From Polaromonas sp. (GTDB lineage: Bacteria; Pseudomonadota; Gammaproteobacteria; Burkholderiales; Burkholderiaceae_C): a stretch of 64,000 nucleotides of DNA. Of this stretch, positions 1 through 64,000 are shown in pieces (within the stretch, counting starts at the first letter, position 1; every line of letters begins with the position of its first letter). A program made the position numbers and the translations under genes. The stretch spans positions 1,948 through 65,947 of the forward strand of contig NZ_JAUXUP010000015.1 of NCBI RefSeq assembly GCF_030680935.1, in the 5' to 3' direction. The notes under the pieces are model-generated. The model was not told the origin of the DNA. It searched no databases and was given only the letters and a program-made list of their open reading frames with translations.

Positions 1-1
1 G

Positions 2-1234
2 CCCGATGAAAGCCCTGCGATCTTGCTGGCGCCGCCGGTCGAGGAATTCATCAAAGAGCGCACCGGTTTTGCCGGCTACCGGATTTCTGACACAAATGGA
101 CGTTTTCTGGCGGGCGAGCGATGGATCGACGTGGTGGTGCCCAGTACCCGCGAGCCCGAGTTTCACAGCATGGAGGTCAATGGCGCTACATACCGGGTGG
201 TTGTCCAGCGCGTCAGGACGGTGGCGGGCGAGCTGATTCTGCAACTGGCCGACGGCTCCGATGCTCGCCAGCACTGGCTGCGCTCGGTCTTTTTCAAGGT
301 CTTGCTGCCCAACCTGCTGCTGGTGCTTGCGGCGGCGTTTGCAGTCAACTGGGCCGTGACACGTGCGCTCAGGCCCTTGCTGACTCTCAAGGACGCGGTC
401 GAGCGCCGATCGCCGCGTGACCTCAGTGCCATCGATCCGCGCAACACGCCAGCCGAGGTGCAGCCCTTGGTGGCTTCACTGAACCGCTTGTTTGCGCTGG
501 TCAACGACCAGGCCGAGGGCCAGCGCCGTTTTGTGGCCGATGCTGCCCACCAGCTGCGCACCCCGCTGGCTGGCTTGCAGGCTCAGGTAGAAGCGTGGGC
601 GCAAGCGGCGGGTGCGCCTTCTGCGCGAGGACAGGTGCTGTTGTCGGCTGAGAAAGTCATGCGTTTGCGCAGTGCCACCCGGCGCACGTCCCAACTGGCC
701 AATCAGTTGCTGGCACTGTCCCGGGCCGACGCCAGCAACCTGTCCGGCCAGCCCGCGCAGCGGGTGGACCTGAAGGATCTGTGCGAATCGATGCTGGCCC
801 TGCACCTGGATGCAGCATCTGCCAAAGGGATGGATCTGGGGCTGGAGGCGAGTTTTGCGCAGGTGTCAGGGCACGAATGGCTGCTGCGTGAGCTGCTGGG
901 TAATCTGGTGGACAACGCCGTCAAGTACACCGCACCTGGCGGTACCGTCACTGTGCGCTGCGGCAGCGAGCCGGCTGCAAGCGCGGGTGGGGCCCAGGTT
1001 TTTCTGGAGGTGGAAGACAACGGCCCAGGCATTGCCCCGCCTGAGCGCGCCCGCGTGCTGGAGCGGTTTTACCGCGTACCCGGCACGGTGGGTGAGGGCA
1101 ATGGCCTGGGCCTGGCCATCGCCGACGAGATTGCCCGCGTGCATGGTGCGCAACTGGTGCTGACACCCGCCGGGGTGCGCGACGGCGTGGCCTGGGGACT
1201 GCGTGTACGGCTCACGCTGGACGCGTCAATCTGA
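2..1234 (+). CDS. Sensor histidine kinase (TctE/QseC-like), 5' end truncated by the window edge
   Basis: HisKA H-box RRFVADAAHQLRTPLA, N-box LLGNLVDNAVKYT, G-boxes DNGPGI/GNGLGLAI; TM plus HAMP upstream; frame is open to the window start. Confidence 0.9.
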   Translation, partial: PDESPAILLAPPVEEFIKERTGFAGYRISDTNGRFLAGERWIDVVVPSTREPEFHSMEVNGATYRVVVQRVRTVAGELILQLADGSDARQHWLRSVFFKVLLPNLLLVLAAAFAVNWAVTRALRPLLTLKDAVERRSPRDLSAIDPRNTPAEVQPLVASLNRLFALVNDQAEGQRRFVADAAHQLRTPLAGLQAQVEAWAQAAGAPSARGQVLLSAEKVMRLRSATRRTSQLANQLLALSRADASNLSGQPAQRVDLKDLCESMLALHLDAASAKGMDLGLEASFAQVSGHEWLLRELLGNLVDNAVKYTAPGGTVTVRCGSEPAASAGGAQVFLEVEDNGPGIAPPERARVLERFYRVPGTVGEGNGLGLAIADEIARVHGAQLVLTPAGVRDGVAWGLRVRLTLDASI

Positions 1235-1343
1235 GTCCGCATAGCCGGGCCTAGCGTTGGCAAGTGGCTACGGCGGCTGTGCGAGAATCCAGAGCGACGG
1301 CTTTAGTTTTGAAACATCTCTTACAACCACGTACCGCAAGCCT

Positions 1344-1979
1344 ATGTCCGAGTCTGAGTCTGATGTGACCGCCGAACTCTCGAGCACCGGTGCGCCGCGC
1401 AAGCGCCCCAAGCCGGGCGAGCGCCGCGTGCAGATTCTGCAGGCGCTGGCGACCATGCTGGAGCAGCCGGGCGCCGAGCGCATCACCACCTCAGCGCTGG
1501 CGGCGCGGCTGGAGGTCAGTGAAGCGGCCCTGTACCGGCACTTTGCCAGCAAGGCCCAGATGTTTGAAGGCCTGATCGAGTTCATTGAGCAAACCGTGTT
1601 CACCCTGGTCAACCAGATTGCCGAGCGCGAAACCGATCCGGCGCAGCGTACCCGCAAGCTGGTGGTCATGCTGCTGCAGTTTGCCGAAAAAAACCCCGGC
1701 ATGACGCGCGTGATGGCCGGTGACGCGCTGGTGTTTGAGAACGAGCGCCTGCAAGAGCGCATGAATCAGTTTTTTGACAAACTGGAAGCCAGCCTGAAAC
1801 AAAACCTGCGCGATGCCGCTGCGGCCGGCGGCGCAGCCACCCCGACGGTGCAGGCGCAGGTGCACGCCTCGGTCATCGTGGCCTTCATGGTGGGGCGCCT
1901 GCAGCGTTTTTCGCGCTCGGGTTTCAAACGCCTGCCCATCGAACACCTGGACGCCAGTCTGGCGCTGTTGCTGGGTTGA
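1344..1979 (+). CDS. slmA: Nucleoid occlusion factor SlmA (TetR family)
   Basis: RKRPKPGERRVQILQALA...ITTSALAARLEVSEAALYRHFASKAQMFEGLIEFIE matches SlmA; ATG 1344 chosen over the ORF-track start at 1257. Confidence 0.88.
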   Translation: MSESESDVTAELSSTGAPRKRPKPGERRVQILQALATMLEQPGAERITTSALAARLEVSEAALYRHFASKAQMFEGLIEFIEQTVFTLVNQIAERETDPAQRTRKLVVMLLQFAEKNPGMTRVMAGDALVFENERLQERMNQFFDKLEASLKQNLRDAAAAGGAATPTVQAQVHASVIVAFMVGRLQRFSRSGFKRLPIEHLDASLALLLG

Positions 1980-1984
1980 AAGTT

Positions 1985-2025
1985 GCTATCAAATAGATAG
2001 CTTCTTACGCCCATTAACAAAGGGC
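1985..2025 (-). repeat. 41-bp spaced motif, copy 1 (intergenic, between convergent slmA and ldh2)
   Basis: GCTA-TCAAATAGAT-AGCT-TCTTA-CGC-CCATTAACAAA-GGGC (reverse orientation). Confidence 0.85.
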
Positions 2026-2064
2026 TAGAGGCCGATTTGATGCCTCATTTCGAATAAAACCGCT

Positions 2065-3129
2065 TCAAGCCTGCACGTTCACGCCCACTTTGGCGCCGGC
2101 CACTACGATTTCCTGCCAGGTCTGGGGGTCCACCGCGATACCTTCCAGCTCGCGCTGTGCGCGGTACGCGCGCTCGGGGTCACCAGCGATCTGTACAGCC
2201 TCAAAACCCGGTGCAACCGGCCCAGCCCGGAGCCAGTCCACAAACGCCACCGCCTCCTGCTCAAAAACCGCTTGTGTGCCGAGTTGGGCCGGATCGATCA
2301 GGATGGTCAGCATGCCGTTGATGACGGCGCGCACTGCGGGGTCTGTGGGTTTGTGCCAGGTACCGCTGCCGGTCAGCGCGCCGCCCAGCAACTCGCAGGC
2401 CACGGCCATGCCGTAGCCCTTGTGTTCGCCGAAGGCCAGCAGCGCGCCAAACAGGCCATTGCTTTGCGGCACCACCACCACCCCCGGGTCGGTCGTGGGC
2501 CTGCCCTGCTCGTCTATCAGTGTGCCGGCTTCGACGCGGCGGCCCTCGTTGTGCGCCACCCGCATCTTGCCCTGCGCCACGCGGCTGGTGGCGAAGTCGA
2601 GGATGAAGGGCTCTCGTCCCTGGAGCGGCATACCAATGCAGCACGGGTTGGTGCCATACCGCCCATCAGCGCCCCCGAAGGGTGCGACCACGGGCCGCGA
2701 CAACACATTGACAAAATGCAGCGACACCAGGCCTTGCGCCACTGCCATCTCCGCGAAGTGCCCGATCCGGCCCAGGTGGTGCGCGTTGGCCAGCGTCATG
2801 ATGCAGCTGCCATGCGTTCTGGCGCGCGCCATGCCCAGCGCCATGGCTTGCTCGCCAACGACCTGGCCATAGCCGCGCTGACCGTCCAGGGTCAGCAGCG
2901 AGCCGGCGTCGAGAACGATCTTGACACTGTTGTTGGGCTTGAGGCCGCCTTCCAGCACCGCGTCCACATAACGCGGCAACATGCCGACACCGTGTGAATC
3001 GTGGCCGCTCAGATTGGCCATCACCAGGTTGGCGGCGACGGCATCTGCCTCTGCGGGCTGGCTGCCGGCCGCTATCAAAACAGTAGCTACTTGCGCACGT
3101 AGAACGGGGGCTTGAAGTGTATTTTGCAT
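2065..3129 (-). CDS. Ldh_2-family (malate/lactate/ureidoglycolate) dehydrogenase, YbiC/HcxB-like
   Basis: ANLSGHDSHGVGMLPRY, NAHHLGRIGHFAE, GTNPCCI, LDFATS, FGEHKGYG motifs. Confidence 0.9.
   Translation of the reverse strand: MQNTLQAPVLRAQVATVLIAAGSQPAEADAVAANLVMANLSGHDSHGVGMLPRYVDAVLEGGLKPNNSVKIVLDAGSLLTLDGQRGYGQVVGEQAMALGMARARTHGSCIMTLANAHHLGRIGHFAEMAVAQGLVSLHFVNVLSRPVVAPFGGADGRYGTNPCCIGMPLQGREPFILDFATSRVAQGKMRVAHNEGRRVEAGTLIDEQGRPTTDPGVVVVPQSNGLFGALLAFGEHKGYGMAVACELLGGALTGSGTWHKPTDPAVRAVINGMLTILIDPAQLGTQAVFEQEAVAFVDWLRAGPVAPGFEAVQIAGDPERAYRAQRELEGIAVDPQTWQEIVVAGAKVGVNVQA
3071..3111 (-). repeat. 41-bp spaced motif, copy 2 (in frame in the ldh2 N-terminus)
   Basis: GCTA-TCAAAACAGT-AGCT-ACTTG-CGC-ACGTAGAACGG-GGGC; encodes APVLRAQVATVLIA. 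Confidence 0.8.
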
Positions 3130-3135
3130 ATAAGC

Positions 3136-4662
3136 CTACATGACCGCGCCAACTTGCCAGGGAACAAACTCGTTTTGCCCGTAGCCATGTTTTTCGCTTT
3201 TACTCGGCTCGCCCGAGGCGGTGGCCAGCACCATCTCGAAAATCCGCTGGCCCATCTCCTGGACGGAGACGCCGCCGTCGATGATTTCGCCGCAATTGAT
3301 GTCCATGTCTTCTTCCTGCTTGCGCCAGAGGGCCGAGTTGGTGGCCAGCTTGAGCGACGGTGAGGGCGCGCAGCCGTAGGCCGACCCGCGGCCGGTGGTA
3401 AAACAAATCAGGTTGGCACCACCTGCCACCTGGCCGGTGGCACTGACCGGGTCGTAGCCGGGTGTGTCCATGTAGACAAAACCGTGGCTGCTGACCGGCT
3501 CTGCGTATTCATACACCGCTTCCAGGTTGCTGGTGCCGCCCTTCGCGACTGCGCCCAGCGATTTCTCCAGGATGGTGGTCAGGCCGCCGGCCTTGTTGCC
3601 GGGCGAGGGATTGTTGTTCATCTCGCCTTCATTGATCTCGGTGTAGTGCTCCCACCACTTGATGCGGGAGATCAGCTTTTCGGCCACATCTGGGCGCACG
3701 GCACGGCGTGTCAGCAAGTGCTCTGCGCCGTAAATCTCCGGTGTCTCGCTGAGAATGGCGGTGCCGCCGTGCGCGACCAGCAGGTCCACTGCCGCGCCCA
3801 GGGCCGGATTCGCGCTGATGCCTGAATAACCGTCCGAGCCGCCGCATTGCAGGCCGATGGTGATGTGGGCGGCACTGCAGGGCTCACGCCGGATGTTATT
3901 GGCCTGGGGCAACATGTCCTTGATCAGTGCAATACCCTTGGCCACGGTTTTGGCAGTACCACCGGTGTCCTGAATGCTGAAGACGCGCAGTGTTTCCCCT
4001 TCACGCAGGCTGCTGTGCGCCAGCCAGGCGTTGATCTGGTTCGACTCGCAACCCAGTCCCACCACCAGCACGCCCGCAAAATTGGGGTGGGTGGCGTAAC
4101 CGGCCAGCGTGCGTTGCAAGATCTGCATGCCCATGCCTTCGGTGTCCATGCCGCAGCCGGTGCCGTGCGTCAGGGCCACCACACCATCGACGTTGGGAAA
4201 GTCTTTCAGTGCCGACGGGTTGTTCTGCTGTGAGAAATAGTCGGCTATCGCGCGCGCTGCGGTGGCCGAGCAATTGACGCTGGACAGGATGCCGATGTAG
4301 TTGCGGGTGGCCACGCGGCCGTCGGCCCGCTTGATGCCCATGAAGCTGGCTTCGCGTCGGGGTGTGGCCGGTTTGACATCGGCGCCAAAGGCATAGTCCC
4401 GCGCAAAGTCGCCTTTGTCGGGGCCCATGTCAAGGTTGTGCGTGTGTACATGGTCGCCGGGCACGATGGCCTTGCTGGCAAAACCAATGATCTGGTTGTA
4501 GCGGCGCACCGGCTCGCCGGCCGCGATGGCGCGCGTGGCTACTTTGTGGCCTGGCGGAATCAGGCCCTTGATGCTGACGTTCTCGGCTTGCGTGCCGCCC
4601 ACCAGTTGCGATCTGGCGATGAGTACGTCGTCAGCGGGGTGGAGTCGGATGAAAGGGGTCAT
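3136..4662 (-). CDS. Altronate dehydratase family (UxaA/GarD) acid-sugar dehydratase with N-terminal SAF domain
   Basis: IPPGHKVA...RYNQIIG SAF domain, RNYIGILSSVNCS, GLQCGGSDGYSG, NPSPGNKAGGLTT, FTTGRGS. Confidence 0.92.
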   Translation of the reverse strand: MTPFIRLHPADDVLIARSQLVGGTQAENVSIKGLIPPGHKVATRAIAAGEPVRRYNQIIGFASKAIVPGDHVHTHNLDMGPDKGDFARDYAFGADVKPATPRREASFMGIKRADGRVATRNYIGILSSVNCSATAARAIADYFSQQNNPSALKDFPNVDGVVALTHGTGCGMDTEGMGMQILQRTLAGYATHPNFAGVLVVGLGCESNQINAWLAHSSLREGETLRVFSIQDTGGTAKTVAKGIALIKDMLPQANNIRREPCSAAHITIGLQCGGSDGYSGISANPALGAAVDLLVAHGGTAILSETPEIYGAEHLLTRRAVRPDVAEKLISRIKWWEHYTEINEGEMNNNPSPGNKAGGLTTILEKSLGAVAKGGTSNLEAVYEYAEPVSSHGFVYMDTPGYDPVSATGQVAGGANLICFTTGRGSAYGCAPSPSLKLATNSALWRKQEEDMDINCGEIIDGGVSVQEMGQRIFEMVLATASGEPSKSEKHGYGQNEFVPWQVGAVM

Positions 4663-4714
4663 GGTTGGGTGTCCGTGAGTGTTTTAGTTAGGGAGAGTGT
4701 TCAGGTGGGTGGTG

Positions 4715-4817
4715 GCCTGGGAGGCTGGGGCGGATAGCTCCGCGAATGTCCCCCGCGTGGCCTAGGGCCACTGCTCCTCCTTGATTTCGCTGCGCTACCC
4801 ACCCCAGCCTCCCAGGC
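4715..4817. repeat. MITE/REP-like hairpin element with 24-bp inverted arms
   Basis: gcctgggaggctggggcggatagc (4715-4738) vs gctacccaccccagcctcccaggc (4794-4817), 22/24 complementary; core cgcgaatgtccccc...ctcctccttgatttcgctgcg. Confidence 0.7.
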
Positions 4818-4868
4818 TGGCCATCGCTCCACGAGGGCGGCACCGAAAACCTGCTAGGCCTGTAGGAT

Positions 4869-4956
4869 CATGTCGGTGCGGTACTCGGCGCAGCGGCATC
4901 AAGGAGGAGGCCGAAGGCCGGGGGACAGCCGCGTAGCTGAGTGCCGCGTCGGCATG
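4869..4956. repeat. Second element of the same core family, inverted, with different arms
   Basis: Arms catgtcggtgcggtactcggc / gctgagtgccgcgtcggcatg; internal cagcggcatcaaggaggaggccgaaggccgggggacagccgcg is the reverse complement of the 4741-4793 core type. Confidence 0.6.
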
Positions 4957-4997
4957 AACCCCACCACGGCAAGCGCATTGGTTTCCCCCAACGCGTT

Positions 4998-6392
4998 TTA
5001 GTAAAACATCTTCGGCAGCCACAACACCAGCTTGGGAAAGTAAGTGATGATCGCCAGCGATCCAAGCAGCGGAACCAGCCACGGTAGTATCGCCATGGTG
5101 GTGCGTTCGACCGAGAGTTTGGCCACCCGCGCCAGCACAAACAGCACCATGCCCATGGGCGGGTGTAACAGGCCAATCATCAGGTTCAGCACCATTACCA
5201 GGCCAAAGTGCACCGGGTCTATGCCCAGTTGCTGGACGATAGGCATCAGGATAGGCACGAGGATGGTGATGGCAGCGGTGGGCTCCAGGAAGCAGCCCAC
5301 AAACAGCATCAGCGCATTGGCCAGCAGCAAAAAGACCCAGGGCTCCTTGGTAAAACCCAGCACCCATTGCGAGATGGCTGCTGTTACACCCGTGGCTGTC
5401 AGCATCCAGCCAAATATGCTGGCCGCCGCCACGATGAAAAGCACGGTGGCGGTGGTCTCCACTGTGTCCAGGCAGACCTTGACGAACATTTTCCAGTTCA
5501 GGGTGCGGTACCAGGCCAGACCCAGCACCATGGCCCACAGGCAGGCGGCGATCGCGCCTTCGGTGGGTGTAAAAATGCCGGTCGTCATGCCGCCTATCAG
5601 CAGGACCGGCGTCATGATGGGCAGTACTGCCTGAAACTTGAAAAACTTGTCAGCGGCAAAAAGCACCAGCACGCCGGCAAACACGGTGATCTGTGGCTGA
5701 AAGCCCGCCTTGGTGATCAGCAGCCACAGTACCAGCGGCCAGCCTGCCACCACCAGAGTCTCTACCAGCGCCTTGATCACACGCGGCCACTCAAATTTGA
5801 TGTCGGCGCCCCAGCCGTTTTTGTGGGCAAAGTAAGCCACGGTCAGCATCATCAGCCCGGCCATCATGATGCCCGGCAGGATGCCGGCCAGAAACAAGGC
5901 ACCTACGCTGACGTTGGCCATCATCCCGTAAATCACAAAGGGCAGGCTGGGCGGGATGATGGGCCCCAGCGTGGCTGAAGCAGCGGTCACACCGACGGCG
6001 AATTCCTTGCTGTAACCGTGGTCGGTCATGGCCTTGATTTCAATCGTGCCCAGGCCGGCCGCGTCGGCAATGGCGGTGCCGCTCATGCCGGCAAACACCA
6101 CCGAACCCACCACATTCACATGGCCCAGCCCGCCCTTCATCCAGCCGACCAGCGCCAGCGCATAGTTGTAGATGCGGTTGGTGATGCCGGCGTTATTCAT
6201 GAGGTTGCCCGCCAGAATGAAAAAGGGCACGGCCAGCAAGGGAAAGCTGTCGATGCCGCTGACCATGCGGTGGATCACCACAAAAGCCGGCAGGTTGCCC
6301 GTCCACCAGATATACAGCAGGGCCGAGCCGGCCATCGCCATCGCGACCGGAATGCCGCCACTCATGAGTACCAGAAAAATTATTTTGAGCAT
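4998..6392 (-). CDS. dctM: TRAP transporter large permease
   Basis: SFPLLAVPFFILAG, FAGMSGTAIADAA, GPIIPPSLP, GIFTPTEGA, GIDPVHFG. Confidence 0.95.
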   Translation of the reverse strand: MLKIIFLVLMSGGIPVAMAMAGSALLYIWWTGNLPAFVVIHRMVSGIDSFPLLAVPFFILAGNLMNNAGITNRIYNYALALVGWMKGGLGHVNVVGSVVFAGMSGTAIADAAGLGTIEIKAMTDHGYSKEFAVGVTAASATLGPIIPPSLPFVIYGMMANVSVGALFLAGILPGIMMAGLMMLTVAYFAHKNGWGADIKFEWPRVIKALVETLVVAGWPLVLWLLITKAGFQPQITVFAGVLVLFAADKFFKFQAVLPIMTPVLLIGGMTTGIFTPTEGAIAACLWAMVLGLAWYRTLNWKMFVKVCLDTVETTATVLFIVAAASIFGWMLTATGVTAAISQWVLGFTKEPWVFLLLANALMLFVGCFLEPTAAITILVPILMPIVQQLGIDPVHFGLVMVLNLMIGLLHPPMGMVLFVLARVAKLSVERTTMAILPWLVPLLGSLAIITYFPKLVLWLPKMFY

Positions 6393-6404
6393 GTTGACGT
6401 TTTG

Positions 6405-6980
6405 TTATTGGTCGTCCATGGACGACTCGGGCCGCTCCAGCACCGTGTAGCCGCGCCGGTGGTGAAACAGTGCGATCTGCACCGAGCGAAAAGCCATCGC
6501 GGCAAAACCCAGCAGGCACACGCCGTAGACCCAGTTCATCGGCAGGTCCACCATGGTCATGCGCGAGTTGCTGCCCAGCTTGAGCATCATCATCACGGTC
6601 AGTACAGCGGCTGCCGCAAAGAAACCGACACGCAGCACATCCACGGCGGTGGCCATGACCCGTGCCAGCGCGGGCGGCATGAACTTGTAGAAAAAATCGA
6701 CCTGGATGTGGTTGTTTTTGATCACCCCAATGGTCGCGCCGGTGAAAACTACCGCGATCAGCAGATAACGCGCGATTTCTTCGGTCCAGGCGGCGGAGTC
6801 ATTCATCACATAACGCGTGAAGAACTGGTAAAAAACGGTGAGACCCAGCACCCAGAAAAAGCCCAGGGCAACCCAGGCTTCCAGCTTGGTGCCGGATAGG
6901 TCCACCGCTTCGTCCTGAGCGTGGAACTCACCGTCGGCCCCCATCACGGGGGCCATGTCGTCAATGGTTTCGACTTTCAT
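6405..6980 (-). CDS. dctQ: TRAP transporter small permease
   Basis: 4 TM segments; QFFTRYVMNDSAAWTEEIARY, NNHIQVDF; lies between dctP and dctM. Confidence 0.92.
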   Translation of the reverse strand: MKVETIDDMAPVMGADGEFHAQDEAVDLSGTKLEAWVALGFFWVLGLTVFYQFFTRYVMNDSAAWTEEIARYLLIAVVFTGATIGVIKNNHIQVDFFYKFMPPALARVMATAVDVLRVGFFAAAAVLTVMMMLKLGSNSRMTMVDLPMNWVYGVCLLGFAAMAFRSVQIALFHHRRGYTVLERPESSMDDQ

Positions 6981-6992
6981 GCAGACGGGGTG

Positions 6993-7991
6993 CTACTTGA
7001 TTCCGACCACGCGGTCCCAATCCTTTTTGTCCAGCTTCATGGATTCGAAGGTGATGGCTTTGAGTACGCGTTGCTGGAAGTCGGCGCGGTCCACGGTGAC
7101 GACATTGATGCCCTTTTTCTTGAACTCTTCCACCAGTTCGCCTTCGCGCTTGCGGATGTCATTGGTCGCGTTGACTGCAGCTTCCTGCGTCACGTCGGCC
7201 AGCAGCTTCTGCTCGGCGGGCGACAGCTTGCCCATCAGGCCGGGCGAGATCACGGTCAGCAAGGCGTCCGAGATATGGCCGGTCAGGATGATGTTCTTCT
7301 GCACCTCAAAAAACTTCTTGGCCTCAATCGTCGGCAGCGGGTTCTCCTGAGCGTCCACGGTGCCGTTCTGCAGTGCCAGGTAGACCTCTGCAAAGGCGAT
7401 CGGTGTCGGGTTGGCACCGCAGGCACGGGGCAGTGCGGTGTAGGCCGGCGAATCGGGCACGCGCATCTTGATGCCCTTCATCTCGTCGCAGTTCTTGAAC
7501 AGCTTGTTGCTGGTCGCGTGGCGCGCGCCGTAGTAGGTCAGGGCGGTCACCGTGTTGCCGGTGGCTTTTTTGTAGCCTTCGGTCAACTCCTTGAAGATGT
7601 CGCTCTTGCCGTAGGCGATCACATGGTCGGCATCGCGGAAGGTGAAGGGGTAATAGCTGACTGCCAGGCGCGGGAAGGAGTTGGAGGCAAACGACGCGCC
7701 GGTCAGGATGATGTCCACTGTGCCCAGTTGCAGGCCCTGGTTGATGTCGCTTTCCTTGCCGAGGCTGGAAGCGGGAAAGACCTGGATCTCATACTTGCCG
7801 TTGGTGCGTTTCTTGAATTCGTCGGCGGCCCAGACCGACCACTTGTGGTAAGGCTCCGATGTCTCATAGACGTGTGCCCATTTCAGTTTTGTCTGCGCAT
7901 TTGCAATACCGAAAGGGGCTGTAGCCCCTGTCAGTATTGCGCAAGCAGCTATTACTTTAAGAGCAAATTGTTTTCTTGTCAGCGCTTTCAT
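6993..7991 (-). CDS. dctP: TRAP transporter substrate-binding protein
   Basis: Signal peptide; KGIKMRVP (conserved Arg for carboxylate binding), EVYLALQNGTVDAQENP. Confidence 0.93.
   Translation of the reverse strand: MKALTRKQFALKVIAACAILTGATAPFGIANAQTKLKWAHVYETSEPYHKWSVWAADEFKKRTNGKYEIQVFPASSLGKESDINQGLQLGTVDIILTGASFASNSFPRLAVSYYPFTFRDADHVIAYGKSDIFKELTEGYKKATGNTVTALTYYGARHATSNKLFKNCDEMKGIKMRVPDSPAYTALPRACGANPTPIAFAEVYLALQNGTVDAQENPLPTIEAKKFFEVQKNIILTGHISDALLTVISPGLMGKLSPAEQKLLADVTQEAAVNATNDIRKREGELVEEFKKKGINVVTVDRADFQQRVLKAITFESMKLDKKDWDRVVGIK
7924..7964 (+). repeat. 41-bp spaced motif, copy 3 (antisense, within the dctP signal peptide)
   Basis: GCCC-CTGTCAGTATT-GCG-CAAGC-AGCT-ATTACTTTAA-GAGC; the gene strand encodes ALKVIAACAILTG. 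Confidence 0.75.
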
Positions 7992-8069
7992 GGTGTCTCC
8001 TCTTGGGGGTGGTTACTGGCTTTCAAAGGGAAACGATGCACATGCCAGCCGTGCACCGCGGTTCAATGC

Positions 8070-8828
8070 TTATGGGGCGTTCACCAGGCTGGCGAAGGGC
8101 TCCTTGAGTTGCCGCGCCTGGCGCCAGCTGACGCTGAAGCGGGTGTGCGAGTTGTCCATGTGGGCATGCATGGCCAGGCGGGCGGCCGCGCCGTCGTGGT
8201 CGCGCACCGCCTGCAGGATGGCTTCATGTTCACTGATGGCGGCGGACCAGGACTCCAGGTTTTCAAAGTAGCCGCCCAGCCGCTCGAATAGCGGACCGCG
8301 CCGCGAGTCCCAGAAACGTTGCACGGTTTCGATCAGCACCACGTTGTCGCAAGACTCGACAATGGCGGTATGGAAGGCGCGGTCGCCTTCGAGAGGCAGC
8401 ACGCCGCGGCCGGCGTCGCTTTTCATCATGTCCAGCGCCTTGACCATCGCGCTGATGTGTTTGCGTTTGGCCTGCAGCGCCGCGATCGAGGCGATCTCGC
8501 CCTCGACCACGCGGCGCGCGCGTATCAGCTCCAGTGGCCCCCATTCGTCGGGGGCGATCTGCGGCCGGCTGGCGGCGGCTGCGGCGCTGTGGCTGCTGCG
8601 GTCCAGCACATACACACCCGATCCGGTTCGCACCTCCACCCAGCCCTCGACTTCCATGGCGATCAGGGCTTCCCGCACCGAAGGCCGGCTGACACCGAGC
8701 TGCTTGGCCAGGTCGCGCTCCGCCGGCAGGCGGGTGCCCGCCGCAAACTCCCCCTGGCTGATCAGCGTGCGCAATTGCTCTGCAATCTGGCGGTACAGTC
8801 GCCTGGGTTCAACGGTTTGCAGCGGCAT
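8070..8828 (-). CDS. GntR/FadR-family transcriptional regulator
   Basis: wHTH RLPAERDLAKQLGVSRPSVREALIAME...GSGVYV plus FCD domain (DRAFHTAI...EHEAI). Confidence 0.95.
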   Translation of the reverse strand: MPLQTVEPRRLYRQIAEQLRTLISQGEFAAGTRLPAERDLAKQLGVSRPSVREALIAMEVEGWVEVRTGSGVYVLDRSSHSAAAAASRPQIAPDEWGPLELIRARRVVEGEIASIAALQAKRKHISAMVKALDMMKSDAGRGVLPLEGDRAFHTAIVESCDNVVLIETVQRFWDSRRGPLFERLGGYFENLESWSAAISEHEAILQAVRDHDGAAARLAMHAHMDNSHTRFSVSWRQARQLKEPFASLVNAP

Positions 8829-8861
8829 CTTCAGGACTGGAAGGGATTAAGGGTTAGCCAG

Positions 8862-8886
8862 AATTGGACAAGTGGTCAGACCAATT
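8862..8886. promoter_or_regulatory. Putative FadR-subfamily operator in the divergent promoter
   Basis: TGGTCAGACCA palindrome (8873-8883) plus AATTGG/CCAATT inverted pair; fits TGGT-N3-ACCA GntR/FadR boxes. Confidence 0.65.
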
Positions 8887-8957
8887 GATAATCCCACAAT
8901 CGCACCCGCTTCCACCATCCGGCTAAACCCTGTCATGTCCCCGCCCCCAGTCTTTGC

Positions 8958-10070
8958 ATGACAAAAGCCCTCACGATCGAGTCTGTCCGCCTGCGCCAGG
9001 TCAATCTGCCGCCCAAGGTGGTGCGCACCGATGCGATCCAGTCGTTTGTGACGCAGGAGACCCTGCTGCTCAGCCTGCGCTGCAGCGACGGCTCGGAAGG
9101 CACCGGATATGCCTACACCATAGGCACTGGCGGGTCGTCGGTGCTGGCCCTGTTGCGCGATCACCTGGCGCCACGTTTGCTGGGCCGCCACCCGCTGCAC
9201 TTTGAAGCCATCTGGAAGGACCTGTTCTTTCATACCCATGCCACCGCTGTTGGCGCCATCACCAGTCTGGCCCTGGCTTGCGTGGACACCGCGCTCTGGG
9301 ACTGGCGGGCGCAAAGCCAGGGCCTGCCTCTGTGGAAACTGCTGGGTGGCGCGCAAACACGTGTGCCGGTGTACACGACCGAAGGCGGCTGGCTACATCT
9401 GAGTGCTCAGGAACTGGTGGATCAGACCCTGGCGGCCCAGGCCCAGGGCTTTCGCGGGGCCAAGATCAAGGTGGGGCGGCCACATGTCAGTGAAGATGTG
9501 GCGCGCCTGTCCCGCGTGCGCGAAGCCGTCGGCCCAGGCTTTGACCTCATGACCGATGCGAACCAGGGTTTCAGCCGCCCGGAAGCCCTGCGCCGTGCGG
9601 CCGCTTTTGCCGGACTGGACCTGTCCTGGCTGGAAGAACCCCTGCCCGCCGAAGACGTGGCAGGGCACCGGCAGCTGCGCGCGCAGACGGCCATACCGGT
9701 AGCAGTCGGCGAGTCCATGTACCACCTGAGCCAGTTCCGTGAATACCTGGAGCAGGGCGCTTGCAGCGTGGTGCAGCCCGATGTGGCGCGCATAGGCGGC
9801 GTCACGCCCTGGATCAAGGTGGCGCATATGGCTGAGGGTTTCAACGTGCCGGTCTGTCCGCATTTCCTGATGGAGTTGCATGTCAGCCTGTGTGCCGCCG
9901 TGCCCAATGCAGCCTGGGTTGAGTACATCCCCCAGCTCGACGACATCACCACCAGCCGTATTCGGGTGGAAGGCGGTTATGCCTACCCGCCCGATACGCC
10001 CGGCCTGGGCATCACATGGGACTGGGCCGCCATCCAGAAGCGGCAGATCGCCGACATCACCATCGCGTAA
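8958..10070 (+). CDS. Mandelate racemase/enolase-superfamily acid-sugar dehydratase
   Basis: KIKVG, MTDANQ, WLEEP, AVGES, QPDVARIGG, CPH motifs. Confidence 0.9.
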   Translation: MTKALTIESVRLRQVNLPPKVVRTDAIQSFVTQETLLLSLRCSDGSEGTGYAYTIGTGGSSVLALLRDHLAPRLLGRHPLHFEAIWKDLFFHTHATAVGAITSLALACVDTALWDWRAQSQGLPLWKLLGGAQTRVPVYTTEGGWLHLSAQELVDQTLAAQAQGFRGAKIKVGRPHVSEDVARLSRVREAVGPGFDLMTDANQGFSRPEALRRAAAFAGLDLSWLEEPLPAEDVAGHRQLRAQTAIPVAVGESMYHLSQFREYLEQGACSVVQPDVARIGGVTPWIKVAHMAEGFNVPVCPHFLMELHVSLCAAVPNAAWVEYIPQLDDITTSRIRVEGGYAYPPDTPGLGITWDWAAIQKRQIADITIA

Positions 10071-10086
10071 GTTCAAAGGAAAAAGC

Positions 10087-10830
10087 ATGAGACTTCAAGG
10101 AAAAACCGCATTGATCACCGCGGCCGGGCAGGGCATAGGCAAAGCCAGCGCACTGGCCATGGCGGCAGAAGGCGCCCAGGTCTGGGCGACCGACGTCAAT
10201 GCGAAGCTGCTGGACGGTTATGCGGGCGTGCCCAATATCCATGCGGTGAAGCTGGACGTGCTCGACAAGGCAGCGATACAGCAGCTGATAGCCGGCATGC
10301 CGGCGCTCGACATCCTGTTCAATTGCGCGGGCTTTGTGCATGCCGGTACCGCCTTGCAGGCCACCGACGAAGAGTGGGAGTTCGCTTTCAACCTGAATGT
10401 ACGTTCGCAGTTTTGGACCATCCAGGCGGCCCTTCCGCGCATGCTGGCCAACAACGGTGGCAAGGGCGGCGGCAGCATCATCAACATGGCCAGCGTGGTC
10501 AGCATCAAAGGGTTGCCCAACCGCTTTGTCTACGGCGCGTCCAAGGCGGCGGTGATAGGGCTGACAAAAAGTGTGGCGGCCGACTATGTGATGCAGGGTG
10601 TGCGTTGCAATTGCATCTGCCCCGGCACCGTCGATACACCTTCGCTGCAAGACCGCATCAATGTGTACGAGGACCCGGTAGAGGCGCGTAAAAATTTCAT
10701 CGCCCGCCAGCCCATGGGGCGGCTGGCCCAGGCGCATGAAATAGCGCCTGTGGTCACCTTTTTGGCCAGCGACGAGGCGGCTTTTGTCACCGGCCAGCAT
10801 TACAACGTGGACGGCGGCATGACCATATGA
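10087..10830 (+). CDS. SDR, BDH2/2-keto-3-deoxy-L-fuconate dehydrogenase-like
   Basis: TALITAAGQGIG, LFNCAGFVHAG, YGASKAAV, FIARQPMGRL; ATG 10087 follows an AAAGGA RBS. Confidence 0.85.
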   Translation: MRLQGKTALITAAGQGIGKASALAMAAEGAQVWATDVNAKLLDGYAGVPNIHAVKLDVLDKAAIQQLIAGMPALDILFNCAGFVHAGTALQATDEEWEFAFNLNVRSQFWTIQAALPRMLANNGGKGGGSIINMASVVSIKGLPNRFVYGASKAAVIGLTKSVAADYVMQGVRCNCICPGTVDTPSLQDRINVYEDPVEARKNFIARQPMGRLAQAHEIAPVVTFLASDEAAFVTGQHYNVDGGMTI

Positions 10831-11573
10831 ACCAGCTTGACTTCAAGGGCCGCCACGCGGTGGTCACCGGCGGTGCCACGGGTCTGGGCTACGCGATTGC
10901 GCAACGCTTGCTGGCTTCCGGAGGCAGCGTCACCTTGTGGGACCGTGACGAAGGGGCTGCCAAAAAAGCGGCCACCGCACTGGGACCGAGGGCGTCGGCG
11001 GTGACGGTGGATGTGTCGCAGCATGCGTCGGTGCAGGCTGCCGTCAAGGCGACGCTGCTGATCGCGCCACGGGTGGATGCACTGATCAACAGCGCTGGCG
11101 TCACCGGCCCCAATGTCAAGCTCTGGGACTACCCGGTGGACGAATGGCGCCAGGTGATGGAGGTCAACCTCAACGGCCTGTTTTTATGCTGCCGAGAGTG
11201 GGCGCCGCATCTGCGTGCCAACAACTACGGCCGCATTGTCAACATCGCTTCGGTGGCTGGCAAGGACGGCAATCCAAATGCCAGCGCCTACAGCGCCAGC
11301 AAGGCGGCGGTAATAGCGTTGACCAAATCGCTGGGCAAAGAGCTGGCCGATACCGGCGTGCGTGTCAACTGCGTCACGCCGGCTGCCGTGAAGACCGCTA
11401 TTTTTGACCAGATGACGCCCGAGCACATTGCCTTCATGCTGTCGAAAATACCGATGGGGCGCTTCGGCACGCCCGAAGAAGTCGCCGCGATGGTCGGCTG
11501 GCTGTGTTCCGAAGAGTGCTCCTTCTCGACCGGCGCTGTATTTGATTTGTCAGGCGGCCGCTCCACTTATTGA
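10827..11573 (+). CDS. SDR oxidoreductase (2-keto-3-deoxy acid-sugar dehydrogenase-like)
   Basis: TGGATGLG, INSAG, NASAYSASK, VTPAAVKT, FDLSGGRSTY; ATGA overlap with the upstream gene. Confidence 0.85.
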   Translation: MNQLDFKGRHAVVTGGATGLGYAIAQRLLASGGSVTLWDRDEGAAKKAATALGPRASAVTVDVSQHASVQAAVKATLLIAPRVDALINSAGVTGPNVKLWDYPVDEWRQVMEVNLNGLFLCCREWAPHLRANNYGRIVNIASVAGKDGNPNASAYSASKAAVIALTKSLGKELADTGVRVNCVTPAAVKTAIFDQMTPEHIAFMLSKIPMGRFGTPEEVAAMVGWLCSEECSFSTGAVFDLSGGRSTY

Positions 11574-11603
11574 TCATTGACAAACCCAACCAAAAGGAAA
11601 AAA

Positions 11604-12452
11604 ATGAAACTCGTCCGTTATGGCAACCCCGGCAAGGAAAAACCCGGTCTCATCGATGCCGAAGGCAAGCTGCGTGACCTGAGCGGCGTGGTGAAAGACC
11701 TGGGTCCCGACCAACTCAGCGATGCCGCGCTGGCCAAACTACGCAAGCTCAAAAGCGCCAGCCTGCCGCTCGTCAAGGGCAAGCCGCGTATGGGCTGCCC
11801 GGTTGCGGGCGTCGGCAAGTTCATTGCCATTGGCCTGAACTACGCTGATCACGCGGCCGAGTCGGGCCTGCCGATTCCGAAAGAGCCGATCGTTTTCATG
11901 AAAGCCACGACTTGCATCCAGGGGCCGAACGACCCCGTGATGCTGCCCAAGGGATCGGTCAAGTCCGACTGGGAGGTAGAACTCGGCGTGGTCATAGGCA
12001 CCCGGGCGCGTTATGTGTCGCAAAAAGACGCGCTCAATTTTGTCGCTGGCTATTGCACCATCAATGATGTCAGCGAGCGCGAGTACCAGATTGAGCGCGG
12101 CGGCACCTGGGACAAGGGCAAGGGTTGCGACACCTTCGGCCCCATAGGCCCGTGGCTGGTCACGCGAGAAGAGGTGCCGAATCCGCAAAAATTGGCCATG
12201 TGGCTGGACCTCAACGGCAAACGCACACAGACCGGCAACACGAAAACCATGATTTTCAGCGTCGCCAAAATCATCAGCTATGTCAGCCAGTTCATGACCT
12301 TGATGCCGGGTGATGTGATCACCACCGGCACGCCGCCGGGTGTGGGGCTGGGCATGAAACCACCGCTTTACCTGAAAAAAGGCGATGTGATGACCTTGGG
12401 AATTGAAGGTCTGGGCGATCAGCGCCAGACGGTGGTGCCCTTCAAGCTCTAA
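11604..12452 (+). CDS. Fumarylacetoacetate hydrolase family protein (2,4-diketo-acid hydrolase-like)
   Basis: KFIAIGLNYADHAAE, DWEVELGVVIG, NDVSER, KGCDTFGPIGP, TGTPPGVG. Confidence 0.92.
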   Translation: MKLVRYGNPGKEKPGLIDAEGKLRDLSGVVKDLGPDQLSDAALAKLRKLKSASLPLVKGKPRMGCPVAGVGKFIAIGLNYADHAAESGLPIPKEPIVFMKATTCIQGPNDPVMLPKGSVKSDWEVELGVVIGTRARYVSQKDALNFVAGYCTINDVSEREYQIERGGTWDKGKGCDTFGPIGPWLVTREEVPNPQKLAMWLDLNGKRTQTGNTKTMIFSVAKIISYVSQFMTLMPGDVITTGTPPGVGLGMKPPLYLKKGDVMTLGIEGLGDQRQTVVPFKL

Positions 12453-12536
12453 CCCCGATTCAAGGGCTGGGCATTACTTGCCCGATGCCGGTTCCAGGGG
12501 CCCGAATTTTGCGCCCACGGGACTACACTCGAAAGC

Positions 12537-14894
12537 ATGAGCCCCCTCCCCGAGCTTGGTTTTCTGTCTGGCGATGGCGTTGTTGCCCGGCTCATGCGTG
12601 AGCAGGACTGGTCGGCCTCGTCGCTGGGTCCGCCCGCCTCATGGCCCCAGCCGCTTCGCTCCGTGGTCAATTTGATGCTGGGTTCGGCCTTTCCGATGTT
12701 TGTGGCCTGGGGACCGACACTGTCCCTGCTCTACAACAACGCCTACGCGAATATTCTGGGCAGCAAACACCCCGGCGCCTTGGGCCAGCCGCTTTATGGG
12801 GTCTGGCATGAGGTGCGTGCAGAGATTGAACCGCTGGTAGTGCGCGCCTTGAGGGGCGAACCGGTGTATCTGGAAAATCAGCTTTTCCGTCTGCTTCGCC
12901 GGGGCTACGTCGAAGACACCTGGTTTACTTTTTCCTACTCGGCTGTTGCGGATGACAGTGGCGCTGTTGCCGGTATGTATTGCACCTGCACGGAAACCAC
13001 CTCGTCGGTGTTGGCCGAGAGGTATCAACGTGCCGAGCAGGAGCGGCTGCAGACCCTGTTCGGCCAGGCCCCAGGCTTTGTGGCGGTGATGCGTGGAGCC
13101 GACCATGTCTTCGAGATTGCCAATCGCGCTTACCTGCAGTTGACGGGCTTTCGTGATGTCATTGGCAAACCCGTGGCCCAGGCTCTGCCCGAGGTGCTGG
13201 AGCAGGGTTTTGTGGCATTGCTCGATCAGGTGTTTGCCACAGGCGAGCCTTTTGTCGGCCGGTCCATGCGGCTGATGCTTCACCGCGAGCCCGACGAGCC
13301 CCTCAGCGAAGCATGGCTTGATTTTGTGTACCAGCCCCTGAAGGACGCCAGCGGCAGGGTAGAAGGCATTTTTGTTCAGGGCCACGACGTGACCGAGCAG
13401 CATCTGGCGCGCCAGGCGCTGCTGGCGTTTTCAAACAGCATTCCGGCCATTGCCTGGGTAGCGGCAGCCGACGGCAGGCTGGAGCGGCTCAATTCGCAAT
13501 GGACCGTGTACACCGGCTGGGCCGAGGAGGACTCGCTTGGTTTTGGCTGGATTGCGGCTTTGCACCCTGATGACCGCGAGGCGCCGGGTGATGCCTGGAA
13601 AGCGGCGCGTGCCAGTGCAAGTGAGTGGCAAACCGAATACCGGCTGCGGCGCCACGATGGCACACACCGCTGGTTTTTCACGCGCGCCGTCCCGCAGGTC
13701 AATGCGGCCGGTCAAGTGCTGTACTGGTTTGGTACCACCACCGACATCGAGGATGCCAAACGCATATCCGAAGCCATGCGTGATGCAGACCGGCAGAAAG
13801 ACGAGTTTTTGGCCACCCTGGCGCACGAGCTGCGCAATCCGCTGGCACCGATTCGCAGCGCCGTGCAGCTGCTGACATCACCCGGCGCAACGCCAGCGGT
13901 TCGCGAGCGCGCCACCGCGGTCATTGGCCGACAGGTCGGCCACATGGCACACCTTCTGGACGATCTGATGGACATCGCGCGTATCACGCAACGCCGCCTG
14001 GTGCTTAAAAAGGAGGTCATGCATGTGCAGGATCTGGTGGACACTGCTCTGGAGACGGTGCGGCCCTCTACCCAGGCCAAGCAGCAAACCCTGACCGCCA
14101 CTTTGGCTGACAAGGGTGTGCATCTGGTCGCCGACCCCGTGCGGATGGCGCAAGTCCTCTCGAATCTTCTGAATAATGCCTCCAAGTACACCGACCGGGC
14201 CGGGCACATTGCGCTGGACGTGCACCTGCACAGCGGCGTGCTGGCCTTTGTGGTGACCGACAGCGGTATCGGCATGAGCCAGGCGGCCATACAGACCGTC
14301 TTCAGCATGTTTGCCCAGGAGCAAGCGGCGCTGGACCGCTCTGAAGGCGGGCTGGGCATTGGCCTGGCGCTGGTCAAAGGCATAGTCGAGCTGCATGGCG
14401 GCACCGTCACCGCCCACAGCGAGGGCCCCGGACTGGGTAGCCGATTTGTCATCAGCTTGCCGTGTACCTGGCAGGCGGCGATATCACTCGTGGCTGAACC
14501 CACACCCTTGCCAATTGCCATGGCGGAAGCCCGCACAGTGCTGTTGGCTGACGACAACTTCGACGCGGTCAGTATTCTGGCCGAACTGCTGCGCCTGGAT
14601 GGGCACAACGTGCACACCGCCAGTGACGGCGTGCAGGCCTTGGCGCTGGCCGAGCGGCTGCGCCCCGATGTGCTGGTGCTGGATATCGGCATGCCCGGCC
14701 TCAACGGCTACCAGGTGGCGCGCCAGGTGCGCACGCAGCCCTGGGGCCGGCGCCTGCTATTGGTGGCCGCAACCGGCTGGGGCCAGGACAACGACCGCCA
14801 GGCGGCGCTGGATGCAGGCTTTGACCGGCACCTGACCAAGCCCTTTGACCCGCTGACGCTTTCGGCCCTGATCGCGGGGCATGATGCGGTTTGA
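12537..14894 (+). CDS. Hybrid multi-PAS sensor histidine kinase/response regulator
   Basis: PAS-like DWSASSLGP...WPQPLRS, two more PAS/PAC, FLATLAHELRNPLAPI, GLGIGL, C-terminal REC (LLADDN...LDIGMPGLNGY). Confidence 0.92.
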   Translation: MSPLPELGFLSGDGVVARLMREQDWSASSLGPPASWPQPLRSVVNLMLGSAFPMFVAWGPTLSLLYNNAYANILGSKHPGALGQPLYGVWHEVRAEIEPLVVRALRGEPVYLENQLFRLLRRGYVEDTWFTFSYSAVADDSGAVAGMYCTCTETTSSVLAERYQRAEQERLQTLFGQAPGFVAVMRGADHVFEIANRAYLQLTGFRDVIGKPVAQALPEVLEQGFVALLDQVFATGEPFVGRSMRLMLHREPDEPLSEAWLDFVYQPLKDASGRVEGIFVQGHDVTEQHLARQALLAFSNSIPAIAWVAAADGRLERLNSQWTVYTGWAEEDSLGFGWIAALHPDDREAPGDAWKAARASASEWQTEYRLRRHDGTHRWFFTRAVPQVNAAGQVLYWFGTTTDIEDAKRISEAMRDADRQKDEFLATLAHELRNPLAPIRSAVQLLTSPGATPAVRERATAVIGRQVGHMAHLLDDLMDIARITQRRLVLKKEVMHVQDLVDTALETVRPSTQAKQQTLTATLADKGVHLVADPVRMAQVLSNLLNNASKYTDRAGHIALDVHLHSGVLAFVVTDSGIGMSQAAIQTVFSMFAQEQAALDRSEGGLGIGLALVKGIVELHGGTVTAHSEGPGLGSRFVISLPCTWQAAISLVAEPTPLPIAMAEARTVLLADDNFDAVSILAELLRLDGHNVHTASDGVQALALAERLRPDVLVLDIGMPGLNGYQVARQVRTQPWGRRLLLVAATGWGQDNDRQAALDAGFDRHLTKPFDPLTLSALIAGHDAV

Positions 14895-14985
14895 CCAAGG
14901 GTTTACCCTTTGTTGGCTTAGACACTGATCTCTATAAAGCCTGTATTTTCAGTCGGGCTTGCCAAATCATCGCTGGTTCTGCTGC

Positions 14986-15009
14986 AAAATAGAACGGTCG
15001 TTCTTTTTT
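14986..15009. promoter_or_regulatory. Palindromic TetR (FadP-type) operator
   Basis: AAAAT-AGAACG-GT-CGTTCT-TTTTT, ending ~14 bp before the TetR start codon. Confidence 0.65.
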
Positions 15010-15022
15010 GTTTGGCTCAACC

Positions 15023-15778
15023 ATGTCCGTTACCGAACTCCCTGTCAAGACAGCCCGCCCGGCAGCGCGGGATAGCGGTCGCGCGGTCGCCAGCGGCATG
15101 CAAAAAGGCCAGCAGACCAAAGCAGCCATTGTGGATGCCGCACTGGGTCTGGCGACACAAATTGGTCTCGAAGGTTTGAGCATAGGCGCGCTGGCTGAAG
15201 TCATGCGTATGAGCAAGTCCGGCGTGTTTGCGCATTTCGGATCGCGCGAAGAACTCCAGATTTCGGTCATTCGCGAGTATTTCACCCGCTTTGAAGAAGA
15301 AGTTTTTTACCCAGCGTTGAAAGAGCCCCAGGGCTTGCCGCGTGTGCAGGCGCTGTTTGGCAACTGGATGAAACGCGTGGCGGTTGAATTGCAGTCGGGC
15401 TGCATTTTCATCAGTGGCGCCGTCGAGTTTGACGACCGACCGGGACCGGTGCGCGATGCGCTGGCCACCTCGGTGCAAACCTGGCTGGCGGCCATGCACC
15501 GGGCGGTGGTGCTGGCCAAACAGGCCGGGCATCTGAGGCAGGACGCCGATGAGCGGCAGATCGCCTTTGAAATCCACGGCCTGATCCTCGCCCTGCACTA
15601 CGAAGCCCGCTTCCTCAAAACACCGGGCGCGATGGAGCGTACCTTGCAGGCCTTTCAGAGCATTCTGGCGCGTTACGGCAGCGAGAACGCCTGTAATTTG
15701 GCATCGACCATGAATTCCGCTTCGAAGAAAATTCGCGGCGCCAAAACAGCGTCCGAATCTTCATCAACTTCCACTTAA
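15023..15778 (+). CDS. TetR-family regulator heading the beta-oxidation operon (FadP-like)
   Basis: GLEGLSIGALAEVMRMSKSGVFAHFGSREELQ; first gene of the fad cluster. The start could instead be the MQKGQQTK Met. Confidence 0.85.
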   Translation: MSVTELPVKTARPAARDSGRAVASGMQKGQQTKAAIVDAALGLATQIGLEGLSIGALAEVMRMSKSGVFAHFGSREELQISVIREYFTRFEEEVFYPALKEPQGLPRVQALFGNWMKRVAVELQSGCIFISGAVEFDDRPGPVRDALATSVQTWLAAMHRAVVLAKQAGHLRQDADERQIAFEIHGLILALHYEARFLKTPGAMERTLQAFQSILARYGSENACNLASTMNSASKKIRGAKTASESSSTST

Positions 15779-15799
15779 TCCCCTTTAAGGACTCTCTCC

Positions 15800-17596
15800 A
15801 TGCCTCAATACTCCCCGCCTCTGCGCGACATGCAATTTGTCATGCATGAAGTGCTCAAGGTCACCGACGAGCTCAAGCCGATCACCAAGTACGCCGATGC
15901 CGATGTGGACACCATCAACGCCATCCTGGAAGAGGGCGGCAAGTTTGCCAGCGAGGTCATTCTTCCGATCAACGTCAGTGGCGACGAAGAGGGCTGCAAG
16001 CTGGATCCGGTGACACATGCCGTGACCACGCCCAAGGGCTTCAAGGAAGCCTACGAAAAATACGTTGAAGGCGGCTGGCCCGCCCTGAGCTGCGACCCCG
16101 AATTTGGCGGACAAGGCCTGCCACTGGTCGTCAACCAGTGCTTCTACGAAATGCTCAACAGCGCCAACCAGGCCTGGACCATGTACCCCGGCCTGACACA
16201 CGGCGCCCATGCCGCACTGCACAGCCACGGCACCGACGAGCAAAAGAAAACCTATTTGCACAAAATGACCAGTGGCGAATGGACGGGCACCATGTGCCTG
16301 ACCGAACCGCATTGCGGCACCGACCTGGGCCTGATGCGTACCAAGGCCGAGCCGCAGCCAGACGGCACGTACAAGATCACCGGCAACAAGATTTTCATCA
16401 GCGCCGGTGAACATGACATGGCTGGCAACATCATCCACCTGGTGCTGGCCCGCATCACCGATGCGCCTCCCGGCATCAAGGGCGTCAGCCTGTTCATCGT
16501 GCCCAAGTTTCTGGTCAACGCCGATGGCACGCTCGGTGAGCGCAACGGCATCTACTGTGGCGGCCTGGAGCACAAAATGGGCATCCATGGCAATGCCACG
16601 GCGCAGATCGTCATCGACGGCGCCATTGGCACGCTGGTCGGGCAACCCAACAAAGGCATGCAGGGCATGTTTGTGATGATGAATGCCGCCCGCCTGGGTG
16701 TTGGCAACCAGTCGCTGGGTCTGACTGAAGTCGCCTATCAGAACGCACTGGCTTATGCCAAAGACCGCTTGCAGATGCGTTCGCTTTCAGGCGTCAAGGC
16801 CAAGGACAAACCGGCTGATCCCATCATCGTGCATCCCGATGTGCGCAAGATGCTGCTCACCGCCAAGGCTTATGCCGAAGGCGGCCGGGCGCTGGCGATC
16901 TATTGCACGGTGCTGCTCGACAAGGAGCACTACCACCCCGACGAAAAAGTGCGCAAGGACAGCGGCGAAATCCTGTCGCTGCTGACACCCATCGTCAAAG
17001 CCTTCCTGACCGATAACGGGCATATTTCCACCAATGCCTGCATGCAGGTGTTTGGCGGCCATGGCTTCATCAAGGAATGGGGCATGGAGCAGTTTGTGCG
17101 CGACAACCGCATCAACATGATTTACGAAGGCACCAACACGATCCAGTCGCTGGACCTGCTGGGCCGCAAGATCCTGGGCAACAACGGCGCTACGCTGAAA
17201 AAATTCGGCAAGCTCATCGGTGCGCTGGTGGCAGAAGAAGGCGTCAACGAGAAGATGGCCGAGTTCATCAACCCGCTGGCCTACCTGGCAGACCAGATGA
17301 CCAAGTTCACAACCGAGCTGGGCTTCAAGGGCTTCCAGAACCCCGACGAAGTGGGCGCTGCGGCCGTGGATTACCTGCGTGTGGCCGGCCATCTGGTGTT
17401 TGGCTATTTCTGGGCCCGCATGGCGCAGGTGGCGCTGCGCGAAGTGGCGGCCGGCAATACCGACCCCTTCTACCAGGCCAAGCTGCAGACGGCGCGCTTT
17501 TACTTCGCCAAACTTTTCCCTGAAACCGCCACGCTGATGCGCACCGCGCGCAGCGGCAGCAAGGTGTTGATGGATACCGACGCCGCACTGGCCTGA
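15800..17596 (+). CDS. Acyl-CoA dehydrogenase (long ~600-aa type)
   Basis: GTMCLTEPHCGTDLG, ITGNKIFIS, EHKMGIHGNAT, FGGHGFIKEWG, IYEGTNTIQ. Confidence 0.95.
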   Translation: MPQYSPPLRDMQFVMHEVLKVTDELKPITKYADADVDTINAILEEGGKFASEVILPINVSGDEEGCKLDPVTHAVTTPKGFKEAYEKYVEGGWPALSCDPEFGGQGLPLVVNQCFYEMLNSANQAWTMYPGLTHGAHAALHSHGTDEQKKTYLHKMTSGEWTGTMCLTEPHCGTDLGLMRTKAEPQPDGTYKITGNKIFISAGEHDMAGNIIHLVLARITDAPPGIKGVSLFIVPKFLVNADGTLGERNGIYCGGLEHKMGIHGNATAQIVIDGAIGTLVGQPNKGMQGMFVMMNAARLGVGNQSLGLTEVAYQNALAYAKDRLQMRSLSGVKAKDKPADPIIVHPDVRKMLLTAKAYAEGGRALAIYCTVLLDKEHYHPDEKVRKDSGEILSLLTPIVKAFLTDNGHISTNACMQVFGGHGFIKEWGMEQFVRDNRINMIYEGTNTIQSLDLLGRKILGNNGATLKKFGKLIGALVAEEGVNEKMAEFINPLAYLADQMTKFTTELGFKGFQNPDEVGAAAVDYLRVAGHLVFGYFWARMAQVALREVAAGNTDPFYQAKLQTARFYFAKLFPETATLMRTARSGSKVLMDTDAALA

Positions 17597-17637
17597 TTGC
17601 CGGATTTTCCCCAAATTTTGAGCCTTTTGGCATTGGA

Positions 17638-17678
17638 GCCCTTATGTACCGTGCGCTAGCCGCTATTGTTTTGGGAGC
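17638..17678 (+). repeat. 41-bp spaced motif, copy 4 (contains the DUF2147 start codon and signal peptide)
   Basis: GCCC-TTATGTACCGT-GCG-CTAGC-CGCT-ATTGTTTTGG-GAGC (2 anchor mismatches). Confidence 0.6.
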
Positions 17679-18078
17679 AAGTTGCATCTCCGGTTTTGCC
17701 CAGATGACTCCTGTTGGCGTTTGGCGCAACCTGGACGACAAGACCGGTGAGGCGAAAGCCGAGATACGCATTGTTGAAGCCGGTGGTGTGCTCAGCGGCA
17801 AGATCGATAAACGTATTGGCAAGGACATCAAGCCCGATGACAGCTGCGACCAGTGCAGCGACGACCGCAAGGACAAACCCATCCTCGGGCTTGAAATCAT
17901 TCGTGGCGCCAAAAAGGCCGAAGGCAAAGACGTGTGGGAAGGCGGCAAGATTCTGGACCCCGAAAACGGCCGCAATTACAGCCTGCGCATGACGCCCATC
18001 GATGCCGGAAAAAAGCTTGAAGTACGGGGCTCGTTCGGCCCCTTTGGGCGAACCCAGACCTGGGTCCGTATGAATTGA
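17644..18078 (+). CDS. DUF2147 domain secreted protein
   Basis: Signal peptide; PVGVWRNLDD, C..C, ILGLEII, WEGGKILDPENG..Y, GRTQTW.R. Confidence 0.85.
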   Translation: MYRALAAIVLGASCISGFAQMTPVGVWRNLDDKTGEAKAEIRIVEAGGVLSGKIDKRIGKDIKPDDSCDQCSDDRKDKPILGLEIIRGAKKAEGKDVWEGGKILDPENGRNYSLRMTPIDAGKKLEVRGSFGPFGRTQTWVRMN

Positions 18079-18079
18079 A

Positions 18080-18215
18080 ACACCCCGCCTGCGACTCACT
18101 GCGTGTAGCCGCATCCCCCCTTGCAGGGGCGACACCTGTGGTCCGGCAAAGCCGGTTCCACGCTGTCACTGGCCAGGGAGTCACGCTGAGCACCGAGGGT
18201 GCGCAGCGAACCGAG
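18080..18215. repeat. Structured intergenic element (probable dispersed repeat)
   Basis: Consecutive hairpins ccccttgcagggg and ccggcaaagccgg; single copy in the window. Confidence 0.4.
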
Positions 18216-18242
18216 ATAAGTAGTCAATAAGGAACAAAACAG

Positions 18243-20657
18243 ATGTCCCGCTTTCAAGTCAAAAAAGTCGCCGTCCTGGGCGCAGGTGTGATGGGCGCGC
18301 AGATTGCTGCGCACCTGGTCAACCTCAAGGTTCCGGTGGTGCTGTTTGATCTGCCTGCAAAAGAAGGTCCGAAAAACGGCATTGTCACCAAGGCTGTTGA
18401 AGGACTGAAAAAGCTCAAGCCTGCGCCGCTTGGCGTTCCGGAAGATGCGGCGCTGATCCAGCAAGCCAACTATGAGGAACACATGGATGTTCTCAAGGAG
18501 TGCGACCTGATCATCGAGGCGATTGCCGAGCGCATGGACTGGAAGACCGATCTGTACCACAAGATTGCGCCCTTCATCGGTGAAGGAGCCATCGTTGCCA
18601 GTAACACCTCTGGCCTGTCGATCACCCAACTCAGCGAAGCACTGCCTGCCTCCATCAAGCCGCGTTTTTGCGGCATCCACTTTTTCAATCCGCCGCGCTA
18701 CATGACGCTGGTCGAACTGATCAACACGCCGACGACAGAGCCCAGGGTGCTGGACGACCTCGAAGCCTTTGTGACCAGCGGTCTTGGCAAGGGCGTGATT
18801 CGCGCGCATGACACGCCCAATTTCGTTGCGAACCGTGTGGGTATCGCCGGCATGCTGGCCACGATCAAGGAGGCCGAGACCTTTGGTTTGAGTTACGACG
18901 TGGTCGATGACCTGACAGGCAAGAAGCTGGGCCGCGCGAGCTCAGGCACCTTCCGCACCGCCGACGTGGTGGGCCTGGACACCATGGCGCACGTCATCAA
19001 GACGCTGCAGGACAACCTCGGTCCCGGAAAAGTAGAAGACCCGTTTTCTGACATCTACGGCACACCGCCTGTGCTGGCAAAGTTGCTCGAATCGAAAAGC
19101 CTGGGCCAGAAAACCGGCGCGGGTTTCTACAAGAAGGTTGGCCGCGACATCCTGCGTCTGGACCCTGAAAGCATGGAGTACGTGCCCGGTGGCGCCAAGG
19201 CCAATGAAGTGGTCGGCCGCATGCTCAAAAAACCCGCAGGCGAACGCCTCAGACTTTTGCGCGATGCCGAAGGCGCCGAGCCGCGTTTCCTCTGGGCCAT
19301 TCTGCGCGACCAGTTTCACTACGCCGCCGTGCACCTTGAGAGCATTGCAGAGACCGCGCGAGATATCGACTTTGCCATGCGCTGGGGCTTCGGTGCCAAG
19401 CAGGGACCGTTCGAACTGTGGCAAGAGGCGGGCTGGCTGCAGGTGGCCAACTGGATCAAGGAGGACATTGACGCCGGCAAGGCCATCAGCAAGGCGCCTC
19501 TGCCTGATTGGGTGTTCAAGGGCCCAGTGGCTGACGCCGGCGGTGTGCACACGCCGGAGGGCTCGTGGAGTGCTTCTGCGAAGAAATTCATCGCGCGCCG
19601 CAAGCTGCCGGTGTATGAGCGCCAGTTCTTCCCCGAAAACGTGCTGGGCGCCAACGCGCCGTCGTTCACCACAGCCGGCACCACGCTGCACGAAGACGAC
19701 GCGATCCGCCTCTGGACGCTGGATGGTGAGCAGGGCGACGTGGTGATCGCCAGCATCAAGACCAAGATGCACGCCATCGGCCCCGATGTGGTTGAAGGTC
19801 TGGCGATGGCGGTGGACCTCGCCGAAAAAAGCTACAAGGGCCTGGTGATCTGGTCCAACGACGAGATGTTCTCGGCCGGTGCCGACCTGCAGGCCATGTT
19901 GCCCGCCTTCATGATGGCCGGCGTCTCGGCCGTGGAAGGTGCCGAGGCCGAGATGCAAAACGTGATGCTCAAGCTGCGTTATGCGGCTGTGCCGGTGGTC
20001 TCGGCTGTGCGCGGCCTGGCCCTGGGTGGCGGTTGCGAGCTGGCGGTCTATTCGGCCAAACGTGTGGCCGCTATGGAAAGTTACATCGGCCTGGTCGAGG
20101 TGGGTGTGGGCCTGGTGCCCGGCGCCGGCGGCCTGACCTACATTGCGCGGCGTGCCGCTGAAAACGCCGCGATGTCCACCAACAAGGACGTGCTGCCTTT
20201 CCTGACCGAAGGCTTCACCGCCGCCGCCATGGCCAAGGTCGGCACCAGCGCGATTGAAAGCCGAAAGATCGGTTATCTGCTTGACAGCGACGTGATCGTA
20301 CCGAACAAGGACGAGCTGCTGTATGTGGCGCTCAACGAGGCGCGCGCGCTGTTCAACTCTGGCTATCGCGCACCGCACCGCCGGCCTTTTCCTGTCGTGG
20401 GCCGCAGCGGCCTGGCGACCATCAAGGGCCAACTCGTCAACATGCGTGATGGCGGCTTCATCAGCGCGCACGACTTCCATATCGCCAGCCTGATTGCCAA
20501 CGTGGTCTGCGGCGGCGACGTCGATGCCGGCTCGCTGGTCACGGAAGAGTATTTGATGACGCTTGAGCGCAAGGCCTTCTGCTCGTTGTTGGAGCATCCG
20601 AAAACGCAAGAACGCATTATGGGAATGATGAGCACGGGCAAACCTGTGCGCAACTGA
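18243..20657 (+). CDS. 3-hydroxyacyl-CoA dehydrogenase/enoyl-CoA hydratase multifunctional protein (FadN-like)
   Basis: VAVLGAGVMG, EAIAE, SNTSGL, HFFNPP, NFVANR; C-terminal crotonase with ALGGGCE. Confidence 0.93.
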   Translation: MSRFQVKKVAVLGAGVMGAQIAAHLVNLKVPVVLFDLPAKEGPKNGIVTKAVEGLKKLKPAPLGVPEDAALIQQANYEEHMDVLKECDLIIEAIAERMDWKTDLYHKIAPFIGEGAIVASNTSGLSITQLSEALPASIKPRFCGIHFFNPPRYMTLVELINTPTTEPRVLDDLEAFVTSGLGKGVIRAHDTPNFVANRVGIAGMLATIKEAETFGLSYDVVDDLTGKKLGRASSGTFRTADVVGLDTMAHVIKTLQDNLGPGKVEDPFSDIYGTPPVLAKLLESKSLGQKTGAGFYKKVGRDILRLDPESMEYVPGGAKANEVVGRMLKKPAGERLRLLRDAEGAEPRFLWAILRDQFHYAAVHLESIAETARDIDFAMRWGFGAKQGPFELWQEAGWLQVANWIKEDIDAGKAISKAPLPDWVFKGPVADAGGVHTPEGSWSASAKKFIARRKLPVYERQFFPENVLGANAPSFTTAGTTLHEDDAIRLWTLDGEQGDVVIASIKTKMHAIGPDVVEGLAMAVDLAEKSYKGLVIWSNDEMFSAGADLQAMLPAFMMAGVSAVEGAEAEMQNVMLKLRYAAVPVVSAVRGLALGGGCELAVYSAKRVAAMESYIGLVEVGVGLVPGAGGLTYIARRAAENAAMSTNKDVLPFLTEGFTAAAMAKVGTSAIESRKIGYLLDSDVIVPNKDELLYVALNEARALFNSGYRAPHRRPFPVVGRSGLATIKGQLVNMRDGGFISAHDFHIASLIANVVCGGDVDAGSLVTEEYLMTLERKAFCSLLEHPKTQERIMGMMSTGKPVRN

Positions 20658-20661
20658 TCAA

Positions 20662-20775
20662 GCTACTGCGGAATCGCCATGCGTCGTTGCAGCCCAAGCC
20701 CAATCCTCACGTACCTGAAGTACGTGCCAAGTGTGCTCGGGCGCCCGCGCCTCGCCTGACGATCCCTCGCTACGC
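20662..20775 (+). repeat. ~114-bp structured repeat (MITE/REP-like), copy A
   Basis: GCTACTGCG...TCCTCACGTACCTGAAGTACG...CTCGCTACGC; similar copies at 22553, 54725, 54798. Confidence 0.8.
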
Positions 20776-20817
20776 TTGCTCAATCACGCACGCTACTTCG
20801 CATAAGCAATCAAGTCC

Positions 20818-21330
20818 ATGACGACACTACACAACAACCCCAACCGCCTCGAGCGCCAGCTCGATCGGCTGTCCGACCTGCCGGCGTTTGCGCGCTCTTT
20901 CTTCCGTGGCGTGGTGATGCATCGAGCCGTGCCTTTCACCGGCACGGCGGGACTCGACTTCCTGCTGATGACGCCTGCGAAGGTGGAGATCGGTCTCAAA
21001 AACGAGAAAAAGGTGCAAAACCACATCGGGGGCATCCATGCCTCGGCGATGAACCTGTTGGCAGAAACAGCCACCGGCATGGTGGTGGGCATGAATGTTC
21101 GTGACGACTGCATTCCGCTGGCCAAGGAGTTGAAGATGGCGTTCAAAAAACGCGCGACCGGATCGCTCCGTGCCGTGGCCACCTTGAGCGACGAACAGCG
21201 TGCGGCCATGCAGGCCAGTGACAAGGGTGAAGTGACCGTAGCGGTCACCGTGACAGACGAGGCCGGCGTGAACCCGGTGGAATGTGAATTTGTCTGGGCA
21301 TGGATACCTTCCGGCCCGCGAAAAAATTAA
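20818..21330 (+). CDS. Hot-dog fold protein (DUF4442/PaaI-like thioesterase)
   Basis: VPFTGTAG, VQNHIGGIHASAMNLLAETATG. Confidence 0.8.
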   Translation: MTTLHNNPNRLERQLDRLSDLPAFARSFFRGVVMHRAVPFTGTAGLDFLLMTPAKVEIGLKNEKKVQNHIGGIHASAMNLLAETATGMVVGMNVRDDCIPLAKELKMAFKKRATGSLRAVATLSDEQRAAMQASDKGEVTVAVTVTDEAGVNPVECEFVWAWIPSGPRKN

Positions 21331-21351
21331 AGAATCAAAGGAACTGACATC

Positions 21352-22551
21352 ATGGCCAAACAAGTCCAGGAAGCCTACATCGTTGCCGCCACGCGCACGC
21401 CCATCGGGCGTTCGCACCGCGGTTTTTTCCGCAACACACGTCCCGACGACCTGCTGGTACACGCGCTGCAGGCGGCGCTCGCCCAGGTGCCCACGCTGGA
21501 CCCGAAGGCCATCGAAGACATCATCTGCGGTTGCGCCATTCCCGAAGGCCCGCAAGGCCTGAACATTGCACGCATAGGCGCGGTGCTGGCCGGTTTGCCG
21601 ACCAGTGTGGGCGGCATCACCGTCAACCGTTTCTGTGCGTCGGGTTTGAGCGCCATCCAGATGGCGGCTGACCGCATCCGTGTTGGTGAGGCCGACGTGA
21701 TGATTGCCGCGGGCACTGAAAGCATGAGCATGGTGCCGATGTCGGGCAACTCGCCGTCGCTGTCACCGGCCATGTTCATCAATGACGAAAACATCGGCAT
21801 CGCCTACGGCATGGGGCTCACCGCCGAAAAAGTGGCGCAGCAATGGAAGGTCTCACGCGAGGCGCAGGACCAGTTTGCCCTGGAGTCGCACCAGAAGGCG
21901 ATGAAGGCGCAGAAGGATGGCGAGTTCACGGCCGAGATCACGCCGGTGGAAGTGACCGACCGCTCGCCAGATCTGGAGAGCGGTGAAGTCATCAGCAAAG
22001 TCCGCACCGTGAGCCTGGACGAAGGTCCGCGCCCCGATACCTCGCTCGAAGGCCTGGCCAAACTCAAGACGGTGTTTGCCGCGCGTGGTTCGGTCACGGC
22101 GGGTAACAGCTCGCAGACTTCGGATGGCGCGGGCGCTCTGATCCTGGCCAGCGAAAAAGCGGTGAAGGAACACGGCCTCAAACCGCTCGCGCGATTTGTC
22201 AGTTACGCGGCAAAAGGCGTGCCGCCGCACATCATGGGCATAGGTCCGATTGAGGCGATCCCTGCGGCCTTGCGTTATGCCGGTCTCAAGCAGGACGACA
22301 TCGACTGGTACGAACTGAACGAAGCCTTTGCGGCCCAGTCGCTGGCGGTCATCAACACTCTGGGCCTGAACGCAGCAAAAGTGAACCCGATGGGCGGCGC
22401 GATTGCCCTGGGCCACCCACTGGGCGCGACCGGGGCGATCCGCGCGGCAACCGTGATTCATGCGCTGCACCGGCACCAGCTGAAGTACGGCATGGTGACG
22501 ATGTGTGTGGGGATGGGGCAGGGCGCAGCCGGCATCTTCGAACGCGTTTAG
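21352..22551 (+). CDS. fadA: Acetyl-CoA C-acyltransferase (3-ketoacyl-CoA thiolase)
   Basis: TVNRFCASGL, NEAF, GGAIALGHPLGATG, MCVGMGQG. Confidence 0.93.
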   Translation: MAKQVQEAYIVAATRTPIGRSHRGFFRNTRPDDLLVHALQAALAQVPTLDPKAIEDIICGCAIPEGPQGLNIARIGAVLAGLPTSVGGITVNRFCASGLSAIQMAADRIRVGEADVMIAAGTESMSMVPMSGNSPSLSPAMFINDENIGIAYGMGLTAEKVAQQWKVSREAQDQFALESHQKAMKAQKDGEFTAEITPVEVTDRSPDLESGEVISKVRTVSLDEGPRPDTSLEGLAKLKTVFAARGSVTAGNSSQTSDGAGALILASEKAVKEHGLKPLARFVSYAAKGVPPHIMGIGPIEAIPAALRYAGLKQDDIDWYELNEAFAAQSLAVINTLGLNAAKVNPMGGAIALGHPLGATGAIRAATVIHALHRHQLKYGMVTMCVGMGQGAAGIFERV

Positions 22552-22552
22552 G

Positions 22553-22666
22553 GCTACTGCGCGGGCGATCTGCGGCGTTGGTCCGGTGCTCCCCATCCTC
22601 ACGTACCTGAAGTACGCTCCGGTGGGTCCGCGCCGTCCGCCTTGCATCTCATCCCGCTCGCTACGC
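22553..22666 (+). repeat. ~114-bp structured repeat, copy B
   Basis: GCTACTGCGCGGGCG...TCCTCACGTACCTGAAGTACGCTCCGG...CCCGCTCGCTACGC, immediately after the fadA stop. Confidence 0.8.
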
Positions 22667-22701
22667 CCTGATGATTTTCGTGGTTTTTTAGGGGAAAAGT
22701 C

Positions 22702-23598
22702 ATGCAAAAGCAGATTCTTGAGTCCGGTTCCCTGCAACTTTCGCTGCGTGTGTATGAGTCGGCCAGTCCGGCCCGTGCCAGCGTGGTGATAGGCGGTGCC
22801 ATGGGTGTACGCCAGGACTACTACGCGCCATTTGCCGGGTGGCTCTCGGCTCAGGGCTTTCGTGTCACCACCTTTGACTACCGGGGTTCGGGTGACTCCC
22901 TGCCCGACACGGCCGATGGCAGCTTGCGCGGCTTCCAGGCTGACCTCATGGATTGGGCCCGCGACTATGAGGCCGTGGTGGATAAGGCCAAAACCGCGCT
23001 GCCGGACGCGCCCCTCTACCTGCTCGGGCACAGCCTGGGCGCGCAACTGCCGGGCTTCCTGAAAAACCAGTCCAAGGTGGATGGCCTGGTCAGCATCGCA
23101 GCGGGCAGCGGTTACTGGCGCGACAACGCACCGCAGCTCAAACGCATGGTGCTGTACTTCTGGTATGTGCTGGTGCCTGTGGCCACGCGCCTGTTTGGAT
23201 ACTTTCCCGGGCGCAAGCTTAAAAAAGTCGGTGACCTGCCCGCCGGCGTGATGTTGCAGTGGCGCAAATGGTGTCTGAACCCGCAGTACAGCGTGGGCGC
23301 CGAGGGCGAGACCGCGCGTCTGGCCTATGCGGCAGCAGACTTTCCGGTACTGGCATTGTCCATCACCGACGATGAGCTGATGACCTGGCGCGGCACACAA
23401 AACCTGATCAACCTCTACACCGGCGCCCCGCGCAGTTTTGAGCGGGTCACACCCGCAGATCTGGGCGTCAAACGTATCGGCCATTTCGGATTCTTCCGAG
23501 AGCAGTTCAGCCAAAGCCTGTGGCCACGTACTGTTCAAATTCTTGAGCGCATGCATCCGACATACGCGGCAACAGGCGTCACCGGCACGACTGCCTGA
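22702..23598 (+). CDS. Alpha/beta hydrolase (COG4757-like)
   Basis: FDYRGSG, nucleophile elbow GHSLG, DDE, IGHFGFF. Confidence 0.88.
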   Translation: MQKQILESGSLQLSLRVYESASPARASVVIGGAMGVRQDYYAPFAGWLSAQGFRVTTFDYRGSGDSLPDTADGSLRGFQADLMDWARDYEAVVDKAKTALPDAPLYLLGHSLGAQLPGFLKNQSKVDGLVSIAAGSGYWRDNAPQLKRMVLYFWYVLVPVATRLFGYFPGRKLKKVGDLPAGVMLQWRKWCLNPQYSVGAEGETARLAYAAADFPVLALSITDDELMTWRGTQNLINLYTGAPRSFERVTPADLGVKRIGHFGFFREQFSQSLWPRTVQILERMHPTYAATGVTGTTA

Positions 23599-23625
23599 CC
23601 GCGCCCAGAGCGGCATACTTCGCCC

Positions 23626-23928
23626 ATGAGTTCCCACCCTTTTGATTCGGCCATCGAACTGAAGCCCCCAGGTACATGGAAGTTTTCTCGGCCACACCAG
23701 CCCCGCTTACGCCAACATGATCGGGCCAGTCGGCGGTGTCACGGTGTCGACGATGGTGTACTGCCATGCCGATGCCGCCCTGTTGCAGCGCACCGGCAGC
23801 GCTACCTGCCGGGACAGACCCAGGCCCGGGCTTTTTGCAATGGTTTTTTGGACCAGACCGCGCAATCAGGGGCCGAGGCGGGGCAATGGCTGGCAACGAG
23901 AGACCAGGTCAGGTACTACAAAGAATGA
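23626..23928 (+). pseudogene. Degenerate acyl-CoA thioesterase (TesB-like double hot-dog) remnant with 2 frameshifts and a large internal deletion
   Basis: Frame 1 MSSHPFDSAIEL; shifted frame GHTSPAYANMIGPVGGVT|VSTMVYCHADAALL; back in frame 1 YLPGQTQARAFCNGFLDQTAQ...LATRDQVRYYKE* = recognisable N- and C-termini of this family. Confidence 0.7.
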
Positions 23929-23995
23929 TCAAGCGGCGGCGCAGCGACGCCCGGACCCACGCGCTGTATCCGCGAACCTGAATGGAAAAATTCTG

Positions 23996-24595
23996 ATGGA
24001 CAAAGCTGTAGATTTTTACTTCGACGTTGGCAGCCCGGCCGCTTACATAGCCTGGACCCAGATGCCCGATCTCTGCCGGGAAGCCGGCGGCAGCATCGTT
24101 TACAAACCCATGCTGCTGGGAGGCGTTTTTCACGCCACGGGCAACCATTCGCCAACCACGGTGCCGGCCAAGGGCAAATACATGCTGGACGATCTGGCGC
24201 GTTTCGCGCAGCGTTATGGTGTGCCTTTCGAACACAACCCCTATTTCCCGATCAACACGCTGACACTGATGCGCGCTGCCACCGGCCTGCAAATGCGCGA
24301 CCCCGCACGTTTTGTCCCGGCGGTGGATGCGATGTACCGCGCCATCTGGGTGGATCGCAAGGACATGAACGATCCGGCGGTGGTGGGTGCGGCGCTGCAA
24401 GCTGCCGGGTTCGATCCGCAGGCGCTGCTGGCCCTGGCGGCCGAACCCGAGGTCAAGGATCGGTTGAAAGCCGTGACGCAGGAGGCGGTGGAGCGTGGCG
24501 TGTTTGGCGCGCCCACCTTCTTCGTCCATGGGCAGATGCACTGGGGGCAGGACCGCCTCGATTTTGTCAAACAAGCACTGAAAGCAAACACATGA
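23996..24595 (+). CDS. 2-hydroxychromene-2-carboxylate isomerase / GST-kappa (DsbA-fold)
   Basis: VDFYFDVGSPAAY, FPINTL, RGVFGAPTFFV, WGQDRL; ATG 23996. Confidence 0.9.
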   Translation: MDKAVDFYFDVGSPAAYIAWTQMPDLCREAGGSIVYKPMLLGGVFHATGNHSPTTVPAKGKYMLDDLARFAQRYGVPFEHNPYFPINTLTLMRAATGLQMRDPARFVPAVDAMYRAIWVDRKDMNDPAVVGAALQAAGFDPQALLALAAEPEVKDRLKAVTQEAVERGVFGAPTFFVHGQMHWGQDRLDFVKQALKANT

Positions 24596-25359
24596 GCAAC
24601 GACATCCTGATCCACACCGAAGCGGGCGTGATGACCATCACGCTGAACCGGCCCGAGCGCAAGAACTCCATCACTTCGGCGATGTATGGCGCCATGGCCG
24701 ATGCGCTGGCTGCCGCCCAGGCAGATGTCGCGATCCGGGTCGTGGTGCTGCAAGGGCACGAAACCATTTTCAGCGCCGGTAACGACATCGGCGATTTCCT
24801 GAACAAACCGCCCGCCGGGATGGACTCGCCGGTGTTCCGCTTTCTGCGCGGCATCGCGGCCTTTCCCAAGCCGCTGGTGGCGGCTGTCTGTGGTCCGGCG
24901 GTGGGGGTGGGTACCACCATGCTGCTGCACTGCGACCTGGTCTATGCAGGTGACAATGCGGCCTTTTCCATGCCTTTTGTCAACCTTGGCCTGTGCCCGG
25001 AGGCAGCCTCCAGCCTGCTGCTGCCACAAATGCTGGGTTATCACCGCGCCGCAGAAGCCCTGTTGCTCGGCGAGCCCTTCATGGCCGAGGCGGCACTCGA
25101 AGTGGGCCTGGTCAACCGCGTTGTAGCGCCCACCGAGGCCAACAACCTGGCGCAATCGGTGGCAAAAAAACTCGCCGCCAAGCCCATGACCTCGCTGGTC
25201 GAGACCAAGCGGCTGATGAAAAAGGGCCAGCAGCAGCTAGTGGCGCAGCAAATGGACGAGGAAGGCGCCAGCTTCGGGCGTATGCTGGGCGAACCAGCGG
25301 CGCGCGAAGCTTTCGGCGCCTTCATGGCAAAGCGCAAGCCGGATTTTTCAAAAGTTTAA
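24592..25359 (+). CDS. Enoyl-CoA hydratase/isomerase
   Basis: LNRPERKNS, FSAGND, AVGVGTT, PFVNLGLCPEAAS. Confidence 0.92.
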   Translation: MSNDILIHTEAGVMTITLNRPERKNSITSAMYGAMADALAAAQADVAIRVVVLQGHETIFSAGNDIGDFLNKPPAGMDSPVFRFLRGIAAFPKPLVAAVCGPAVGVGTTMLLHCDLVYAGDNAAFSMPFVNLGLCPEAASSLLLPQMLGYHRAAEALLLGEPFMAEAALEVGLVNRVVAPTEANNLAQSVAKKLAAKPMTSLVETKRLMKKGQQQLVAQQMDEEGASFGRMLGEPAAREAFGAFMAKRKPDFSKV

Positions 25360-25377
25360 GCATCAAATAGAACTCTA

Positions 25378-25418
25378 GCCCTTATTTAACGGGCGTAGAC
25401 AGCTATCAATTCAGTAGC
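25378..25418 (+). repeat. 41-bp spaced motif, copy 5 (intergenic)
   Basis: GCCC-TTATTTAACGG-GCG-TAGAC-AGCT-ATCAATTCAG-TAGC; ~60 bp including the flank resembles the reverse complement of copy 1. Confidence 0.88.
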
Positions 25419-25431
25419 ATCAGGAGGTTGT

Positions 25432-26271
<840 letters not shown>

Positions 26272-26280
26272 CGGATACGA

Positions 26281-27480
26281 ATGAGTGATGCGTTTGACCG
26301 GGCGCGCCAGCATTTTCTGGAGGGTCTGGCGCATTTTCAGGCGCAGGCCCTGCCCGAGGCCGAACAGTGTTTTGAGTCCGCGCTGGCACTGATGCCGGGA
26401 CGCCCGTCCACGCTGACAAACCTGGGCGCTACACGCGTCAAACTGGGCAAGGCCGGTACCGCCGTGCCCCTGCTGGAGCAAGCCACAGCCGCCGAACCCG
26501 GCAATCTGCAAGCGTGGTCTTACCTGGCGCTGGCCCATGCCGACCTGGGCCAATACGCCCAGGCGCTGGCCTGTTATGACAAAGCGCTGGCACTGCACGA
26601 CGGTGCTGCGGCCATCTGGCTGCAACATGCGCAGACCCTGGTTCGGCTGGGCCGAGCGGATCGGGCGCTGGCATCGCTGGAGCGCGCGCTGGCGCTCGAT
26701 GCCACGCTCACCGAAGCCTGGAGCCACAGGGGTACGCTGCTGCGCGAGATGCAACGCCTGGACGAAGCCGCCGCCTGTTTTGACAGGGCCATAACACTGG
26801 GCGCAGACCAGCAAGTGCATGGCTACTTCCTCGCGTCGGTACGTGGCGGGGCGGCGCCGCAGCTGGCACCGCGCGCCTATGTCGAGTACCTGTTTGACGA
26901 CTATGCCGCCGAGTTTCAACAGCACCTGGTGGGGGTCTTGCATTACCGTGCCCACGAGCTGCTGATTCAACGCCTGGCCGATCTTGGTCCGCGCCGCTTC
27001 CCTTCGGTGCTGGATTTGGGCTGCGGCACCGGCTTGTGTGGCCCGCTGATCCGGCCGCTGGCTGACCGGGTGGATGGCGTGGACATCTCGCGCGGCATGC
27101 TCGACAAGGCGCAGGCGCTGGGCGTCTACACCGCGCTGGTTCATGCTGATGTGGCCGATTATCTGGCGGGCGCGGCACGCAGCGATGATCTGGTGCTGGC
27201 AGCCGATGTTTTTATCTATGTCGGCGAACTGGACCAGGTGTTTGCAGGGGTGGCCCGGGTGCTCCGGCCCGGCGGCATCTTTGCTTTCACTGTCGAGCTC
27301 GCAGCAGAGGGGCAAGAGCTGCAACTGCGGCCCAGCCTGCGTTACGCACACTCCGAGGCCTATATCCGCCGACTGGCGAGCACGCATGGTTTTGCGGTGC
27401 AGATGCTGCATCAAGCGCCGCTGCGCGAAGACCAGCAGCAGCCGGTCCAGGGTTTGTACGTCTACTTGATGGCAGGCTGA
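26281..27480 (+). CDS. TPR-repeat protein fused to a SAM-dependent methyltransferase (COG4976-like)
   Basis: N-terminal TPR helices; YVEYLFDDYA; VLDLGCGTGLCG; GVDISRGML; AADVFIYVG; RYAHS. Confidence 0.88.
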   Translation: MSDAFDRARQHFLEGLAHFQAQALPEAEQCFESALALMPGRPSTLTNLGATRVKLGKAGTAVPLLEQATAAEPGNLQAWSYLALAHADLGQYAQALACYDKALALHDGAAAIWLQHAQTLVRLGRADRALASLERALALDATLTEAWSHRGTLLREMQRLDEAAACFDRAITLGADQQVHGYFLASVRGGAAPQLAPRAYVEYLFDDYAAEFQQHLVGVLHYRAHELLIQRLADLGPRRFPSVLDLGCGTGLCGPLIRPLADRVDGVDISRGMLDKAQALGVYTALVHADVADYLAGAARSDDLVLAADVFIYVGELDQVFAGVARVLRPGGIFAFTVELAAEGQELQLRPSLRYAHSEAYIRRLASTHGFAVQMLHQAPLREDQQQPVQGLYVYLMAG

Positions 27481-27525
27481 CACCGCCGGCGGGGTGGGGC
27501 CATCGTCAGCTGCCAGTGGCTTTTA

Positions 27526-27553
27526 TTTTTACAAAGCGGCTGCTTGCTAAAAA
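27526..27553. promoter_or_regulatory. 28-bp palindromic operator upstream of the AtuR-like TetR
   Basis: ...TTTTACAAAGCG-GC-TGCTTGCTAAAAA; near-identical to 44863-44890. Confidence 0.7.
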
Positions 27554-27580
27554 TACCCGGCTTTGTTATGGTTCTGCCTT

Positions 27581-28261
27581 ATGCAGACCCCAACCGCCGA
27601 TACCACCGCAGCGCGCCGGCCACGTGGCCGACCGCGCAAAACGCTGGATGAGCGCGATGACGGCAACCGACGGGTAGAGCTGGTCAACGCGGCGGCACGC
27701 CTTTTTCGCCGCAAGGGATTTGATGCAACAAGCACCCGGGACATCGCCACCGCGGTTGGCATGCACAGCGGCTCGCCGTTTTATCACTTCAAAAGCAAGG
27801 GCGCGCTGCTGTATGCAGTGATGGACGAGGGCATGCGCTCAGCCACCTTGCGTCAGACCGCTGCCCTTGAGCAGGCCTGTGCTGCCTTGCCCGATGCAGC
27901 GGCCCTTTTACGGGTGCTTGTGCGCAATCATTTCGATATTCTGCTGGGCCCTGGCAGCGACTTTATTCCGGTCATGCTGTACGAGTCGCGCTCCATCACC
28001 GCGCGCCAGCGCAGCTCCCTGGCCAAACTGCAAAGCGACTACGAATCGGTCTGGCAGCCGGTGCTGCAGGCGCTGAGCGAACAGGGGCGCCTGGGCTGCC
28101 CGGTCAAACTCGCGCGCCTGCTGATTTTTGGCGCCCTGAACTGGTCCGCCCAGTGGTTTGATGCAAAAAAAGGGGCCTCCCTTGACGAGCTGGCCGACGC
28201 GGCCGTCGCGCTGTTTATCGGCAACAACCCGAAACCCCCTGGAAGGAGAGTCCGACCATGA
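27581..28261 (+). CDS. TetR-family regulator (AtuR-like)
   Basis: AAARLFRRKGFDATSTRDIATAVGMHSGSPFYHFKSK; its stop overlaps the atuB start (ATGA). Confidence 0.9.
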   Translation: MQTPTADTTAARRPRGRPRKTLDERDDGNRRVELVNAAARLFRRKGFDATSTRDIATAVGMHSGSPFYHFKSKGALLYAVMDEGMRSATLRQTAALEQACAALPDAAALLRVLVRNHFDILLGPGSDFIPVMLYESRSITARQRSSLAKLQSDYESVWQPVLQALSEQGRLGCPVKLARLLIFGALNWSAQWFDAKKGASLDELADAAVALFIGNNPKPPGRRVRP

Positions 28262-29142
28262 GTTACCGATCCATTTTCAGTGCCGAACTGTTTGCCGGCA
28301 AGGTGGTGGTCGTGACAGGCGGGGGCTCGGGCATAGGCCGCTGCACGGCGCATGAGCTGGCAGCTCTGGGCGCCCATGTGGTGTTGATCGGGCGCAAGCT
28401 CGAGAAGCTGCACGACGTGGCGGGCGAGATTGTGGCCGCCGGTGGCCGCGCCAGTTTTCACCCCTGTGACATCCGGCAAGAAGCGGCGGTGCAGGCCACG
28501 GTGGCGGCCATCGTGCTGGCGCATGGCCGTATCGACGGCCTGGTCAACAACGCCGGCGGCCAGTACATTGCACCGCTGGAAAGTATCAGCGCCAAAGGCT
28601 GGGAGGCCGTCATCAACACCAACCTGACCGGCGGATTTTTGATGGCGCGTGAGTGTTACCTGCAGGCCATGGCCGGACACGGCGGCAGTATCGTCAACAT
28701 CGTTGCCGACATCTGGGGCTCGATGCCTTCCATGGGACACAGCGGTGCGGCGCGCGCTGGCATGGTCAGTTTCACCGAGACGGCCTCGGCGGAGTGGGCG
28801 CACAGCGGCGTGCGTGTCAATGCGGTGGCGCCGGGGTACATCGCTTCCAGCGGCATGGACCACTACCCGCCTGAAGCTGGCGCCATGTTGCGCGAGATGC
28901 GCCACACCGTGCCGCTGGGCCGCTTTGGCACCGAGGCAGAAACTTCGGCAGCGATTGTGTTTTTGCTGAGCCCGGGCGCGAGTTTTATCAGCGGCACGGT
29001 GTTACGCGTCGATGGCGCGCGGCCGCAGGTGCGCATGGGCTGGCCCATGCGCCTGCCAAATGCCCAGGCACAGCAGCGTGAGGCGGTCAAACCCTTTGAC
29101 GGCTTTCATCTGGCCACGACGCCGAAGGTGTTTCAGCCGTGA
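28258..29142 (+). CDS. atuB: SDR, citronellol/citronellal dehydrogenase-like
   Basis: MSYRSIF..LFAGK...TGGGSGIGRCTAHELAALGAHV, MGHSGAARAG; followed by atuC-F. Confidence 0.82.
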   Translation: MSYRSIFSAELFAGKVVVVTGGGSGIGRCTAHELAALGAHVVLIGRKLEKLHDVAGEIVAAGGRASFHPCDIRQEAAVQATVAAIVLAHGRIDGLVNNAGGQYIAPLESISAKGWEAVINTNLTGGFLMARECYLQAMAGHGGSIVNIVADIWGSMPSMGHSGAARAGMVSFTETASAEWAHSGVRVNAVAPGYIASSGMDHYPPEAGAMLREMRHTVPLGRFGTEAETSAAIVFLLSPGASFISGTVLRVDGARPQVRMGWPMRLPNAQAQQREAVKPFDGFHLATTPKVFQP

Positions 29143-30782
29143 CAGTTTTCCAGTCAGGGTTCAATTCACAGGGCGCGGTGGCCCTTCAGCGCCGCGAAGC
29201 CATGCTGGCGCGTATCGCGGCGCTGCGGGCGTTGGAAGACCGCGCAGCCCAGGCCTCGGCCAAATCGAAGCCGGTGTTCGACAAGCGCGGCCAGTTGTTG
29301 CCGCGCGAGCGCGTTGCCTTGCTGCTCGACCCGGGCACACCCTATTTGCCGATTTGCGCATTGGCCGGTTTCATGCAGGACAACAAGGACCCCGCGCTGT
29401 CAGTGCCCGGCGGGGGCGTCGTTGCGGGTATCGGATTTATCGAAGGCACGCGCTGCATGATCGTTGCCAGTGATTCCGGGATTGAGGCCGGTGCCATCCA
29501 GGCCATGGGGCTGGAGAAAATCCTGCGCGTGCAGGAGATCGCGTTACAGAACAAGTTGCCCTTTGTCCACCTGGTTGAAAGCGCTGGGGCCAACCTGATG
29601 CGTTACCGGGTTGAGGGTTTTGTCCACGGTGGCGCCCTGTTTCGCAACCTCGCGCGCCTGTCGGCTGCGGGCATTCCAGTCATCACCGTACAGCACGGTT
29701 CGGGCACGGCAGGCGGTGCCTACATGCCGGGCCTCAGTGATGTGGTCATCATGGTGCGCAATCGCTCGCGCGCTTTTCTGGCGGGCCCGCCGCTGCTGAT
29801 GGCGGCGACGGGCGAAGTGGCGACCGAGGAAGAGCTGGGTGGCGCCGAGATGCACACCAGCGTCTCGGGCCTGGGCGAGCAACTGGCTGAGGACGACCGG
29901 CAGGCGCTGGGCCTGGCGCGGCAGGTAGTTGGCCGCACATCATGGTCAATTCGGGCTTCAGCCCTTGCCGGACACGCGCAGTCAGCTATTGAATCCATAG
30001 CAAACGAGCCCTTGTATGCGGCGGAAGACTTGCTCGGCTTGATGGCCGCTGACTTGCGCCAGCCGGTGGACATGCAGGAGGTCATGGCCCGGCTGGTTGA
30101 TGGCTCGGATTTCCTGCCCTTCAAGGCCCTGTATGGCGCGGCAACGGTGTGTGTGCAGGCCAGCATGGGCGGCCATGCGGTGGGCATCATCAGCAACAAC
30201 GGCCCGATTGATGTGGCCGGTGCCAACAAGGCCACACACTTCATCCAGATGTTGTGCCAGCTGGGTCACCCCATCATCTATTTGCAGAACACCACGGGTT
30301 ACATGGTTGGCAAGGACAGCGAGCAGGGCGGCATGATCAAACACGGCTCCAAGATGATCCAGGCCGTCACCAACGCCACAGTGCCGCAAATCACCATCCA
30401 GTGCGGTGCCTCGTTTGGCGCGGGTAACTACGGCATGTGTGGCCGGGGTTACGCACCGCGCTTCCTGTTCAGCTGGCCCAGTGCCAAAACTGCTGTGATG
30501 GGCGGCGAGCAGGCGGCGCGCACCATGCAGATCGTGACCGAGGCGGCCATGCTGCGCAAAGGCATTGCGGTGGACGCGGCGCAATCGCAGGCGCAGTTTG
30601 ACAAGATCGTGTCGGTGTTCGAGGCGCAGGCCGACGCCTTCTACACCTCTGGACTGCTGCTGGATGATGGCGTGATTGACCCGCGCGACACCCGGGCCGT
30701 GCTGACGCAATGCCTGGCCATGTGCGCCGACGCAGCAACGCGGCAACTGCGGCCCATGCAGTTTGGCGTAGCCCGGATGTGA
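29139..30782 (+). CDS. atuC: Geranyl-CoA carboxylase beta (carboxyltransferase) subunit
   Basis: RERVALLLDPG, LVESAGANL, GAGNYGMCGR, PRDTR...MQFGVARM. Confidence 0.85.
   Translation: MTVFQSGFNSQGAVALQRREAMLARIAALRALEDRAAQASAKSKPVFDKRGQLLPRERVALLLDPGTPYLPICALAGFMQDNKDPALSVPGGGVVAGIGFIEGTRCMIVASDSGIEAGAIQAMGLEKILRVQEIALQNKLPFVHLVESAGANLMRYRVEGFVHGGALFRNLARLSAAGIPVITVQHGSGTAGGAYMPGLSDVVIMVRNRSRAFLAGPPLLMAATGEVATEEELGGAEMHTSVSGLGEQLAEDDRQALGLARQVVGRTSWSIRASALAGHAQSAIESIANEPLYAAEDLLGLMAADLRQPVDMQEVMARLVDGSDFLPFKALYGAATVCVQASMGGHAVGIISNNGPIDVAGANKATHFIQMLCQLGHPIIYLQNTTGYMVGKDSEQGGMIKHGSKMIQAVTNATVPQITIQCGASFGAGNYGMCGRGYAPRFLFSWPSAKTAVMGGEQAARTMQIVTEAAMLRKGIAVDAAQSQAQFDKIVSVFEAQADAFYTSGLLLDDGVIDPRDTRAVLTQCLAMCADAATRQLRPMQFGVARM
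29961..30001 (+). repeat. 41-bp spaced motif, copy 6 (in frame in the atuC inter-domain linker)
   Basis: GCCC-TTGCCGGACAC-GCG-CAGTC-AGCT-ATTGAATCCA-TAGC; encodes ALAGHAQSAIESIA. Confidence 0.8.
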
Positions 30783-30802
30783 ACCGACTCAGGAGACAAA
30801 AA

Positions 30803-31984
30803 ATGCAATACACCCACGAACACCTTGAAATCCAGAAAACCCTCAAGCGTTTTATTGACGCCGAGATCAACCCGCATGTCGATGAGTGGGAGGCCGCCGA
30901 GATGTTTCCGGCGCATGAGATATTCAAAAAACTGGGTAATCTGGGCCTGCTGGGCCTGACCAAACCCGAGGAATACGGCGGTGCGGGGCTGGACTACTCC
31001 TATGGCGTGGCCATGGCCGAAGCCCTGGGCCACATCGATTGTGGCGGCGTGCCCATGGCGATTGGTGTGCAGACCGACATGTGCACACCGGCGCTGGCAC
31101 GGTTTGGCAGTGAGGAACTCAAACGCGAGTTCCTGGCCCCGGCCATTGCTGGCGATACGGTAGGCTGTATTGGTGTGAGTGAGCCCGGCGCCGGCAGCGA
31201 CGTGGCTTCCATCAAAAGCCATGCGCGCAAGGATGGCGACGACTACATCATCAGCGGCCAGAAGATGTGGATCACCAACAGCCTGCAGGCCGACTGGATG
31301 TGCATGCTGGTCAACACCGGCGACGGGCCGCAGCACAAGAACAAAAGCCTGGTCATGGTGCCCATGCGCGACAAGGGCAAGCTGCGCAAGGGCATTGAGG
31401 TCGGCAAGAAAATCAAAAAAATCGGCATGAACGCCAGCGACACCGGCTTGATTTATTTTGACGAGGTGCGTGTGCCGCAACGCAACCGGATTGGTGCAGA
31501 AGGCTCGGGTTTCATGTACCAGATGATGCAGTTTCAGGAGGAGCGGCTTTGGGCCGCAGCCAGCTGCATACAGTCACTGGGCAATTGCATTGACTGGACG
31601 GTGGCGTGGGCGCACGAGCGCAAGCTGTTTGGCGCCACGCTGGCCGACCAGCAGTGGGTGCAGTTCAAGCTGGCCGAGATGAAAACCGAGGTCGAGGGCC
31701 TGCGAGCCATGACCTACCGCGCCTGCGAGTTGTATGTGCAGGGCCAGGACGTGACCGAACTCGCCTCCATGGCCAAGCTCAAGGCCGGGCGCCTGAACCG
31801 GCTGGTGCCCGATACCTGTTTGCAGTTCTGGGGCGGCATGGGCTACACCTGGGAAAACAAGGTGGCACGCATGTTCCGGGATGGCCGACTCGCATCGATT
31901 GGCGGCGGTGCCGACGAAGTGATGATGGGCATCATCGCCAAGTACATGGGCCTTGCCAAGAGCAGCAAAAAAGCCGCGGCCTGA
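30803..31984 (+). CDS. atuD: Citronellyl-CoA dehydrogenase-like acyl-CoA dehydrogenase
   Basis: MQYTHEH, GCIGVSEPGAGSDVA, GQKMWITN, FQEERL, SIGGGADEVM. Confidence 0.85.
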   Translation: MQYTHEHLEIQKTLKRFIDAEINPHVDEWEAAEMFPAHEIFKKLGNLGLLGLTKPEEYGGAGLDYSYGVAMAEALGHIDCGGVPMAIGVQTDMCTPALARFGSEELKREFLAPAIAGDTVGCIGVSEPGAGSDVASIKSHARKDGDDYIISGQKMWITNSLQADWMCMLVNTGDGPQHKNKSLVMVPMRDKGKLRKGIEVGKKIKKIGMNASDTGLIYFDEVRVPQRNRIGAEGSGFMYQMMQFQEERLWAAASCIQSLGNCIDWTVAWAHERKLFGATLADQQWVQFKLAEMKTEVEGLRAMTYRACELYVQGQDVTELASMAKLKAGRLNRLVPDTCLQFWGGMGYTWENKVARMFRDGRLASIGGGADEVMMGIIAKYMGLAKSSKKAAA

Positions 31985-32784
31985 TGACCCCAGCCATGGC
32001 CCCCAAGTTACAGATCACCCGTTCGGGTGAGGTCGAGCATTGGACGCTGCACGATCCCGCCACACGCAACGCGCTGACCGAAGAGCTTGTGGGCGCCTTG
32101 CAGCTGGCCTGCGAGCGCGTGAGCGCAGACGCCGCGCTGCGTTTTGTGGTGTTGCAGGGCAGTGACGGCGCCTTTTGTGCCGGCGGCAGCCTGGGCGGTT
32201 TTGCCGCCTCTATTGGCCAGGCGCTGCCGGCCGGGCAAACCGATCCGCTGATTGCGATGAATGCGGGCTTTGGCAGCTTGCTGAACAGCCTCAGCGCGCT
32301 GCCACAGATCTTGCTGGTGGCCGTGGACGGGCCAGCCATGGGTGGCGGCCTGGGCCTGGTGTGTTGCGGCGATTTTGTGCTGGCTTCTCCGGCTGCGGTG
32401 TTTGCCACGCCTGAAGTCACCCTGGGCGTGGTGCCCGCACAGATTGCACCCTTTGTGCACCGGCGGCTGGGTGACCGCCACGCGCGTCAGTTGCTGCTTT
32501 CTGGGCAAAAGCTGTCTGCAGAGCAAGCGCTGGGGCTGGGGCTGGTGGACGAAGTTGCAGCTGATTTGCAAGCCGCCGTGGCGCAACGTATCCAGCTGTT
32601 GCGCCGCGCAGCACCTGGCGCGGTGGCCCACACCAAGGCTTTGTTTTGTATGCTCAATCAGGCTGCAGCCCAGGACATACAAGCGCAAGCAGCTCTCAAA
32701 TTCGTAGCGAATTTGCGCAGCCCTGAAGCCGCTGAAGGCTTGGCAGCGTTTGCGCAAAAGCGCAAGCCCGGGTGGGCGGCATGA
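31984..32784 (+). CDS. atuE: Isohexenylglutaconyl-CoA hydratase-like crotonase
   Basis: FCAGGSL, GPAMGGGLGL, PEVTLGVVPAQIAPFV, AFAQKRKPGW; TGATG coupling to atuD. Confidence 0.8.
   Translation: MTPAMAPKLQITRSGEVEHWTLHDPATRNALTEELVGALQLACERVSADAALRFVVLQGSDGAFCAGGSLGGFAASIGQALPAGQTDPLIAMNAGFGSLLNSLSALPQILLVAVDGPAMGGGLGLVCCGDFVLASPAAVFATPEVTLGVVPAQIAPFVHRRLGDRHARQLLLSGQKLSAEQALGLGLVDEVAADLQAAVAQRIQLLRRAAPGAVAHTKALFCMLNQAAAQDIQAQAALKFVANLRSPEAAEGLAAFAQKRKPGWAA
32668..32708 (+). repeat. 41-bp spaced motif, copy 7 (in frame in the atuE C-terminal helix)
   Basis: GCCC-AGGACATACAA-GCG-CAAGC-AGCT-CTCAAATTCG-TAGC; encodes AQDIQAQAALKFVA. Confidence 0.8.
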
Positions 32785-34727
32785 CGGCCACGCCCATTCG
32801 CCGCCTCTTGATCGTCAACCGCGGCGAAATAGCCCGTCGCATCATCCGCACCGCGCAGCACATGGGCATGGCGACGGTGGCGGTGTATTCGGATGCTGAC
32901 GCGCAGGCTCTGCATGTGCATGAAGCCGACGCGGCGGTGGCGCTGGGTGGCAACCAGTCGGCCGACTCCTATTTACGGATCGACAAGCTTCTGGCTGCAG
33001 CGAAGAGGGCGGGTGCCGACGCGGTCCACCCCGGCTACGGCTTTCTGAGTGAAAACGCAGACTTTGCCCAGGCCGTTGTGGAAGCGGGGCTGATCTGGGT
33101 CGGGCCGCCGCCGGCAGCGATTCGTGCGCTGGGTGACAAGGCCAGTGCCAAGGCGCTGGCCGTGCAACGCGGTGTTCCCTGCCTGCCTGGCTACCAGGGG
33201 GCAGACCAGTCCGAAGCGCGATTGATGGCCGAAGCTGAAACACTGGGCTACCCCCTGATGGTCAAGGCCGTGGCAGGCGGGGGCGGGCGCGGCATGCGGC
33301 TGGTGCAGGGGCCCACCCAGCTTCTGCCGGCCCTGCAAAGCGCTCGGTCCGAAGCGTTGTCTGCCTTTGGCAACGGGGGCCTGTTGCTGGAGCGCGCGCT
33401 CTTGAGCCCGCGTCACGTCGAGCTACAGATCTTTGCCGATGCACATGGCCATTGCATCCACCTGGGCGAGCGTGATTGTTCGGTTCAACGGCGTCATCAA
33501 AAGCTGATTGAGGAGTCACCGAGCCCGGCGATGGATGCCGACCTGCGTGAGCGCATGGGAGCCTGCGCGGTCGAGCTTGCGCTGGCAGCAGGTTATGTGG
33601 GCGCTGGCACCGTGGAGTTTTTACTCGACGGCGGCGAGTTCTTTTTGATGGAGATGAACACCCGGCTGCAGGTCGAGCACCCGGTCACCGAAGCGGTGAC
33701 TGGCCTGGACCTGGTCGAGTGGCAGTTGCGCATTGCGCAGGGTGAGGCGCTGCCCCTGCGCCAGGACGAGCTCGTGTTCAGCGGTCACGCCATCGAGGTG
33801 CGTTTGTGTGCCGAAGACGACGATTTTTCCCCGCATGCCGGACAGGTTCTTCATTTTGCTGAGCCATTACATGCACGTTTTGACCATGCGCTGCAAGCCG
33901 GAGTCAAGGTCACACCTTTCTACGACTCGATGTTAGGCAAGCTGATCGTGCATGGCGCCACGCGGGACCAGGCCATCGATGGTTTGATTGCGGCCCTGGC
34001 TGACACCCAGGTGCTGGGCCTGCCGACCAATCGCGCTTTTCTGGCGGCCTGCCTGGCACATCCGGTATTCAGGGCGGGCCAGGCCTTGATTCCTTTCCTG
34101 GCCGAGCACGGCGAAACCATCCGCAAGACGCTTCAGGAGCAGAAGTCCCGGGTGCAGTTGCCGGCCGCGCTGGGCCTGCATTTCGCGGGCAGTACGGGTG
34201 CTGCCCGGGCCTTGCCTTGTCCGTTTGGCAAGATGCTGCGCCTGTTTCAGGGGGAGCACGAGTTGGCAATCACGGTTCGGGAAATGGGTCATGGCCAACT
34301 GGAGGTTCTGTCCGGTTCACAGCAACATTCAGGCGCTTGTACGCGCTCCAGCCCGGGCGCCATGTTTGTCACGGTGGATGGACTCACCCGCGCCGTACAG
34401 GCTTGCCAGGCGGCGGATGGTCAATGGCATGTGCAGGTGGGTGCCACCGACCTCTGGCTGACGGACGCGAGCCTGTTACCGCCAGTGGGCGCGGCCTCCA
34501 GCAGCCAGACGAAGGAGCTGCGGGCGCCGTTTAATGGCAAGGTGATTGCGATCCACGTCGCCGCCGGCCAGACGGTCCGGCGTGGTGACAGCCTGTTGGT
34601 GATTGAATCGATGAAGCTTGAACACGCCTTGTGTGCGACGCGGGATGCCACGGTGACAGAGCTGACCGTGCAAACCGGCCAGCAGATGGCCACTGGGCAG
34701 GTCTTGTTGAGGTTTGACCATGGATAA
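32781..34727 (+). CDS. atuF: Geranyl-CoA carboxylase alpha (biotin carboxylase plus biotinyl domain)
   Basis: NRGEIA, HPGYGFLSEN, GGGGRGMR, EMNTRLQVEHP, biotinylation site ESMKLE. Confidence 0.87.
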   Translation: MTATPIRRLLIVNRGEIARRIIRTAQHMGMATVAVYSDADAQALHVHEADAAVALGGNQSADSYLRIDKLLAAAKRAGADAVHPGYGFLSENADFAQAVVEAGLIWVGPPPAAIRALGDKASAKALAVQRGVPCLPGYQGADQSEARLMAEAETLGYPLMVKAVAGGGGRGMRLVQGPTQLLPALQSARSEALSAFGNGGLLLERALLSPRHVELQIFADAHGHCIHLGERDCSVQRRHQKLIEESPSPAMDADLRERMGACAVELALAAGYVGAGTVEFLLDGGEFFLMEMNTRLQVEHPVTEAVTGLDLVEWQLRIAQGEALPLRQDELVFSGHAIEVRLCAEDDDFSPHAGQVLHFAEPLHARFDHALQAGVKVTPFYDSMLGKLIVHGATRDQAIDGLIAALADTQVLGLPTNRAFLAACLAHPVFRAGQALIPFLAEHGETIRKTLQEQKSRVQLPAALGLHFAGSTGAARALPCPFGKMLRLFQGEHELAITVREMGHGQLEVLSGSQQHSGACTRSSPGAMFVTVDGLTRAVQACQAADGQWHVQVGATDLWLTDASLLPPVGAASSSQTKELRAPFNGKVIAIHVAAGQTVRRGDSLLVIESMKLEHALCATRDATVTELTVQTGQQMATGQVLLRFDHG

Positions 34728-35886
34728 AAACCTTGCCCAACACGCAGCCGATCTCGACGCCTTGGCCGATATTGCGGAGTCGGTCAAACGCTTCGCGCAG
34801 CGCGAGATTGCGCCGCATGTGGGGCCATGGGACGATGCCGGCGAATTTCCCCGGGCCTTGTACCGGCAGGCCGCTGAGCTGGGCCTCCTGGCCCTGGGCT
34901 ACCCGGAAGCGCTCGGTGGCACGCCGGCATCATGGAGATTGCGCAACGCGATGACCGTCGCGCTGTGCCGCTACGGCGGCAGCGGCGGTGTGTTGGCCAG
35001 CCTGTTCTCGCACAACATCGGTCTTCCGCCGGTGTTGCACCATGGCTCGCCCCCATTGCAGCAGGCCGTGATTCCGGCGGTGCTGCGCGGCGAAAAAATT
35101 GCAGCACTGGCCATCACCGAACCGGGCGCCGGCTCTGATGTGGCGGCCCTGCGCACTACCGCACGGCGCGACGGTGCGGACTATGTGCTTGATGGCGAAA
35201 AGGTTTTTATCACCTCGGGCATGCGTGCCGACTACATCACGGTGGCGGTGCGCACCAGCGAAAGCAAAGGGGCGGGTGGCATCTCCATGATTCTGGTTCC
35301 GGGCGACAGCCCGGGTCTGAGTCGCCATGCCTTGCAGAAGATGGGATGGTGGTGCTCAGACACGGCGCATTTGCGCTTTGAGGCCGTGCGGGTGCCTGCA
35401 ACCCATTTGCTTGGTGAGGAGGGTGGCGGCTTCAAGATGATCATGGGGAATTTCAACGGCGAACGCCTGGCGATGTCCGCTGGGGCGCTGGGTTTTGCCC
35501 AGGCCTGTTACGACGAGGCGCTGGACTGGGCACGCCAGCGCAAGACCTTTGGCAGCCTGCTGACCGACAAGCAGGTGATCCGGCACAAGCTGGTGGACAT
35601 GCAGATGCGCATCGCGTCCACCCAGGCGTGGGTGGAGGCGCTGGCGGACCGGGCGGACGCGGGCGAACACGGCGCCGAATGGGTGGCCCAGGTCTGCATG
35701 CTGAAGAACCACGCGACGCAGACCATGCAGTTCTGTGCCGACCAGTCGGTGCAAATCCTGGGCGGTATGGGTTTCATGCGTGGTACAAAAAGCGAGCGCA
35801 TTTACCGCGAGGTCAAGGTCATGATGATAGGCGGCGGCGCCGAGGAAATCATGAAAGACCTGGCTGCACGACAATTGGGCCTATGA
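34720..35886 (+). CDS. Acyl-CoA dehydrogenase
   Basis: LAITEPGAGSDVA, DGEKVFITSG, FNGERL, LGGMGF, MIGGGAEEIM. Confidence 0.92.
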   Translation: MDKNLAQHAADLDALADIAESVKRFAQREIAPHVGPWDDAGEFPRALYRQAAELGLLALGYPEALGGTPASWRLRNAMTVALCRYGGSGGVLASLFSHNIGLPPVLHHGSPPLQQAVIPAVLRGEKIAALAITEPGAGSDVAALRTTARRDGADYVLDGEKVFITSGMRADYITVAVRTSESKGAGGISMILVPGDSPGLSRHALQKMGWWCSDTAHLRFEAVRVPATHLLGEEGGGFKMIMGNFNGERLAMSAGALGFAQACYDEALDWARQRKTFGSLLTDKQVIRHKLVDMQMRIASTQAWVEALADRADAGEHGAEWVAQVCMLKNHATQTMQFCADQSVQILGGMGFMRGTKSERIYREVKVMMIGGGAEEIMKDLAARQLGL

Positions 35887-36377
35887 CCTTGACACCCCCG
35901 CTACGCGCCGCAGAGCCCGCAGGGTTCGAGCCCGAATTCATCAACGGCCTGAAAACCCTGTTTGAAGAGAAAATTTCCTTCAACCGCGTATTGGGGCTGA
36001 AGATCACCTTGCTCACGCCGGCGCGTGTTGCGGCGCGTATCACGATGACCGATCAACTGGTCGGTCACTACACGCACAACCGCGTTCATGGCGGCGTGAT
36101 CAGTGCCGGGCTTGACGCCATGGGCGGCTTGGCGGTGATGGCCGCCATAGGAGCGCGCCACATGGACGAGTCACCGCTGCAGCGCCTGCAGCGTTTCAGC
36201 AAGCTGGGCACCATCGACCTGCGGGTGGACTACCTGCGCCCCGGTATCAGCGAATATTTTGAGTTGCGCGCCGAAGTCTTGCGCCTGGGCTCACGCGTGG
36301 CCAGCACCCGCATGGAGTTTCTCGGTGCCGACGGCAAGTTGCTGTCCACCGGGGCGGGCGCTTACATCGTTTCATGA
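35883..36377 (+). CDS. PaaI-like thioesterase
   Basis: HGGVISAGLDAMGG, GTIDLRVDYLRPG. Confidence 0.88.
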   Translation: MTLTPPLRAAEPAGFEPEFINGLKTLFEEKISFNRVLGLKITLLTPARVAARITMTDQLVGHYTHNRVHGGVISAGLDAMGGLAVMAAIGARHMDESPLQRLQRFSKLGTIDLRVDYLRPGISEYFELRAEVLRLGSRVASTRMEFLGADGKLLSTGAGAYIVS

Positions 36378-36402
36378 AAAAAGCCACCCGAAGGTGGCTT
36401 TT
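36377..36402. terminator. Bidirectional intrinsic terminator
   Basis: aaaaaagccacc-cgaa-ggtggctttt between convergent genes. Confidence 0.85.
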
Positions 36403-36422
36403 GATGGACGGTGTATGGGCGC

Positions 36423-37580
36423 CTATTTGAAGTACTCGGAGACGGGTTTCCATTTACCATCCGTGATTTGCGACAGGCGGGAAGCGTCGCTGCCCAGGCG
36501 TTTGGTGGCCGTATAAGTGGCTTGTGCGCTGCCAAACATGTCTGGCGGAACCACCATGGTGTCCATCACCTTGATGAAGCTGTCGGTCGACAGGTTAGGG
36601 CCCGCCTTCTGGGCTGCCTTGGCAAAGATGTCGATGATGTTGTAGCCATAAACCGAGAAGACGGTGGGGTCTTCATTGAACTTGGTTTTGTACTTGTTGG
36701 CCCAGAAACGGATGGGCTGTGAAGCCTCATCCAGATACGGGTTCTGCACCGTCATGGTGGCATACAGGCCGTTCATGGCCGGGCCACCGAGCTTGTGAAT
36801 CAGATCGGTGTAGGCCGCGCTGGAGCCCAGGAAGAGGGGGTTGAACCCGGTCTTGCGGGATTCGCCAATGGCGCCAATGGTCTCGCGGATGATGGTGCCG
36901 AGCACAACCATCTCGCAGCCCGAAGACTTCATCTTGGCGACCTGTGACGAGAAGTCGGTGGCACCGCGTTTGTATGAGGTCTTTTCAGCGAACTCCATGC
37001 CTATGGCTTTCAGGCCGGCCTCGCCGCCGCGCATGACTTCCAGTCCGAACTCGTCGTCCTGGTACATGGTGCAGACCTTCTTGATGTTCTTTTCCTTCAC
37101 CATTTTTGGCGTGGCATTGCGCATCTGGTCAAAGTAGGTGGCCGCGAAGGAATACTTCAGCTTGTGAAACGGTTCGTACATCTCGCGGGCTGCGGTGATC
37201 GGAAAGAAATTGATGACGTTTTTTTCAAACTGCACCGGCATGGCCGCCAGGTTCTGGGCGGTGCCGATGTGGCCGACCATCATGAAAATCTTGTCCTGGT
37301 TGACCAGCTTCTGCGCTGCCAGCACGGCCTTCTTCGGGTCGTAGGCCGAGTCTTCCACGATGATCTTCAGCTTGCGGCCATTGATGCCGCCTTGTTCATT
37401 GATCTCATCAACGCGCAGCAACATGCCCAGGCGGGCCTGCTTGCCAAAACCCGCGATGGGACCGGACAGGTCCTGGATGGAGCCCAGGGTGATTTCGGTT
37501 TTGCTCACGCCTTGCTGGGCCATGGAAATGCCGGAACTGAGTGCCAGGGTAGCCAGTGCCACGGTGGTTTTGAATTTCAT
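36423..37580 (-). CDS. Liv-type ABC transporter substrate-binding protein 1 (periplasmic binding protein type 1)
   Basis: Signal peptide; QDLSGP, GINGRK..IVEDSAYDPK, YKRGATDFSSQ. Confidence 0.9.
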   Translation of the reverse strand: MKFKTTVALATLALSSGISMAQQGVSKTEITLGSIQDLSGPIAGFGKQARLGMLLRVDEINEQGGINGRKLKIIVEDSAYDPKKAVLAAQKLVNQDKIFMMVGHIGTAQNLAAMPVQFEKNVINFFPITAAREMYEPFHKLKYSFAATYFDQMRNATPKMVKEKNIKKVCTMYQDDEFGLEVMRGGEAGLKAIGMEFAEKTSYKRGATDFSSQVAKMKSSGCEMVVLGTIIRETIGAIGESRKTGFNPLFLGSSAAYTDLIHKLGGPAMNGLYATMTVQNPYLDEASQPIRFWANKYKTKFNEDPTVFSVYGYNIIDIFAKAAQKAGPNLSTDSFIKVMDTMVVPPDMFGSAQATYTATKRLGSDASRLSQITDGKWKPVSEYFK

Positions 37581-37708
37581 TGATGTCTCCTGTAAAACGA
37601 AGGTACTTGCGCCCCCGCTATTCTTGTCTTTCGTCCGGTCCTGTCAAGCTGGCGTATTCACTTAGGGGCAGGCCCTGTCATCGCCCCTTGCGGACCAGCA
37701 AACACAAT

Positions 37709-37738
37709 GACAAAGGCCGCCCTTGGGCGGCCTTTGTC
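37709..37738 (-). terminator. Hairpin between the two SBP genes
   Basis: gacaaaggccgccc-tt-gggcggcctttgtc, perfect 14-bp stem. Confidence 0.65.
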
Positions 37739-37830
37739 GCATGCGGGACGCAATCAGGTCTGCTCGTGAATCGCTGGCCTGTTCCTTGAACGGTGTCGCA
37801 ACGATCCGTCGGGGCCCTTCGTGCGGTGCA

Positions 37831-39069
37831 TCACTGGTCTTTGAGGAATTCCGACTCGATTTTCCACTTGCCATCCTTCTGCATCACCGACTTGAGGCCG
37901 GCGAAGGCCACGTAGTCGGAGGTGACGGTCCAGCGGCCGTCCTTGATCTGCGACAGGCGCGTGTAGCGGTTGCCCAGGCGCTTGGTGGGTGAGAAGGTCA
38001 TCTCCGGTGTGCCAAACATGTCGCGGTTGTACGTGGTGCTGTCCATGGTCTTGATGAACGAATCGGTGGTGAACGCAGGTCCGGTGCGAAACGCCGTCTT
38101 GAGGAAGCTGTCAACCGCCGCATAGCCGTAGACCGACATGACCGAAGGTTCTTCGTTGAACTTGGTCTTGTATTTATTCGCCCAGAAGCGCACTGGCTGC
38201 TCGGCAGCGTCGAGGTAAGGGTGTTGCGCCGTCATGGTGGCGTACAGGTTGTCCATGAGTTTGCCGCCCAGCCTGGGGATGAGGTCGGTGTACACCGCGC
38301 TGGAGCCGACAAAGGCGGGGCTGAAACCGGTCTTGCGGGACTCGGCAATGGCTCCCACCGTCTCGCGGATGACGGTGCCCAGCACCACCAGGTCGCAGCC
38401 CGCCGCCTTCATTCTGGCTACCTGCGACGAGAAATCAGTCGCGCCGCGCTTGTAGCTGGTTTTTTCCGCCAGTTCCATGTTGATCGTCTTCAGGCCGGCT
38501 TCGCTGCCGCGCAATACTTCCAGCCCGAAGTCATCGTCCTGGTAGAGGATGCAGGGTTTCTTCAGGTTCAGGTCTTTCACCAGGCGCGGCGCGGCGATCC
38601 GCATCTGGTCGTAGTACGTGGCGGCACTGGAAAACTTCAGGCGGTGGAAGGGCTCATACATTTCACGCGCTGCGGTGATGGGCAGGAAATTGATGACGTT
38701 CTTCTCGAACTGCACGGGCATGGCCGCCATGTTCTGCGACGTGCCGAGGTGGCCGACCATGGCAAAGATGCCGTCCCCCTGCGTCACCAGCTTCTGCGCG
38801 CCCAGCACTGCACGCTTGGGGTCGTAGCCGGAGTCTTCAACCAGCAGCTTGAGCTTGCGGCCATGAACGCCGCCCAGTTCGTTGGCCTCGTCGACGCGCA
38901 TTTGCATGCCCATCCGGATCTGCTTGCCATAGGAGGCGAGTGGACCCGACAGGTCCTGGATGGTGCCGATCGCTATCTCGGTTTTGCTCACGCCGGGGGT
39001 GGCGGACTGGGCCCAGGCCGGGGCGCCGCCTGCAGCAAGGACGGCGGCGAGGATGAGTCTGATGTTCAT
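37831..39069 (-). CDS. Liv-type ABC substrate-binding protein 2 (paralog of SBP1)
   Basis: MNIRLILAAVLAAG signal peptide; shares MAAMPVQFEKNVINF.PITAAREMYEPFH and YKRGATDFSSQVA with SBP1. Confidence 0.9.
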   Translation of the reverse strand: MNIRLILAAVLAAGGAPAWAQSATPGVSKTEIAIGTIQDLSGPLASYGKQIRMGMQMRVDEANELGGVHGRKLKLLVEDSGYDPKRAVLGAQKLVTQGDGIFAMVGHLGTSQNMAAMPVQFEKNVINFLPITAAREMYEPFHRLKFSSAATYYDQMRIAAPRLVKDLNLKKPCILYQDDDFGLEVLRGSEAGLKTINMELAEKTSYKRGATDFSSQVARMKAAGCDLVVLGTVIRETVGAIAESRKTGFSPAFVGSSAVYTDLIPRLGGKLMDNLYATMTAQHPYLDAAEQPVRFWANKYKTKFNEEPSVMSVYGYAAVDSFLKTAFRTGPAFTTDSFIKTMDSTTYNRDMFGTPEMTFSPTKRLGNRYTRLSQIKDGRWTVTSDYVAFAGLKSVMQKDGKWKIESEFLKDQ

Positions 39070-39168
39070 GGGTTGTCTCCAGGATTTTGGGTAGGTGCAA
39101 ATGAATTCGCAACGAATTGTTTCCTGCGCGGGCCCTTGCTGCCTTGCACCTTGGCGACACAAAAAATG

Positions 39169-39194
39169 AAAAAGCCGCTTCTGGAAGCGGCTTT
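39169..39194 (-). terminator. Intrinsic terminator after the acyl-CoA ligase
   Basis: aaaaagccgcttc-tg-gaagcggcttt; U-tract on the minus strand. Confidence 0.75.
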
Positions 39195-39234
39195 AGTCAC
39201 GTCGGCGACCAGCGTGATCAGGGTTAGACCTGAG

Positions 39235-41091
39235 TTAGCGATACATCGCTTCGATCGGGGTGGCGTACTTCTTCTCGACCAGCTTGCGTTTGAGTTTCAT
39301 GGTCGGGGTCAGCTCTTCGTCTTCTGCACTGAGCTGGGTTTCCAGCAGAAAAAACTTCTTGATCTGCTCGACCCGCGCAAACTTCTTGTTGACCCGGTCC
39401 ATCTCGCTCTGGATCAGTTCCTGCACCGCCGCTGCACGCGTCAGGCTCAGGTAGTTGCTGAAGGGCACATCGTTGTCCTGCGCGTATTTCTCAACATTCT
39501 CCTGGTCGATCATCACGATGGCCGTCAGGTAAGGGCGCTTGTCACCAATCACCACCGCGTCGGTAATATAAGGCGAGAATTTCAGTTCATTTTCCAGCTC
39601 ACTGGGCGTGACGTTTTTGCCACCTGCCGTGATGATGATGTCTTTCATGCGGTCGGTGATGCGAAAGAATCCTTCCTCGTCCATCAGCCCCACGTCGCCC
39701 GTGTGCAGCCAGCCGTCGGCGTCTATGGTCTCTGCTGTCTTTTCGGGCAGGTTCAGATAGCCCATGAAAACATTGGGGCCGCGCACCAGAATTTCTCCCG
39801 TTGCCGGGTCGAGTTTGACCTCGTTGTAGCCTGCGGCCGGTCCTATGGAGCCCGGCTTGATTCGGCTGGCCGGAACACCGGTGGCCGCACCGCAGGTTTC
39901 CGTCATGCCCCACACTTCCAGCATTGGCACGCCCAGCGCCATGTACCACTTGACGAGTTCTGGCGAAATAGGTGCAGCGCCGGTGACGCAAAAACGAGCA
40001 CGGTGGATACCTATGAGTTTTCTTGCATTGTCCAGCGCGATCCAACGGGCAATCGTGAACTTCAACTTCAGCCAGCCACTGACCGCTTCGCCCGCCATGA
40101 CCTTGTCGGCGATCTCGGTGCCCACGCCTATACCCCAGGCATACGCGCCCTGCTGCAGCGGGCTTGCCTCCTTGAGTGCAATCATCACGCCGGAGTAAAA
40201 CTTTTCCCAAACCCGGGGTACAGCAGTGAAAACGGTGGGCGCAATCTCACGTACGTTTTCCGGGATGGTCTCGGGGTTTTCGACAAAGTTGAGTTTGGCG
40301 CCGGTGTACATTGCAAAATATTCGCCGCCCATGCGCTCGGCAATGTGGCATAGCGGCAGAAAACACATGCGCTCATCATTCTCATCCTGCGCTACCAGTG
40401 TGTTGTAGCCGCGCGCGGTGAACACCAGACCCCGGTGGTTGTGCATCGCGCCTTTGGGCTTGCCCGTGGTGCCCGAGGTGTAGACCAGAATGGCCAGGTC
40501 TTCGGGCCTGCAGGCATTGGCGCGTTTTTCAACGGCATCCGGATGCTGCGCGAGGTAGTTGCGGCCCAGTTCGCGCAACGCGGCCAGGCTGATGACATCG
40601 GCCTCATCCAGATCGCGCAGACCTTCCATGTCAAATACAACAATCTTGCGCAGGATGGCCAATTGACTGCGCACTTCGAGGGCTTTGTCGAGCTGCTCGT
40701 CGTCTTCCACAAACAGGATGGTGGTGCGTGAGTCCTCGCAGAGGTAATGCACTTGCGACGCTGCATCTGTCGGGTAGATGCCATTGGCGACACCACCGCA
40801 ACTGAGCACAGCCAGATCCGCCAGCACCCACTCAATCACGGTGTTGGAGAGGATGGACGCACATTCGCCGGGCGCAAAGCCCAGGCTGATCAGTCCGGCA
40901 GAAATTTCCCGTACCGCTTCACCCGTCTGGTTCCAGCTCCAGCTGCGCCAGATGCCGAGCTTCTTCTGCCGCATCCAGACCTTGTCCTGGCGCTGGTTGA
41001 CGCCGTTCCAGAACAGGGCGGGAATCGTTTCGCCTTCAAGCACTACGCGGGTTTCAGGCTGGATGTGGGAGAGATCCCAAAGATTGCTCAT
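39235..41091 (-). CDS. Long-chain fatty-acid--CoA ligase (FadD15/AtuH-like)
   Basis: YTSGTTGKPKG, FLPLCHIAER, WGMTE, GWLHTGD, DRMKDIIITAGGKNV, LTPTMKLKR. Confidence 0.93.
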   Translation of the reverse strand: MSNLWDLSHIQPETRVVLEGETIPALFWNGVNQRQDKVWMRQKKLGIWRSWSWNQTGEAVREISAGLISLGFAPGECASILSNTVIEWVLADLAVLSCGGVANGIYPTDAASQVHYLCEDSRTTILFVEDDEQLDKALEVRSQLAILRKIVVFDMEGLRDLDEADVISLAALRELGRNYLAQHPDAVEKRANACRPEDLAILVYTSGTTGKPKGAMHNHRGLVFTARGYNTLVAQDENDERMCFLPLCHIAERMGGEYFAMYTGAKLNFVENPETIPENVREIAPTVFTAVPRVWEKFYSGVMIALKEASPLQQGAYAWGIGVGTEIADKVMAGEAVSGWLKLKFTIARWIALDNARKLIGIHRARFCVTGAAPISPELVKWYMALGVPMLEVWGMTETCGAATGVPASRIKPGSIGPAAGYNEVKLDPATGEILVRGPNVFMGYLNLPEKTAETIDADGWLHTGDVGLMDEEGFFRITDRMKDIIITAGGKNVTPSELENELKFSPYITDAVVIGDKRPYLTAIVMIDQENVEKYAQDNDVPFSNYLSLTRAAAVQELIQSEMDRVNKKFARVEQIKKFFLLETQLSAEDEELTPTMKLKRKLVEKKYATPIEAMYR

Positions 41092-41109
41092 GTTGCGGCC
41101 TGTCTTTTC

Positions 41110-41240
41110 TCAATTTGCACGGGGGCGGCCTCTCGCCTCCCGGGAGCTGGTGGATTTGTTGGCAAACAGGTGTGGGCTCGCGAAGCCGTTCGCGCTATGT
41201 CGGTCCCCACGCTGCGGGGCCCCTCGCCAAGTGCGCTCAC
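41110..41240. repeat. Structured intergenic element between livF and the ligase
   Basis: Small hairpins gcgaagccgttcgc and ccccacgctgcgggg; single copy. Confidence 0.35.
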
Positions 41241-41244
41241 GGCT

Positions 41245-42042
41245 TCATCTCCATGTCTTCTTCTTCTTCCAGCGGCGCTCACTGCGCACGCCGTCTTCCT
41301 TCATGCCCAGGTAGAACTCCTTGATGTCTTCCTTTTCCCGCAACCGGGCACAGGTGTCTTCCATCACGATGCGGCCGTTTTCCAGCACGTAGCCGTAGTC
41401 GGACGCGTTCAGGGCCATGTTGGCGTTTTGTTCAACCAGCAAGATGGTGGTGCCGCGCTCGCGGTTGATGCGCACCACGATCTCGAAGATTTCCTTGGTC
41501 AGCTTGGGGCTGAGGCCCAGGCTGGGCTCGTCCAGCAGGATCAGGTCGGGCGAGGCCATCAAGGCGCGCGAGATCGACAACATCTGCTGCTGGCCGCCCG
41601 AGAGCAGGCCCGCATCCTGCAAGGCCCGCTCGCGCAGGATGGGGAAGTAGCCAAACACGGCTTCAATGTCTTTGGCCACGCCATCGCGGTCCTTGCGGGT
41701 GTAGGCGCCCATCAGCAGGTTGTCGCGCACGCTGAGCAGCGGGAACACCTCGCGGCCTTCGGGCACATGGCTCAGGCCCTGCTGCACAATGTAGGCCGGA
41801 TCTTGCGCGGTGATGTTGCCGCCCTTGAACTCGATCGAGCCTTTGCGCGGATCGATGATGCCGGAGATGGTTTTCAAAATGGTGGTTTTGCCCGCGCCGT
41901 TGGAGCCCAGCACGGTGGCGATTTCGCCGCGCCGCACCTGCAGGCTGACGCCGCGTATGGCCTTGATCGGTCCGTAAGAGCTCTCGACGTTGAGCAGCTT
42001 GAGCACGGGCTGGTCGCTGACCGGAGGAGGTACGGCGCTCAT
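41245..42042 (-). CDS. ABC ATP-binding protein, LivF-like
   Basis: GSNGAGKTT, PEGREVF, LSGGQQQM, LLDEPSLGL, VEQN. Confidence 0.93.
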   Translation of the reverse strand: MSAVPPPVSDQPVLKLLNVESSYGPIKAIRGVSLQVRRGEIATVLGSNGAGKTTILKTISGIIDPRKGSIEFKGGNITAQDPAYIVQQGLSHVPEGREVFPLLSVRDNLLMGAYTRKDRDGVAKDIEAVFGYFPILRERALQDAGLLSGGQQQMLSISRALMASPDLILLDEPSLGLSPKLTKEIFEIVVRINRERGTTILLVEQNANMALNASDYGYVLENGRIVMEDTCARLREKEDIKEFYLGMKEDGVRSERRWKKKKTWR

Positions 42043-42890
42043 GAGCGGGCCTCCTGGTTGAGATTGACCGGCTGGTGCTGGCGGCGCAGTGACGACACAT
42101 CATCGACCGAGCCGAGGTAGGCCTCGATCACGCCAGGGTCGTTTTGCACCTCGCGCGGTGTGCCCATGGCGAGGACTTCGCCCTGGTTCATGGCCAGCAC
42201 CCGGTCAGAGACCTTGGAGACCAGCGTCATGTCGTGCTCCACCATCAGCACAGTGATGCCCAGCTCGTTTTTGATGTCCTGGATCCAGAAAGCCATGTCG
42301 TCGGTTTCTTCCACATTCAGGCCCGAGGAGGGCTCGTCTAGCAGCAGCAGCTTCGGTTCAGTGCACAAGGCCCGAGCCAATTCCACCACTTTGCGCACGC
42401 CATAGGGCAGGCCGGCAACATAGGAGTCGCGGTGATGCTGCAAGTCCAGGAAGTCGATCACCTCCTCGGCTTTTTCACGCGCCTGAATCTCAGCCTCACG
42501 GGTTTTCTGGGTGAAGAAGATTTCGCTCCAAAGCCCGGTTTGCCTGTGGGTGTGCCGGCCTATCAGCAGGTTGTGCAGTACGGTGGCGTGTTCAAACAAT
42601 TCGATGTTCTGGAAGGTGCGCGCAATGCCCAGCGCGGCGATCTTGTGCGGTGGCTGATCGGTCAGCTTGGCGCCCAGGTAGTCGATCTCGCCGGTGGTGG
42701 GCGTGTAGATGCGGCTGATCAGGTTGAACACCGTGGTCTTGCCCGCACCGTTGGGGCCGATCAGGGTGAAGACTTCGCCCTGCTTGACATCAAAGCTGAC
42801 GTTGTTCACGGCCAGCACGCCGCCAAAACGGACACTGAGGTTTCTTGCGGACAGCAAGGGCTGCCCGGCTGGTTGTAGTGTGGGGCTCAT
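42039..42890 (-). CDS. ABC ATP-binding protein, LivG-like
   Basis: GPNGAGKTT, ARTFQN, LPYG, LLDEPSSG, EAYLG. Confidence 0.93.
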   Translation of the reverse strand: MSPTLQPAGQPLLSARNLSVRFGGVLAVNNVSFDVKQGEVFTLIGPNGAGKTTVFNLISRIYTPTTGEIDYLGAKLTDQPPHKIAALGIARTFQNIELFEHATVLHNLLIGRHTHRQTGLWSEIFFTQKTREAEIQAREKAEEVIDFLDLQHHRDSYVAGLPYGVRKVVELARALCTEPKLLLLDEPSSGLNVEETDDMAFWIQDIKNELGITVLMVEHDMTLVSKVSDRVLAMNQGEVLAMGTPREVQNDPGVIEAYLGSVDDVSSLRRQHQPVNLNQEARS

Positions 42891-43963
42891 TTCAGACGAT
42901 CTGATTTCTGGAAGGATTTCTGCCGCTTGAACATGCCTTTTCGGTAAAACGGAAAGGTCTGCAGATAGGTACGCACTTTCAGCCAGCGGCCATACAGGCC
43001 CAGGGGTTCAAACAGCACAAAGGCAATCAACACCATGCCATACACCACGCCTTGCAGGCCCGGTGCCTGGCCGATGGCGGCGGGCAGGTAATCCTTGACC
43101 AGCGCAATCGCCTGCGGCATCGAGATCAGGAAGATTGCACCCAGAAAGGCGCCGTGCACCGAACCGACGCCGCCGACCACAATCAGCAGCAGCAGCTCTA
43201 TGGACTGCAGGATGTTGAATTGGTCGGGCGATATGAATTGCAGCTTGTGTGCATACAGGGCGCCGGCGACACCGGCCAGTGCTGCCGACAGCGCAAACGA
43301 AAGGGTTTTGTAGCGCGCCAGGTGAATGCCCATGCTTTGCGCGGAAATTTCCGAATCTCGGATAGCCACAAAGGCGCGGCCCGTCGGTGAACGCAGCAGG
43401 TTCAGGATGGCCAGCGTAGAGACAACCGCCAGTAGCAGGCAGAGAAAATAGAAGGCTTCGCCGCTGTCCAGCTTCCAGCCGAACATGTCGGGCGCCTTGA
43501 TGTGGATGCCCGAGTTGCCGCCGGTGACGCTTTCCCAGCGTGCAAAGACCTCCTCGACGATGAAGCCGAAGGAAAGTGTGGCCATGCCGAGATAGATGCC
43601 TTTGACGCGCAGTGCCGGCAAGCCAACAACCAGACCCACAGCGGCCGACAGGCCGGCCGCGCAGGCCAGCGCAATCGGAAAGGGCACACCGGCATTGGTC
43701 ATGACGGCCTGGGTATAGGCGCCGACGCCAAGAAAGGCGGCATGACCCAGCGAGAACAGTCCGGTGAAGCCCGCCAGCAGCATCAGTCCCAGGCCGGCAA
43801 TCGAATAGATCAGGATGAAGGTCAGCTGGGCCAGCCAGTATTCGGCAAACAGCCAGGGCGCAGCAACCAGCAGCAGCATCAGCGCGCCGTACCAGAAGAC
43901 ATGCCCGCCGTGTTTGGCAAGCTTGATGTCCTGCCCGTAGTCGGTTTTAAATATGAAACGCAT
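42887..43963 (-). CDS. ABC permease, LivM-like
   Basis: GLFSLGHAAF, LRVKGIYLGMATL, TGRAFVAIRDSE. Confidence 0.92.
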   Translation of the reverse strand: MRFIFKTDYGQDIKLAKHGGHVFWYGALMLLLVAAPWLFAEYWLAQLTFILIYSIAGLGLMLLAGFTGLFSLGHAAFLGVGAYTQAVMTNAGVPFPIALACAAGLSAAVGLVVGLPALRVKGIYLGMATLSFGFIVEEVFARWESVTGGNSGIHIKAPDMFGWKLDSGEAFYFLCLLLAVVSTLAILNLLRSPTGRAFVAIRDSEISAQSMGIHLARYKTLSFALSAALAGVAGALYAHKLQFISPDQFNILQSIELLLLIVVGGVGSVHGAFLGAIFLISMPQAIALVKDYLPAAIGQAPGLQGVVYGMVLIAFVLFEPLGLYGRWLKVRTYLQTFPFYRKGMFKRQKSFQKSDRLK

Positions 43964-43969
43964 GAGGGC

Positions 43970-44845
43970 TTAGACTTTCTTGCGGAGTTTTTCGCCGAAC
44001 AAACCGTTGGGCTTGACCATCAGCATGAACAGCACCACCACATAGGCCGCGATGTCCTTGATGCCATCGGGCGCGTAAAAACCGGCCAGCGATTCGACAA
44101 TGCCGATGATCAGGCCGCCGACAATGGCACCGGGCAAGCTGCCGAAGCCGCCAACCACCGCGGCCGGGAAGGCCTTCAAGCCGATGAAACCCATGTTGGC
44201 GTGTACAAAAGTAATGGGCGCGAGCAGCAGTCCAGCGACCGCTGCTACGGCTGCGGCCAGACCCCAGACAAGCCCATTGATGCGTTTGACCGGAATACCC
44301 ATGTAGTAGGCGGCCAGCTGGTTCTGCGATGACGCCTGCATGGCAATGCCCAGCTTGCTGTACTTGAACGCCGCAAACAGCACGAGGCACAATGCAGCGG
44401 TGCTGCCGATGACGGCCATTTTTTCGACATTGAGCACCAGCGCGCCGACGTTCCAGATCTGGTCCTTGTAGGGCACGGGCAGGGTGTGGGTTTCGGTGCC
44501 TATGCCGGGGATCATGGTGATCAGGCCGCGTGCCGTGTAGCCGACACCGATGGTCAGCATCACAATGGAAAACGCGGGTTGACCGAGGATGGGCCGTATC
44601 ACCAGCCGCTCCAGCAGCACGCCGAACAGGGCCATCCCGGCAATCGAGCTGAGGATGGCCAGCCAGTAGGGAAAGCCCAGCATGGTCATGCAGGCCAGTC
44701 CGCCGAAAGCGCCCAGCATCATCAGCTCACCCTGCGCGAAGCTGACCGTCTCGGTGGCCTTGTAGATGAGCACAAAACCCAGCGCGATCAGCCCGTAAAT
44801 ACAGCCCTGCGCTGAGCCGTCGATGATCAATTGCAATATCTGCAC
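43970..44845 (-). CDS. ABC permease, LivH-like
   Basis: GCIYGLIALGFVLIY...SFAQGE, AAVVGGFGSLPG; GTG start at 44845. Confidence 0.9.
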   Translation of the reverse strand: MQILQLIIDGSAQGCIYGLIALGFVLIYKATETVSFAQGELMMLGAFGGLACMTMLGFPYWLAILSSIAGMALFGVLLERLVIRPILGQPAFSIVMLTIGVGYTARGLITMIPGIGTETHTLPVPYKDQIWNVGALVLNVEKMAVIGSTAALCLVLFAAFKYSKLGIAMQASSQNQLAAYYMGIPVKRINGLVWGLAAAVAAVAGLLLAPITFVHANMGFIGLKAFPAAVVGGFGSLPGAIVGGLIIGIVESLAGFYAPDGIKDIAAYVVVLFMLMVKPNGLFGEKLRKKV

Positions 44846-44862
44846 TTTTACTCCACAATAAA

Positions 44863-44890
44863 TTTTTACAAAGCAGGTGCTTGGTAAAAA
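44863..44890. promoter_or_regulatory. 28-bp palindromic operator in the livH/atuA divergent promoter
   Basis: TTTTTACAAAGCA-GG-TGCTTGGTAAAAA (13-bp arms, 1 mismatch); matches 27526-27553. Confidence 0.75.
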
Positions 44891-44971
44891 TAAACGAATT
44901 GCCGGAAGGCGGGCCGAGCCGCAACTTTTTTCCGCTTTGAATTTGACGGGGTTGATCATGAGCTGGATTCA

Positions 44972-46366
44972 ATGAAAAAATCAATCCGGATTGGTGCCGG
45001 GTTGGGTTTCTACGGAGACGCATGGGAACCGGTGCTGGCAAGCATTGAGCGTGGAGGTGTTCAGTACATCGCGAGTGACCACCTCGCCGAGCTCACGCTG
45101 GCGATCTTGCAGAAGGACCTGCAGCGTGATGTTTCCCTCGGCTACGCTAGGGACGTGGTGCCCATGCTCATGCGTTTGTGGCCGGCCATGGCGCAGCGAA
45201 AAGTACGCTTCATCTGCAACGCCGGAGGCCTCAATCCGGCCGGTGCGGCAGCCGCTGTTCGCGACGCTTTTGCGGCAAAAGGATGGACTGCGCGCGTCGC
45301 CGTTGTGACAGGAGACGAGGTTTTAAAGCAGCTCTCTGACCTGGCACCGGCACATATGTTTAACGGCGCTTCATTTGATTCGGTGTGCGAGCGCATGGTG
45401 TTTGCAAATGCCTATCTTGGCGCGCGCCCCATCGTTTCTGCACTGCAGCAGGGCGCAGATATCGTGATCACCGGGCGTGTGGCCGATGCGGCCCTATTTC
45501 TCGCGCCGCTGGTGCATGAGTTCGACTGGAACCTGGGTGACAGTGCGGATCCTGCGACACCCGCCGACCTGAATCGTCTGGCCCAGGGCCTGGCTGTCGG
45601 GCACCTGCTCGAGTGTTCGGGTCAGGGCAGCGGCGGCAACTTTGGCAGCCTGCAGGCCTGGAAAGATATTCCCGATCTGGCCCACATCGGTTATCCGATT
45701 GCCGAGGTCAGTGAAGACGGCAGCGCCGTCATCACCAAGGCGCCGGGCACCGGTGGCCGCATCAACTTCGACACCGTGCGCCAGCAACTGCTGTACGAGG
45801 TGCATAACCCCCACGCCTATGCCTCCCCCGATGTGATGCTGGACCTGTCCACCATCCTCCTCGAAGACCTGGGCCAGGACAGGGTGCGCATGACGGGCGC
45901 GACGGGCCACGCGCGCCCTGAGCAACTCAAGGTCGTGGGTGGCTATCGCGACGGCTTCAAGGCCGAGGTGACCTGGGGCTTCAGCTGGCCTGACGCGTAC
46001 GACAAGGCGCTGGCGGCAGTACAGATGGTGAAGGCGCAGCTGGCCGACAAGGCGGTGCCGCACGAGGCGTTGTTTGTCGAATTTCCGGGGCTCAACTCGG
46101 CGCATGGCGCGCTGGCGCCCCTGCCTGATACCGCCGGGCTGGCAGACCTCAACGAAGTGTGGGTGCGCATGGTGCTGCGCACGAACGATAAAAAAGCCGC
46201 TGACGGTTTTGGCCGCCTGTTTCCGTGGATGGGGCTCAGCGGCCCGGCTTACACCTGCGGTTTTCACGGCTTGCACAACACCAGCGAATTGCTCGGCATC
46301 TGGCCGGCGCTGATAGACCGCAGCCTCGTCGAGCCAAACACGCGCGTGGAGCTGCTACAGACATGA
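44972..46366 (+). CDS. atuA: Acyclic terpene utilization AtuA-family protein (DUF1446; N-terminal part of a split AtuA)
   Basis: IRIGAGLGFYGD, DHLAELT, NAGGLNP, ANAYLGA, ITGRVAD, GHLLECSGQ, QLLYEVH.P..Y.SPDV. Confidence 0.85.
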   Translation: MKKSIRIGAGLGFYGDAWEPVLASIERGGVQYIASDHLAELTLAILQKDLQRDVSLGYARDVVPMLMRLWPAMAQRKVRFICNAGGLNPAGAAAAVRDAFAAKGWTARVAVVTGDEVLKQLSDLAPAHMFNGASFDSVCERMVFANAYLGARPIVSALQQGADIVITGRVADAALFLAPLVHEFDWNLGDSADPATPADLNRLAQGLAVGHLLECSGQGSGGNFGSLQAWKDIPDLAHIGYPIAEVSEDGSAVITKAPGTGGRINFDTVRQQLLYEVHNPHAYASPDVMLDLSTILLEDLGQDRVRMTGATGHARPEQLKVVGGYRDGFKAEVTWGFSWPDAYDKALAAVQMVKAQLADKAVPHEALFVEFPGLNSAHGALAPLPDTAGLADLNEVWVRMVLRTNDKKAADGFGRLFPWMGLSGPAYTCGFHGLHNTSELLGIWPALIDRSLVEPNTRVELLQT

Positions 46367-46752
46367 ACACACCCGCACAGAAAATACAGCTTGCCCGGCT
46401 GGCCCATGCGCGCAGCGGCGACAAGGCCGACTGGGTGGACTTCGGCCTGTTTGCCTGGAACGAAACTGGATATGCCGTCCTGGCCCGCGAGGTCACGGTC
46501 GAGCGTGTGCAAGCCCACTTTGCCCCCTGGCTGCCGGGCCGGGTCGAATGCTGGACCTTGCCGAACATTCTGGCGATCAAACTGGTGTTGCATGACGCGC
46601 TGCAGGGCGGCGGTGCGCGCAACCTGCGGCTGGACAACCTGGGCAAGTCCATGGCGGCGGCGCTGCTGCGCATGGAGATCAATGTCAACGACTATGAACT
46701 CGCCGCCTGCCTGGCGGCGCCCCGTGTTGGCTGGTGGGGAGACAAACCATGA
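46363..46752 (+). CDS. Small AtuA-related protein (AtuA C-terminal domain-like)
   Basis: LARLAHARSGDKAD, LHDALQGGG..NLRLDNLGKS; ATGA-coupled to atuA. Confidence 0.82.
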   Translation: MNTPAQKIQLARLAHARSGDKADWVDFGLFAWNETGYAVLAREVTVERVQAHFAPWLPGRVECWTLPNILAIKLVLHDALQGGGARNLRLDNLGKSMAAALLRMEINVNDYELAACLAAPRVGWWGDKP

Positions 46753-47549
46753 GTATTCATGTTGAAAAAAATGGGGAGGTCACGGTCATCACGCTGGACC
46801 GCCCCGACGTGCGCAATGCAGTGGACAGCGACCATGCGCGTGAACTCTACGAAGCTTTTCTGGCCTTTGATACCGATGACAGCGCGAAGGTAGCGGTGTT
46901 CCATGGCGCGAACGGACATTTCTGTGCCGGCTGGGATTTGCAGTTCGGCGCAAAGCTGCTGCGCGAAGCGCAGGGCGGCGATGCCGGGGTGTTTGCGGAC
47001 CTGGAATTCCAGGCAGAGGACAAACAGCCAGCCGGTCCCATGGGCCCCTCCCGGCTGCTGCTGTCCAAACCGGTGATTGCCGCCGTCAGCGGCGCAGCCG
47101 TCGCCGGCGGCATGGAGCTGGCGCTGTGGTGCGACATGCGGGTGATGGAGGAAGACGCCTACTTCGGCGTGTATTGCCGCCGCTTCGGTGTGCCGCTGAT
47201 CGACGGCGGCACGGTGCGCTTGCCGCGCCTGATCGGTATGGGCCATGCGATGGATTTGATCCTGACCGGTCGCAAGGTTGAGTCGGCGGAAGCTTTGCAG
47301 ATGGGGCTGTGCAACCGGGTGGTGCCGCGCGGCACAGCGCGCGAGGCGGCGCTGGCATTGGCGCGGCAACTCTCGACTTTTCCGCAGAAAACCATGCTGG
47401 CGGATCGCCAGAGTGTTTACACGCAGTGGCACCTGCCCTTGCCGCAGGCGCTCAAGCAGGAGTGGGACCGCGGCCGGGAATGTATTGCCGAGGGCCTGCA
47501 GGGCGCCGCGCGTTTTGCCGGCGGGCAGGGCCGGCACGGCAAGTTTTAG
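46749..47549 (+). CDS. Crotonase/enoyl-CoA hydratase
   Basis: LDRPDVRNAVD, FCAGWDL, AVAGGMELALWCD, CRRFGVPLIDGGTVRLPR. Confidence 0.92.
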   Translation: MSIHVEKNGEVTVITLDRPDVRNAVDSDHARELYEAFLAFDTDDSAKVAVFHGANGHFCAGWDLQFGAKLLREAQGGDAGVFADLEFQAEDKQPAGPMGPSRLLLSKPVIAAVSGAAVAGGMELALWCDMRVMEEDAYFGVYCRRFGVPLIDGGTVRLPRLIGMGHAMDLILTGRKVESAEALQMGLCNRVVPRGTAREAALALARQLSTFPQKTMLADRQSVYTQWHLPLPQALKQEWDRGRECIAEGLQGAARFAGGQGRHGKF

Positions 47550-47566
47550 TTGGAAGAAGGCCTCCA

Positions 47567-47607
47567 GCCCATACCAGACGAGCGTGATCAGCTATCAAAA
47601 GCAGAGC
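47567..47607 (+). repeat. 41-bp spaced motif, copy 8 (between convergent genes)
   Basis: GCCC-ATACCAGACGA-GCG-TGATC-AGCT-ATCAAAAGCA-GAGC. Confidence 0.75.
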
Positions 47608-47611
47608 GGAT

Positions 47612-48052
47612 TTACTGCGGACGTGGCAGCGAGGACGGCGGCACCGGCCGTGGCTGGCCGGCGTCGTCAATCGCCACATAGGTCACGCTGGCCTCGGTCA
47701 CCTTGATGTAGCGCCCCTGGGAGCGGAAGCGCTCGGCATAGACCTCGACCTTGACCGTCATGGAGGTGCGGCCAATCCGCGTGAGCTGTGAATAAAAAGA
47801 CAGGATGTCGCCAACCCGCACGGGTTGCTTGAAGATGAACTCGTTGACCGCCACCGTGGCCATGCGCCCATCGGCATACCGAGCCGGAATCACCGAGCCG
47901 GCCAGGTCCACCTGGGCCATGACCCATCCGCCAAAAATATCGCCGTTGGCATTGCAGTCTGCCGGCATCGGGATCACCTTGAGCACCAGCTCCTTGTCCA
48001 GGGGCAGCGTGACGCTCAAAGGGTCATGGGCAAGGTCGGTTTGGGTGGACAT
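47612..48052 (-). CDS. Acyl-CoA thioesterase (YciA-like)
   Basis: PMPADCNANGDIFGGWVMAQVDLAG, ATVAV, GRTSM, A.VTYVAID. Confidence 0.9.
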   Translation of the reverse strand: MSTQTDLAHDPLSVTLPLDKELVLKVIPMPADCNANGDIFGGWVMAQVDLAGSVIPARYADGRMATVAVNEFIFKQPVRVGDILSFYSQLTRIGRTSMTVKVEVYAERFRSQGRYIKVTEASVTYVAIDDAGQPRPVPPSSLPRPQ

Positions 48053-48100
48053 AGGCACAATCGGTGATGGAAAATTAAAACAACAGGACAATTGTCTCCG

Positions 48101-49924
48101 ATGCGCTCCTATGCCCCCGCCGCCGAAGCACCGCCAGCCCCCGGCGCAACCCCCGCCCCCGACATAAACCGCTCCGACTGGGCCACGCTCCAGCGCCTGT
48201 TTCCCTACCTCTGGGACTACAAATGGCGCGTGCTGGCTGCCCTGAGCTTCATGGTCGGCGCCAAGGTTGCCAATGTCGGTGTGCCGCTGCTGCTGAAAAA
48301 CCTTGTCGATGCGATGAGCTTCAAACCAGGCGACGTGCAAATCGTGCTGGTGGTGCCGGCCGCCTTGCTGGTGGGGTACGGCCTGCTGCGCCTGTCCACC
48401 TCCTTGTTCACCGAGCTGCGCGAGCTGGTGTTTGCCAAGGCCACCGAAGGCGCGGCGCGCCGCATCTCGCTGGAGGTGTTCCGGCATCTGCATGCGCTGA
48501 GCCTGCGTTTTCACCTGGAGCGCCAGACCGGCGGCATGACGCGCGACATCGAACGCGGCACTCGCGGCGTGCACTCGCTGATTTCGTATTCGCTGTACAG
48601 CATCATCCCGACGTTGATCGAAGTCACGCTGGTGCTGACGCTGCTGGCGGTCAAGTTCGACGTCTGGTTTGCCGGCATCACCATCATTGCGCTGGTGTTC
48701 TACATCACCTTCACTGTCACGGTGACAGAGTGGCGCACCAAGTTCCGCAAGGAGATGAACGAGCTCGACTCCACGGCGCACAGCCGGGCCATCGACTCGC
48801 TACTGAATTACGAAACCGTCAAGTACTTCAACAACGAAGACTTTGAAGCGAAACGCTACGACGAGAACCTGCTGCGTTACCGCCGCGCTGCGGTCAAGAG
48901 CCAGACCACACTGAGCATGCTCAACACCGGCCAGCAACTGATCATTGCTGCCGGCCTGGTGGCCATGCTCTGGCGCGCCACGCAGGGCGTGGTGGACGGC
49001 CGCATGACACTGGGCGACCTGGTCATGGTCAATGCCTTCATGATCCAGCTCTACATTCCGCTGGGTTTTCTGGGCGTGTTGTACCGCGAGATCAAGCAAA
49101 GCCTGACCGACCTGTCCAAAATGTTCACCCTGATGGAAAAGGAGCGCGAAATCGCCGACCAGCCCGGCGCACAGCCCCTGAGTCTGCAGGCCTCGCCAGC
49201 GCTGCGGTTTGAAAATGTCAGCTTTGCCTACGAGCCGTCACGGCCCATCCTGCACAACATCAGCTTCGAGATTCCGCCCGGTAAAACCGTCGCGGTGGTG
49301 GGCTCGTCCGGAGCCGGCAAGTCCACGCTGGCGCGGCTGCTGTTCCGTTTCTACGACGTCCAGCAGGGTCGCATCACGGTGGCCGGCCAGGACATCAAGC
49401 AGGTGACCCAGGCCAGCGTGCGCCAGGCGATAGGCATCGTGCCGCAAGATACGGTGCTGTTCAACGACACGGTGGAATACAACATCGCCTACGGCCAGCC
49501 CGGCGCCAGCCGCGCCCAGGTGGAAGAAGCCGCGCGCGCTGCGCGCATCCATGACTTCATCAGTTCCACCCCTGCCGGCTACGGCACCATGGTCGGCGAG
49601 CGCGGGCTGAAACTGTCCGGCGGCGAAAAGCAGCGCGTGGCGATTGCACGCACCCTGCTGAAGAACCCGCCCATCATGATTTTTGACGAGGCGACCTCGG
49701 CGCTGGACTCTGCCAACGAACGCGCGATCCAGGCGGAACTTCGCAGCATTGCTGAGAACAAAACCACGCTGGTGATCGCGCACCGCCTGTCCACGGTGGT
49801 GGATGCCCATGAAATCCTGGTGATGGAAGCCGGCCAGATCATCGAGCGCGGCACCCACGCCGAGTTGCTGGCGTTGGGGCAGCGTTATGCGGCGATGTGG
49901 GCGTTGCAGCAAAGCGCCGAATAA
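48101..49924 (+). CDS. Atm1-like ABCB exporter (permease plus ATPase)
   Basis: FHLERQTGG, IDSLLNYETVKYF, GSSGAGKST, LSGGEKQR, DEATSALD. Confidence 0.92.
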   Translation: MRSYAPAAEAPPAPGATPAPDINRSDWATLQRLFPYLWDYKWRVLAALSFMVGAKVANVGVPLLLKNLVDAMSFKPGDVQIVLVVPAALLVGYGLLRLSTSLFTELRELVFAKATEGAARRISLEVFRHLHALSLRFHLERQTGGMTRDIERGTRGVHSLISYSLYSIIPTLIEVTLVLTLLAVKFDVWFAGITIIALVFYITFTVTVTEWRTKFRKEMNELDSTAHSRAIDSLLNYETVKYFNNEDFEAKRYDENLLRYRRAAVKSQTTLSMLNTGQQLIIAAGLVAMLWRATQGVVDGRMTLGDLVMVNAFMIQLYIPLGFLGVLYREIKQSLTDLSKMFTLMEKEREIADQPGAQPLSLQASPALRFENVSFAYEPSRPILHNISFEIPPGKTVAVVGSSGAGKSTLARLLFRFYDVQQGRITVAGQDIKQVTQASVRQAIGIVPQDTVLFNDTVEYNIAYGQPGASRAQVEEAARAARIHDFISSTPAGYGTMVGERGLKLSGGEKQRVAIARTLLKNPPIMIFDEATSALDSANERAIQAELRSIAENKTTLVIAHRLSTVVDAHEILVMEAGQIIERGTHAELLALGQRYAAMWALQQSAE

Positions 49925-49947
49925 ATTGAGAATGTTTCAGCGCTCCA

Positions 49948-49988
49948 GCCCAATCAGAGTTTGCGCGAGCAGCTCCTTATTTGATAGC
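49948..49988 (+). repeat. 41-bp spaced motif, copy 9 (intergenic)
   Basis: GCCC-AATCAGAGTTT-GCG-CGAGC-AGCT-CCTTATTTGA-TAGC. Confidence 0.85.
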
Positions 49989-50067
49989 GGGTGGGGTACG
50001 TGCTGGCGGTTCCAGTCTGCGGGATTCCCATACACCGGCCATCGCCGTCTCCTCGCATAATTGCCCC

Positions 50068-51009
50068 ATGGAAACCAAATGGCTGGAAGATTTCGTCAGT
50101 CTCGCTGAAACGCGCAGTTTCAGCCGTTCGGCGACGCTGCGCCACGTGACGCAGCCAGCATTTTCGCGGCGCATCCAGGCGCTTGAGGCCTGGGCCGGCA
50201 CCGACCTGGTGGACCGCAGCTCCTACCCGACGCGCCTGACGCCGGCTGGTGAAACCCTGTACAGCCAGTCGCTGGAGATGCTGCAGGGCCTGCAATCGAC
50301 ACGCGCCATGCTGCGCGGCCACAACTCGGCCGGGCAGGATGTGATCGAGTTTGCGGTCCCGCATTCACTGGCCTTCACTTTCTTTCCGGCCTGGGTCACC
50401 AGCCTGCGCGAGAAGTTCGGCCCCATCAAGAGCCGTCTGATTGCCCTCAATGTCCATGATGCGGTGATGCGCCTGGTCGAGGGCAGTTGCGATCTGCTGA
50501 TTGCCTACCACCATGACTCCCAGCCCTTCCAGCTCGACGCCGACCGCTACGAGATGATCAGCCTCGGCCAGGAGGTGCTGGCGCCTTTCGTCAAGGCCGA
50601 TGCGGACGGTGCGCCGCTGTACCGCCTGCCCGGCCGCGCTGGCCAGCCGCTGCCTTATCTTGGTTACGCGCCCGGCGCCTATCTGGGCCGGGTGGTGGAC
50701 CTGATCCTCAAGCAGTCCAGCACCGCCATCCACCTGGACCGGGTGTATGAGACCGATATGGCAGAGGGTCTCAAGGCGATGGCTCTGGAAGGACACGGCA
50801 TTGCGTTTCTTCCGTTCAGCGCGGTCAAGAAAGAGCTGAGGGCCAAAAAACTGGTGAGCGCGGGTGAGGGGCTGGAGATGACGATGGATGTGCGCGTGTA
50901 CCGCGAACGACCCGCCGGCAAAGACGTCGCCAAAAGCCCGGCTCAGGCCTTGTGGCAGTTTCTTGAAAGCCAGTCGCTAGCCAGGCCGCCTGCCAAATCA
51001 CGTTCGTGA
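50068..51009 (+). CDS. LysR-family regulator (HypT/QseD-like)
   Basis: METKWLEDFVSLAETRSFSRSA..RHVTQPAFSRRIQALE. Confidence 0.92.
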   Translation: METKWLEDFVSLAETRSFSRSATLRHVTQPAFSRRIQALEAWAGTDLVDRSSYPTRLTPAGETLYSQSLEMLQGLQSTRAMLRGHNSAGQDVIEFAVPHSLAFTFFPAWVTSLREKFGPIKSRLIALNVHDAVMRLVEGSCDLLIAYHHDSQPFQLDADRYEMISLGQEVLAPFVKADADGAPLYRLPGRAGQPLPYLGYAPGAYLGRVVDLILKQSSTAIHLDRVYETDMAEGLKAMALEGHGIAFLPFSAVKKELRAKKLVSAGEGLEMTMDVRVYRERPAGKDVAKSPAQALWQFLESQSLARPPAKSRS

Positions 51010-51182
51010 ATCGGGGGCTCAGGAGGCGCTCTAAGTAGCAACCCTGATCGGTTATAAAAAAAATGCATGAACCAGCGCGTTATCAGCATTGGCTTTTCAT
51101 ACGCCATAAATTTACAGTCCGTTTCGTTCTGCGAAGCGGACGGTGACTGTCTGACGGGGCCTGCCAAGGGTTTCCGAAGGGC

Positions 51183-51198
51183 TGGCACAAAGACTGCT
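51183..51198 (+). promoter_or_regulatory. Putative sigma54 (-24/-12) promoter upstream of gltI
   Basis: TGGCAC-AAAGA-CTGCT, GG-N10-GC spacing. Confidence 0.5.
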
Positions 51199-51451
51199 TA
51201 GCTGACAACTCTGTTGCGCCGATTTGAACGCTGGCACTATCTTGGGGAATGCTTTTTGCTGGATCTGCTTTTTGCCTTCACGCACTGCGGCTTTACCCGC
51301 ATGCTGTCGGCCATGGTCAGCTACAGCGCGTTCTTGTACATACCAGTCAGTCGGCTGGCGCGTTGAGGGCTGGGGTAAACCTTGGGCATTCGCCCATGGC
51401 CTGCTCCTTAGAATGTCATCATCAACTATTTCATCAACTGAAGGAAATTTC

Positions 51452-52351
51452 ATGAAACTCAAACTTGCCGCACTGACCATTGCTGTCCTCGCGACCAGCG
51501 GCGCTTTTGCCCAGGCCAACGACACCCTCGCCAAAGTCAAGGCTTCCGGCGTGATCACCATGGGTGTTCGCGACTCTTCTGGCGCTTTGTCCTATACCCT
51601 GGGTGACGGCAAGTACACCGGCTACCACGTCGAGGTCTGCAACCGTGTCATTGCCAACGTCGAAAAGGCGGTTGGCCGCAAGCTTGAAGTCAAATACCAG
51701 TCGGTGACTTCGCAAAACCGTATTCCCCTCGTCCAGAACGGTACCGTGGATATTGAGTGTGGTTCCACCACCAACAACGCCACCCGCCAGAAAGACGTGT
51801 CTTTCCTGCCGACCACCTTTGTTGAAGAAGTCCGTATCGCTGTCAAGGCCAACTCCGGCATCACCAGCATTGCCCAGCTCAACGGCAAAAACGTGGCAAC
51901 CACCACCGGCACGACTTCGGTCCAGACACTGCGTAAAAACGAGCGCGCTACCGGCGTTGACTTCAAGGAAGTGTTTGGCAAAGACCACTCTGACAGCTTT
52001 TTGCTGCTGGAGTCCGGCCGGGCTGATGCCTTTGTGATGGACGGCTCCATTCTTGCCGGCAACATTGCGACTGCAAAAAACCCCGCTGACTTCAAAATTG
52101 TCGGTGAAGTGCTCAGCGTGGAACCGATTGCCATCATGATCCGCAAGGATGACCCGGCATTCAAGAAAATCGGCGCTGACACCGTGGCTGACCTGATCAA
52201 GTCCGGCGACATGGCCAAACTGTGGGACAAGTGGTTCATGCAGCCGATTCCTCCAAAAAACACCCGCGTTGGGCTGGCTGTCAGCGAGAGCACCAAGGCC
52301 GCATGGGCCACTCCGAATGACAAGCCCATGGAAGACTACGCCAAGAAGTAA
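51452..52351 (+). CDS. gltI: Glutamate/aspartate ABC transporter substrate-binding protein
   Basis: VTSQNRIPLVQNGTVDIECGSTTNN..RQK.V.F, TTGTTS, KDHSDSF. Confidence 0.88.
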   Translation: MKLKLAALTIAVLATSGAFAQANDTLAKVKASGVITMGVRDSSGALSYTLGDGKYTGYHVEVCNRVIANVEKAVGRKLEVKYQSVTSQNRIPLVQNGTVDIECGSTTNNATRQKDVSFLPTTFVEEVRIAVKANSGITSIAQLNGKNVATTTGTTSVQTLRKNERATGVDFKEVFGKDHSDSFLLLESGRADAFVMDGSILAGNIATAKNPADFKIVGEVLSVEPIAIMIRKDDPAFKKIGADTVADLIKSGDMAKLWDKWFMQPIPPKNTRVGLAVSESTKAAWATPNDKPMEDYAKK

Positions 52352-52371
52352 TCCGGGTCAGAGCTAAATCG

Positions 52372-52404
52372 CAAACCCCGTCGGTAACTTTCTGGCGGGG
52401 TTTG
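52372..52404 (+). terminator. Intra-operonic terminator/hairpin after gltI
   Basis: caaaccccgtcgg-taactt-tctggcggggtttg followed by ttgttt. Confidence 0.7.
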
Positions 52405-52498
52405 TTGTTTGTCAGGGGACTGGTTCAGCGTTTCCCGGACACCCTGGGTTGCAGGGCAACAGGCGATCAATTGAAAATATTTCTTGGCGGGAGTAGAT

Positions 52499-53221
52499 AT
52501 GAACTGGGATTGGCGGGTTTTTCTAAACGACGACGGCAGCGGACGCACTTACCTGGAGTGGATGTTTGACGCCTGGGGCTGGACCCTGGCCGTCGCCGGT
52601 GCGTCGTGGGTCGTGGCCATGGTGGTAGGGGTGCTTTTCGGTACGCTGCGCACCCTGCCCAACAGCCCCTGGCTGGTTCGCCTGGCCAACGCCTGGGTAG
52701 AGCTGTTCCGCAACATCCCCCTGCTGGTACAGATTTTCATCTGGTATTTTGTGGTGCCAAAAATGTTTCCGGCGATGAAAGATCTGCCGAGTTTTGTGCT
52801 GGTGGTTTTTGCGCTTGGGTTTTTTACCTCGGCCCGTATTGCCGAACAGGTCAGGGCGGGCGTGCAGTCGCTGCCCCGGGGCCAACGCTACGCCGGCATG
52901 GCCATGGGGTTTACCACCGCGCAGACCTACCGCTATGTGATTTTGCCCATGGCTTTCCGGATCATTGTTCCGCCGCTTACCAGCGAATCGATGAATCTGC
53001 TTAAAAATTCATCGGTGGCATTCGCCGTGTCGATTGCCGAGCTGACCATGTTTGCAATGCAGGCCCAGGAAGAAACCTCGCGCGGCATCGAGATTTATCT
53101 GGCGGTCACTGCCGCCTATGCGGTGTCTGCGTTCGCCGTCAACCGGGTGTTTGCCTTCATCGAAAAGAAGGTCCAGATCCCCGGCTATGTCATGGCCGGC
53201 GCAGCTGGTGGAGGGCACTGA
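52499..53221 (+). CDS. gltJ: Glu/Asp ABC permease
   Basis: WVELFRNIPLLVQ, ARIAEQVRAG, PPLTSE..NL.KNSS. Confidence 0.87.
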   Translation: MNWDWRVFLNDDGSGRTYLEWMFDAWGWTLAVAGASWVVAMVVGVLFGTLRTLPNSPWLVRLANAWVELFRNIPLLVQIFIWYFVVPKMFPAMKDLPSFVLVVFALGFFTSARIAEQVRAGVQSLPRGQRYAGMAMGFTTAQTYRYVILPMAFRIIVPPLTSESMNLLKNSSVAFAVSIAELTMFAMQAQEETSRGIEIYLAVTAAYAVSAFAVNRVFAFIEKKVQIPGYVMAGAAGGGH

Positions 53222-53222
53222 C

Positions 53223-53909
53223 ATGTTTGGACTCGACCTGAGCTTTTTCAACTGGGACATCATCTCCAAGTTCGTCATCAAGGGATTTTTCTTCAGCATC
53301 CAGCTGACGATTGTGGCCACCATAGGCGGCATTATTTTTGGCACCATCCTGGCGCTGATGCGCTTGTCGGGCAAAAAAATCCTGGTGGTGCCAGCCACCA
53401 TCTATGTCAATGGAATGCGATCGGTGCCGCTGGTGATGGTGATTTTGTGGTTCTTCCTGCTGGTGCCAGCCGGGTTTTACGCGCTGATCCCCGGGGGCAG
53501 CAACTACCGTGCTGAAATTTCGGCCGTCATCACTTTCGTGGCTTTTGAGGCTGCCTACTTCAGTGAGATCATGCGGGCCGGCATTCAGTCGATCTCGCGC
53601 GGGCAGGTCAATGCGGGGCGCGCGCTGGGCATGACTTACGCGCAGAACATGAAGCTCATTGTTTTACCGCAGGCCTTCAGAAACATGGTGCCCATCTTGC
53701 TCACGCAGACGATCATTCTGTTTCAGGACACCTCTCTGGTGTATGCGATTGGCGCCTATGACCTTCTCAAGGGTTTCAGCACTGCGGGCAAAATTTACGG
53801 CCGAACGGAAGAGGCCTACCTGCTGGCCGCAGTGGTTTATTTTGTGATGTGCTTCGGTTTGTCCTACATGGTCAAACGCCTGCAGAACAAAATTGCCATC
53901 ATTCGGTGA
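53223..53909 (+). CDS. gltK: Glu/Asp ABC permease
   Basis: MRSVPLVMVILWFF, AAYFSEIMRAGIQS, QDTSLVY. Confidence 0.87.
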   Translation: MFGLDLSFFNWDIISKFVIKGFFFSIQLTIVATIGGIIFGTILALMRLSGKKILVVPATIYVNGMRSVPLVMVILWFFLLVPAGFYALIPGGSNYRAEISAVITFVAFEAAYFSEIMRAGIQSISRGQVNAGRALGMTYAQNMKLIVLPQAFRNMVPILLTQTIILFQDTSLVYAIGAYDLLKGFSTAGKIYGRTEEAYLLAAVVYFVMCFGLSYMVKRLQNKIAIIR

Positions 53910-53968
53910 ATTTCTCAAACCATGAGAAGACAAGCTAAAAAGCGGATCAAGAGCGAAGACTGGAGAAC

Positions 53969-54709
53969 ATGATGATTGAGATGAAAGACGTTTCCAAGTG
54001 GTACGGCACGGTTCAGGTGCTCAACAACTGCAGCACCCACATCAAGAAGGGTGAAGTGGTGGTGGTCTGCGGGCCGTCGGGTTCCGGCAAATCCACATTG
54101 ATCAAGGTCATCAACGCCCTGGAGCCCTTCCAGAAGGGCGAGATTTTTGTCGATGGCCAGGCCGTGCACGACCCCAAGACCGACCTGCCCAAGCTGCGCT
54201 CACGCGTCGGCATGGTGTTCCAGAACTTCGAGCTGTTTCCGCATTTGAGCGTTACCGAAAACCTCACCCTGGCACAGGTCAAGGTGTTGGGGCGCAGCCA
54301 GGAAGAGGCCAAAACACACGGCCTCAAATATCTGGACCGTGTCGGCCTGATGCTGCACAAGGACAAGTTCCCTGGCCAGTTGTCCGGCGGTCAGCAGCAG
54401 CGTGTGGCGATTGCCCGCGCGCTCAGCATGGACCCGATTGCCATGCTGTTCGACGAGCCGACTTCGGCGCTCGATCCGGAGATGGTGGGTGAGGTGCTCG
54501 ACTGCATGATGGGCCTGGCGACCGATGGCATGACCATGATGGTGGTCACCCATGAGATGGGTTTTGCCAAGAAGGTCGGCAGCCGCGTCATCTTCATGGA
54601 CGTGGGCGGCAAGATTCTGGAAGACTGCTCGAAAGACGAGTTTTTCATGCATCCGGAAAATCGCCAGGATCGGACCAAGGATTTTCTCAACAAGATCCTG
54701 GCGCACTAG
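53969..54709 (+). CDS. gltL: Glu/Asp ABC ATP-binding protein
   Basis: [36 protein letters not shown]. Confidence 0.9.
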
Positions 54710-54724
54710 GCGCTGCCGCGCGGC

Positions 54725-54912
54725 GCTACTGCGCGGGCGTATCGCTGCGGTGCGGGTCCCACAGGCCATCCCCACGTACCCAAAGTACTGAGCTGCCGCT
54801 ACTGCGCGGGCGCACTGCGTCGTTGCAGCCCAAGGAAAATCCTCACGACCCTTGAGGTCGCTCCGGTTTCCCTCGGGCGCCCGCGCCTCGCATTGCATCC
54901 CGCTCGCTACGC
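54725..54912 (+). repeat. ~114-bp structured repeat: truncated copy C (54725-54788) plus full copy D (54798-54912)
   Basis: Both begin GCTACTGCGCGGGCG; C ends at CCCCACGTACCCAAAGTAC; D ends CCCGCTCGCTACGC. Confidence 0.8.
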
Positions 54913-54967
54913 GCCGGGATCGGGGCGGATATAGGGATAGGGCCTTGAGATTTGGGACAATGGCGCC

Positions 54968-56008
54968 ATGACCCAAATCACCATCACCCGCCCCGACGAC
55001 TGGCACCTGCATGTGCGCGACGGCGACGCCTTGCACACCGTCGTGCCGCACACGGCAGCTCAGTTTGGCCGGGCCATCATCATGCCCAACTTGCGTCCAC
55101 CCGTCACCACAGCCGCGCAGGCCGTGGCTTACCGCCAGCGCATCCAGGCCGCGGTGCCGGCCGGCGTGGCCTTTGAGCCCTTGATGACGCTGTACCTGAC
55201 CGACAACTTGCCGCCCGACGAGATCAAACGGGCCAAAGATGCGGGTGTGGTCGCTGCCAAGCTGTACCCTGCCGGCGCCACCACCAACAGCGATGCCGGC
55301 GTGACCGATCTGCGCAAGACTTACAAAACACTGGAAGCGATGCAGCGCGAAGGCCTGCTGCTGCTGGTGCACGGCGAGGTGACCTCGCCCGATATCGACC
55401 TGTTTGACCGCGAGGCGGTGTTCATCGACACCCAGCTGATTCCGCTGCGGCGCGATTTCCCCGAGCTGAAAATTGTCTTTGAGCACATCACCACCAAAGA
55501 GGCGGCGCAGTACGTGTATCAGGCCGACCGTTTCACAGGGGCCACCGTCACCGCGCACCACTTGCTGTACAACCGCAACGCGATTTTTACCGGTGGCGTC
55601 CGGCCGCATTATTACTGCCTGCCAGTGCTCAAGCGCGAAACCCACCGTCTCGCGCTGGTGGCAGCCGCAACCGGCGACAACCCGCGTTTTTTCCTGGGTA
55701 CCGACAGCGCGCCACACCCCGCCCATCTCAAGGAACACGCGACAGGCTGCGCGGGCTGCTACACCGCGCATGCGGCGATGGAGCTGTACGCCGAGGCCTT
55801 TGATTCTGTGGGTTCAATTGACAAGCTGGAGGCGTTTGCCAGCTTTAATGGCGCTGACTTCTACGGCCTGCCGCGCAACACCGGCACGATCACCCTGAAG
55901 AAAGAAAGCTGGACGCCGCCCGAGAGTTTTGCATTTGGCGAGGCTCAGTTGAAGCCGCTGCGAAGTGGTGAGACATTGCCCTGGAAAATGCTTGCCGGGA
56001 GGCCCTGA
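54968..56008 (+). CDS. pyrC: Dihydroorotase (type II)
   Basis: [52 protein letters not shown]. Confidence 0.96.
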
Positions 56009-56784
56009 TGGAACGCAAACCGCGCGTCGCGCTGCTGATTGACGCCGACAATTCGCCGGCCTCCAAGATCGATTTGATCCTCAACGAGTTGTCCACCTTT
56101 GGCGAGACGAATATCCGCCGCGCCTACGGCAACTGGAAAAAAAGCGAGCTCAAGGGCTGGGAAGAAGCCCTGCATGAACACGCGATCCGCCCGATGCAGC
56201 AGTTTGACTACAGCAAGGGCAAAAACGCCAGCGACATGGCCATGGTGATTGACGCACTGGAGCTGCTGTATACCGACCGGCCCGATGCTTTTGGCATTGT
56301 GTCGTCCGACGCCGACTTCACCCCGCTGGTGATGCACCTGCGTGCCAAGGGTGCTGCGGTGTATGGTTTTGGCGCGCAGAAAACCCCCGAGCCTTTTGTC
56401 AACGCCTGCTCGCGCTTTTTGTACCTGGACAAGCTGCGGCCCATGGCGGCGGTGGACGCCCCGGCAGGCGCCCGCGAAGACGCCGAAGCGGTCGCCGCTG
56501 CGCCGCTGCGAGCAACGCCAGCGCAACTCAAGCAGGACGCCAAACTTGTCATGCTGCTGCGCAACGCGGTGCAGGCCGCTGCAGACGACGAGGGCTGGGC
56601 GCGCGTGGGTGCGGTGGGCACACAAATCGCCAACCAGGCCTCGTTTGACCATCGCAACTACGGCTATGCCACCCTGACCAAGTTGCTGGTGGCCACCCAG
56701 CTCTTTGAAATAGCAGACGAAGGCAAGTCCACCGTGATGGTGCGCGACAAAAGACAGGCCCGGCCCGCCGCCAGAAACGGATGA
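56008..56784 (+). CDS. NYN (LabA/DUF88, PIN-like) domain protein with C-terminal LOTUS/OST-HTH
   Basis: ALLIDADN, RAYGNW, GKNASDMAMVID, IVSSDADFTPL; C-terminal GWA..G.VG......FD.RNYGYA.L. Confidence 0.88.
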   Translation: MERKPRVALLIDADNSPASKIDLILNELSTFGETNIRRAYGNWKKSELKGWEEALHEHAIRPMQQFDYSKGKNASDMAMVIDALELLYTDRPDAFGIVSSDADFTPLVMHLRAKGAAVYGFGAQKTPEPFVNACSRFLYLDKLRPMAAVDAPAGAREDAEAVAAAPLRATPAQLKQDAKLVMLLRNAVQAAADDEGWARVGAVGTQIANQASFDHRNYGYATLTKLLVATQLFEIADEGKSTVMVRDKRQARPAARNG

Positions 56785-57575
56785 ACGCTGGCGCGCCGTT
56801 TTCTGCGCTACCTATCGCCTGGAGCCAGCCCTGGTTGGAGCCCTGGCGTGAAACCGGCCAATGCGTGGCACAAAACATCGCAGGCGGTGCCCCGATTCAT
56901 GATGCGCTGAACCAGCAGCAGGCTGGCGTCCCGCGCTTTGTGCCACAAAGCGCCTTGCCGCCGGGGCACGCCTATGAACAGTTCATTTCCGAAACAGGTG
57001 CTGTCCCTACCCGCAACAACCTGCACGACTTTTTCAACGGCCTGTGCTGGCTGCGCTTTCCTGAAACCAAGAAAAAACTCAACCAGCTGCAAGCATCAGA
57101 AATTGCCAGTGCGGGTGTTACCCCTCTGCGCGGGCCGGTGCGCGATGCGCTGACGGTGTTTGACGAAAATGCGGCTTTCCTGCAGGCGCCGCAACCGCTT
57201 TGGGATGCCCTGCTGGCGCGCGACTGGCTGCGCTTGTTTGTGGACCTGCGGCCGCTGTGGCAGCAGGCGCAGCTGGTGCTCTTTGGCCACGCGTTGCTGG
57301 AGAAGCTGCTTGATCCACGAAAAACGATCACAGCCCATGTGTACCGAGCGCAACCAGCTATGAATTCGATAGCGAAACTGGACGCCTGGGTGGCGCAAGA
57401 CTTAAGCGCTGGCAAGCTGGCCGGCAAGCCATTTACCCCTTTGCCCGTGTTGGGTGTTCCGGGCTGGTGCGCCGAAAACGAGAACTTTTCCTTTTATGAT
57501 GATTCCTCTGTTTTCAGGCCGCGCAGCGCAGGAGCCCGCAGAAAAACCCGTGTAGTGGGCTGTGGTGAGACTTGA
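56781..57575 (+). CDS. DUF3025 domain protein
   Basis: FVPQ..LP.G..YE..I, PTR.NLHDFFN, RDALTVFDEN, FGHALLEKL, PLPVLGVPGW. Confidence 0.85.
   Translation: MNAGAPFSALPIAWSQPWLEPWRETGQCVAQNIAGGAPIHDALNQQQAGVPRFVPQSALPPGHAYEQFISETGAVPTRNNLHDFFNGLCWLRFPETKKKLNQLQASEIASAGVTPLRGPVRDALTVFDENAAFLQAPQPLWDALLARDWLRLFVDLRPLWQQAQLVLFGHALLEKLLDPRKTITAHVYRAQPAMNSIAKLDAWVAQDLSAGKLAGKPFTPLPVLGVPGWCAENENFSFYDDSSVFRPRSAGARRKTRVVGCGET
57333..57373 (+). repeat. 41-bp spaced motif, copy 10 (in frame in DUF3025)
   Basis: GCCC-ATGTGTACCGA-GCG-CAACC-AGCT-ATGAATTCGA-TAGC; encodes AHVYRAQPAMNSIA. Confidence 0.8.
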
Positions 57576-57598
57576 TTTGGACTGAATTTGCCCCATTT
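57571..57598 (+). promoter_or_regulatory. Sigma32 (RpoH) promoter of htpX
   Basis: CTTGAT-N14-CCCCATTT, matching the CTTGAA-N13/14-CCCCATNT consensus, upstream of a heat-shock gene. Confidence 0.7.
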
Positions 57599-57659
57599 TC
57601 TGCAGGAGCAGCCCGATTTTCGGCTGGCTTTTTTTAATGTCGACCTCTACGGAGCATCC

Positions 57660-58544
57660 ATGAAACGTATTTTTCTGTTCGTCATGACCAACCTTGCAGT
57701 GGTGGTGGTGCTGGGCATCGTCGCCAGCTTGCTGGGTGTCAATCGTTACCTGACACCGCAGGGCCTGAACCTGGGCATGCTGCTCGGTTTTGCCGCCGTC
57801 ATCGGTTTTGGTGGCGCCATTATTTCCCTCTTGATCAGCAAGCCCGTCGCCAAGTGGAGCTCGGGCGTGCGTGTCATCAACGAGCCGCAAAACGCCGACG
57901 AAGCCTGGATTGTCCAGACCGTTCAAAAGCTGGCGACCGAAGCCGGTATCGGTATGCCGGAGGTCGGTATTTTTGAGGGTGCGCCCAACGCCTTTGCCAC
58001 CGGTGCTTTTAAAAACTCGGCGCTGGTGGCGGTGTCTACCGGCTTGCTGCAGGGCATGACGCGCGAAGAGATTGAAGCCGTGCTGGGCCACGAGATCGCC
58101 CACATCGCCAATGGCGACATGGTCACCATGACGCTGATTCAGGGCGTGATGAACACTTTTGTGGTGTTCCTCAGCCGCGTGATTGGTTATGCGGTGGACA
58201 GCTTTTTGCGCCGTGGCAGCGACAACAACTCCGGCCCCGGCATTGGTTACTGGGTCACCACCATCGTGCTGGACATCGTACTCGGGTTTGCAGCCGCCAT
58301 CGTGGTGGCCTGGTTCTCACGGCACCGCGAGTTTCGCGCCGATGCCGGTGCGGCGCAGCTGATGGGGCGCAAGCAGCCCATGATCAACGCGCTGGCCCGC
58401 CTGGGCGGCATGGTGCCCGGTGAGTTGCCAAAAAGCGTGGCGGCCTTCGGAATTGCCGGCGGCATAGGCAAGCTGTTCAGCACGCACCCGCCGATTGAAG
58501 AGCGTATTGCCGCGCTGCAAAACGCACAACCCGGCCAGGTCTGA
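57660..58544 (+). CDS. htpX: Membrane zinc metalloprotease HtpX
   Basis: [29 protein letters not shown] (HExxH), [17 protein letters not shown]. Confidence 0.95.
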
Positions 58545-58564
58545 GCTGGCCGGGCCACAAACTG

Positions 58565-58596
58565 AAAAAGCCGCTGCTGCTGCAGCGGCTTTTTTT
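58565..58596. terminator. Bidirectional intrinsic terminator
   Basis: aaaaagccgctgc-tgct-gcagcggcttttttt between convergent genes. Confidence 0.85.
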
Positions 58597-60229
58597 AGGG
58601 TCGGGCGCCGCTCGCAGTGATGCTGAGCGCCACCGCCTCGGCCACCTCAATGCCGTCCACACCGGCCGACAAAATGCCGCCCGCGTAGCTGGCGCCTTCA
58701 CCCGCCGGGTACAGCCCTTTTACATTGATACTCTGAAAATCGTCGCCGCGCGTGATGCGCAGCGGTGACGAGGTGCGGGTCTCCACCCCGGTCAGCACCG
58801 CGTCAAACATGTCAAAACCCTTGATCTTCTTGCCAAACACCGGCAGGGCCTCCCGCATCGCGGTGATGGCGTAGGCGGGTAGCGCGCTGGCCAGGTCGGT
58901 CATCAACACGCCGGGTTTGTAGGAGGGCTCTACGCTGCCTAGCTGCGTGGAAGCATTGCCCGCCACAAAGTCCCCGACCAGCTGGCCAGGCGCGTGGTAG
59001 TTGCTGCCGCCCAGCGTGAAGGCATGTGACTCCAGCGCGCGCTGAAAGTGGATGCCCGCCAGCGGACCGCCCGGATAGTCGGCTGGGGTGATGCCCACCA
59101 CAATGCCGGCGTTGGCATTGCGCTCGTTGCGCGAATATTGGCTCATGCCGTTGGTCACCACACGGCCCTCTTCCGAAGTGGCCGCCACCACCGTACCGCC
59201 CGGGCACATGCAAAAGCTGTAGACAGAACGGCCATTGGCTGCGTGGTGCACCAGCTTGTAGTCGGCAGCGCCCAGCAGCGGGTGACCGGCGTGCTGGCCC
59301 AGCCGCGCGCGGTCAATCAGGCCCTGCGGGTGTTCGATGCGAAAGCCGACTGAAAATGGCTTGGCCTCCATATACACGCCGCGTTCATGCAGCATGGCGA
59401 AGGTGTCGCGTGCACTGTGGCCGGGTGCCAGCACCACATGGTCGGTACGAAGCTCGTAGCTTGTGCCATCGGCCAGGTTCTGCACTGTCAGGCCCCTGAG
59501 CTGGCCGTTTTCTATCAGCACATCGCTCAGGCGCTGCTCAAAACGGATCTCACCTCCCATGGCAATGATCTGCTCGCGCATGTGTTCCACCACCTTGACC
59601 AGCTTGAAGGTGCCTATATGGGGCTTGCTGACCAGCAAAATTTCGTCGGGTGCGCCGGCTTTGACAAACTCTGTCATCACCTTGCGGCCCAGGAAACGCG
59701 GGTCCTTGATCTGGCTCCATAACTTGCCGTCGGAAAAGGTGCCGGCGCCGCCTTCGCCAAACTGCACGTTCGACTCGGGATTCAGCACACTTTTGCGCCA
59801 CAGGCCCCAGGTGTCTTTGGTGCGTTCACGCACCTTTTTGCCACGCTCCAGCACGATGGGATGCAAACCCATCTGCGCCAGCAGCAAGGCCGCAAAAATG
59901 CCGCAGGGGCCGAAGCCGACGACTACCGGACGCAGCGCCGGGGCCTGAGCGGCGCTGGCGACCAGGTGGTAGCTTTGATCAGGGGCGGGGCGAATATGCG
60001 GGTTGTCGTCAAACTTTGCCAGCAGGCTGGCCTCCAGCGCGGGGCTGGCCACCTCTACATCGGCGATGTAAACCAGCAGCAGCTTTTGCTTGCGCGCGTC
60101 GTAACTGCGTTTGTAGACGGTGTGGCTTTGCAGGTCGGCGCGCGTGATGCCCAGTGTGGCGGCAATCAGCGCGGGCAGGGCGTCTGCGGGGTGGTCAAGC
60201 GGGAGCTTGAGCTCGGTCAGGCGAATCAT
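58595..60229 (-). CDS. NAD(P)/FAD-dependent oxidoreductase (COG2509-like)
   Basis: VVVGFGPCG, GEGGAGTFSDGKL, FCMCPGG, GVETRTSSP, YPAGEGASYAGGI. Confidence 0.9.
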   Translation of the reverse strand: MIRLTELKLPLDHPADALPALIAATLGITRADLQSHTVYKRSYDARKQKLLLVYIADVEVASPALEASLLAKFDDNPHIRPAPDQSYHLVASAAQAPALRPVVVGFGPCGIFAALLLAQMGLHPIVLERGKKVRERTKDTWGLWRKSVLNPESNVQFGEGGAGTFSDGKLWSQIKDPRFLGRKVMTEFVKAGAPDEILLVSKPHIGTFKLVKVVEHMREQIIAMGGEIRFEQRLSDVLIENGQLRGLTVQNLADGTSYELRTDHVVLAPGHSARDTFAMLHERGVYMEAKPFSVGFRIEHPQGLIDRARLGQHAGHPLLGAADYKLVHHAANGRSVYSFCMCPGGTVVAATSEEGRVVTNGMSQYSRNERNANAGIVVGITPADYPGGPLAGIHFQRALESHAFTLGGSNYHAPGQLVGDFVAGNASTQLGSVEPSYKPGVLMTDLASALPAYAITAMREALPVFGKKIKGFDMFDAVLTGVETRTSSPLRITRGDDFQSINVKGLYPAGEGASYAGGILSAGVDGIEVAEAVALSITASGARP

Positions 60230-60285
60230 GGCGGGTGTACCTCGTGGATCTGTATTTCGGATCTGTGAAGCATTTTAGGTCACTG

Positions 60286-60326
60286 GCCCATATGGGGCTT
60301 GCGCAACCAGCTATCAAATAAGTAGC
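60286..60326 (+). repeat. 41-bp spaced motif, copy 11 (in the rnpB promoter region)
   Basis: GCCC-ATATGGGGCTT-GCG-CAACC-AGCT-ATCAAATAAG-TAGC, ending 27 bp before rnpB. Confidence 0.85.
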
Positions 60327-60353
60327 AGACGAATTGCCGGGATAATAGACCCC

Positions 60354-60681
60354 GTGAAGCACGCCAGACTGCCGCTGGTGCAAGGGTGGAAACACCGCAC
60401 TGGAGGAAGGTCCGGACTGCACAGGGCAGCGTAGCAGCTAACGGCTGTCCACCGTGAGGTGAGGATCAGAGCTACAGAGACGAGCCGGTTAAGTCCGGGT
60501 GAAACGAGCAATCTCTACGCGCAGCAATACCAAGTAGGCACACGTTGACGGGGCCCCCGGAGTGTGCGGGTAGGTAGCACCGAGCCGTCTGGCGACAGAC
60601 GGCCCAGATTAATGGCAGTCACGGGGCGGTAACCGCAAGGAAGTCGTTCCGCACAAAATCCGGCCTATCGGCGGGCTTCAC
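60354..60681 (+). ncRNA. rnpB: RNase P RNA, class A
   Basis: GAGGAAGGTCCGGACT (P4), GGGTGAAAC, GAGCAATAC-like, ACAAAATCCGGCCTA; P1 pairing GTGAAGC...GCTTCAC. Confidence 0.95.
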
Positions 60682-60683
60682 AC

Positions 60684-61046
60684 TTATTCAGCTTGCTTGA
60701 AGATCGACAAATCAAGCGGCCGCACGGCTCCCATCCAGATCGCATGGTCGCGGTGGTCGGCAAGGTCGTCACCCGTCAGCGGATGGGTGAATATCACCAA
60801 CCCCTCCCGGTTCAGCGCCAGCCAGGTGATGACTTCACCCGCTATCGCCGCATCAAAGGCCAGCTGACAACTCCAGTCCGGGTGAGGGCCCACAGGCTGC
60901 TGATGAATACGCCCCATTTGCAAGGGAAAGCGCCGCGCTGCCGCTTCACACAGGCTGCGCGCTTTTTCCAGGCTGCTGGCGTCAAAGTACACATGGGCAT
61001 GAAAACCCGTGACCGGCGCTTGTGGGGTGATGCTTGCGGTGTTCAT
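60684..61046 (-). CDS. DOPA 4,5-dioxygenase family protein
   Basis: FHAHVYFD, GPHP.WS.Q, L.IFTHPLTG....DH...AIW.G; start overlaps the upstream stop (TGATG). Confidence 0.88.
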   Translation of the reverse strand: MNTASITPQAPVTGFHAHVYFDASSLEKARSLCEAAARRFPLQMGRIHQQPVGPHPDWSCQLAFDAAIAGEVITWLALNREGLVIFTHPLTGDDLADHRDHAIWMGAVRPLDLSIFKQAE

Positions 61047-62695
61047 CAGGCTGAAAATCCTGCTGACTGGATTCTCTCCACATGCGCCAGCAGCGACCGT
61101 TTGGCCACCGGCCAGATGCGTGGGTCCACATCGTCGTAGGCGAGTTTGACCCAGTCGTCCATCGATCCATCCGGTTGCGCCTGCATCACGCCAATGATTT
61201 TGGCTTCGCGTTTCAGGCGGTGCGCCTTGAGCTGGGCAATCGCGGTTTTGGCTTCGCCAATCACGTAGCCGTGGGCCGGCGCGATGAAGCTGATGCCGTG
61301 TTCGTCGCAGGCGGCGCTGAGGCCGTCCAGCGACTCCAGGTAGGCGTTCATGTTGCCGTCGGGCGGGTCCACCACGGTGGTGCTGCCGTTGAGGATGTGG
61401 TCGCCGCTGAACAAAATACCGTCTTCCACCAGCACCAGGCACAGGTGGTTGGCGGCGTGGCCGGGGGTGTGAATCACCTTCAATGTGTGAGTTATTTTGG
61501 CCTCTGGCCCTTGTCCCGCAAGCGTGAGCAGCTCCTGATTTGATAGCGACCGGTCGGGCGCAAACTGGCTGGCGGCTCGGGCTGTGGGTGCCGAGGGCAG
61601 GCCCAGAATCGGTGGGGGTGTGCCACACATCGCCTGCAGCGGTTTGGCGCCCGGCGAGTGGTCGGCGTGTGAGTGGGTGCACACAATCATGCGGATGTTG
61701 CCGCCCGCTGCGCGCCACAGGCGTTGCAGGTGGTCGCTGTCCGCCGGGCCGGGGTCGATCGCGATGTAGCCGGTGTTCGGGTCGCCGACCAGGTAGCTGT
61801 TGGTGCCGGGGCCGGTCATCACGCCGGGGTTGGGTGCGGTCAGGCGCATCAGGTTTTTCAGCAGCGCCGCGGGTTGCGCCGTCTGCCAGTCGAGTGCGTG
61901 CACCATCTGCCCGTCGGGGCTGGTCAGCGCGAGTTCGCCATACGGTGCTTCATGCTCCATGTAGCGTGCTTCGGCCCCTTCCAGAAAACCGGCGCGCGGG
62001 CAGGATGTCCACAGCGGCTGTTCTGAAGCGGCGCAGGCCTGCAGCACGGCATCCACGGTTTTGAAATGCTGCAGGCGCTGCAGCGTGCGTATGGTCGGGA
62101 AGATGATAAAAAAGCCGCCGGCTTCATGCCGCGCCAGCGCGTCGGCCGGCCGCACCCAGCAGGGTTCAAACTGCTCGGCTTCGTCGGCCACCGGCTCCTG
62201 GCCCTCGGGCATGCGCGCCACCAGAAAAGGCACATCAAAGCGGCGTGGCAGATCCCGGTCGGTGACCCAGTGCGCCAGCACAAACACCTGGTCGCCGGCC
62301 AGTACCAGGCCTTGGTCGCGGCACTGCGCGGCAAACGGCGCCTTGCGGTCCAGCGCCGCGATGTCGGCGGTGGTCGCATGGCTGCCGTCGGCATGACGGG
62401 CCAGCAGCACGCCGAGTTCTTCAAAACTTTCGCGGATGGCGGCAATCGCCTGTGTCAGGTGCAAATCGCTCTGGCTGGCGCGGCGCGTGGACTGCGCATG
62501 CGCCGCACTGTCGGCTGCATCGATGCCGCCGCCGGGGAAGACATAGGCGCCCGGCGCAAAACTGGCTGTCATGGAGCGCCGCGTCATCAGCACCTCGATG
62601 CCTTGCGGGCTGTCGCGCAGAAGCAGCACGGTGGCCGCAGGGCGGGTGGGCGCGGGTTCGCGCTGCGGGTACAGGAGTTGGGAGGGTCGGACCAT
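61046..62695 (-). CDS. Nudix (NUDT19-like) + MBL-fold (LACTB2-like) fusion protein
   Basis: N-terminal RPAATVLLLRD..FAPGAYVFPGG..AIRESFEELG; C-terminal APNPGVMTGPGTNSY, THSHADHS, HTPGHAANH, SGDHIL, PAHG plus winged helix. Confidence 0.88.
   Translation of the reverse strand: MVRPSQLLYPQREPAPTRPAATVLLLRDSPQGIEVLMTRRSMTASFAPGAYVFPGGGIDAADSAAHAQSTRRASQSDLHLTQAIAAIRESFEELGVLLARHADGSHATTADIAALDRKAPFAAQCRDQGLVLAGDQVFVLAHWVTDRDLPRRFDVPFLVARMPEGQEPVADEAEQFEPCWVRPADALARHEAGGFFIIFPTIRTLQRLQHFKTVDAVLQACAASEQPLWTSCPRAGFLEGAEARYMEHEAPYGELALTSPDGQMVHALDWQTAQPAALLKNLMRLTAPNPGVMTGPGTNSYLVGDPNTGYIAIDPGPADSDHLQRLWRAAGGNIRMIVCTHSHADHSPGAKPLQAMCGTPPPILGLPSAPTARAASQFAPDRSLSNQELLTLAGQGPEAKITHTLKVIHTPGHAANHLCLVLVEDGILFSGDHILNGSTTVVDPPDGNMNAYLESLDGLSAACDEHGISFIAPAHGYVIGEAKTAIAQLKAHRLKREAKIIGVMQAQPDGSMDDWVKLAYDDVDPRIWPVAKRSLLAHVERIQSAGFSA
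61507..61547 (+). repeat. 41-bp spaced motif, copy 12 (antisense, within the MBL domain)
   Basis: GCCC-TTGTCCCGCAA-GCG-TGAGC-AGCT-CCTGATTTGA-TAGC; the gene strand encodes LSNQELLTLAGQG. Confidence 0.8.
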
Positions 62696-62832
62696 GGGCT
62701 GATTTTGCGCGAAGCGCGGAGGGACGTGGGGGTGTGATGCGAATGGTTGGCATGCTAAGTATTAACCGCAATGGCGGTTTGACTGGCTCCTGCCGATACT
62801 GGCGACTACTTCATTCGCAGGATCACCCCACC

Positions 62833-63810
62833 ATGAAACACTGGATCTCCCGAACCGCCCTGGCCGTCACGGCCGCCGCGCTGTGCGCCACCTCGATGAG
62901 TGCCATGGCCCAGGCCTGGCCCGCCAAACAGCCGATCAAGTTTGTCGCTGTGTTCCCGCCTGGCGGCTCGGTCGATCAGGTGGCCCGCATCCTGGCAGTG
63001 CCGTTGTCGCAGCAACTGGGGCAGAACATCATTGTGGAGAACAAGGGCGGCGCGTCCGGTTCCATTGGTACCGCGGCCGTGGCAACGGCGCCGGCCGACG
63101 GCTATACCTTCGCGGTGGTGTTCGACACCCACGGCGTCAACCCCAGCCTGATTCCCGGCATGCCCTTCGACACCCGCAAGGACCTGGCCCCGGTCATGGT
63201 CATCGGCACCTCGGCCATGGTGCTCGCCACCTTCGCGGCATCCGAGTACAAAACCTTTGGTGATGTGGTGGCCGCCGCCAAAGCGAAGAAGAATGTCAAC
63301 TACGGCAGCATTGGCTCCGGCAGCCTGGGCCACCTGGCCATGTCGCTGCTCTCCAAAAGCGGCGGTATCGACTGGCAACACGTGCCCTACAAGGGCGGCG
63401 GCCCGCTGATGAGCGACGCCGTCGCCGGCCATGTGCCGCTGGCCATCGGCTCGGTGTTTGTCACCAAACCGCACATCGACAGCGGCCGCCTGCGCCCGCT
63501 GGCCGTGACGACCAGCAAACGCGCGCCCGAACTGCCGAATGTGCCGACCGTGGCCGAAAGTGGTTTTGCTGGCTTCGACGCACCGGCCTGGTGGGCCATC
63601 CTGGCACCGGCCAAAACCCCGCCCGAGGTCATCAAGCGCATGAACGAGGAAATCAACAAGGCGCTGAAAAACCCGGAGATCGCGAACAAGCTCAGCGCGC
63701 AAGGCATCGACATCCTGGGCGGCACGCCCGACGCGGCGCGTGTCTTCATCGACAAACAGATCGACACCTGGGCCAAGGTGGTGAAGGACAACGGGATCAA
63801 GGCGGATTGA
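62833..63810 (+). CDS. Bug/TctC tripartite tricarboxylate transporter receptor
   Basis: Signal peptide; PPGGSVD..AR, VENKGGASG.IG, ADGYT, GSLGHL, HVPYKGGGP. Confidence 0.93.
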   Translation: MKHWISRTALAVTAAALCATSMSAMAQAWPAKQPIKFVAVFPPGGSVDQVARILAVPLSQQLGQNIIVENKGGASGSIGTAAVATAPADGYTFAVVFDTHGVNPSLIPGMPFDTRKDLAPVMVIGTSAMVLATFAASEYKTFGDVVAAAKAKKNVNYGSIGSGSLGHLAMSLLSKSGGIDWQHVPYKGGGPLMSDAVAGHVPLAIGSVFVTKPHIDSGRLRPLAVTTSKRAPELPNVPTVAESGFAGFDAPAWWAILAPAKTPPEVIKRMNEEINKALKNPEIANKLSAQGIDILGGTPDAARVFIDKQIDTWAKVVKDNGIKAD

Positions 63811-63830
63811 ACCTCGCTGCTGGATGATGG

Positions 63831-63852
63831 AAGGGCCTGCGGGCCCTTTTTT
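63831..63852 (+). terminator. Intrinsic terminator
   Basis: aagggcc-tgcg-ggccctt followed by tttt. Confidence 0.8.
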
Positions 63853-64000
63853 GTTTGGGCTGTACGCCACTGAAGGACGTCTCAGCTTTGCCGATGTGGC
63901 GCGGATGCTGCATGGCGTGCCCCGGCCATGCCGTGAGATGAAAAAGCGGGCCGGTTGCACGCCGACTCTGTCGGTTTGAAGGCTATAGTGGCGCAAGAAA

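Follow-up and report, generated by a model that had tools for sequence, protein, structure and literature searches.

A predicted AtuR-type regulon for methyl-branched acids with an adjoining ABC importer and CoA ligase in Polaromonas

Gene Organization of the Locus

The analyzed window, 64,000 nucleotides of a Polaromonas genome (contig NZ_JAUXUP010000015.1), contains a 20-kb set of 18 genes, identified by Pfam and NCBIfam searches, for the predicted breakdown of methyl-branched (terpene-type) fatty acids (Table 1). The plus-strand carboxylase operon, from the TetR gene to the thioesterase gene, converges on the minus-strand transporter operon with a gap of 45 bp between the end of the thioesterase gene and SBP1. 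The transporter operon (livHMGF–ligase–SBP2–SBP1) is in turn divergent from atuA–atuA′–crotonase on the plus strand. All 18 genes were found in the order and on the strands given in the original prediction, and their positions also stood, except that the start of livH and the reading frame of atuA′ were corrected. For livH, an ATG at 44959 was rejected in favor of the GTG at 44845, and the livH/atuA divergent region is therefore about 125 bp long and contains a palindrome. For atuA′, the frame now assigned begins with an ATG at 46363 that overlaps the atuA stop; the overlapping ORF at 46391–46765, previously taken for it, has no Pfam or NCBIfam match.

The plus-strand operon had been described as mostly translationally coupled, and this is correct, as six of its seven junctions overlap (by 1–14 nt). 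The layout as a whole is non-random: about 25 other Polaromonas genomes carry the same cluster, gene by gene. An Rfam search of window positions 21000–50000 gave no match. Directly upstream of the cluster lies a thiolase–hydrolase–DsbA–ECH–SDR run without an operator site. The SDR of this run, at 25432, had been regarded as AtuG-like, but is of the HSDL2 type (PRK08278), and no evidence connects it with AtuG.

Table 1. Genes and predicted sites of the Polaromonas cluster (window positions).
Feature	Position	Strand	Evidence or remark
Operator O1 (predicted), palindrome ATTTTTACAAAGC-N4-GCTTGCTAAAAATA	27525..27555	.	26 bp 5′ of TetR start
TetR-family repressor (AtuR-like), first gene of operon	27581..28261	+	PF00440 + PF17932
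SDR, atuB position	28258..29142	+	adh_short_C2, 171 bits
Carboxyltransferase β, GCC type, atuC position	29139..30782	+	best PDB match 5ikl_B
Acyl-CoA dehydrogenase, atuD position	30803..31984	+	three ACAD domains
Crotonase, atuE position	31984..32784	+	ECH_1
Biotin carboxylase + BCCP α, atuF position	32772..34727	+	Biotin_carb_N, CPSase_L_D2, Biotin_carb_C, Biotin_lipoyl
Second acyl-CoA dehydrogenase (ACAD2)	34714..35886	+	32% identity to first ACAD
Hotdog thioesterase (PRK11688/YigI family)	35883..36377	+	NF008675, 199 bits vs cut-off 107
SBP1, LIV/HAAT-type periplasmic binding protein	36423..37580	-	Peripla_BP_6, 232 bits
Hairpin (13-bp stem), then promoter-like site TTGACA-16-AAGAAT, upstream of SBP1	37620..37738	-	
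SBP2, paralog of SBP1	37831..39069	-	67–69% amino-acid identity; 27-residue C-terminal extension
Terminator-like hairpin with T-run, between ligase and SBP2 genes	39171..39194	-	
Acyl-CoA ligase, long-chain FadD11/ACSL-like, 618 aa	39235..41091	-	AMP-binding + AMP-binding_C_3
livF ATPase	41245..42042	-	ABC_tran, BCA_ABC_TP_C for livF/livG pair
livG ATPase	42039..42890	-	ABC_tran, BCA_ABC_TP_C for livF/livG pair
livM permease	42887..43963	-	BPD_transp_2 for livM/livH pair
livH permease	43970..44845	-	BPD_transp_2; GTG start
Operator O2 (predicted), palindrome ATTTTTACAAAGC-N4-GCTTGGTAAAAATA	44862..44892	.	livH/atuA divergent region
AtuA, catalytic-size subunit	44972..46366	+	PF07287, 425 bits
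AtuA′ small subunit	46363..46752	+	PF23544 ‘AtuA ferredoxin-like domain’, 79 bits
Crotonase ECH2 (PRK08259 family)	46734..47549	+	NF006108, 390 bits vs cut-off 273

The Carboxylase Operon

The order SDR–β–ACAD–hydratase–α is collinear with atuB-C-D-E-F. A β subunit of the geranyl-CoA carboxylase (GCC) type is closer to GCC than to MCC, has Gly where MCC has Phe191, and lacks a three-residue insertion (Jurado et al., 2015). The protein at the atuC position matches P. aeruginosa GCC β (5ikl_B) with 576 bits and 52% identity, compared with 461 bits and 45% for MCC β, and has one extra residue against the three-residue insertion of MCC. It carries Gly at the Gly162/Phe191 site, where the genome's paralog on contig C30 has Phe, and the surrounding motif is VHGGALFRNL (VEGARGFANQ in GCC; EHFGRIFFNQ in MCC). 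This site is the published selectivity position, at which Gly for Phe determines geranyl-CoA acceptance (PMC4673880). To judge from its sequence, the carboxyltransferase is of the GCC type. The α subunit has the biotinyl-lysine motif SMKL, and its best PDB match is PaMCC α (556 bits); of GCC α and MCC α, only the latter is among the PDB matches, so that GCC and MCC are not separable for this subunit. A literature search found nothing on geranyl-CoA carboxylase in Polaromonas.

The SDR at the atuB position comes closest to NCBIfam models for SDRs in general and for 2,4-dienoyl-CoA reductase, all under cut-off. The ACAD at the atuD position is 90–95% conserved in congeners. The crotonase at the atuE position has a ‘putative isohexenylglutaconyl-CoA hydratase’ (PDB 4zu2) as its second-ranked PDB match (159 bits), scores 132 bits with the NCBIfam AtuE model NF004227, far under the cut-off of 426, and is missing from the operon of the P. 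aquatica/JS666-type clade. ACAD2 adjoining the thioesterase is kept in relatives. That the additional ACAD and crotonase broaden the range of substrates, as originally proposed, is speculative. The TetR protein has no paralog elsewhere in the genome at E < 1e-20. A complete Liu cluster is encoded separately on contig C30 and consists of β (Phe type, with the insertion), ACAD, ECH, α and an HMGL-like lyase.

AtuA, AtuA′ and the Adjoining Crotonase

AtuA is split between two genes, one for the PF07287 part and one for the PF23544 part. In every AtuA paralog whose gene order was examined, a separate small gene follows, and ECH2 lies downstream of atuA′ in most, though not all, relatives. The AF2 model of AtuA (pLDDT 70) has a single significant fold match in the PDB, citramalate lyase 9evf_A (E 1.9e-18, TM 0.53); a PDB sequence search with AtuA′ gave chance matches only. 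The CmlAB citramalate lyase of Raoultella planticola (PDB 9erq/9evf) likewise combines an AtuA-family large subunit with a separate small subunit, and cleaves a tertiary-alcohol acid with release of acetate, the chemistry long proposed for AtuA. However, CmlAB and Polaromonas AtuA share 17% identity and a TM of 0.53 with a medium-confidence model, and the CmlAB substrate is a free C5 dicarboxylate. A literature search found nothing linking AtuA with citramalate lyase.

Because the sole solved relative is a citramalate lyase, AtuA/AtuA′ may be an acetate-releasing lyase. In a tentative reading that is closer to doubtful than to probable, AtuA and AtuA′ would form a CmlAB-type two-subunit, nucleotide-binding C–C lyase that releases acetate from a tertiary-alcohol intermediate (3-hydroxy-3-alkylglutaryl-CoA or an analog). 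The pair, invariably coupled with the importer–ligase operon and the AtuR-like repressor across Comamonadaceae, would then be central to a module that links the uptake of environmental isoprenoid acids to the removal of their branches. If true, the CmlAB-type reading would settle the long-standing question of the biochemical role of AtuA, and the small, clean split pair together with a solved distant relative offers a handle on AtuA function. A second AtuA pair, on contig C73, was rejected as part of the system and is an unrelated paralog.

The Importer, Binding Proteins and CoA Ligase

The minus-strand operon encodes a complete HAAT/LIV importer set (TC 3.A.1.4): two BPD_transp_2 permeases, LivG- and LivF-type ATPases, and a Peripla_BP_6 receptor. 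The best NCBIfam matches of livG and livF are the LivG and LivF models, under cut-off. The SBP1 and SBP2 genes share 76% identity in DNA, and a strong hairpin lies upstream of both. Two receptors had been predicted, and this holds for the locus but not as a fixed number: the count varies between one and two in relatives, and an orphan copy brings the total in this genome to three. The ligase scores 408 bits with the FadD11 model NF038343, under its cut-off of 950.

Public annotation points to an ordinary branched-chain amino-acid importer, which would feed leucine-type catabolism. Homologs of SBP1 at ≥87% identity are all generically named ‘branched-chain amino acid transport system substrate-binding protein’, and the closest named NCBIfam models are LivJ, LivF, LivG, LivM, and LivH. 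Against this, all Liv models are far under their cut-offs (108 bits for the SBP with the LivJ model, cut-off 477), and the best PDB match of SBP1, E. coli LivJ, scores 83 bits only. Ser79, Ala100, Thr102, Tyr202 and Glu226 of LivJ, which we take to contact the α-ammonium and α-carboxylate groups, correspond to Thr107, Ile128, Ala130, Ile230 and Ser254 of SBP1. All 12 SBP family members have Ser or Gln at position 254 (equivalent to LivJ Glu226), and the replacement of Tyr202 by Ile and of Thr102 by Ala runs throughout the family. Lacking the residues with which LivJ holds the amino group, the SBPs do not have the appearance of receptors for amino acids. In addition, a CoA ligase would have no purpose in an operon for amino-acid transport, and the leucine pathway (Liu) is encoded at another locus. 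An amino-acid importer is therefore very improbable here, and SBP1 and SBP2 are instead candidates for the first known isoprenoid- or branched-acid receptors. As the public label is that of a branched-chain amino-acid transporter, many genomes are open to re-annotation. The AlphaFold model of SBP1 has a mean pLDDT of 64, with the pocket region below 50, a quality at which the pocket is unreadable.

Acid catabolism in Rhodopseudomonas and Aromatoleum offers examples of a HAAT/LIV importer that works with a CoA ligase, among them systems for benzoate, hydroxybenzoate and pimelate/fatty acids. These systems and the Polaromonas module have in common two BPD_transp_2 permeases, LivG-/LivF-type ATPases, Peripla_BP_6 receptors (for carboxylic acids in the former) and a co-encoded, trapping CoA ligase. 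The Polaromonas module differs in its connection with an Atu/GCC pathway, in its AtuR-like operator and in having up to three paralogous receptors with a best PDB match of only 83 bits.

The Candidate Operator and the AtuR-Like Regulon

A 31-bp palindrome is present in one copy before the TetR gene and in one between livH and atuA. Genome-wide, three such sites occur in 3.85 Mb: the two just named, and a third flanked by a thiolase/FadB-like gene pair on one side and an ACAD gene on the other. O2 is found about 100 bp 5′ of atuA in 25 of the 26 close Polaromonas loci, with constant arms and a variable 4-nt spacer, and an O1-type site precedes the TetR ortholog in genomes G009, G008 and G023, in P. 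aquatica and in Hydrogenophaga. In the P. aquatica/JS666-type clade, the livH/atuA region has no palindrome and carries a different conserved motif. A strict sigma-70 scan found no promoter in the O1 or O2 region.

The palindrome is similar to the AtuR site that was validated by EMSA in Pseudomonas sp. OST1909 (bioRxiv 10.1101/2025.09.24.678253). Both systems have a TetR repressor and an inverted repeat with TAC(A/C)AAGC-type arms. AtuR of OST1909 controls atu promoters and a separate β-oxidation gene, and the third Polaromonas site likewise lies near β-oxidation genes. The half-sites are spaced by N4 in Polaromonas, compared with eight inner bases in OST1909, and the Polaromonas regulon differs in that it includes the importer. 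With a repressor gene and a palindromic candidate operator at the atu promoters, the locus is predicted to be an AtuR-type TetR regulon, which would provide a defined candidate operator and regulon for an AtuR-like repressor beyond Pseudomonas.

AtuR of OST1909 is relieved by C6–C18 straight-chain acids and by citronellate. Since Pseudomonas AtuR answers straight-chain as well as branched acids, regulon membership leaves the substrate unfixed. The system could be real and co-regulated and yet serve substrates other than monoterpenoid acids, such as phytol- or carotenoid-derived long-chain isoprenoid acids, methyl-branched or naphthenic-type acids, or ordinary medium-/long-chain fatty acids, with the GCC-type enzyme acting on any 3-methyl-2-enoyl-CoA. 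Besides this inducer range, the long-chain FadD11/ACSL type of the ligase, the third operator-like site at a general β-oxidation locus and the thiolase–ECH–SDR run directly upstream favor such substrates, as do the hosts of the module, which are cold-freshwater Comamonadaceae, and the cluster itself, which offers neither alcohol nor aldehyde dehydrogenases to act on citronellol or geraniol. However, the Gly-for-Phe pocket is the published determinant of geranyl-CoA acceptance, and atuBCDEF collinearity and AtuA suggest Pseudomonas-like chemistry. This alternative, which departs from an isoprenoid-acid regulon solely in the chain length and source of the acid, is considered rather unlikely.

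Conservation and Co-Occurrence Across Genomes

A synteny survey, proposed as a check with the original prediction, showed that the pairing of livHMGF–ligase–SBP with atuA–atuA′ is kept across at least 14 genera. Wherever the sequence reached far enough, the divergent arrangement is present across the 80 loci surveyed and at six of seven more distant loci. In distant genera, a TetR gene (orthologs at 40–56% identity) heads the atuA operon, opposite livH, and locus L116 has the single string TetR–atuA–atuA′–atuB–atuC. An AtuA relative from another family (G038, 57% identity) and the paralogs at 36–42% have no LIV neighbor, and the importer linkage is therefore specific to this AtuA orthogroup.

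A GCC-type β subunit (62–89% identity) is encoded in all 23 family genomes that have this AtuA ortholog, 13–49 kb from the AtuA–importer module where contigs permit a check. In the P. aquatica/JS666-type clade, unrelated genes separate the carboxylase and importer–AtuA units. Among 301 family genomes, 91 encode a GCC-type carboxylase but only 24 the AtuA–ABC module, so that the module is accessory rather than required. Two GCC-positive genomes lack any AtuA.

In a further alternative, atuA–atuA′–crotonase and the ABC–ligase genes would be a self-contained module for another imported hydroxy or branched acid, on which AtuA/AtuA′ would act as a CmlAB-like lyase, and proximity to the carboxylase would reflect shared regulation or neighborhood. 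Where flanking sequence existed, the linkage of AtuA is closer with the importer than with the carboxylase; the separation of 13–49 kb, including unrelated genes, recurs in several clades; GCC operons without the module exist; and the one AtuA-family structure solved so far belongs to a citramalate lyase, which acts on a free acid. On the other hand, the string at L116 and the operator common to both units in this clade bind the module to the pathway, genetic evidence from Pseudomonas makes AtuA essential to the Atu pathway, and the 23-of-23 co-occurrence rejects a module operating without the carboxylase. A self-contained module is accordingly judged improbable.

The Proposed Pathway and Its Pseudomonas Counterpart

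The reading held to be probable is that of one regulon for β-methyl-branched (isoprenoid-type) carboxylic acids under an AtuR-like TetR repressor. The predicted Atu-type system is borne out by the GCC-type β subunit with Gly, atuBCDEF collinearity, split AtuA, TetR gene with palindrome, and Liu cluster elsewhere. That the importer and ligase belong to it is likewise upheld. Based on the shared operator, AtuA linkage in at least 14 genera, GCC co-occurrence and SBPs without the LivJ residues, they are assigned to the Atu-like regulon as a dedicated import-and-activate module, a conserved but ordinary variant of the Pseudomonas atu pathway. This would place an Atu-type pathway with a dedicated high-affinity importer and ligase in widespread freshwater/cold-habitat Betaproteobacteria.

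In the proposed isoprenoid-acid regulon, without substrate, TetR would occupy the palindrome TTTTTACAAAGC-N4-GCTTGGTAAAAA at its own operon and at livH/atuA, and probably also at the fadAB-like locus. Binding of the acid or its CoA ester to the repressor would allow expression of the three units. The HAAT/LIV-type importer, with one to three interchangeable receptors (SBP1, SBP2, the orphan), would carry the free acid across the inner membrane, import being the presumed direction, and the long-chain-type CoA ligase of its operon would trap it as a CoA thioester. The atuBCDEF-collinear operon would then lift the β-oxidation block: an ACAD would form the 3-methyl-2-enoyl-CoA, the GCC-type carboxylase would carboxylate its γ-methyl group and a crotonase would hydrate the product. 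An acetate-releasing lyase, possibly the two-subunit AtuA/AtuA′, would yield a 3-oxoacyl-CoA, and β-oxidation and the separate Liu cluster would complete degradation. We infer the ligands to be citronellate, geranate or longer isoprenoid acids; the assignment of steps to a particular ACAD or hydratase, and the AtuA reaction, are likewise putative.

AtuA is listed among the Atu pathway enzymes of Pseudomonas, whose atuABCDEFGH cluster includes AtuH and no ABC importer, as originally stated (PMC4847356). The atuR–atuABCDEFGH system of P. aeruginosa/citronellolis and that of Polaromonas share GCC-type α/β subunits with the Gly residue, the SDR–β–ACAD–hydratase–α order, a protein of the AtuA family, a TetR repressor with a similar palindrome as operator, and a separate Liu cluster. 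In Polaromonas, however, atuA is split, lies outside the operon and is divergent from the ABC importer, and the repressor gene is co-directional, heading atuB–F. Its hydratase is only distantly AtuE-like, ACAD2 and the thioesterase stand in place of atuG and atuH, and activation would depend on the FadD11-like ligase of the transporter operon.

Gene Organization of the Cluster

As originally predicted, the cluster is well supported, by sequence comparison, as an Atu-type (Pseudomonas acyclic terpene pathway) system with its own import-and-activate module, on the basis of a geranyl-CoA carboxylase (GCC) signature, a common operator, conserved linkage, and co-occurrence. All parts of the cluster belong to known kinds; no description of the gene combination, the split and relocated AtuA, or the operator-defined regulon was found in the literature. 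Branched acids are candidate substrates, and a widening of the substrate range by the extra ACAD and crotonase is speculative.

ORF listing and Pfam/NCBIfam scans recovered every gene that had been named from the sequence, in the same order and orientation. Six of the seven junctions within the carboxylase operon overlap, and its thioesterase gene ends 45 bases from the end of the minus-strand importer unit, in which the acyl-CoA ligase is FadD11-like (618 aa). Two gene starts were corrected: livH starts with GTG at 44845, giving a divergent livH/atuA region of 125 bp, and the small gene atuA′ is the frame from ATG at 46363, which overlaps the atuA stop and matches PF23544 (AtuA ferredoxin-like domain; 79 bits). 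An alternative ORF was rejected as atuA′ because it has no match in Pfam/NCBIfam. The genes for the two periplasmic binding proteins (SBP1 and SBP2) share 76% DNA identity; a strong hairpin lies 5′ of each, and a promoter-like site lies additionally 5′ of SBP1.

Features of the cluster and its flanks (window positions)
Feature	Position	Strand	Remarks
Thiolase, alpha/beta hydrolase, DsbA-like (HCCA-isomerase-type), crotonase, PRK08278 SDR, TPR-repeat methyltransferase	21352-27480	+	Directly before the TetR operator
Carboxylase operon: TetR, SDR, carboxyltransferase beta, ACAD, crotonase, biotin-carboxylase/BCCP alpha, second ACAD, hotdog thioesterase	27581-36377	+	TetR 27581-28261
livH-livM-livG-livF, acyl-CoA ligase, SBP2, SBP1	44845 down to 36423	-	Pfam/NCBIfam
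AtuA, small gene, crotonase	44972-47549	+	Divergent from livH; AtuA PF07287, 425 bits (Pfam)
ORF with 4HBT-type thioesterase domain	47612-48781	-	Downstream of crotonase; domain in last ~110 codons
Downstream flank	47612-49924		Plus-strand fused ABC exporter (ABC_membrane + ABC_tran), then LysR regulator

The upstream SDR, proposed earlier to be AtuG-like, is a PRK08278 SDR and is better read as a member of the beta-oxidation-like thiolase-to-methyltransferase run, in which the genome-wide palindrome search detected no operator site.

Carboxylase Type

The best solved relative of the beta subunit is P. aeruginosa GCC beta (5ikl_B; 576 bits, 52% identity), compared with 461 bits and 45% identity to the beta subunit of methylcrotonyl-CoA carboxylase (MCC). 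In GCC, Gly162 takes the place of MCC Phe191; immediately ahead of this position, MCC carries an insertion of three residues (Jurado et al., PMC4673880). This selectivity site aligns as VHGGALFRNL in the window protein, VEGARGFANQ in GCC, and EHFGRIFFNQ in MCC; the window subunit thus has Gly and one extra residue. Gly162 was placed in this column by inference from the printed alignments, guided by the chain numbering (+1) and by the HFGR that bacterial and human MCC have in common. The second carboxylase of the same genome (contig C30) has DHFGRIFYNQ at this site and is grouped with ACAD, crotonase, alpha subunit, and HMGL-like lyase genes, which makes the set a Liu cluster.

The SDR-beta-ACAD-hydratase-alpha order corresponds to atuB-C-D-E-F of Pseudomonas (PMC4847356). 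The hydratase is the weak point of the Atu assignment: it scores 132 bits against the NCBIfam AtuE model (cut-off 426), although the P. aeruginosa AtuE-type structure 4zu2 ranks second among its PDB matches. The P. aquatica operon has no atuE-position crotonase between ACAD and alpha (L109 10881-14074), and the crotonase after atuA′ is also missing in this species (locus L056), so that the hydratase step must be encoded elsewhere in P. aquatica.

Conservation and Dependence on the GCC Pathway

AtuA is 93% identical to that of Polaromonas sp. A23. The whole 20-kb layout recurs in five congeners whose loci were fetched in full, and also in about 25 Polaromonas loci. The livHMGF-ligase-SBP/atuA-atuA′ divergent pair is present in all of the 80 loci with enough fetched sequence, including those of Hydrogenophaga, Piscinibacter, Limnohabitans, and Polaromonas JS666. 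Of 301 genomes sampled from the GTDB family, 24, belonging to 14 genera, have the AtuA ortholog. The most distant carriers (AtuA 59-63% identical) have livHMGF-ligase-SBP divergent from TetR-atuA-atuA′(-crotonase), and in one genome an SBP gene faces TetR-atuA-atuA′-SDR-beta, the canonical atuR/atuABC order. Other AtuA paralogs of the order likewise come with a ferredoxin-like gene of their own but have no LIV neighbor.

All 23 other family genomes with an AtuA ortholog encode a GCC-type beta subunit (62-89% identity), together with an MCC-type beta subunit (43-48%); the GCC-type gene is located 13-49 kb from atuA where contigs permit this to be checked. The reverse is not true, as GCC-type beta subunits are found in 91 of the 301 genomes. 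Among 16 GCC-type genomes that lack the AtuA ortholog, 14 have other AtuA paralogs, next to the carboxylase in one genus only, and two have none. This asymmetry indicates that the importer-ligase-AtuA module is an accessory dependent on the GCC pathway, rather than the reverse.

In the complete genome of Polaromonas sp. P2-4, atuA has three in-frame stops (L096 10001-11383) and the GCC-type beta gene is in pieces, with a TGA (G046:C1:3578072-3579648); this cluster appears to be decaying.

Putative Operator and Regulon

A 31-bp palindrome, ATTTTTACAAAGC-N4-GCTTgGTAAAAATA, is located 26 bp upstream of the TetR start, with a second copy between livH and atuA. A genome-wide search with up to three mismatches found only three sites, two in the cluster and one on contig C17. 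The C17 site is a perfect palindrome, TTTCACAAAGCGATTGCTTTGTGAAA (G000:C17:27793-27818; L017 1501-1526), with half-sites inside the variation range of the atuA operator in other Polaromonas, and is flanked by a thiolase/FadB-like operon on one side and a dipeptidase-like gene and ACAD operon on the other. This site suggests that the AtuR-like regulon may reach to beta-oxidation.

Of 26 close Polaromonas loci, 25 have a site about 100 bp upstream of atuA; its arms are conserved and its 4-nt spacer varies freely, the pattern that would be expected of a protein-binding operator. The TetR-upstream site is retained in P. aquatica and Hydrogenophaga too, and in the distant genera a related palindrome, AAGCAAGC-N4-GCTT, lies in the livH/TetR interval. 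The Polaromonas arms are similar to TACAAACCAAGCGCTTGCTTGGTA, the AtuR site validated by EMSA in Pseudomonas sp. OST1909, where a lone acyl-CoA dehydrogenase is likewise under AtuR control (bioRxiv 10.1101/2025.09.24.678253).

The livH/atuA region has no palindrome in the JS666/aquatica clade and some Hydrogenophaga (loci L056, L059, L062, L065, L077, L079); instead, a conserved TTATAGCTGTC-N10-CTGTCGCTAGGGGTTGT(T/C)CC motif, which could be the site of another regulator or a leader element, lies about 40-110 bp upstream of atuA. In the JS666/aquatica clade, moreover, the importer and the carboxylase operon are set apart by unrelated genes (epimerase, GST, CCA-adding enzyme, otsBA).

Transporter and Receptors

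The importer has HAAT/LIV-type domain content (Pfam), with scores far under the cut-offs of the NCBIfam Liv models. Among solved SBPs, E. coli LivJ and 4n03 (taken here to be a fatty-acid-binding SBP) come nearest, with scores of only about 80-90 bits. When LivJ ligand contacts (from the LivJ/LivK structures) were carried onto the SBP via the printed alignment, Glu226 corresponded to Ser254, Tyr202 to Ile230, and Thr102 to Ala130. In a set of 12 SBP family members, Ser or Gln occupies position 254, and Arg132 (in TAAREMYEP) and Arg232 are invariant. These altered contacts and invariant arginines, together with the in-operon CoA ligase, argue for carboxylates rather than amino acids as the probable ligands.

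Receptor number is variable, relatives having one or two SBPs. A third, orphan SBP of the same genome (G000:C67:6508-7743) is 69-75% identical to SBP1 and SBP2 and has a 27-residue C-terminal extension in common with SBP2; it adjoins Crp/Fnr- and AraC-type regulator genes, and no permease genes lie nearby on C67.

AtuA and Its Possible Reaction

The only PDB sequence matches of AtuA are 9erq/9evf (AtuA family protein; citramalate lyase subunit A, cmlA). Its AlphaFold model (pLDDT 70) has a single significant fold match, 9evf_A (citramalate lyase-ADP-pyruvate complex; E 1.9e-18, TM 0.53, 17% identity). According to a preprint, the two-gene enzyme CmlAB of Raoultella planticola, whose subunit A is matched by AtuA, cleaves citramalate directly to pyruvate and acetate. 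From this match and the CmlAB chemistry, we infer that AtuA/AtuA′ may be the acetate-releasing lyase of the pathway.

The same genome has a second AtuA and small-subunit pair, 38% identical (18254-20022 within G000:C73:12991-20022). Just upstream are ORFs that, by eye, resemble a SIR2-type protein with three short TIR-like proteins flanking it, a candidate Thoeris-like defense locus.
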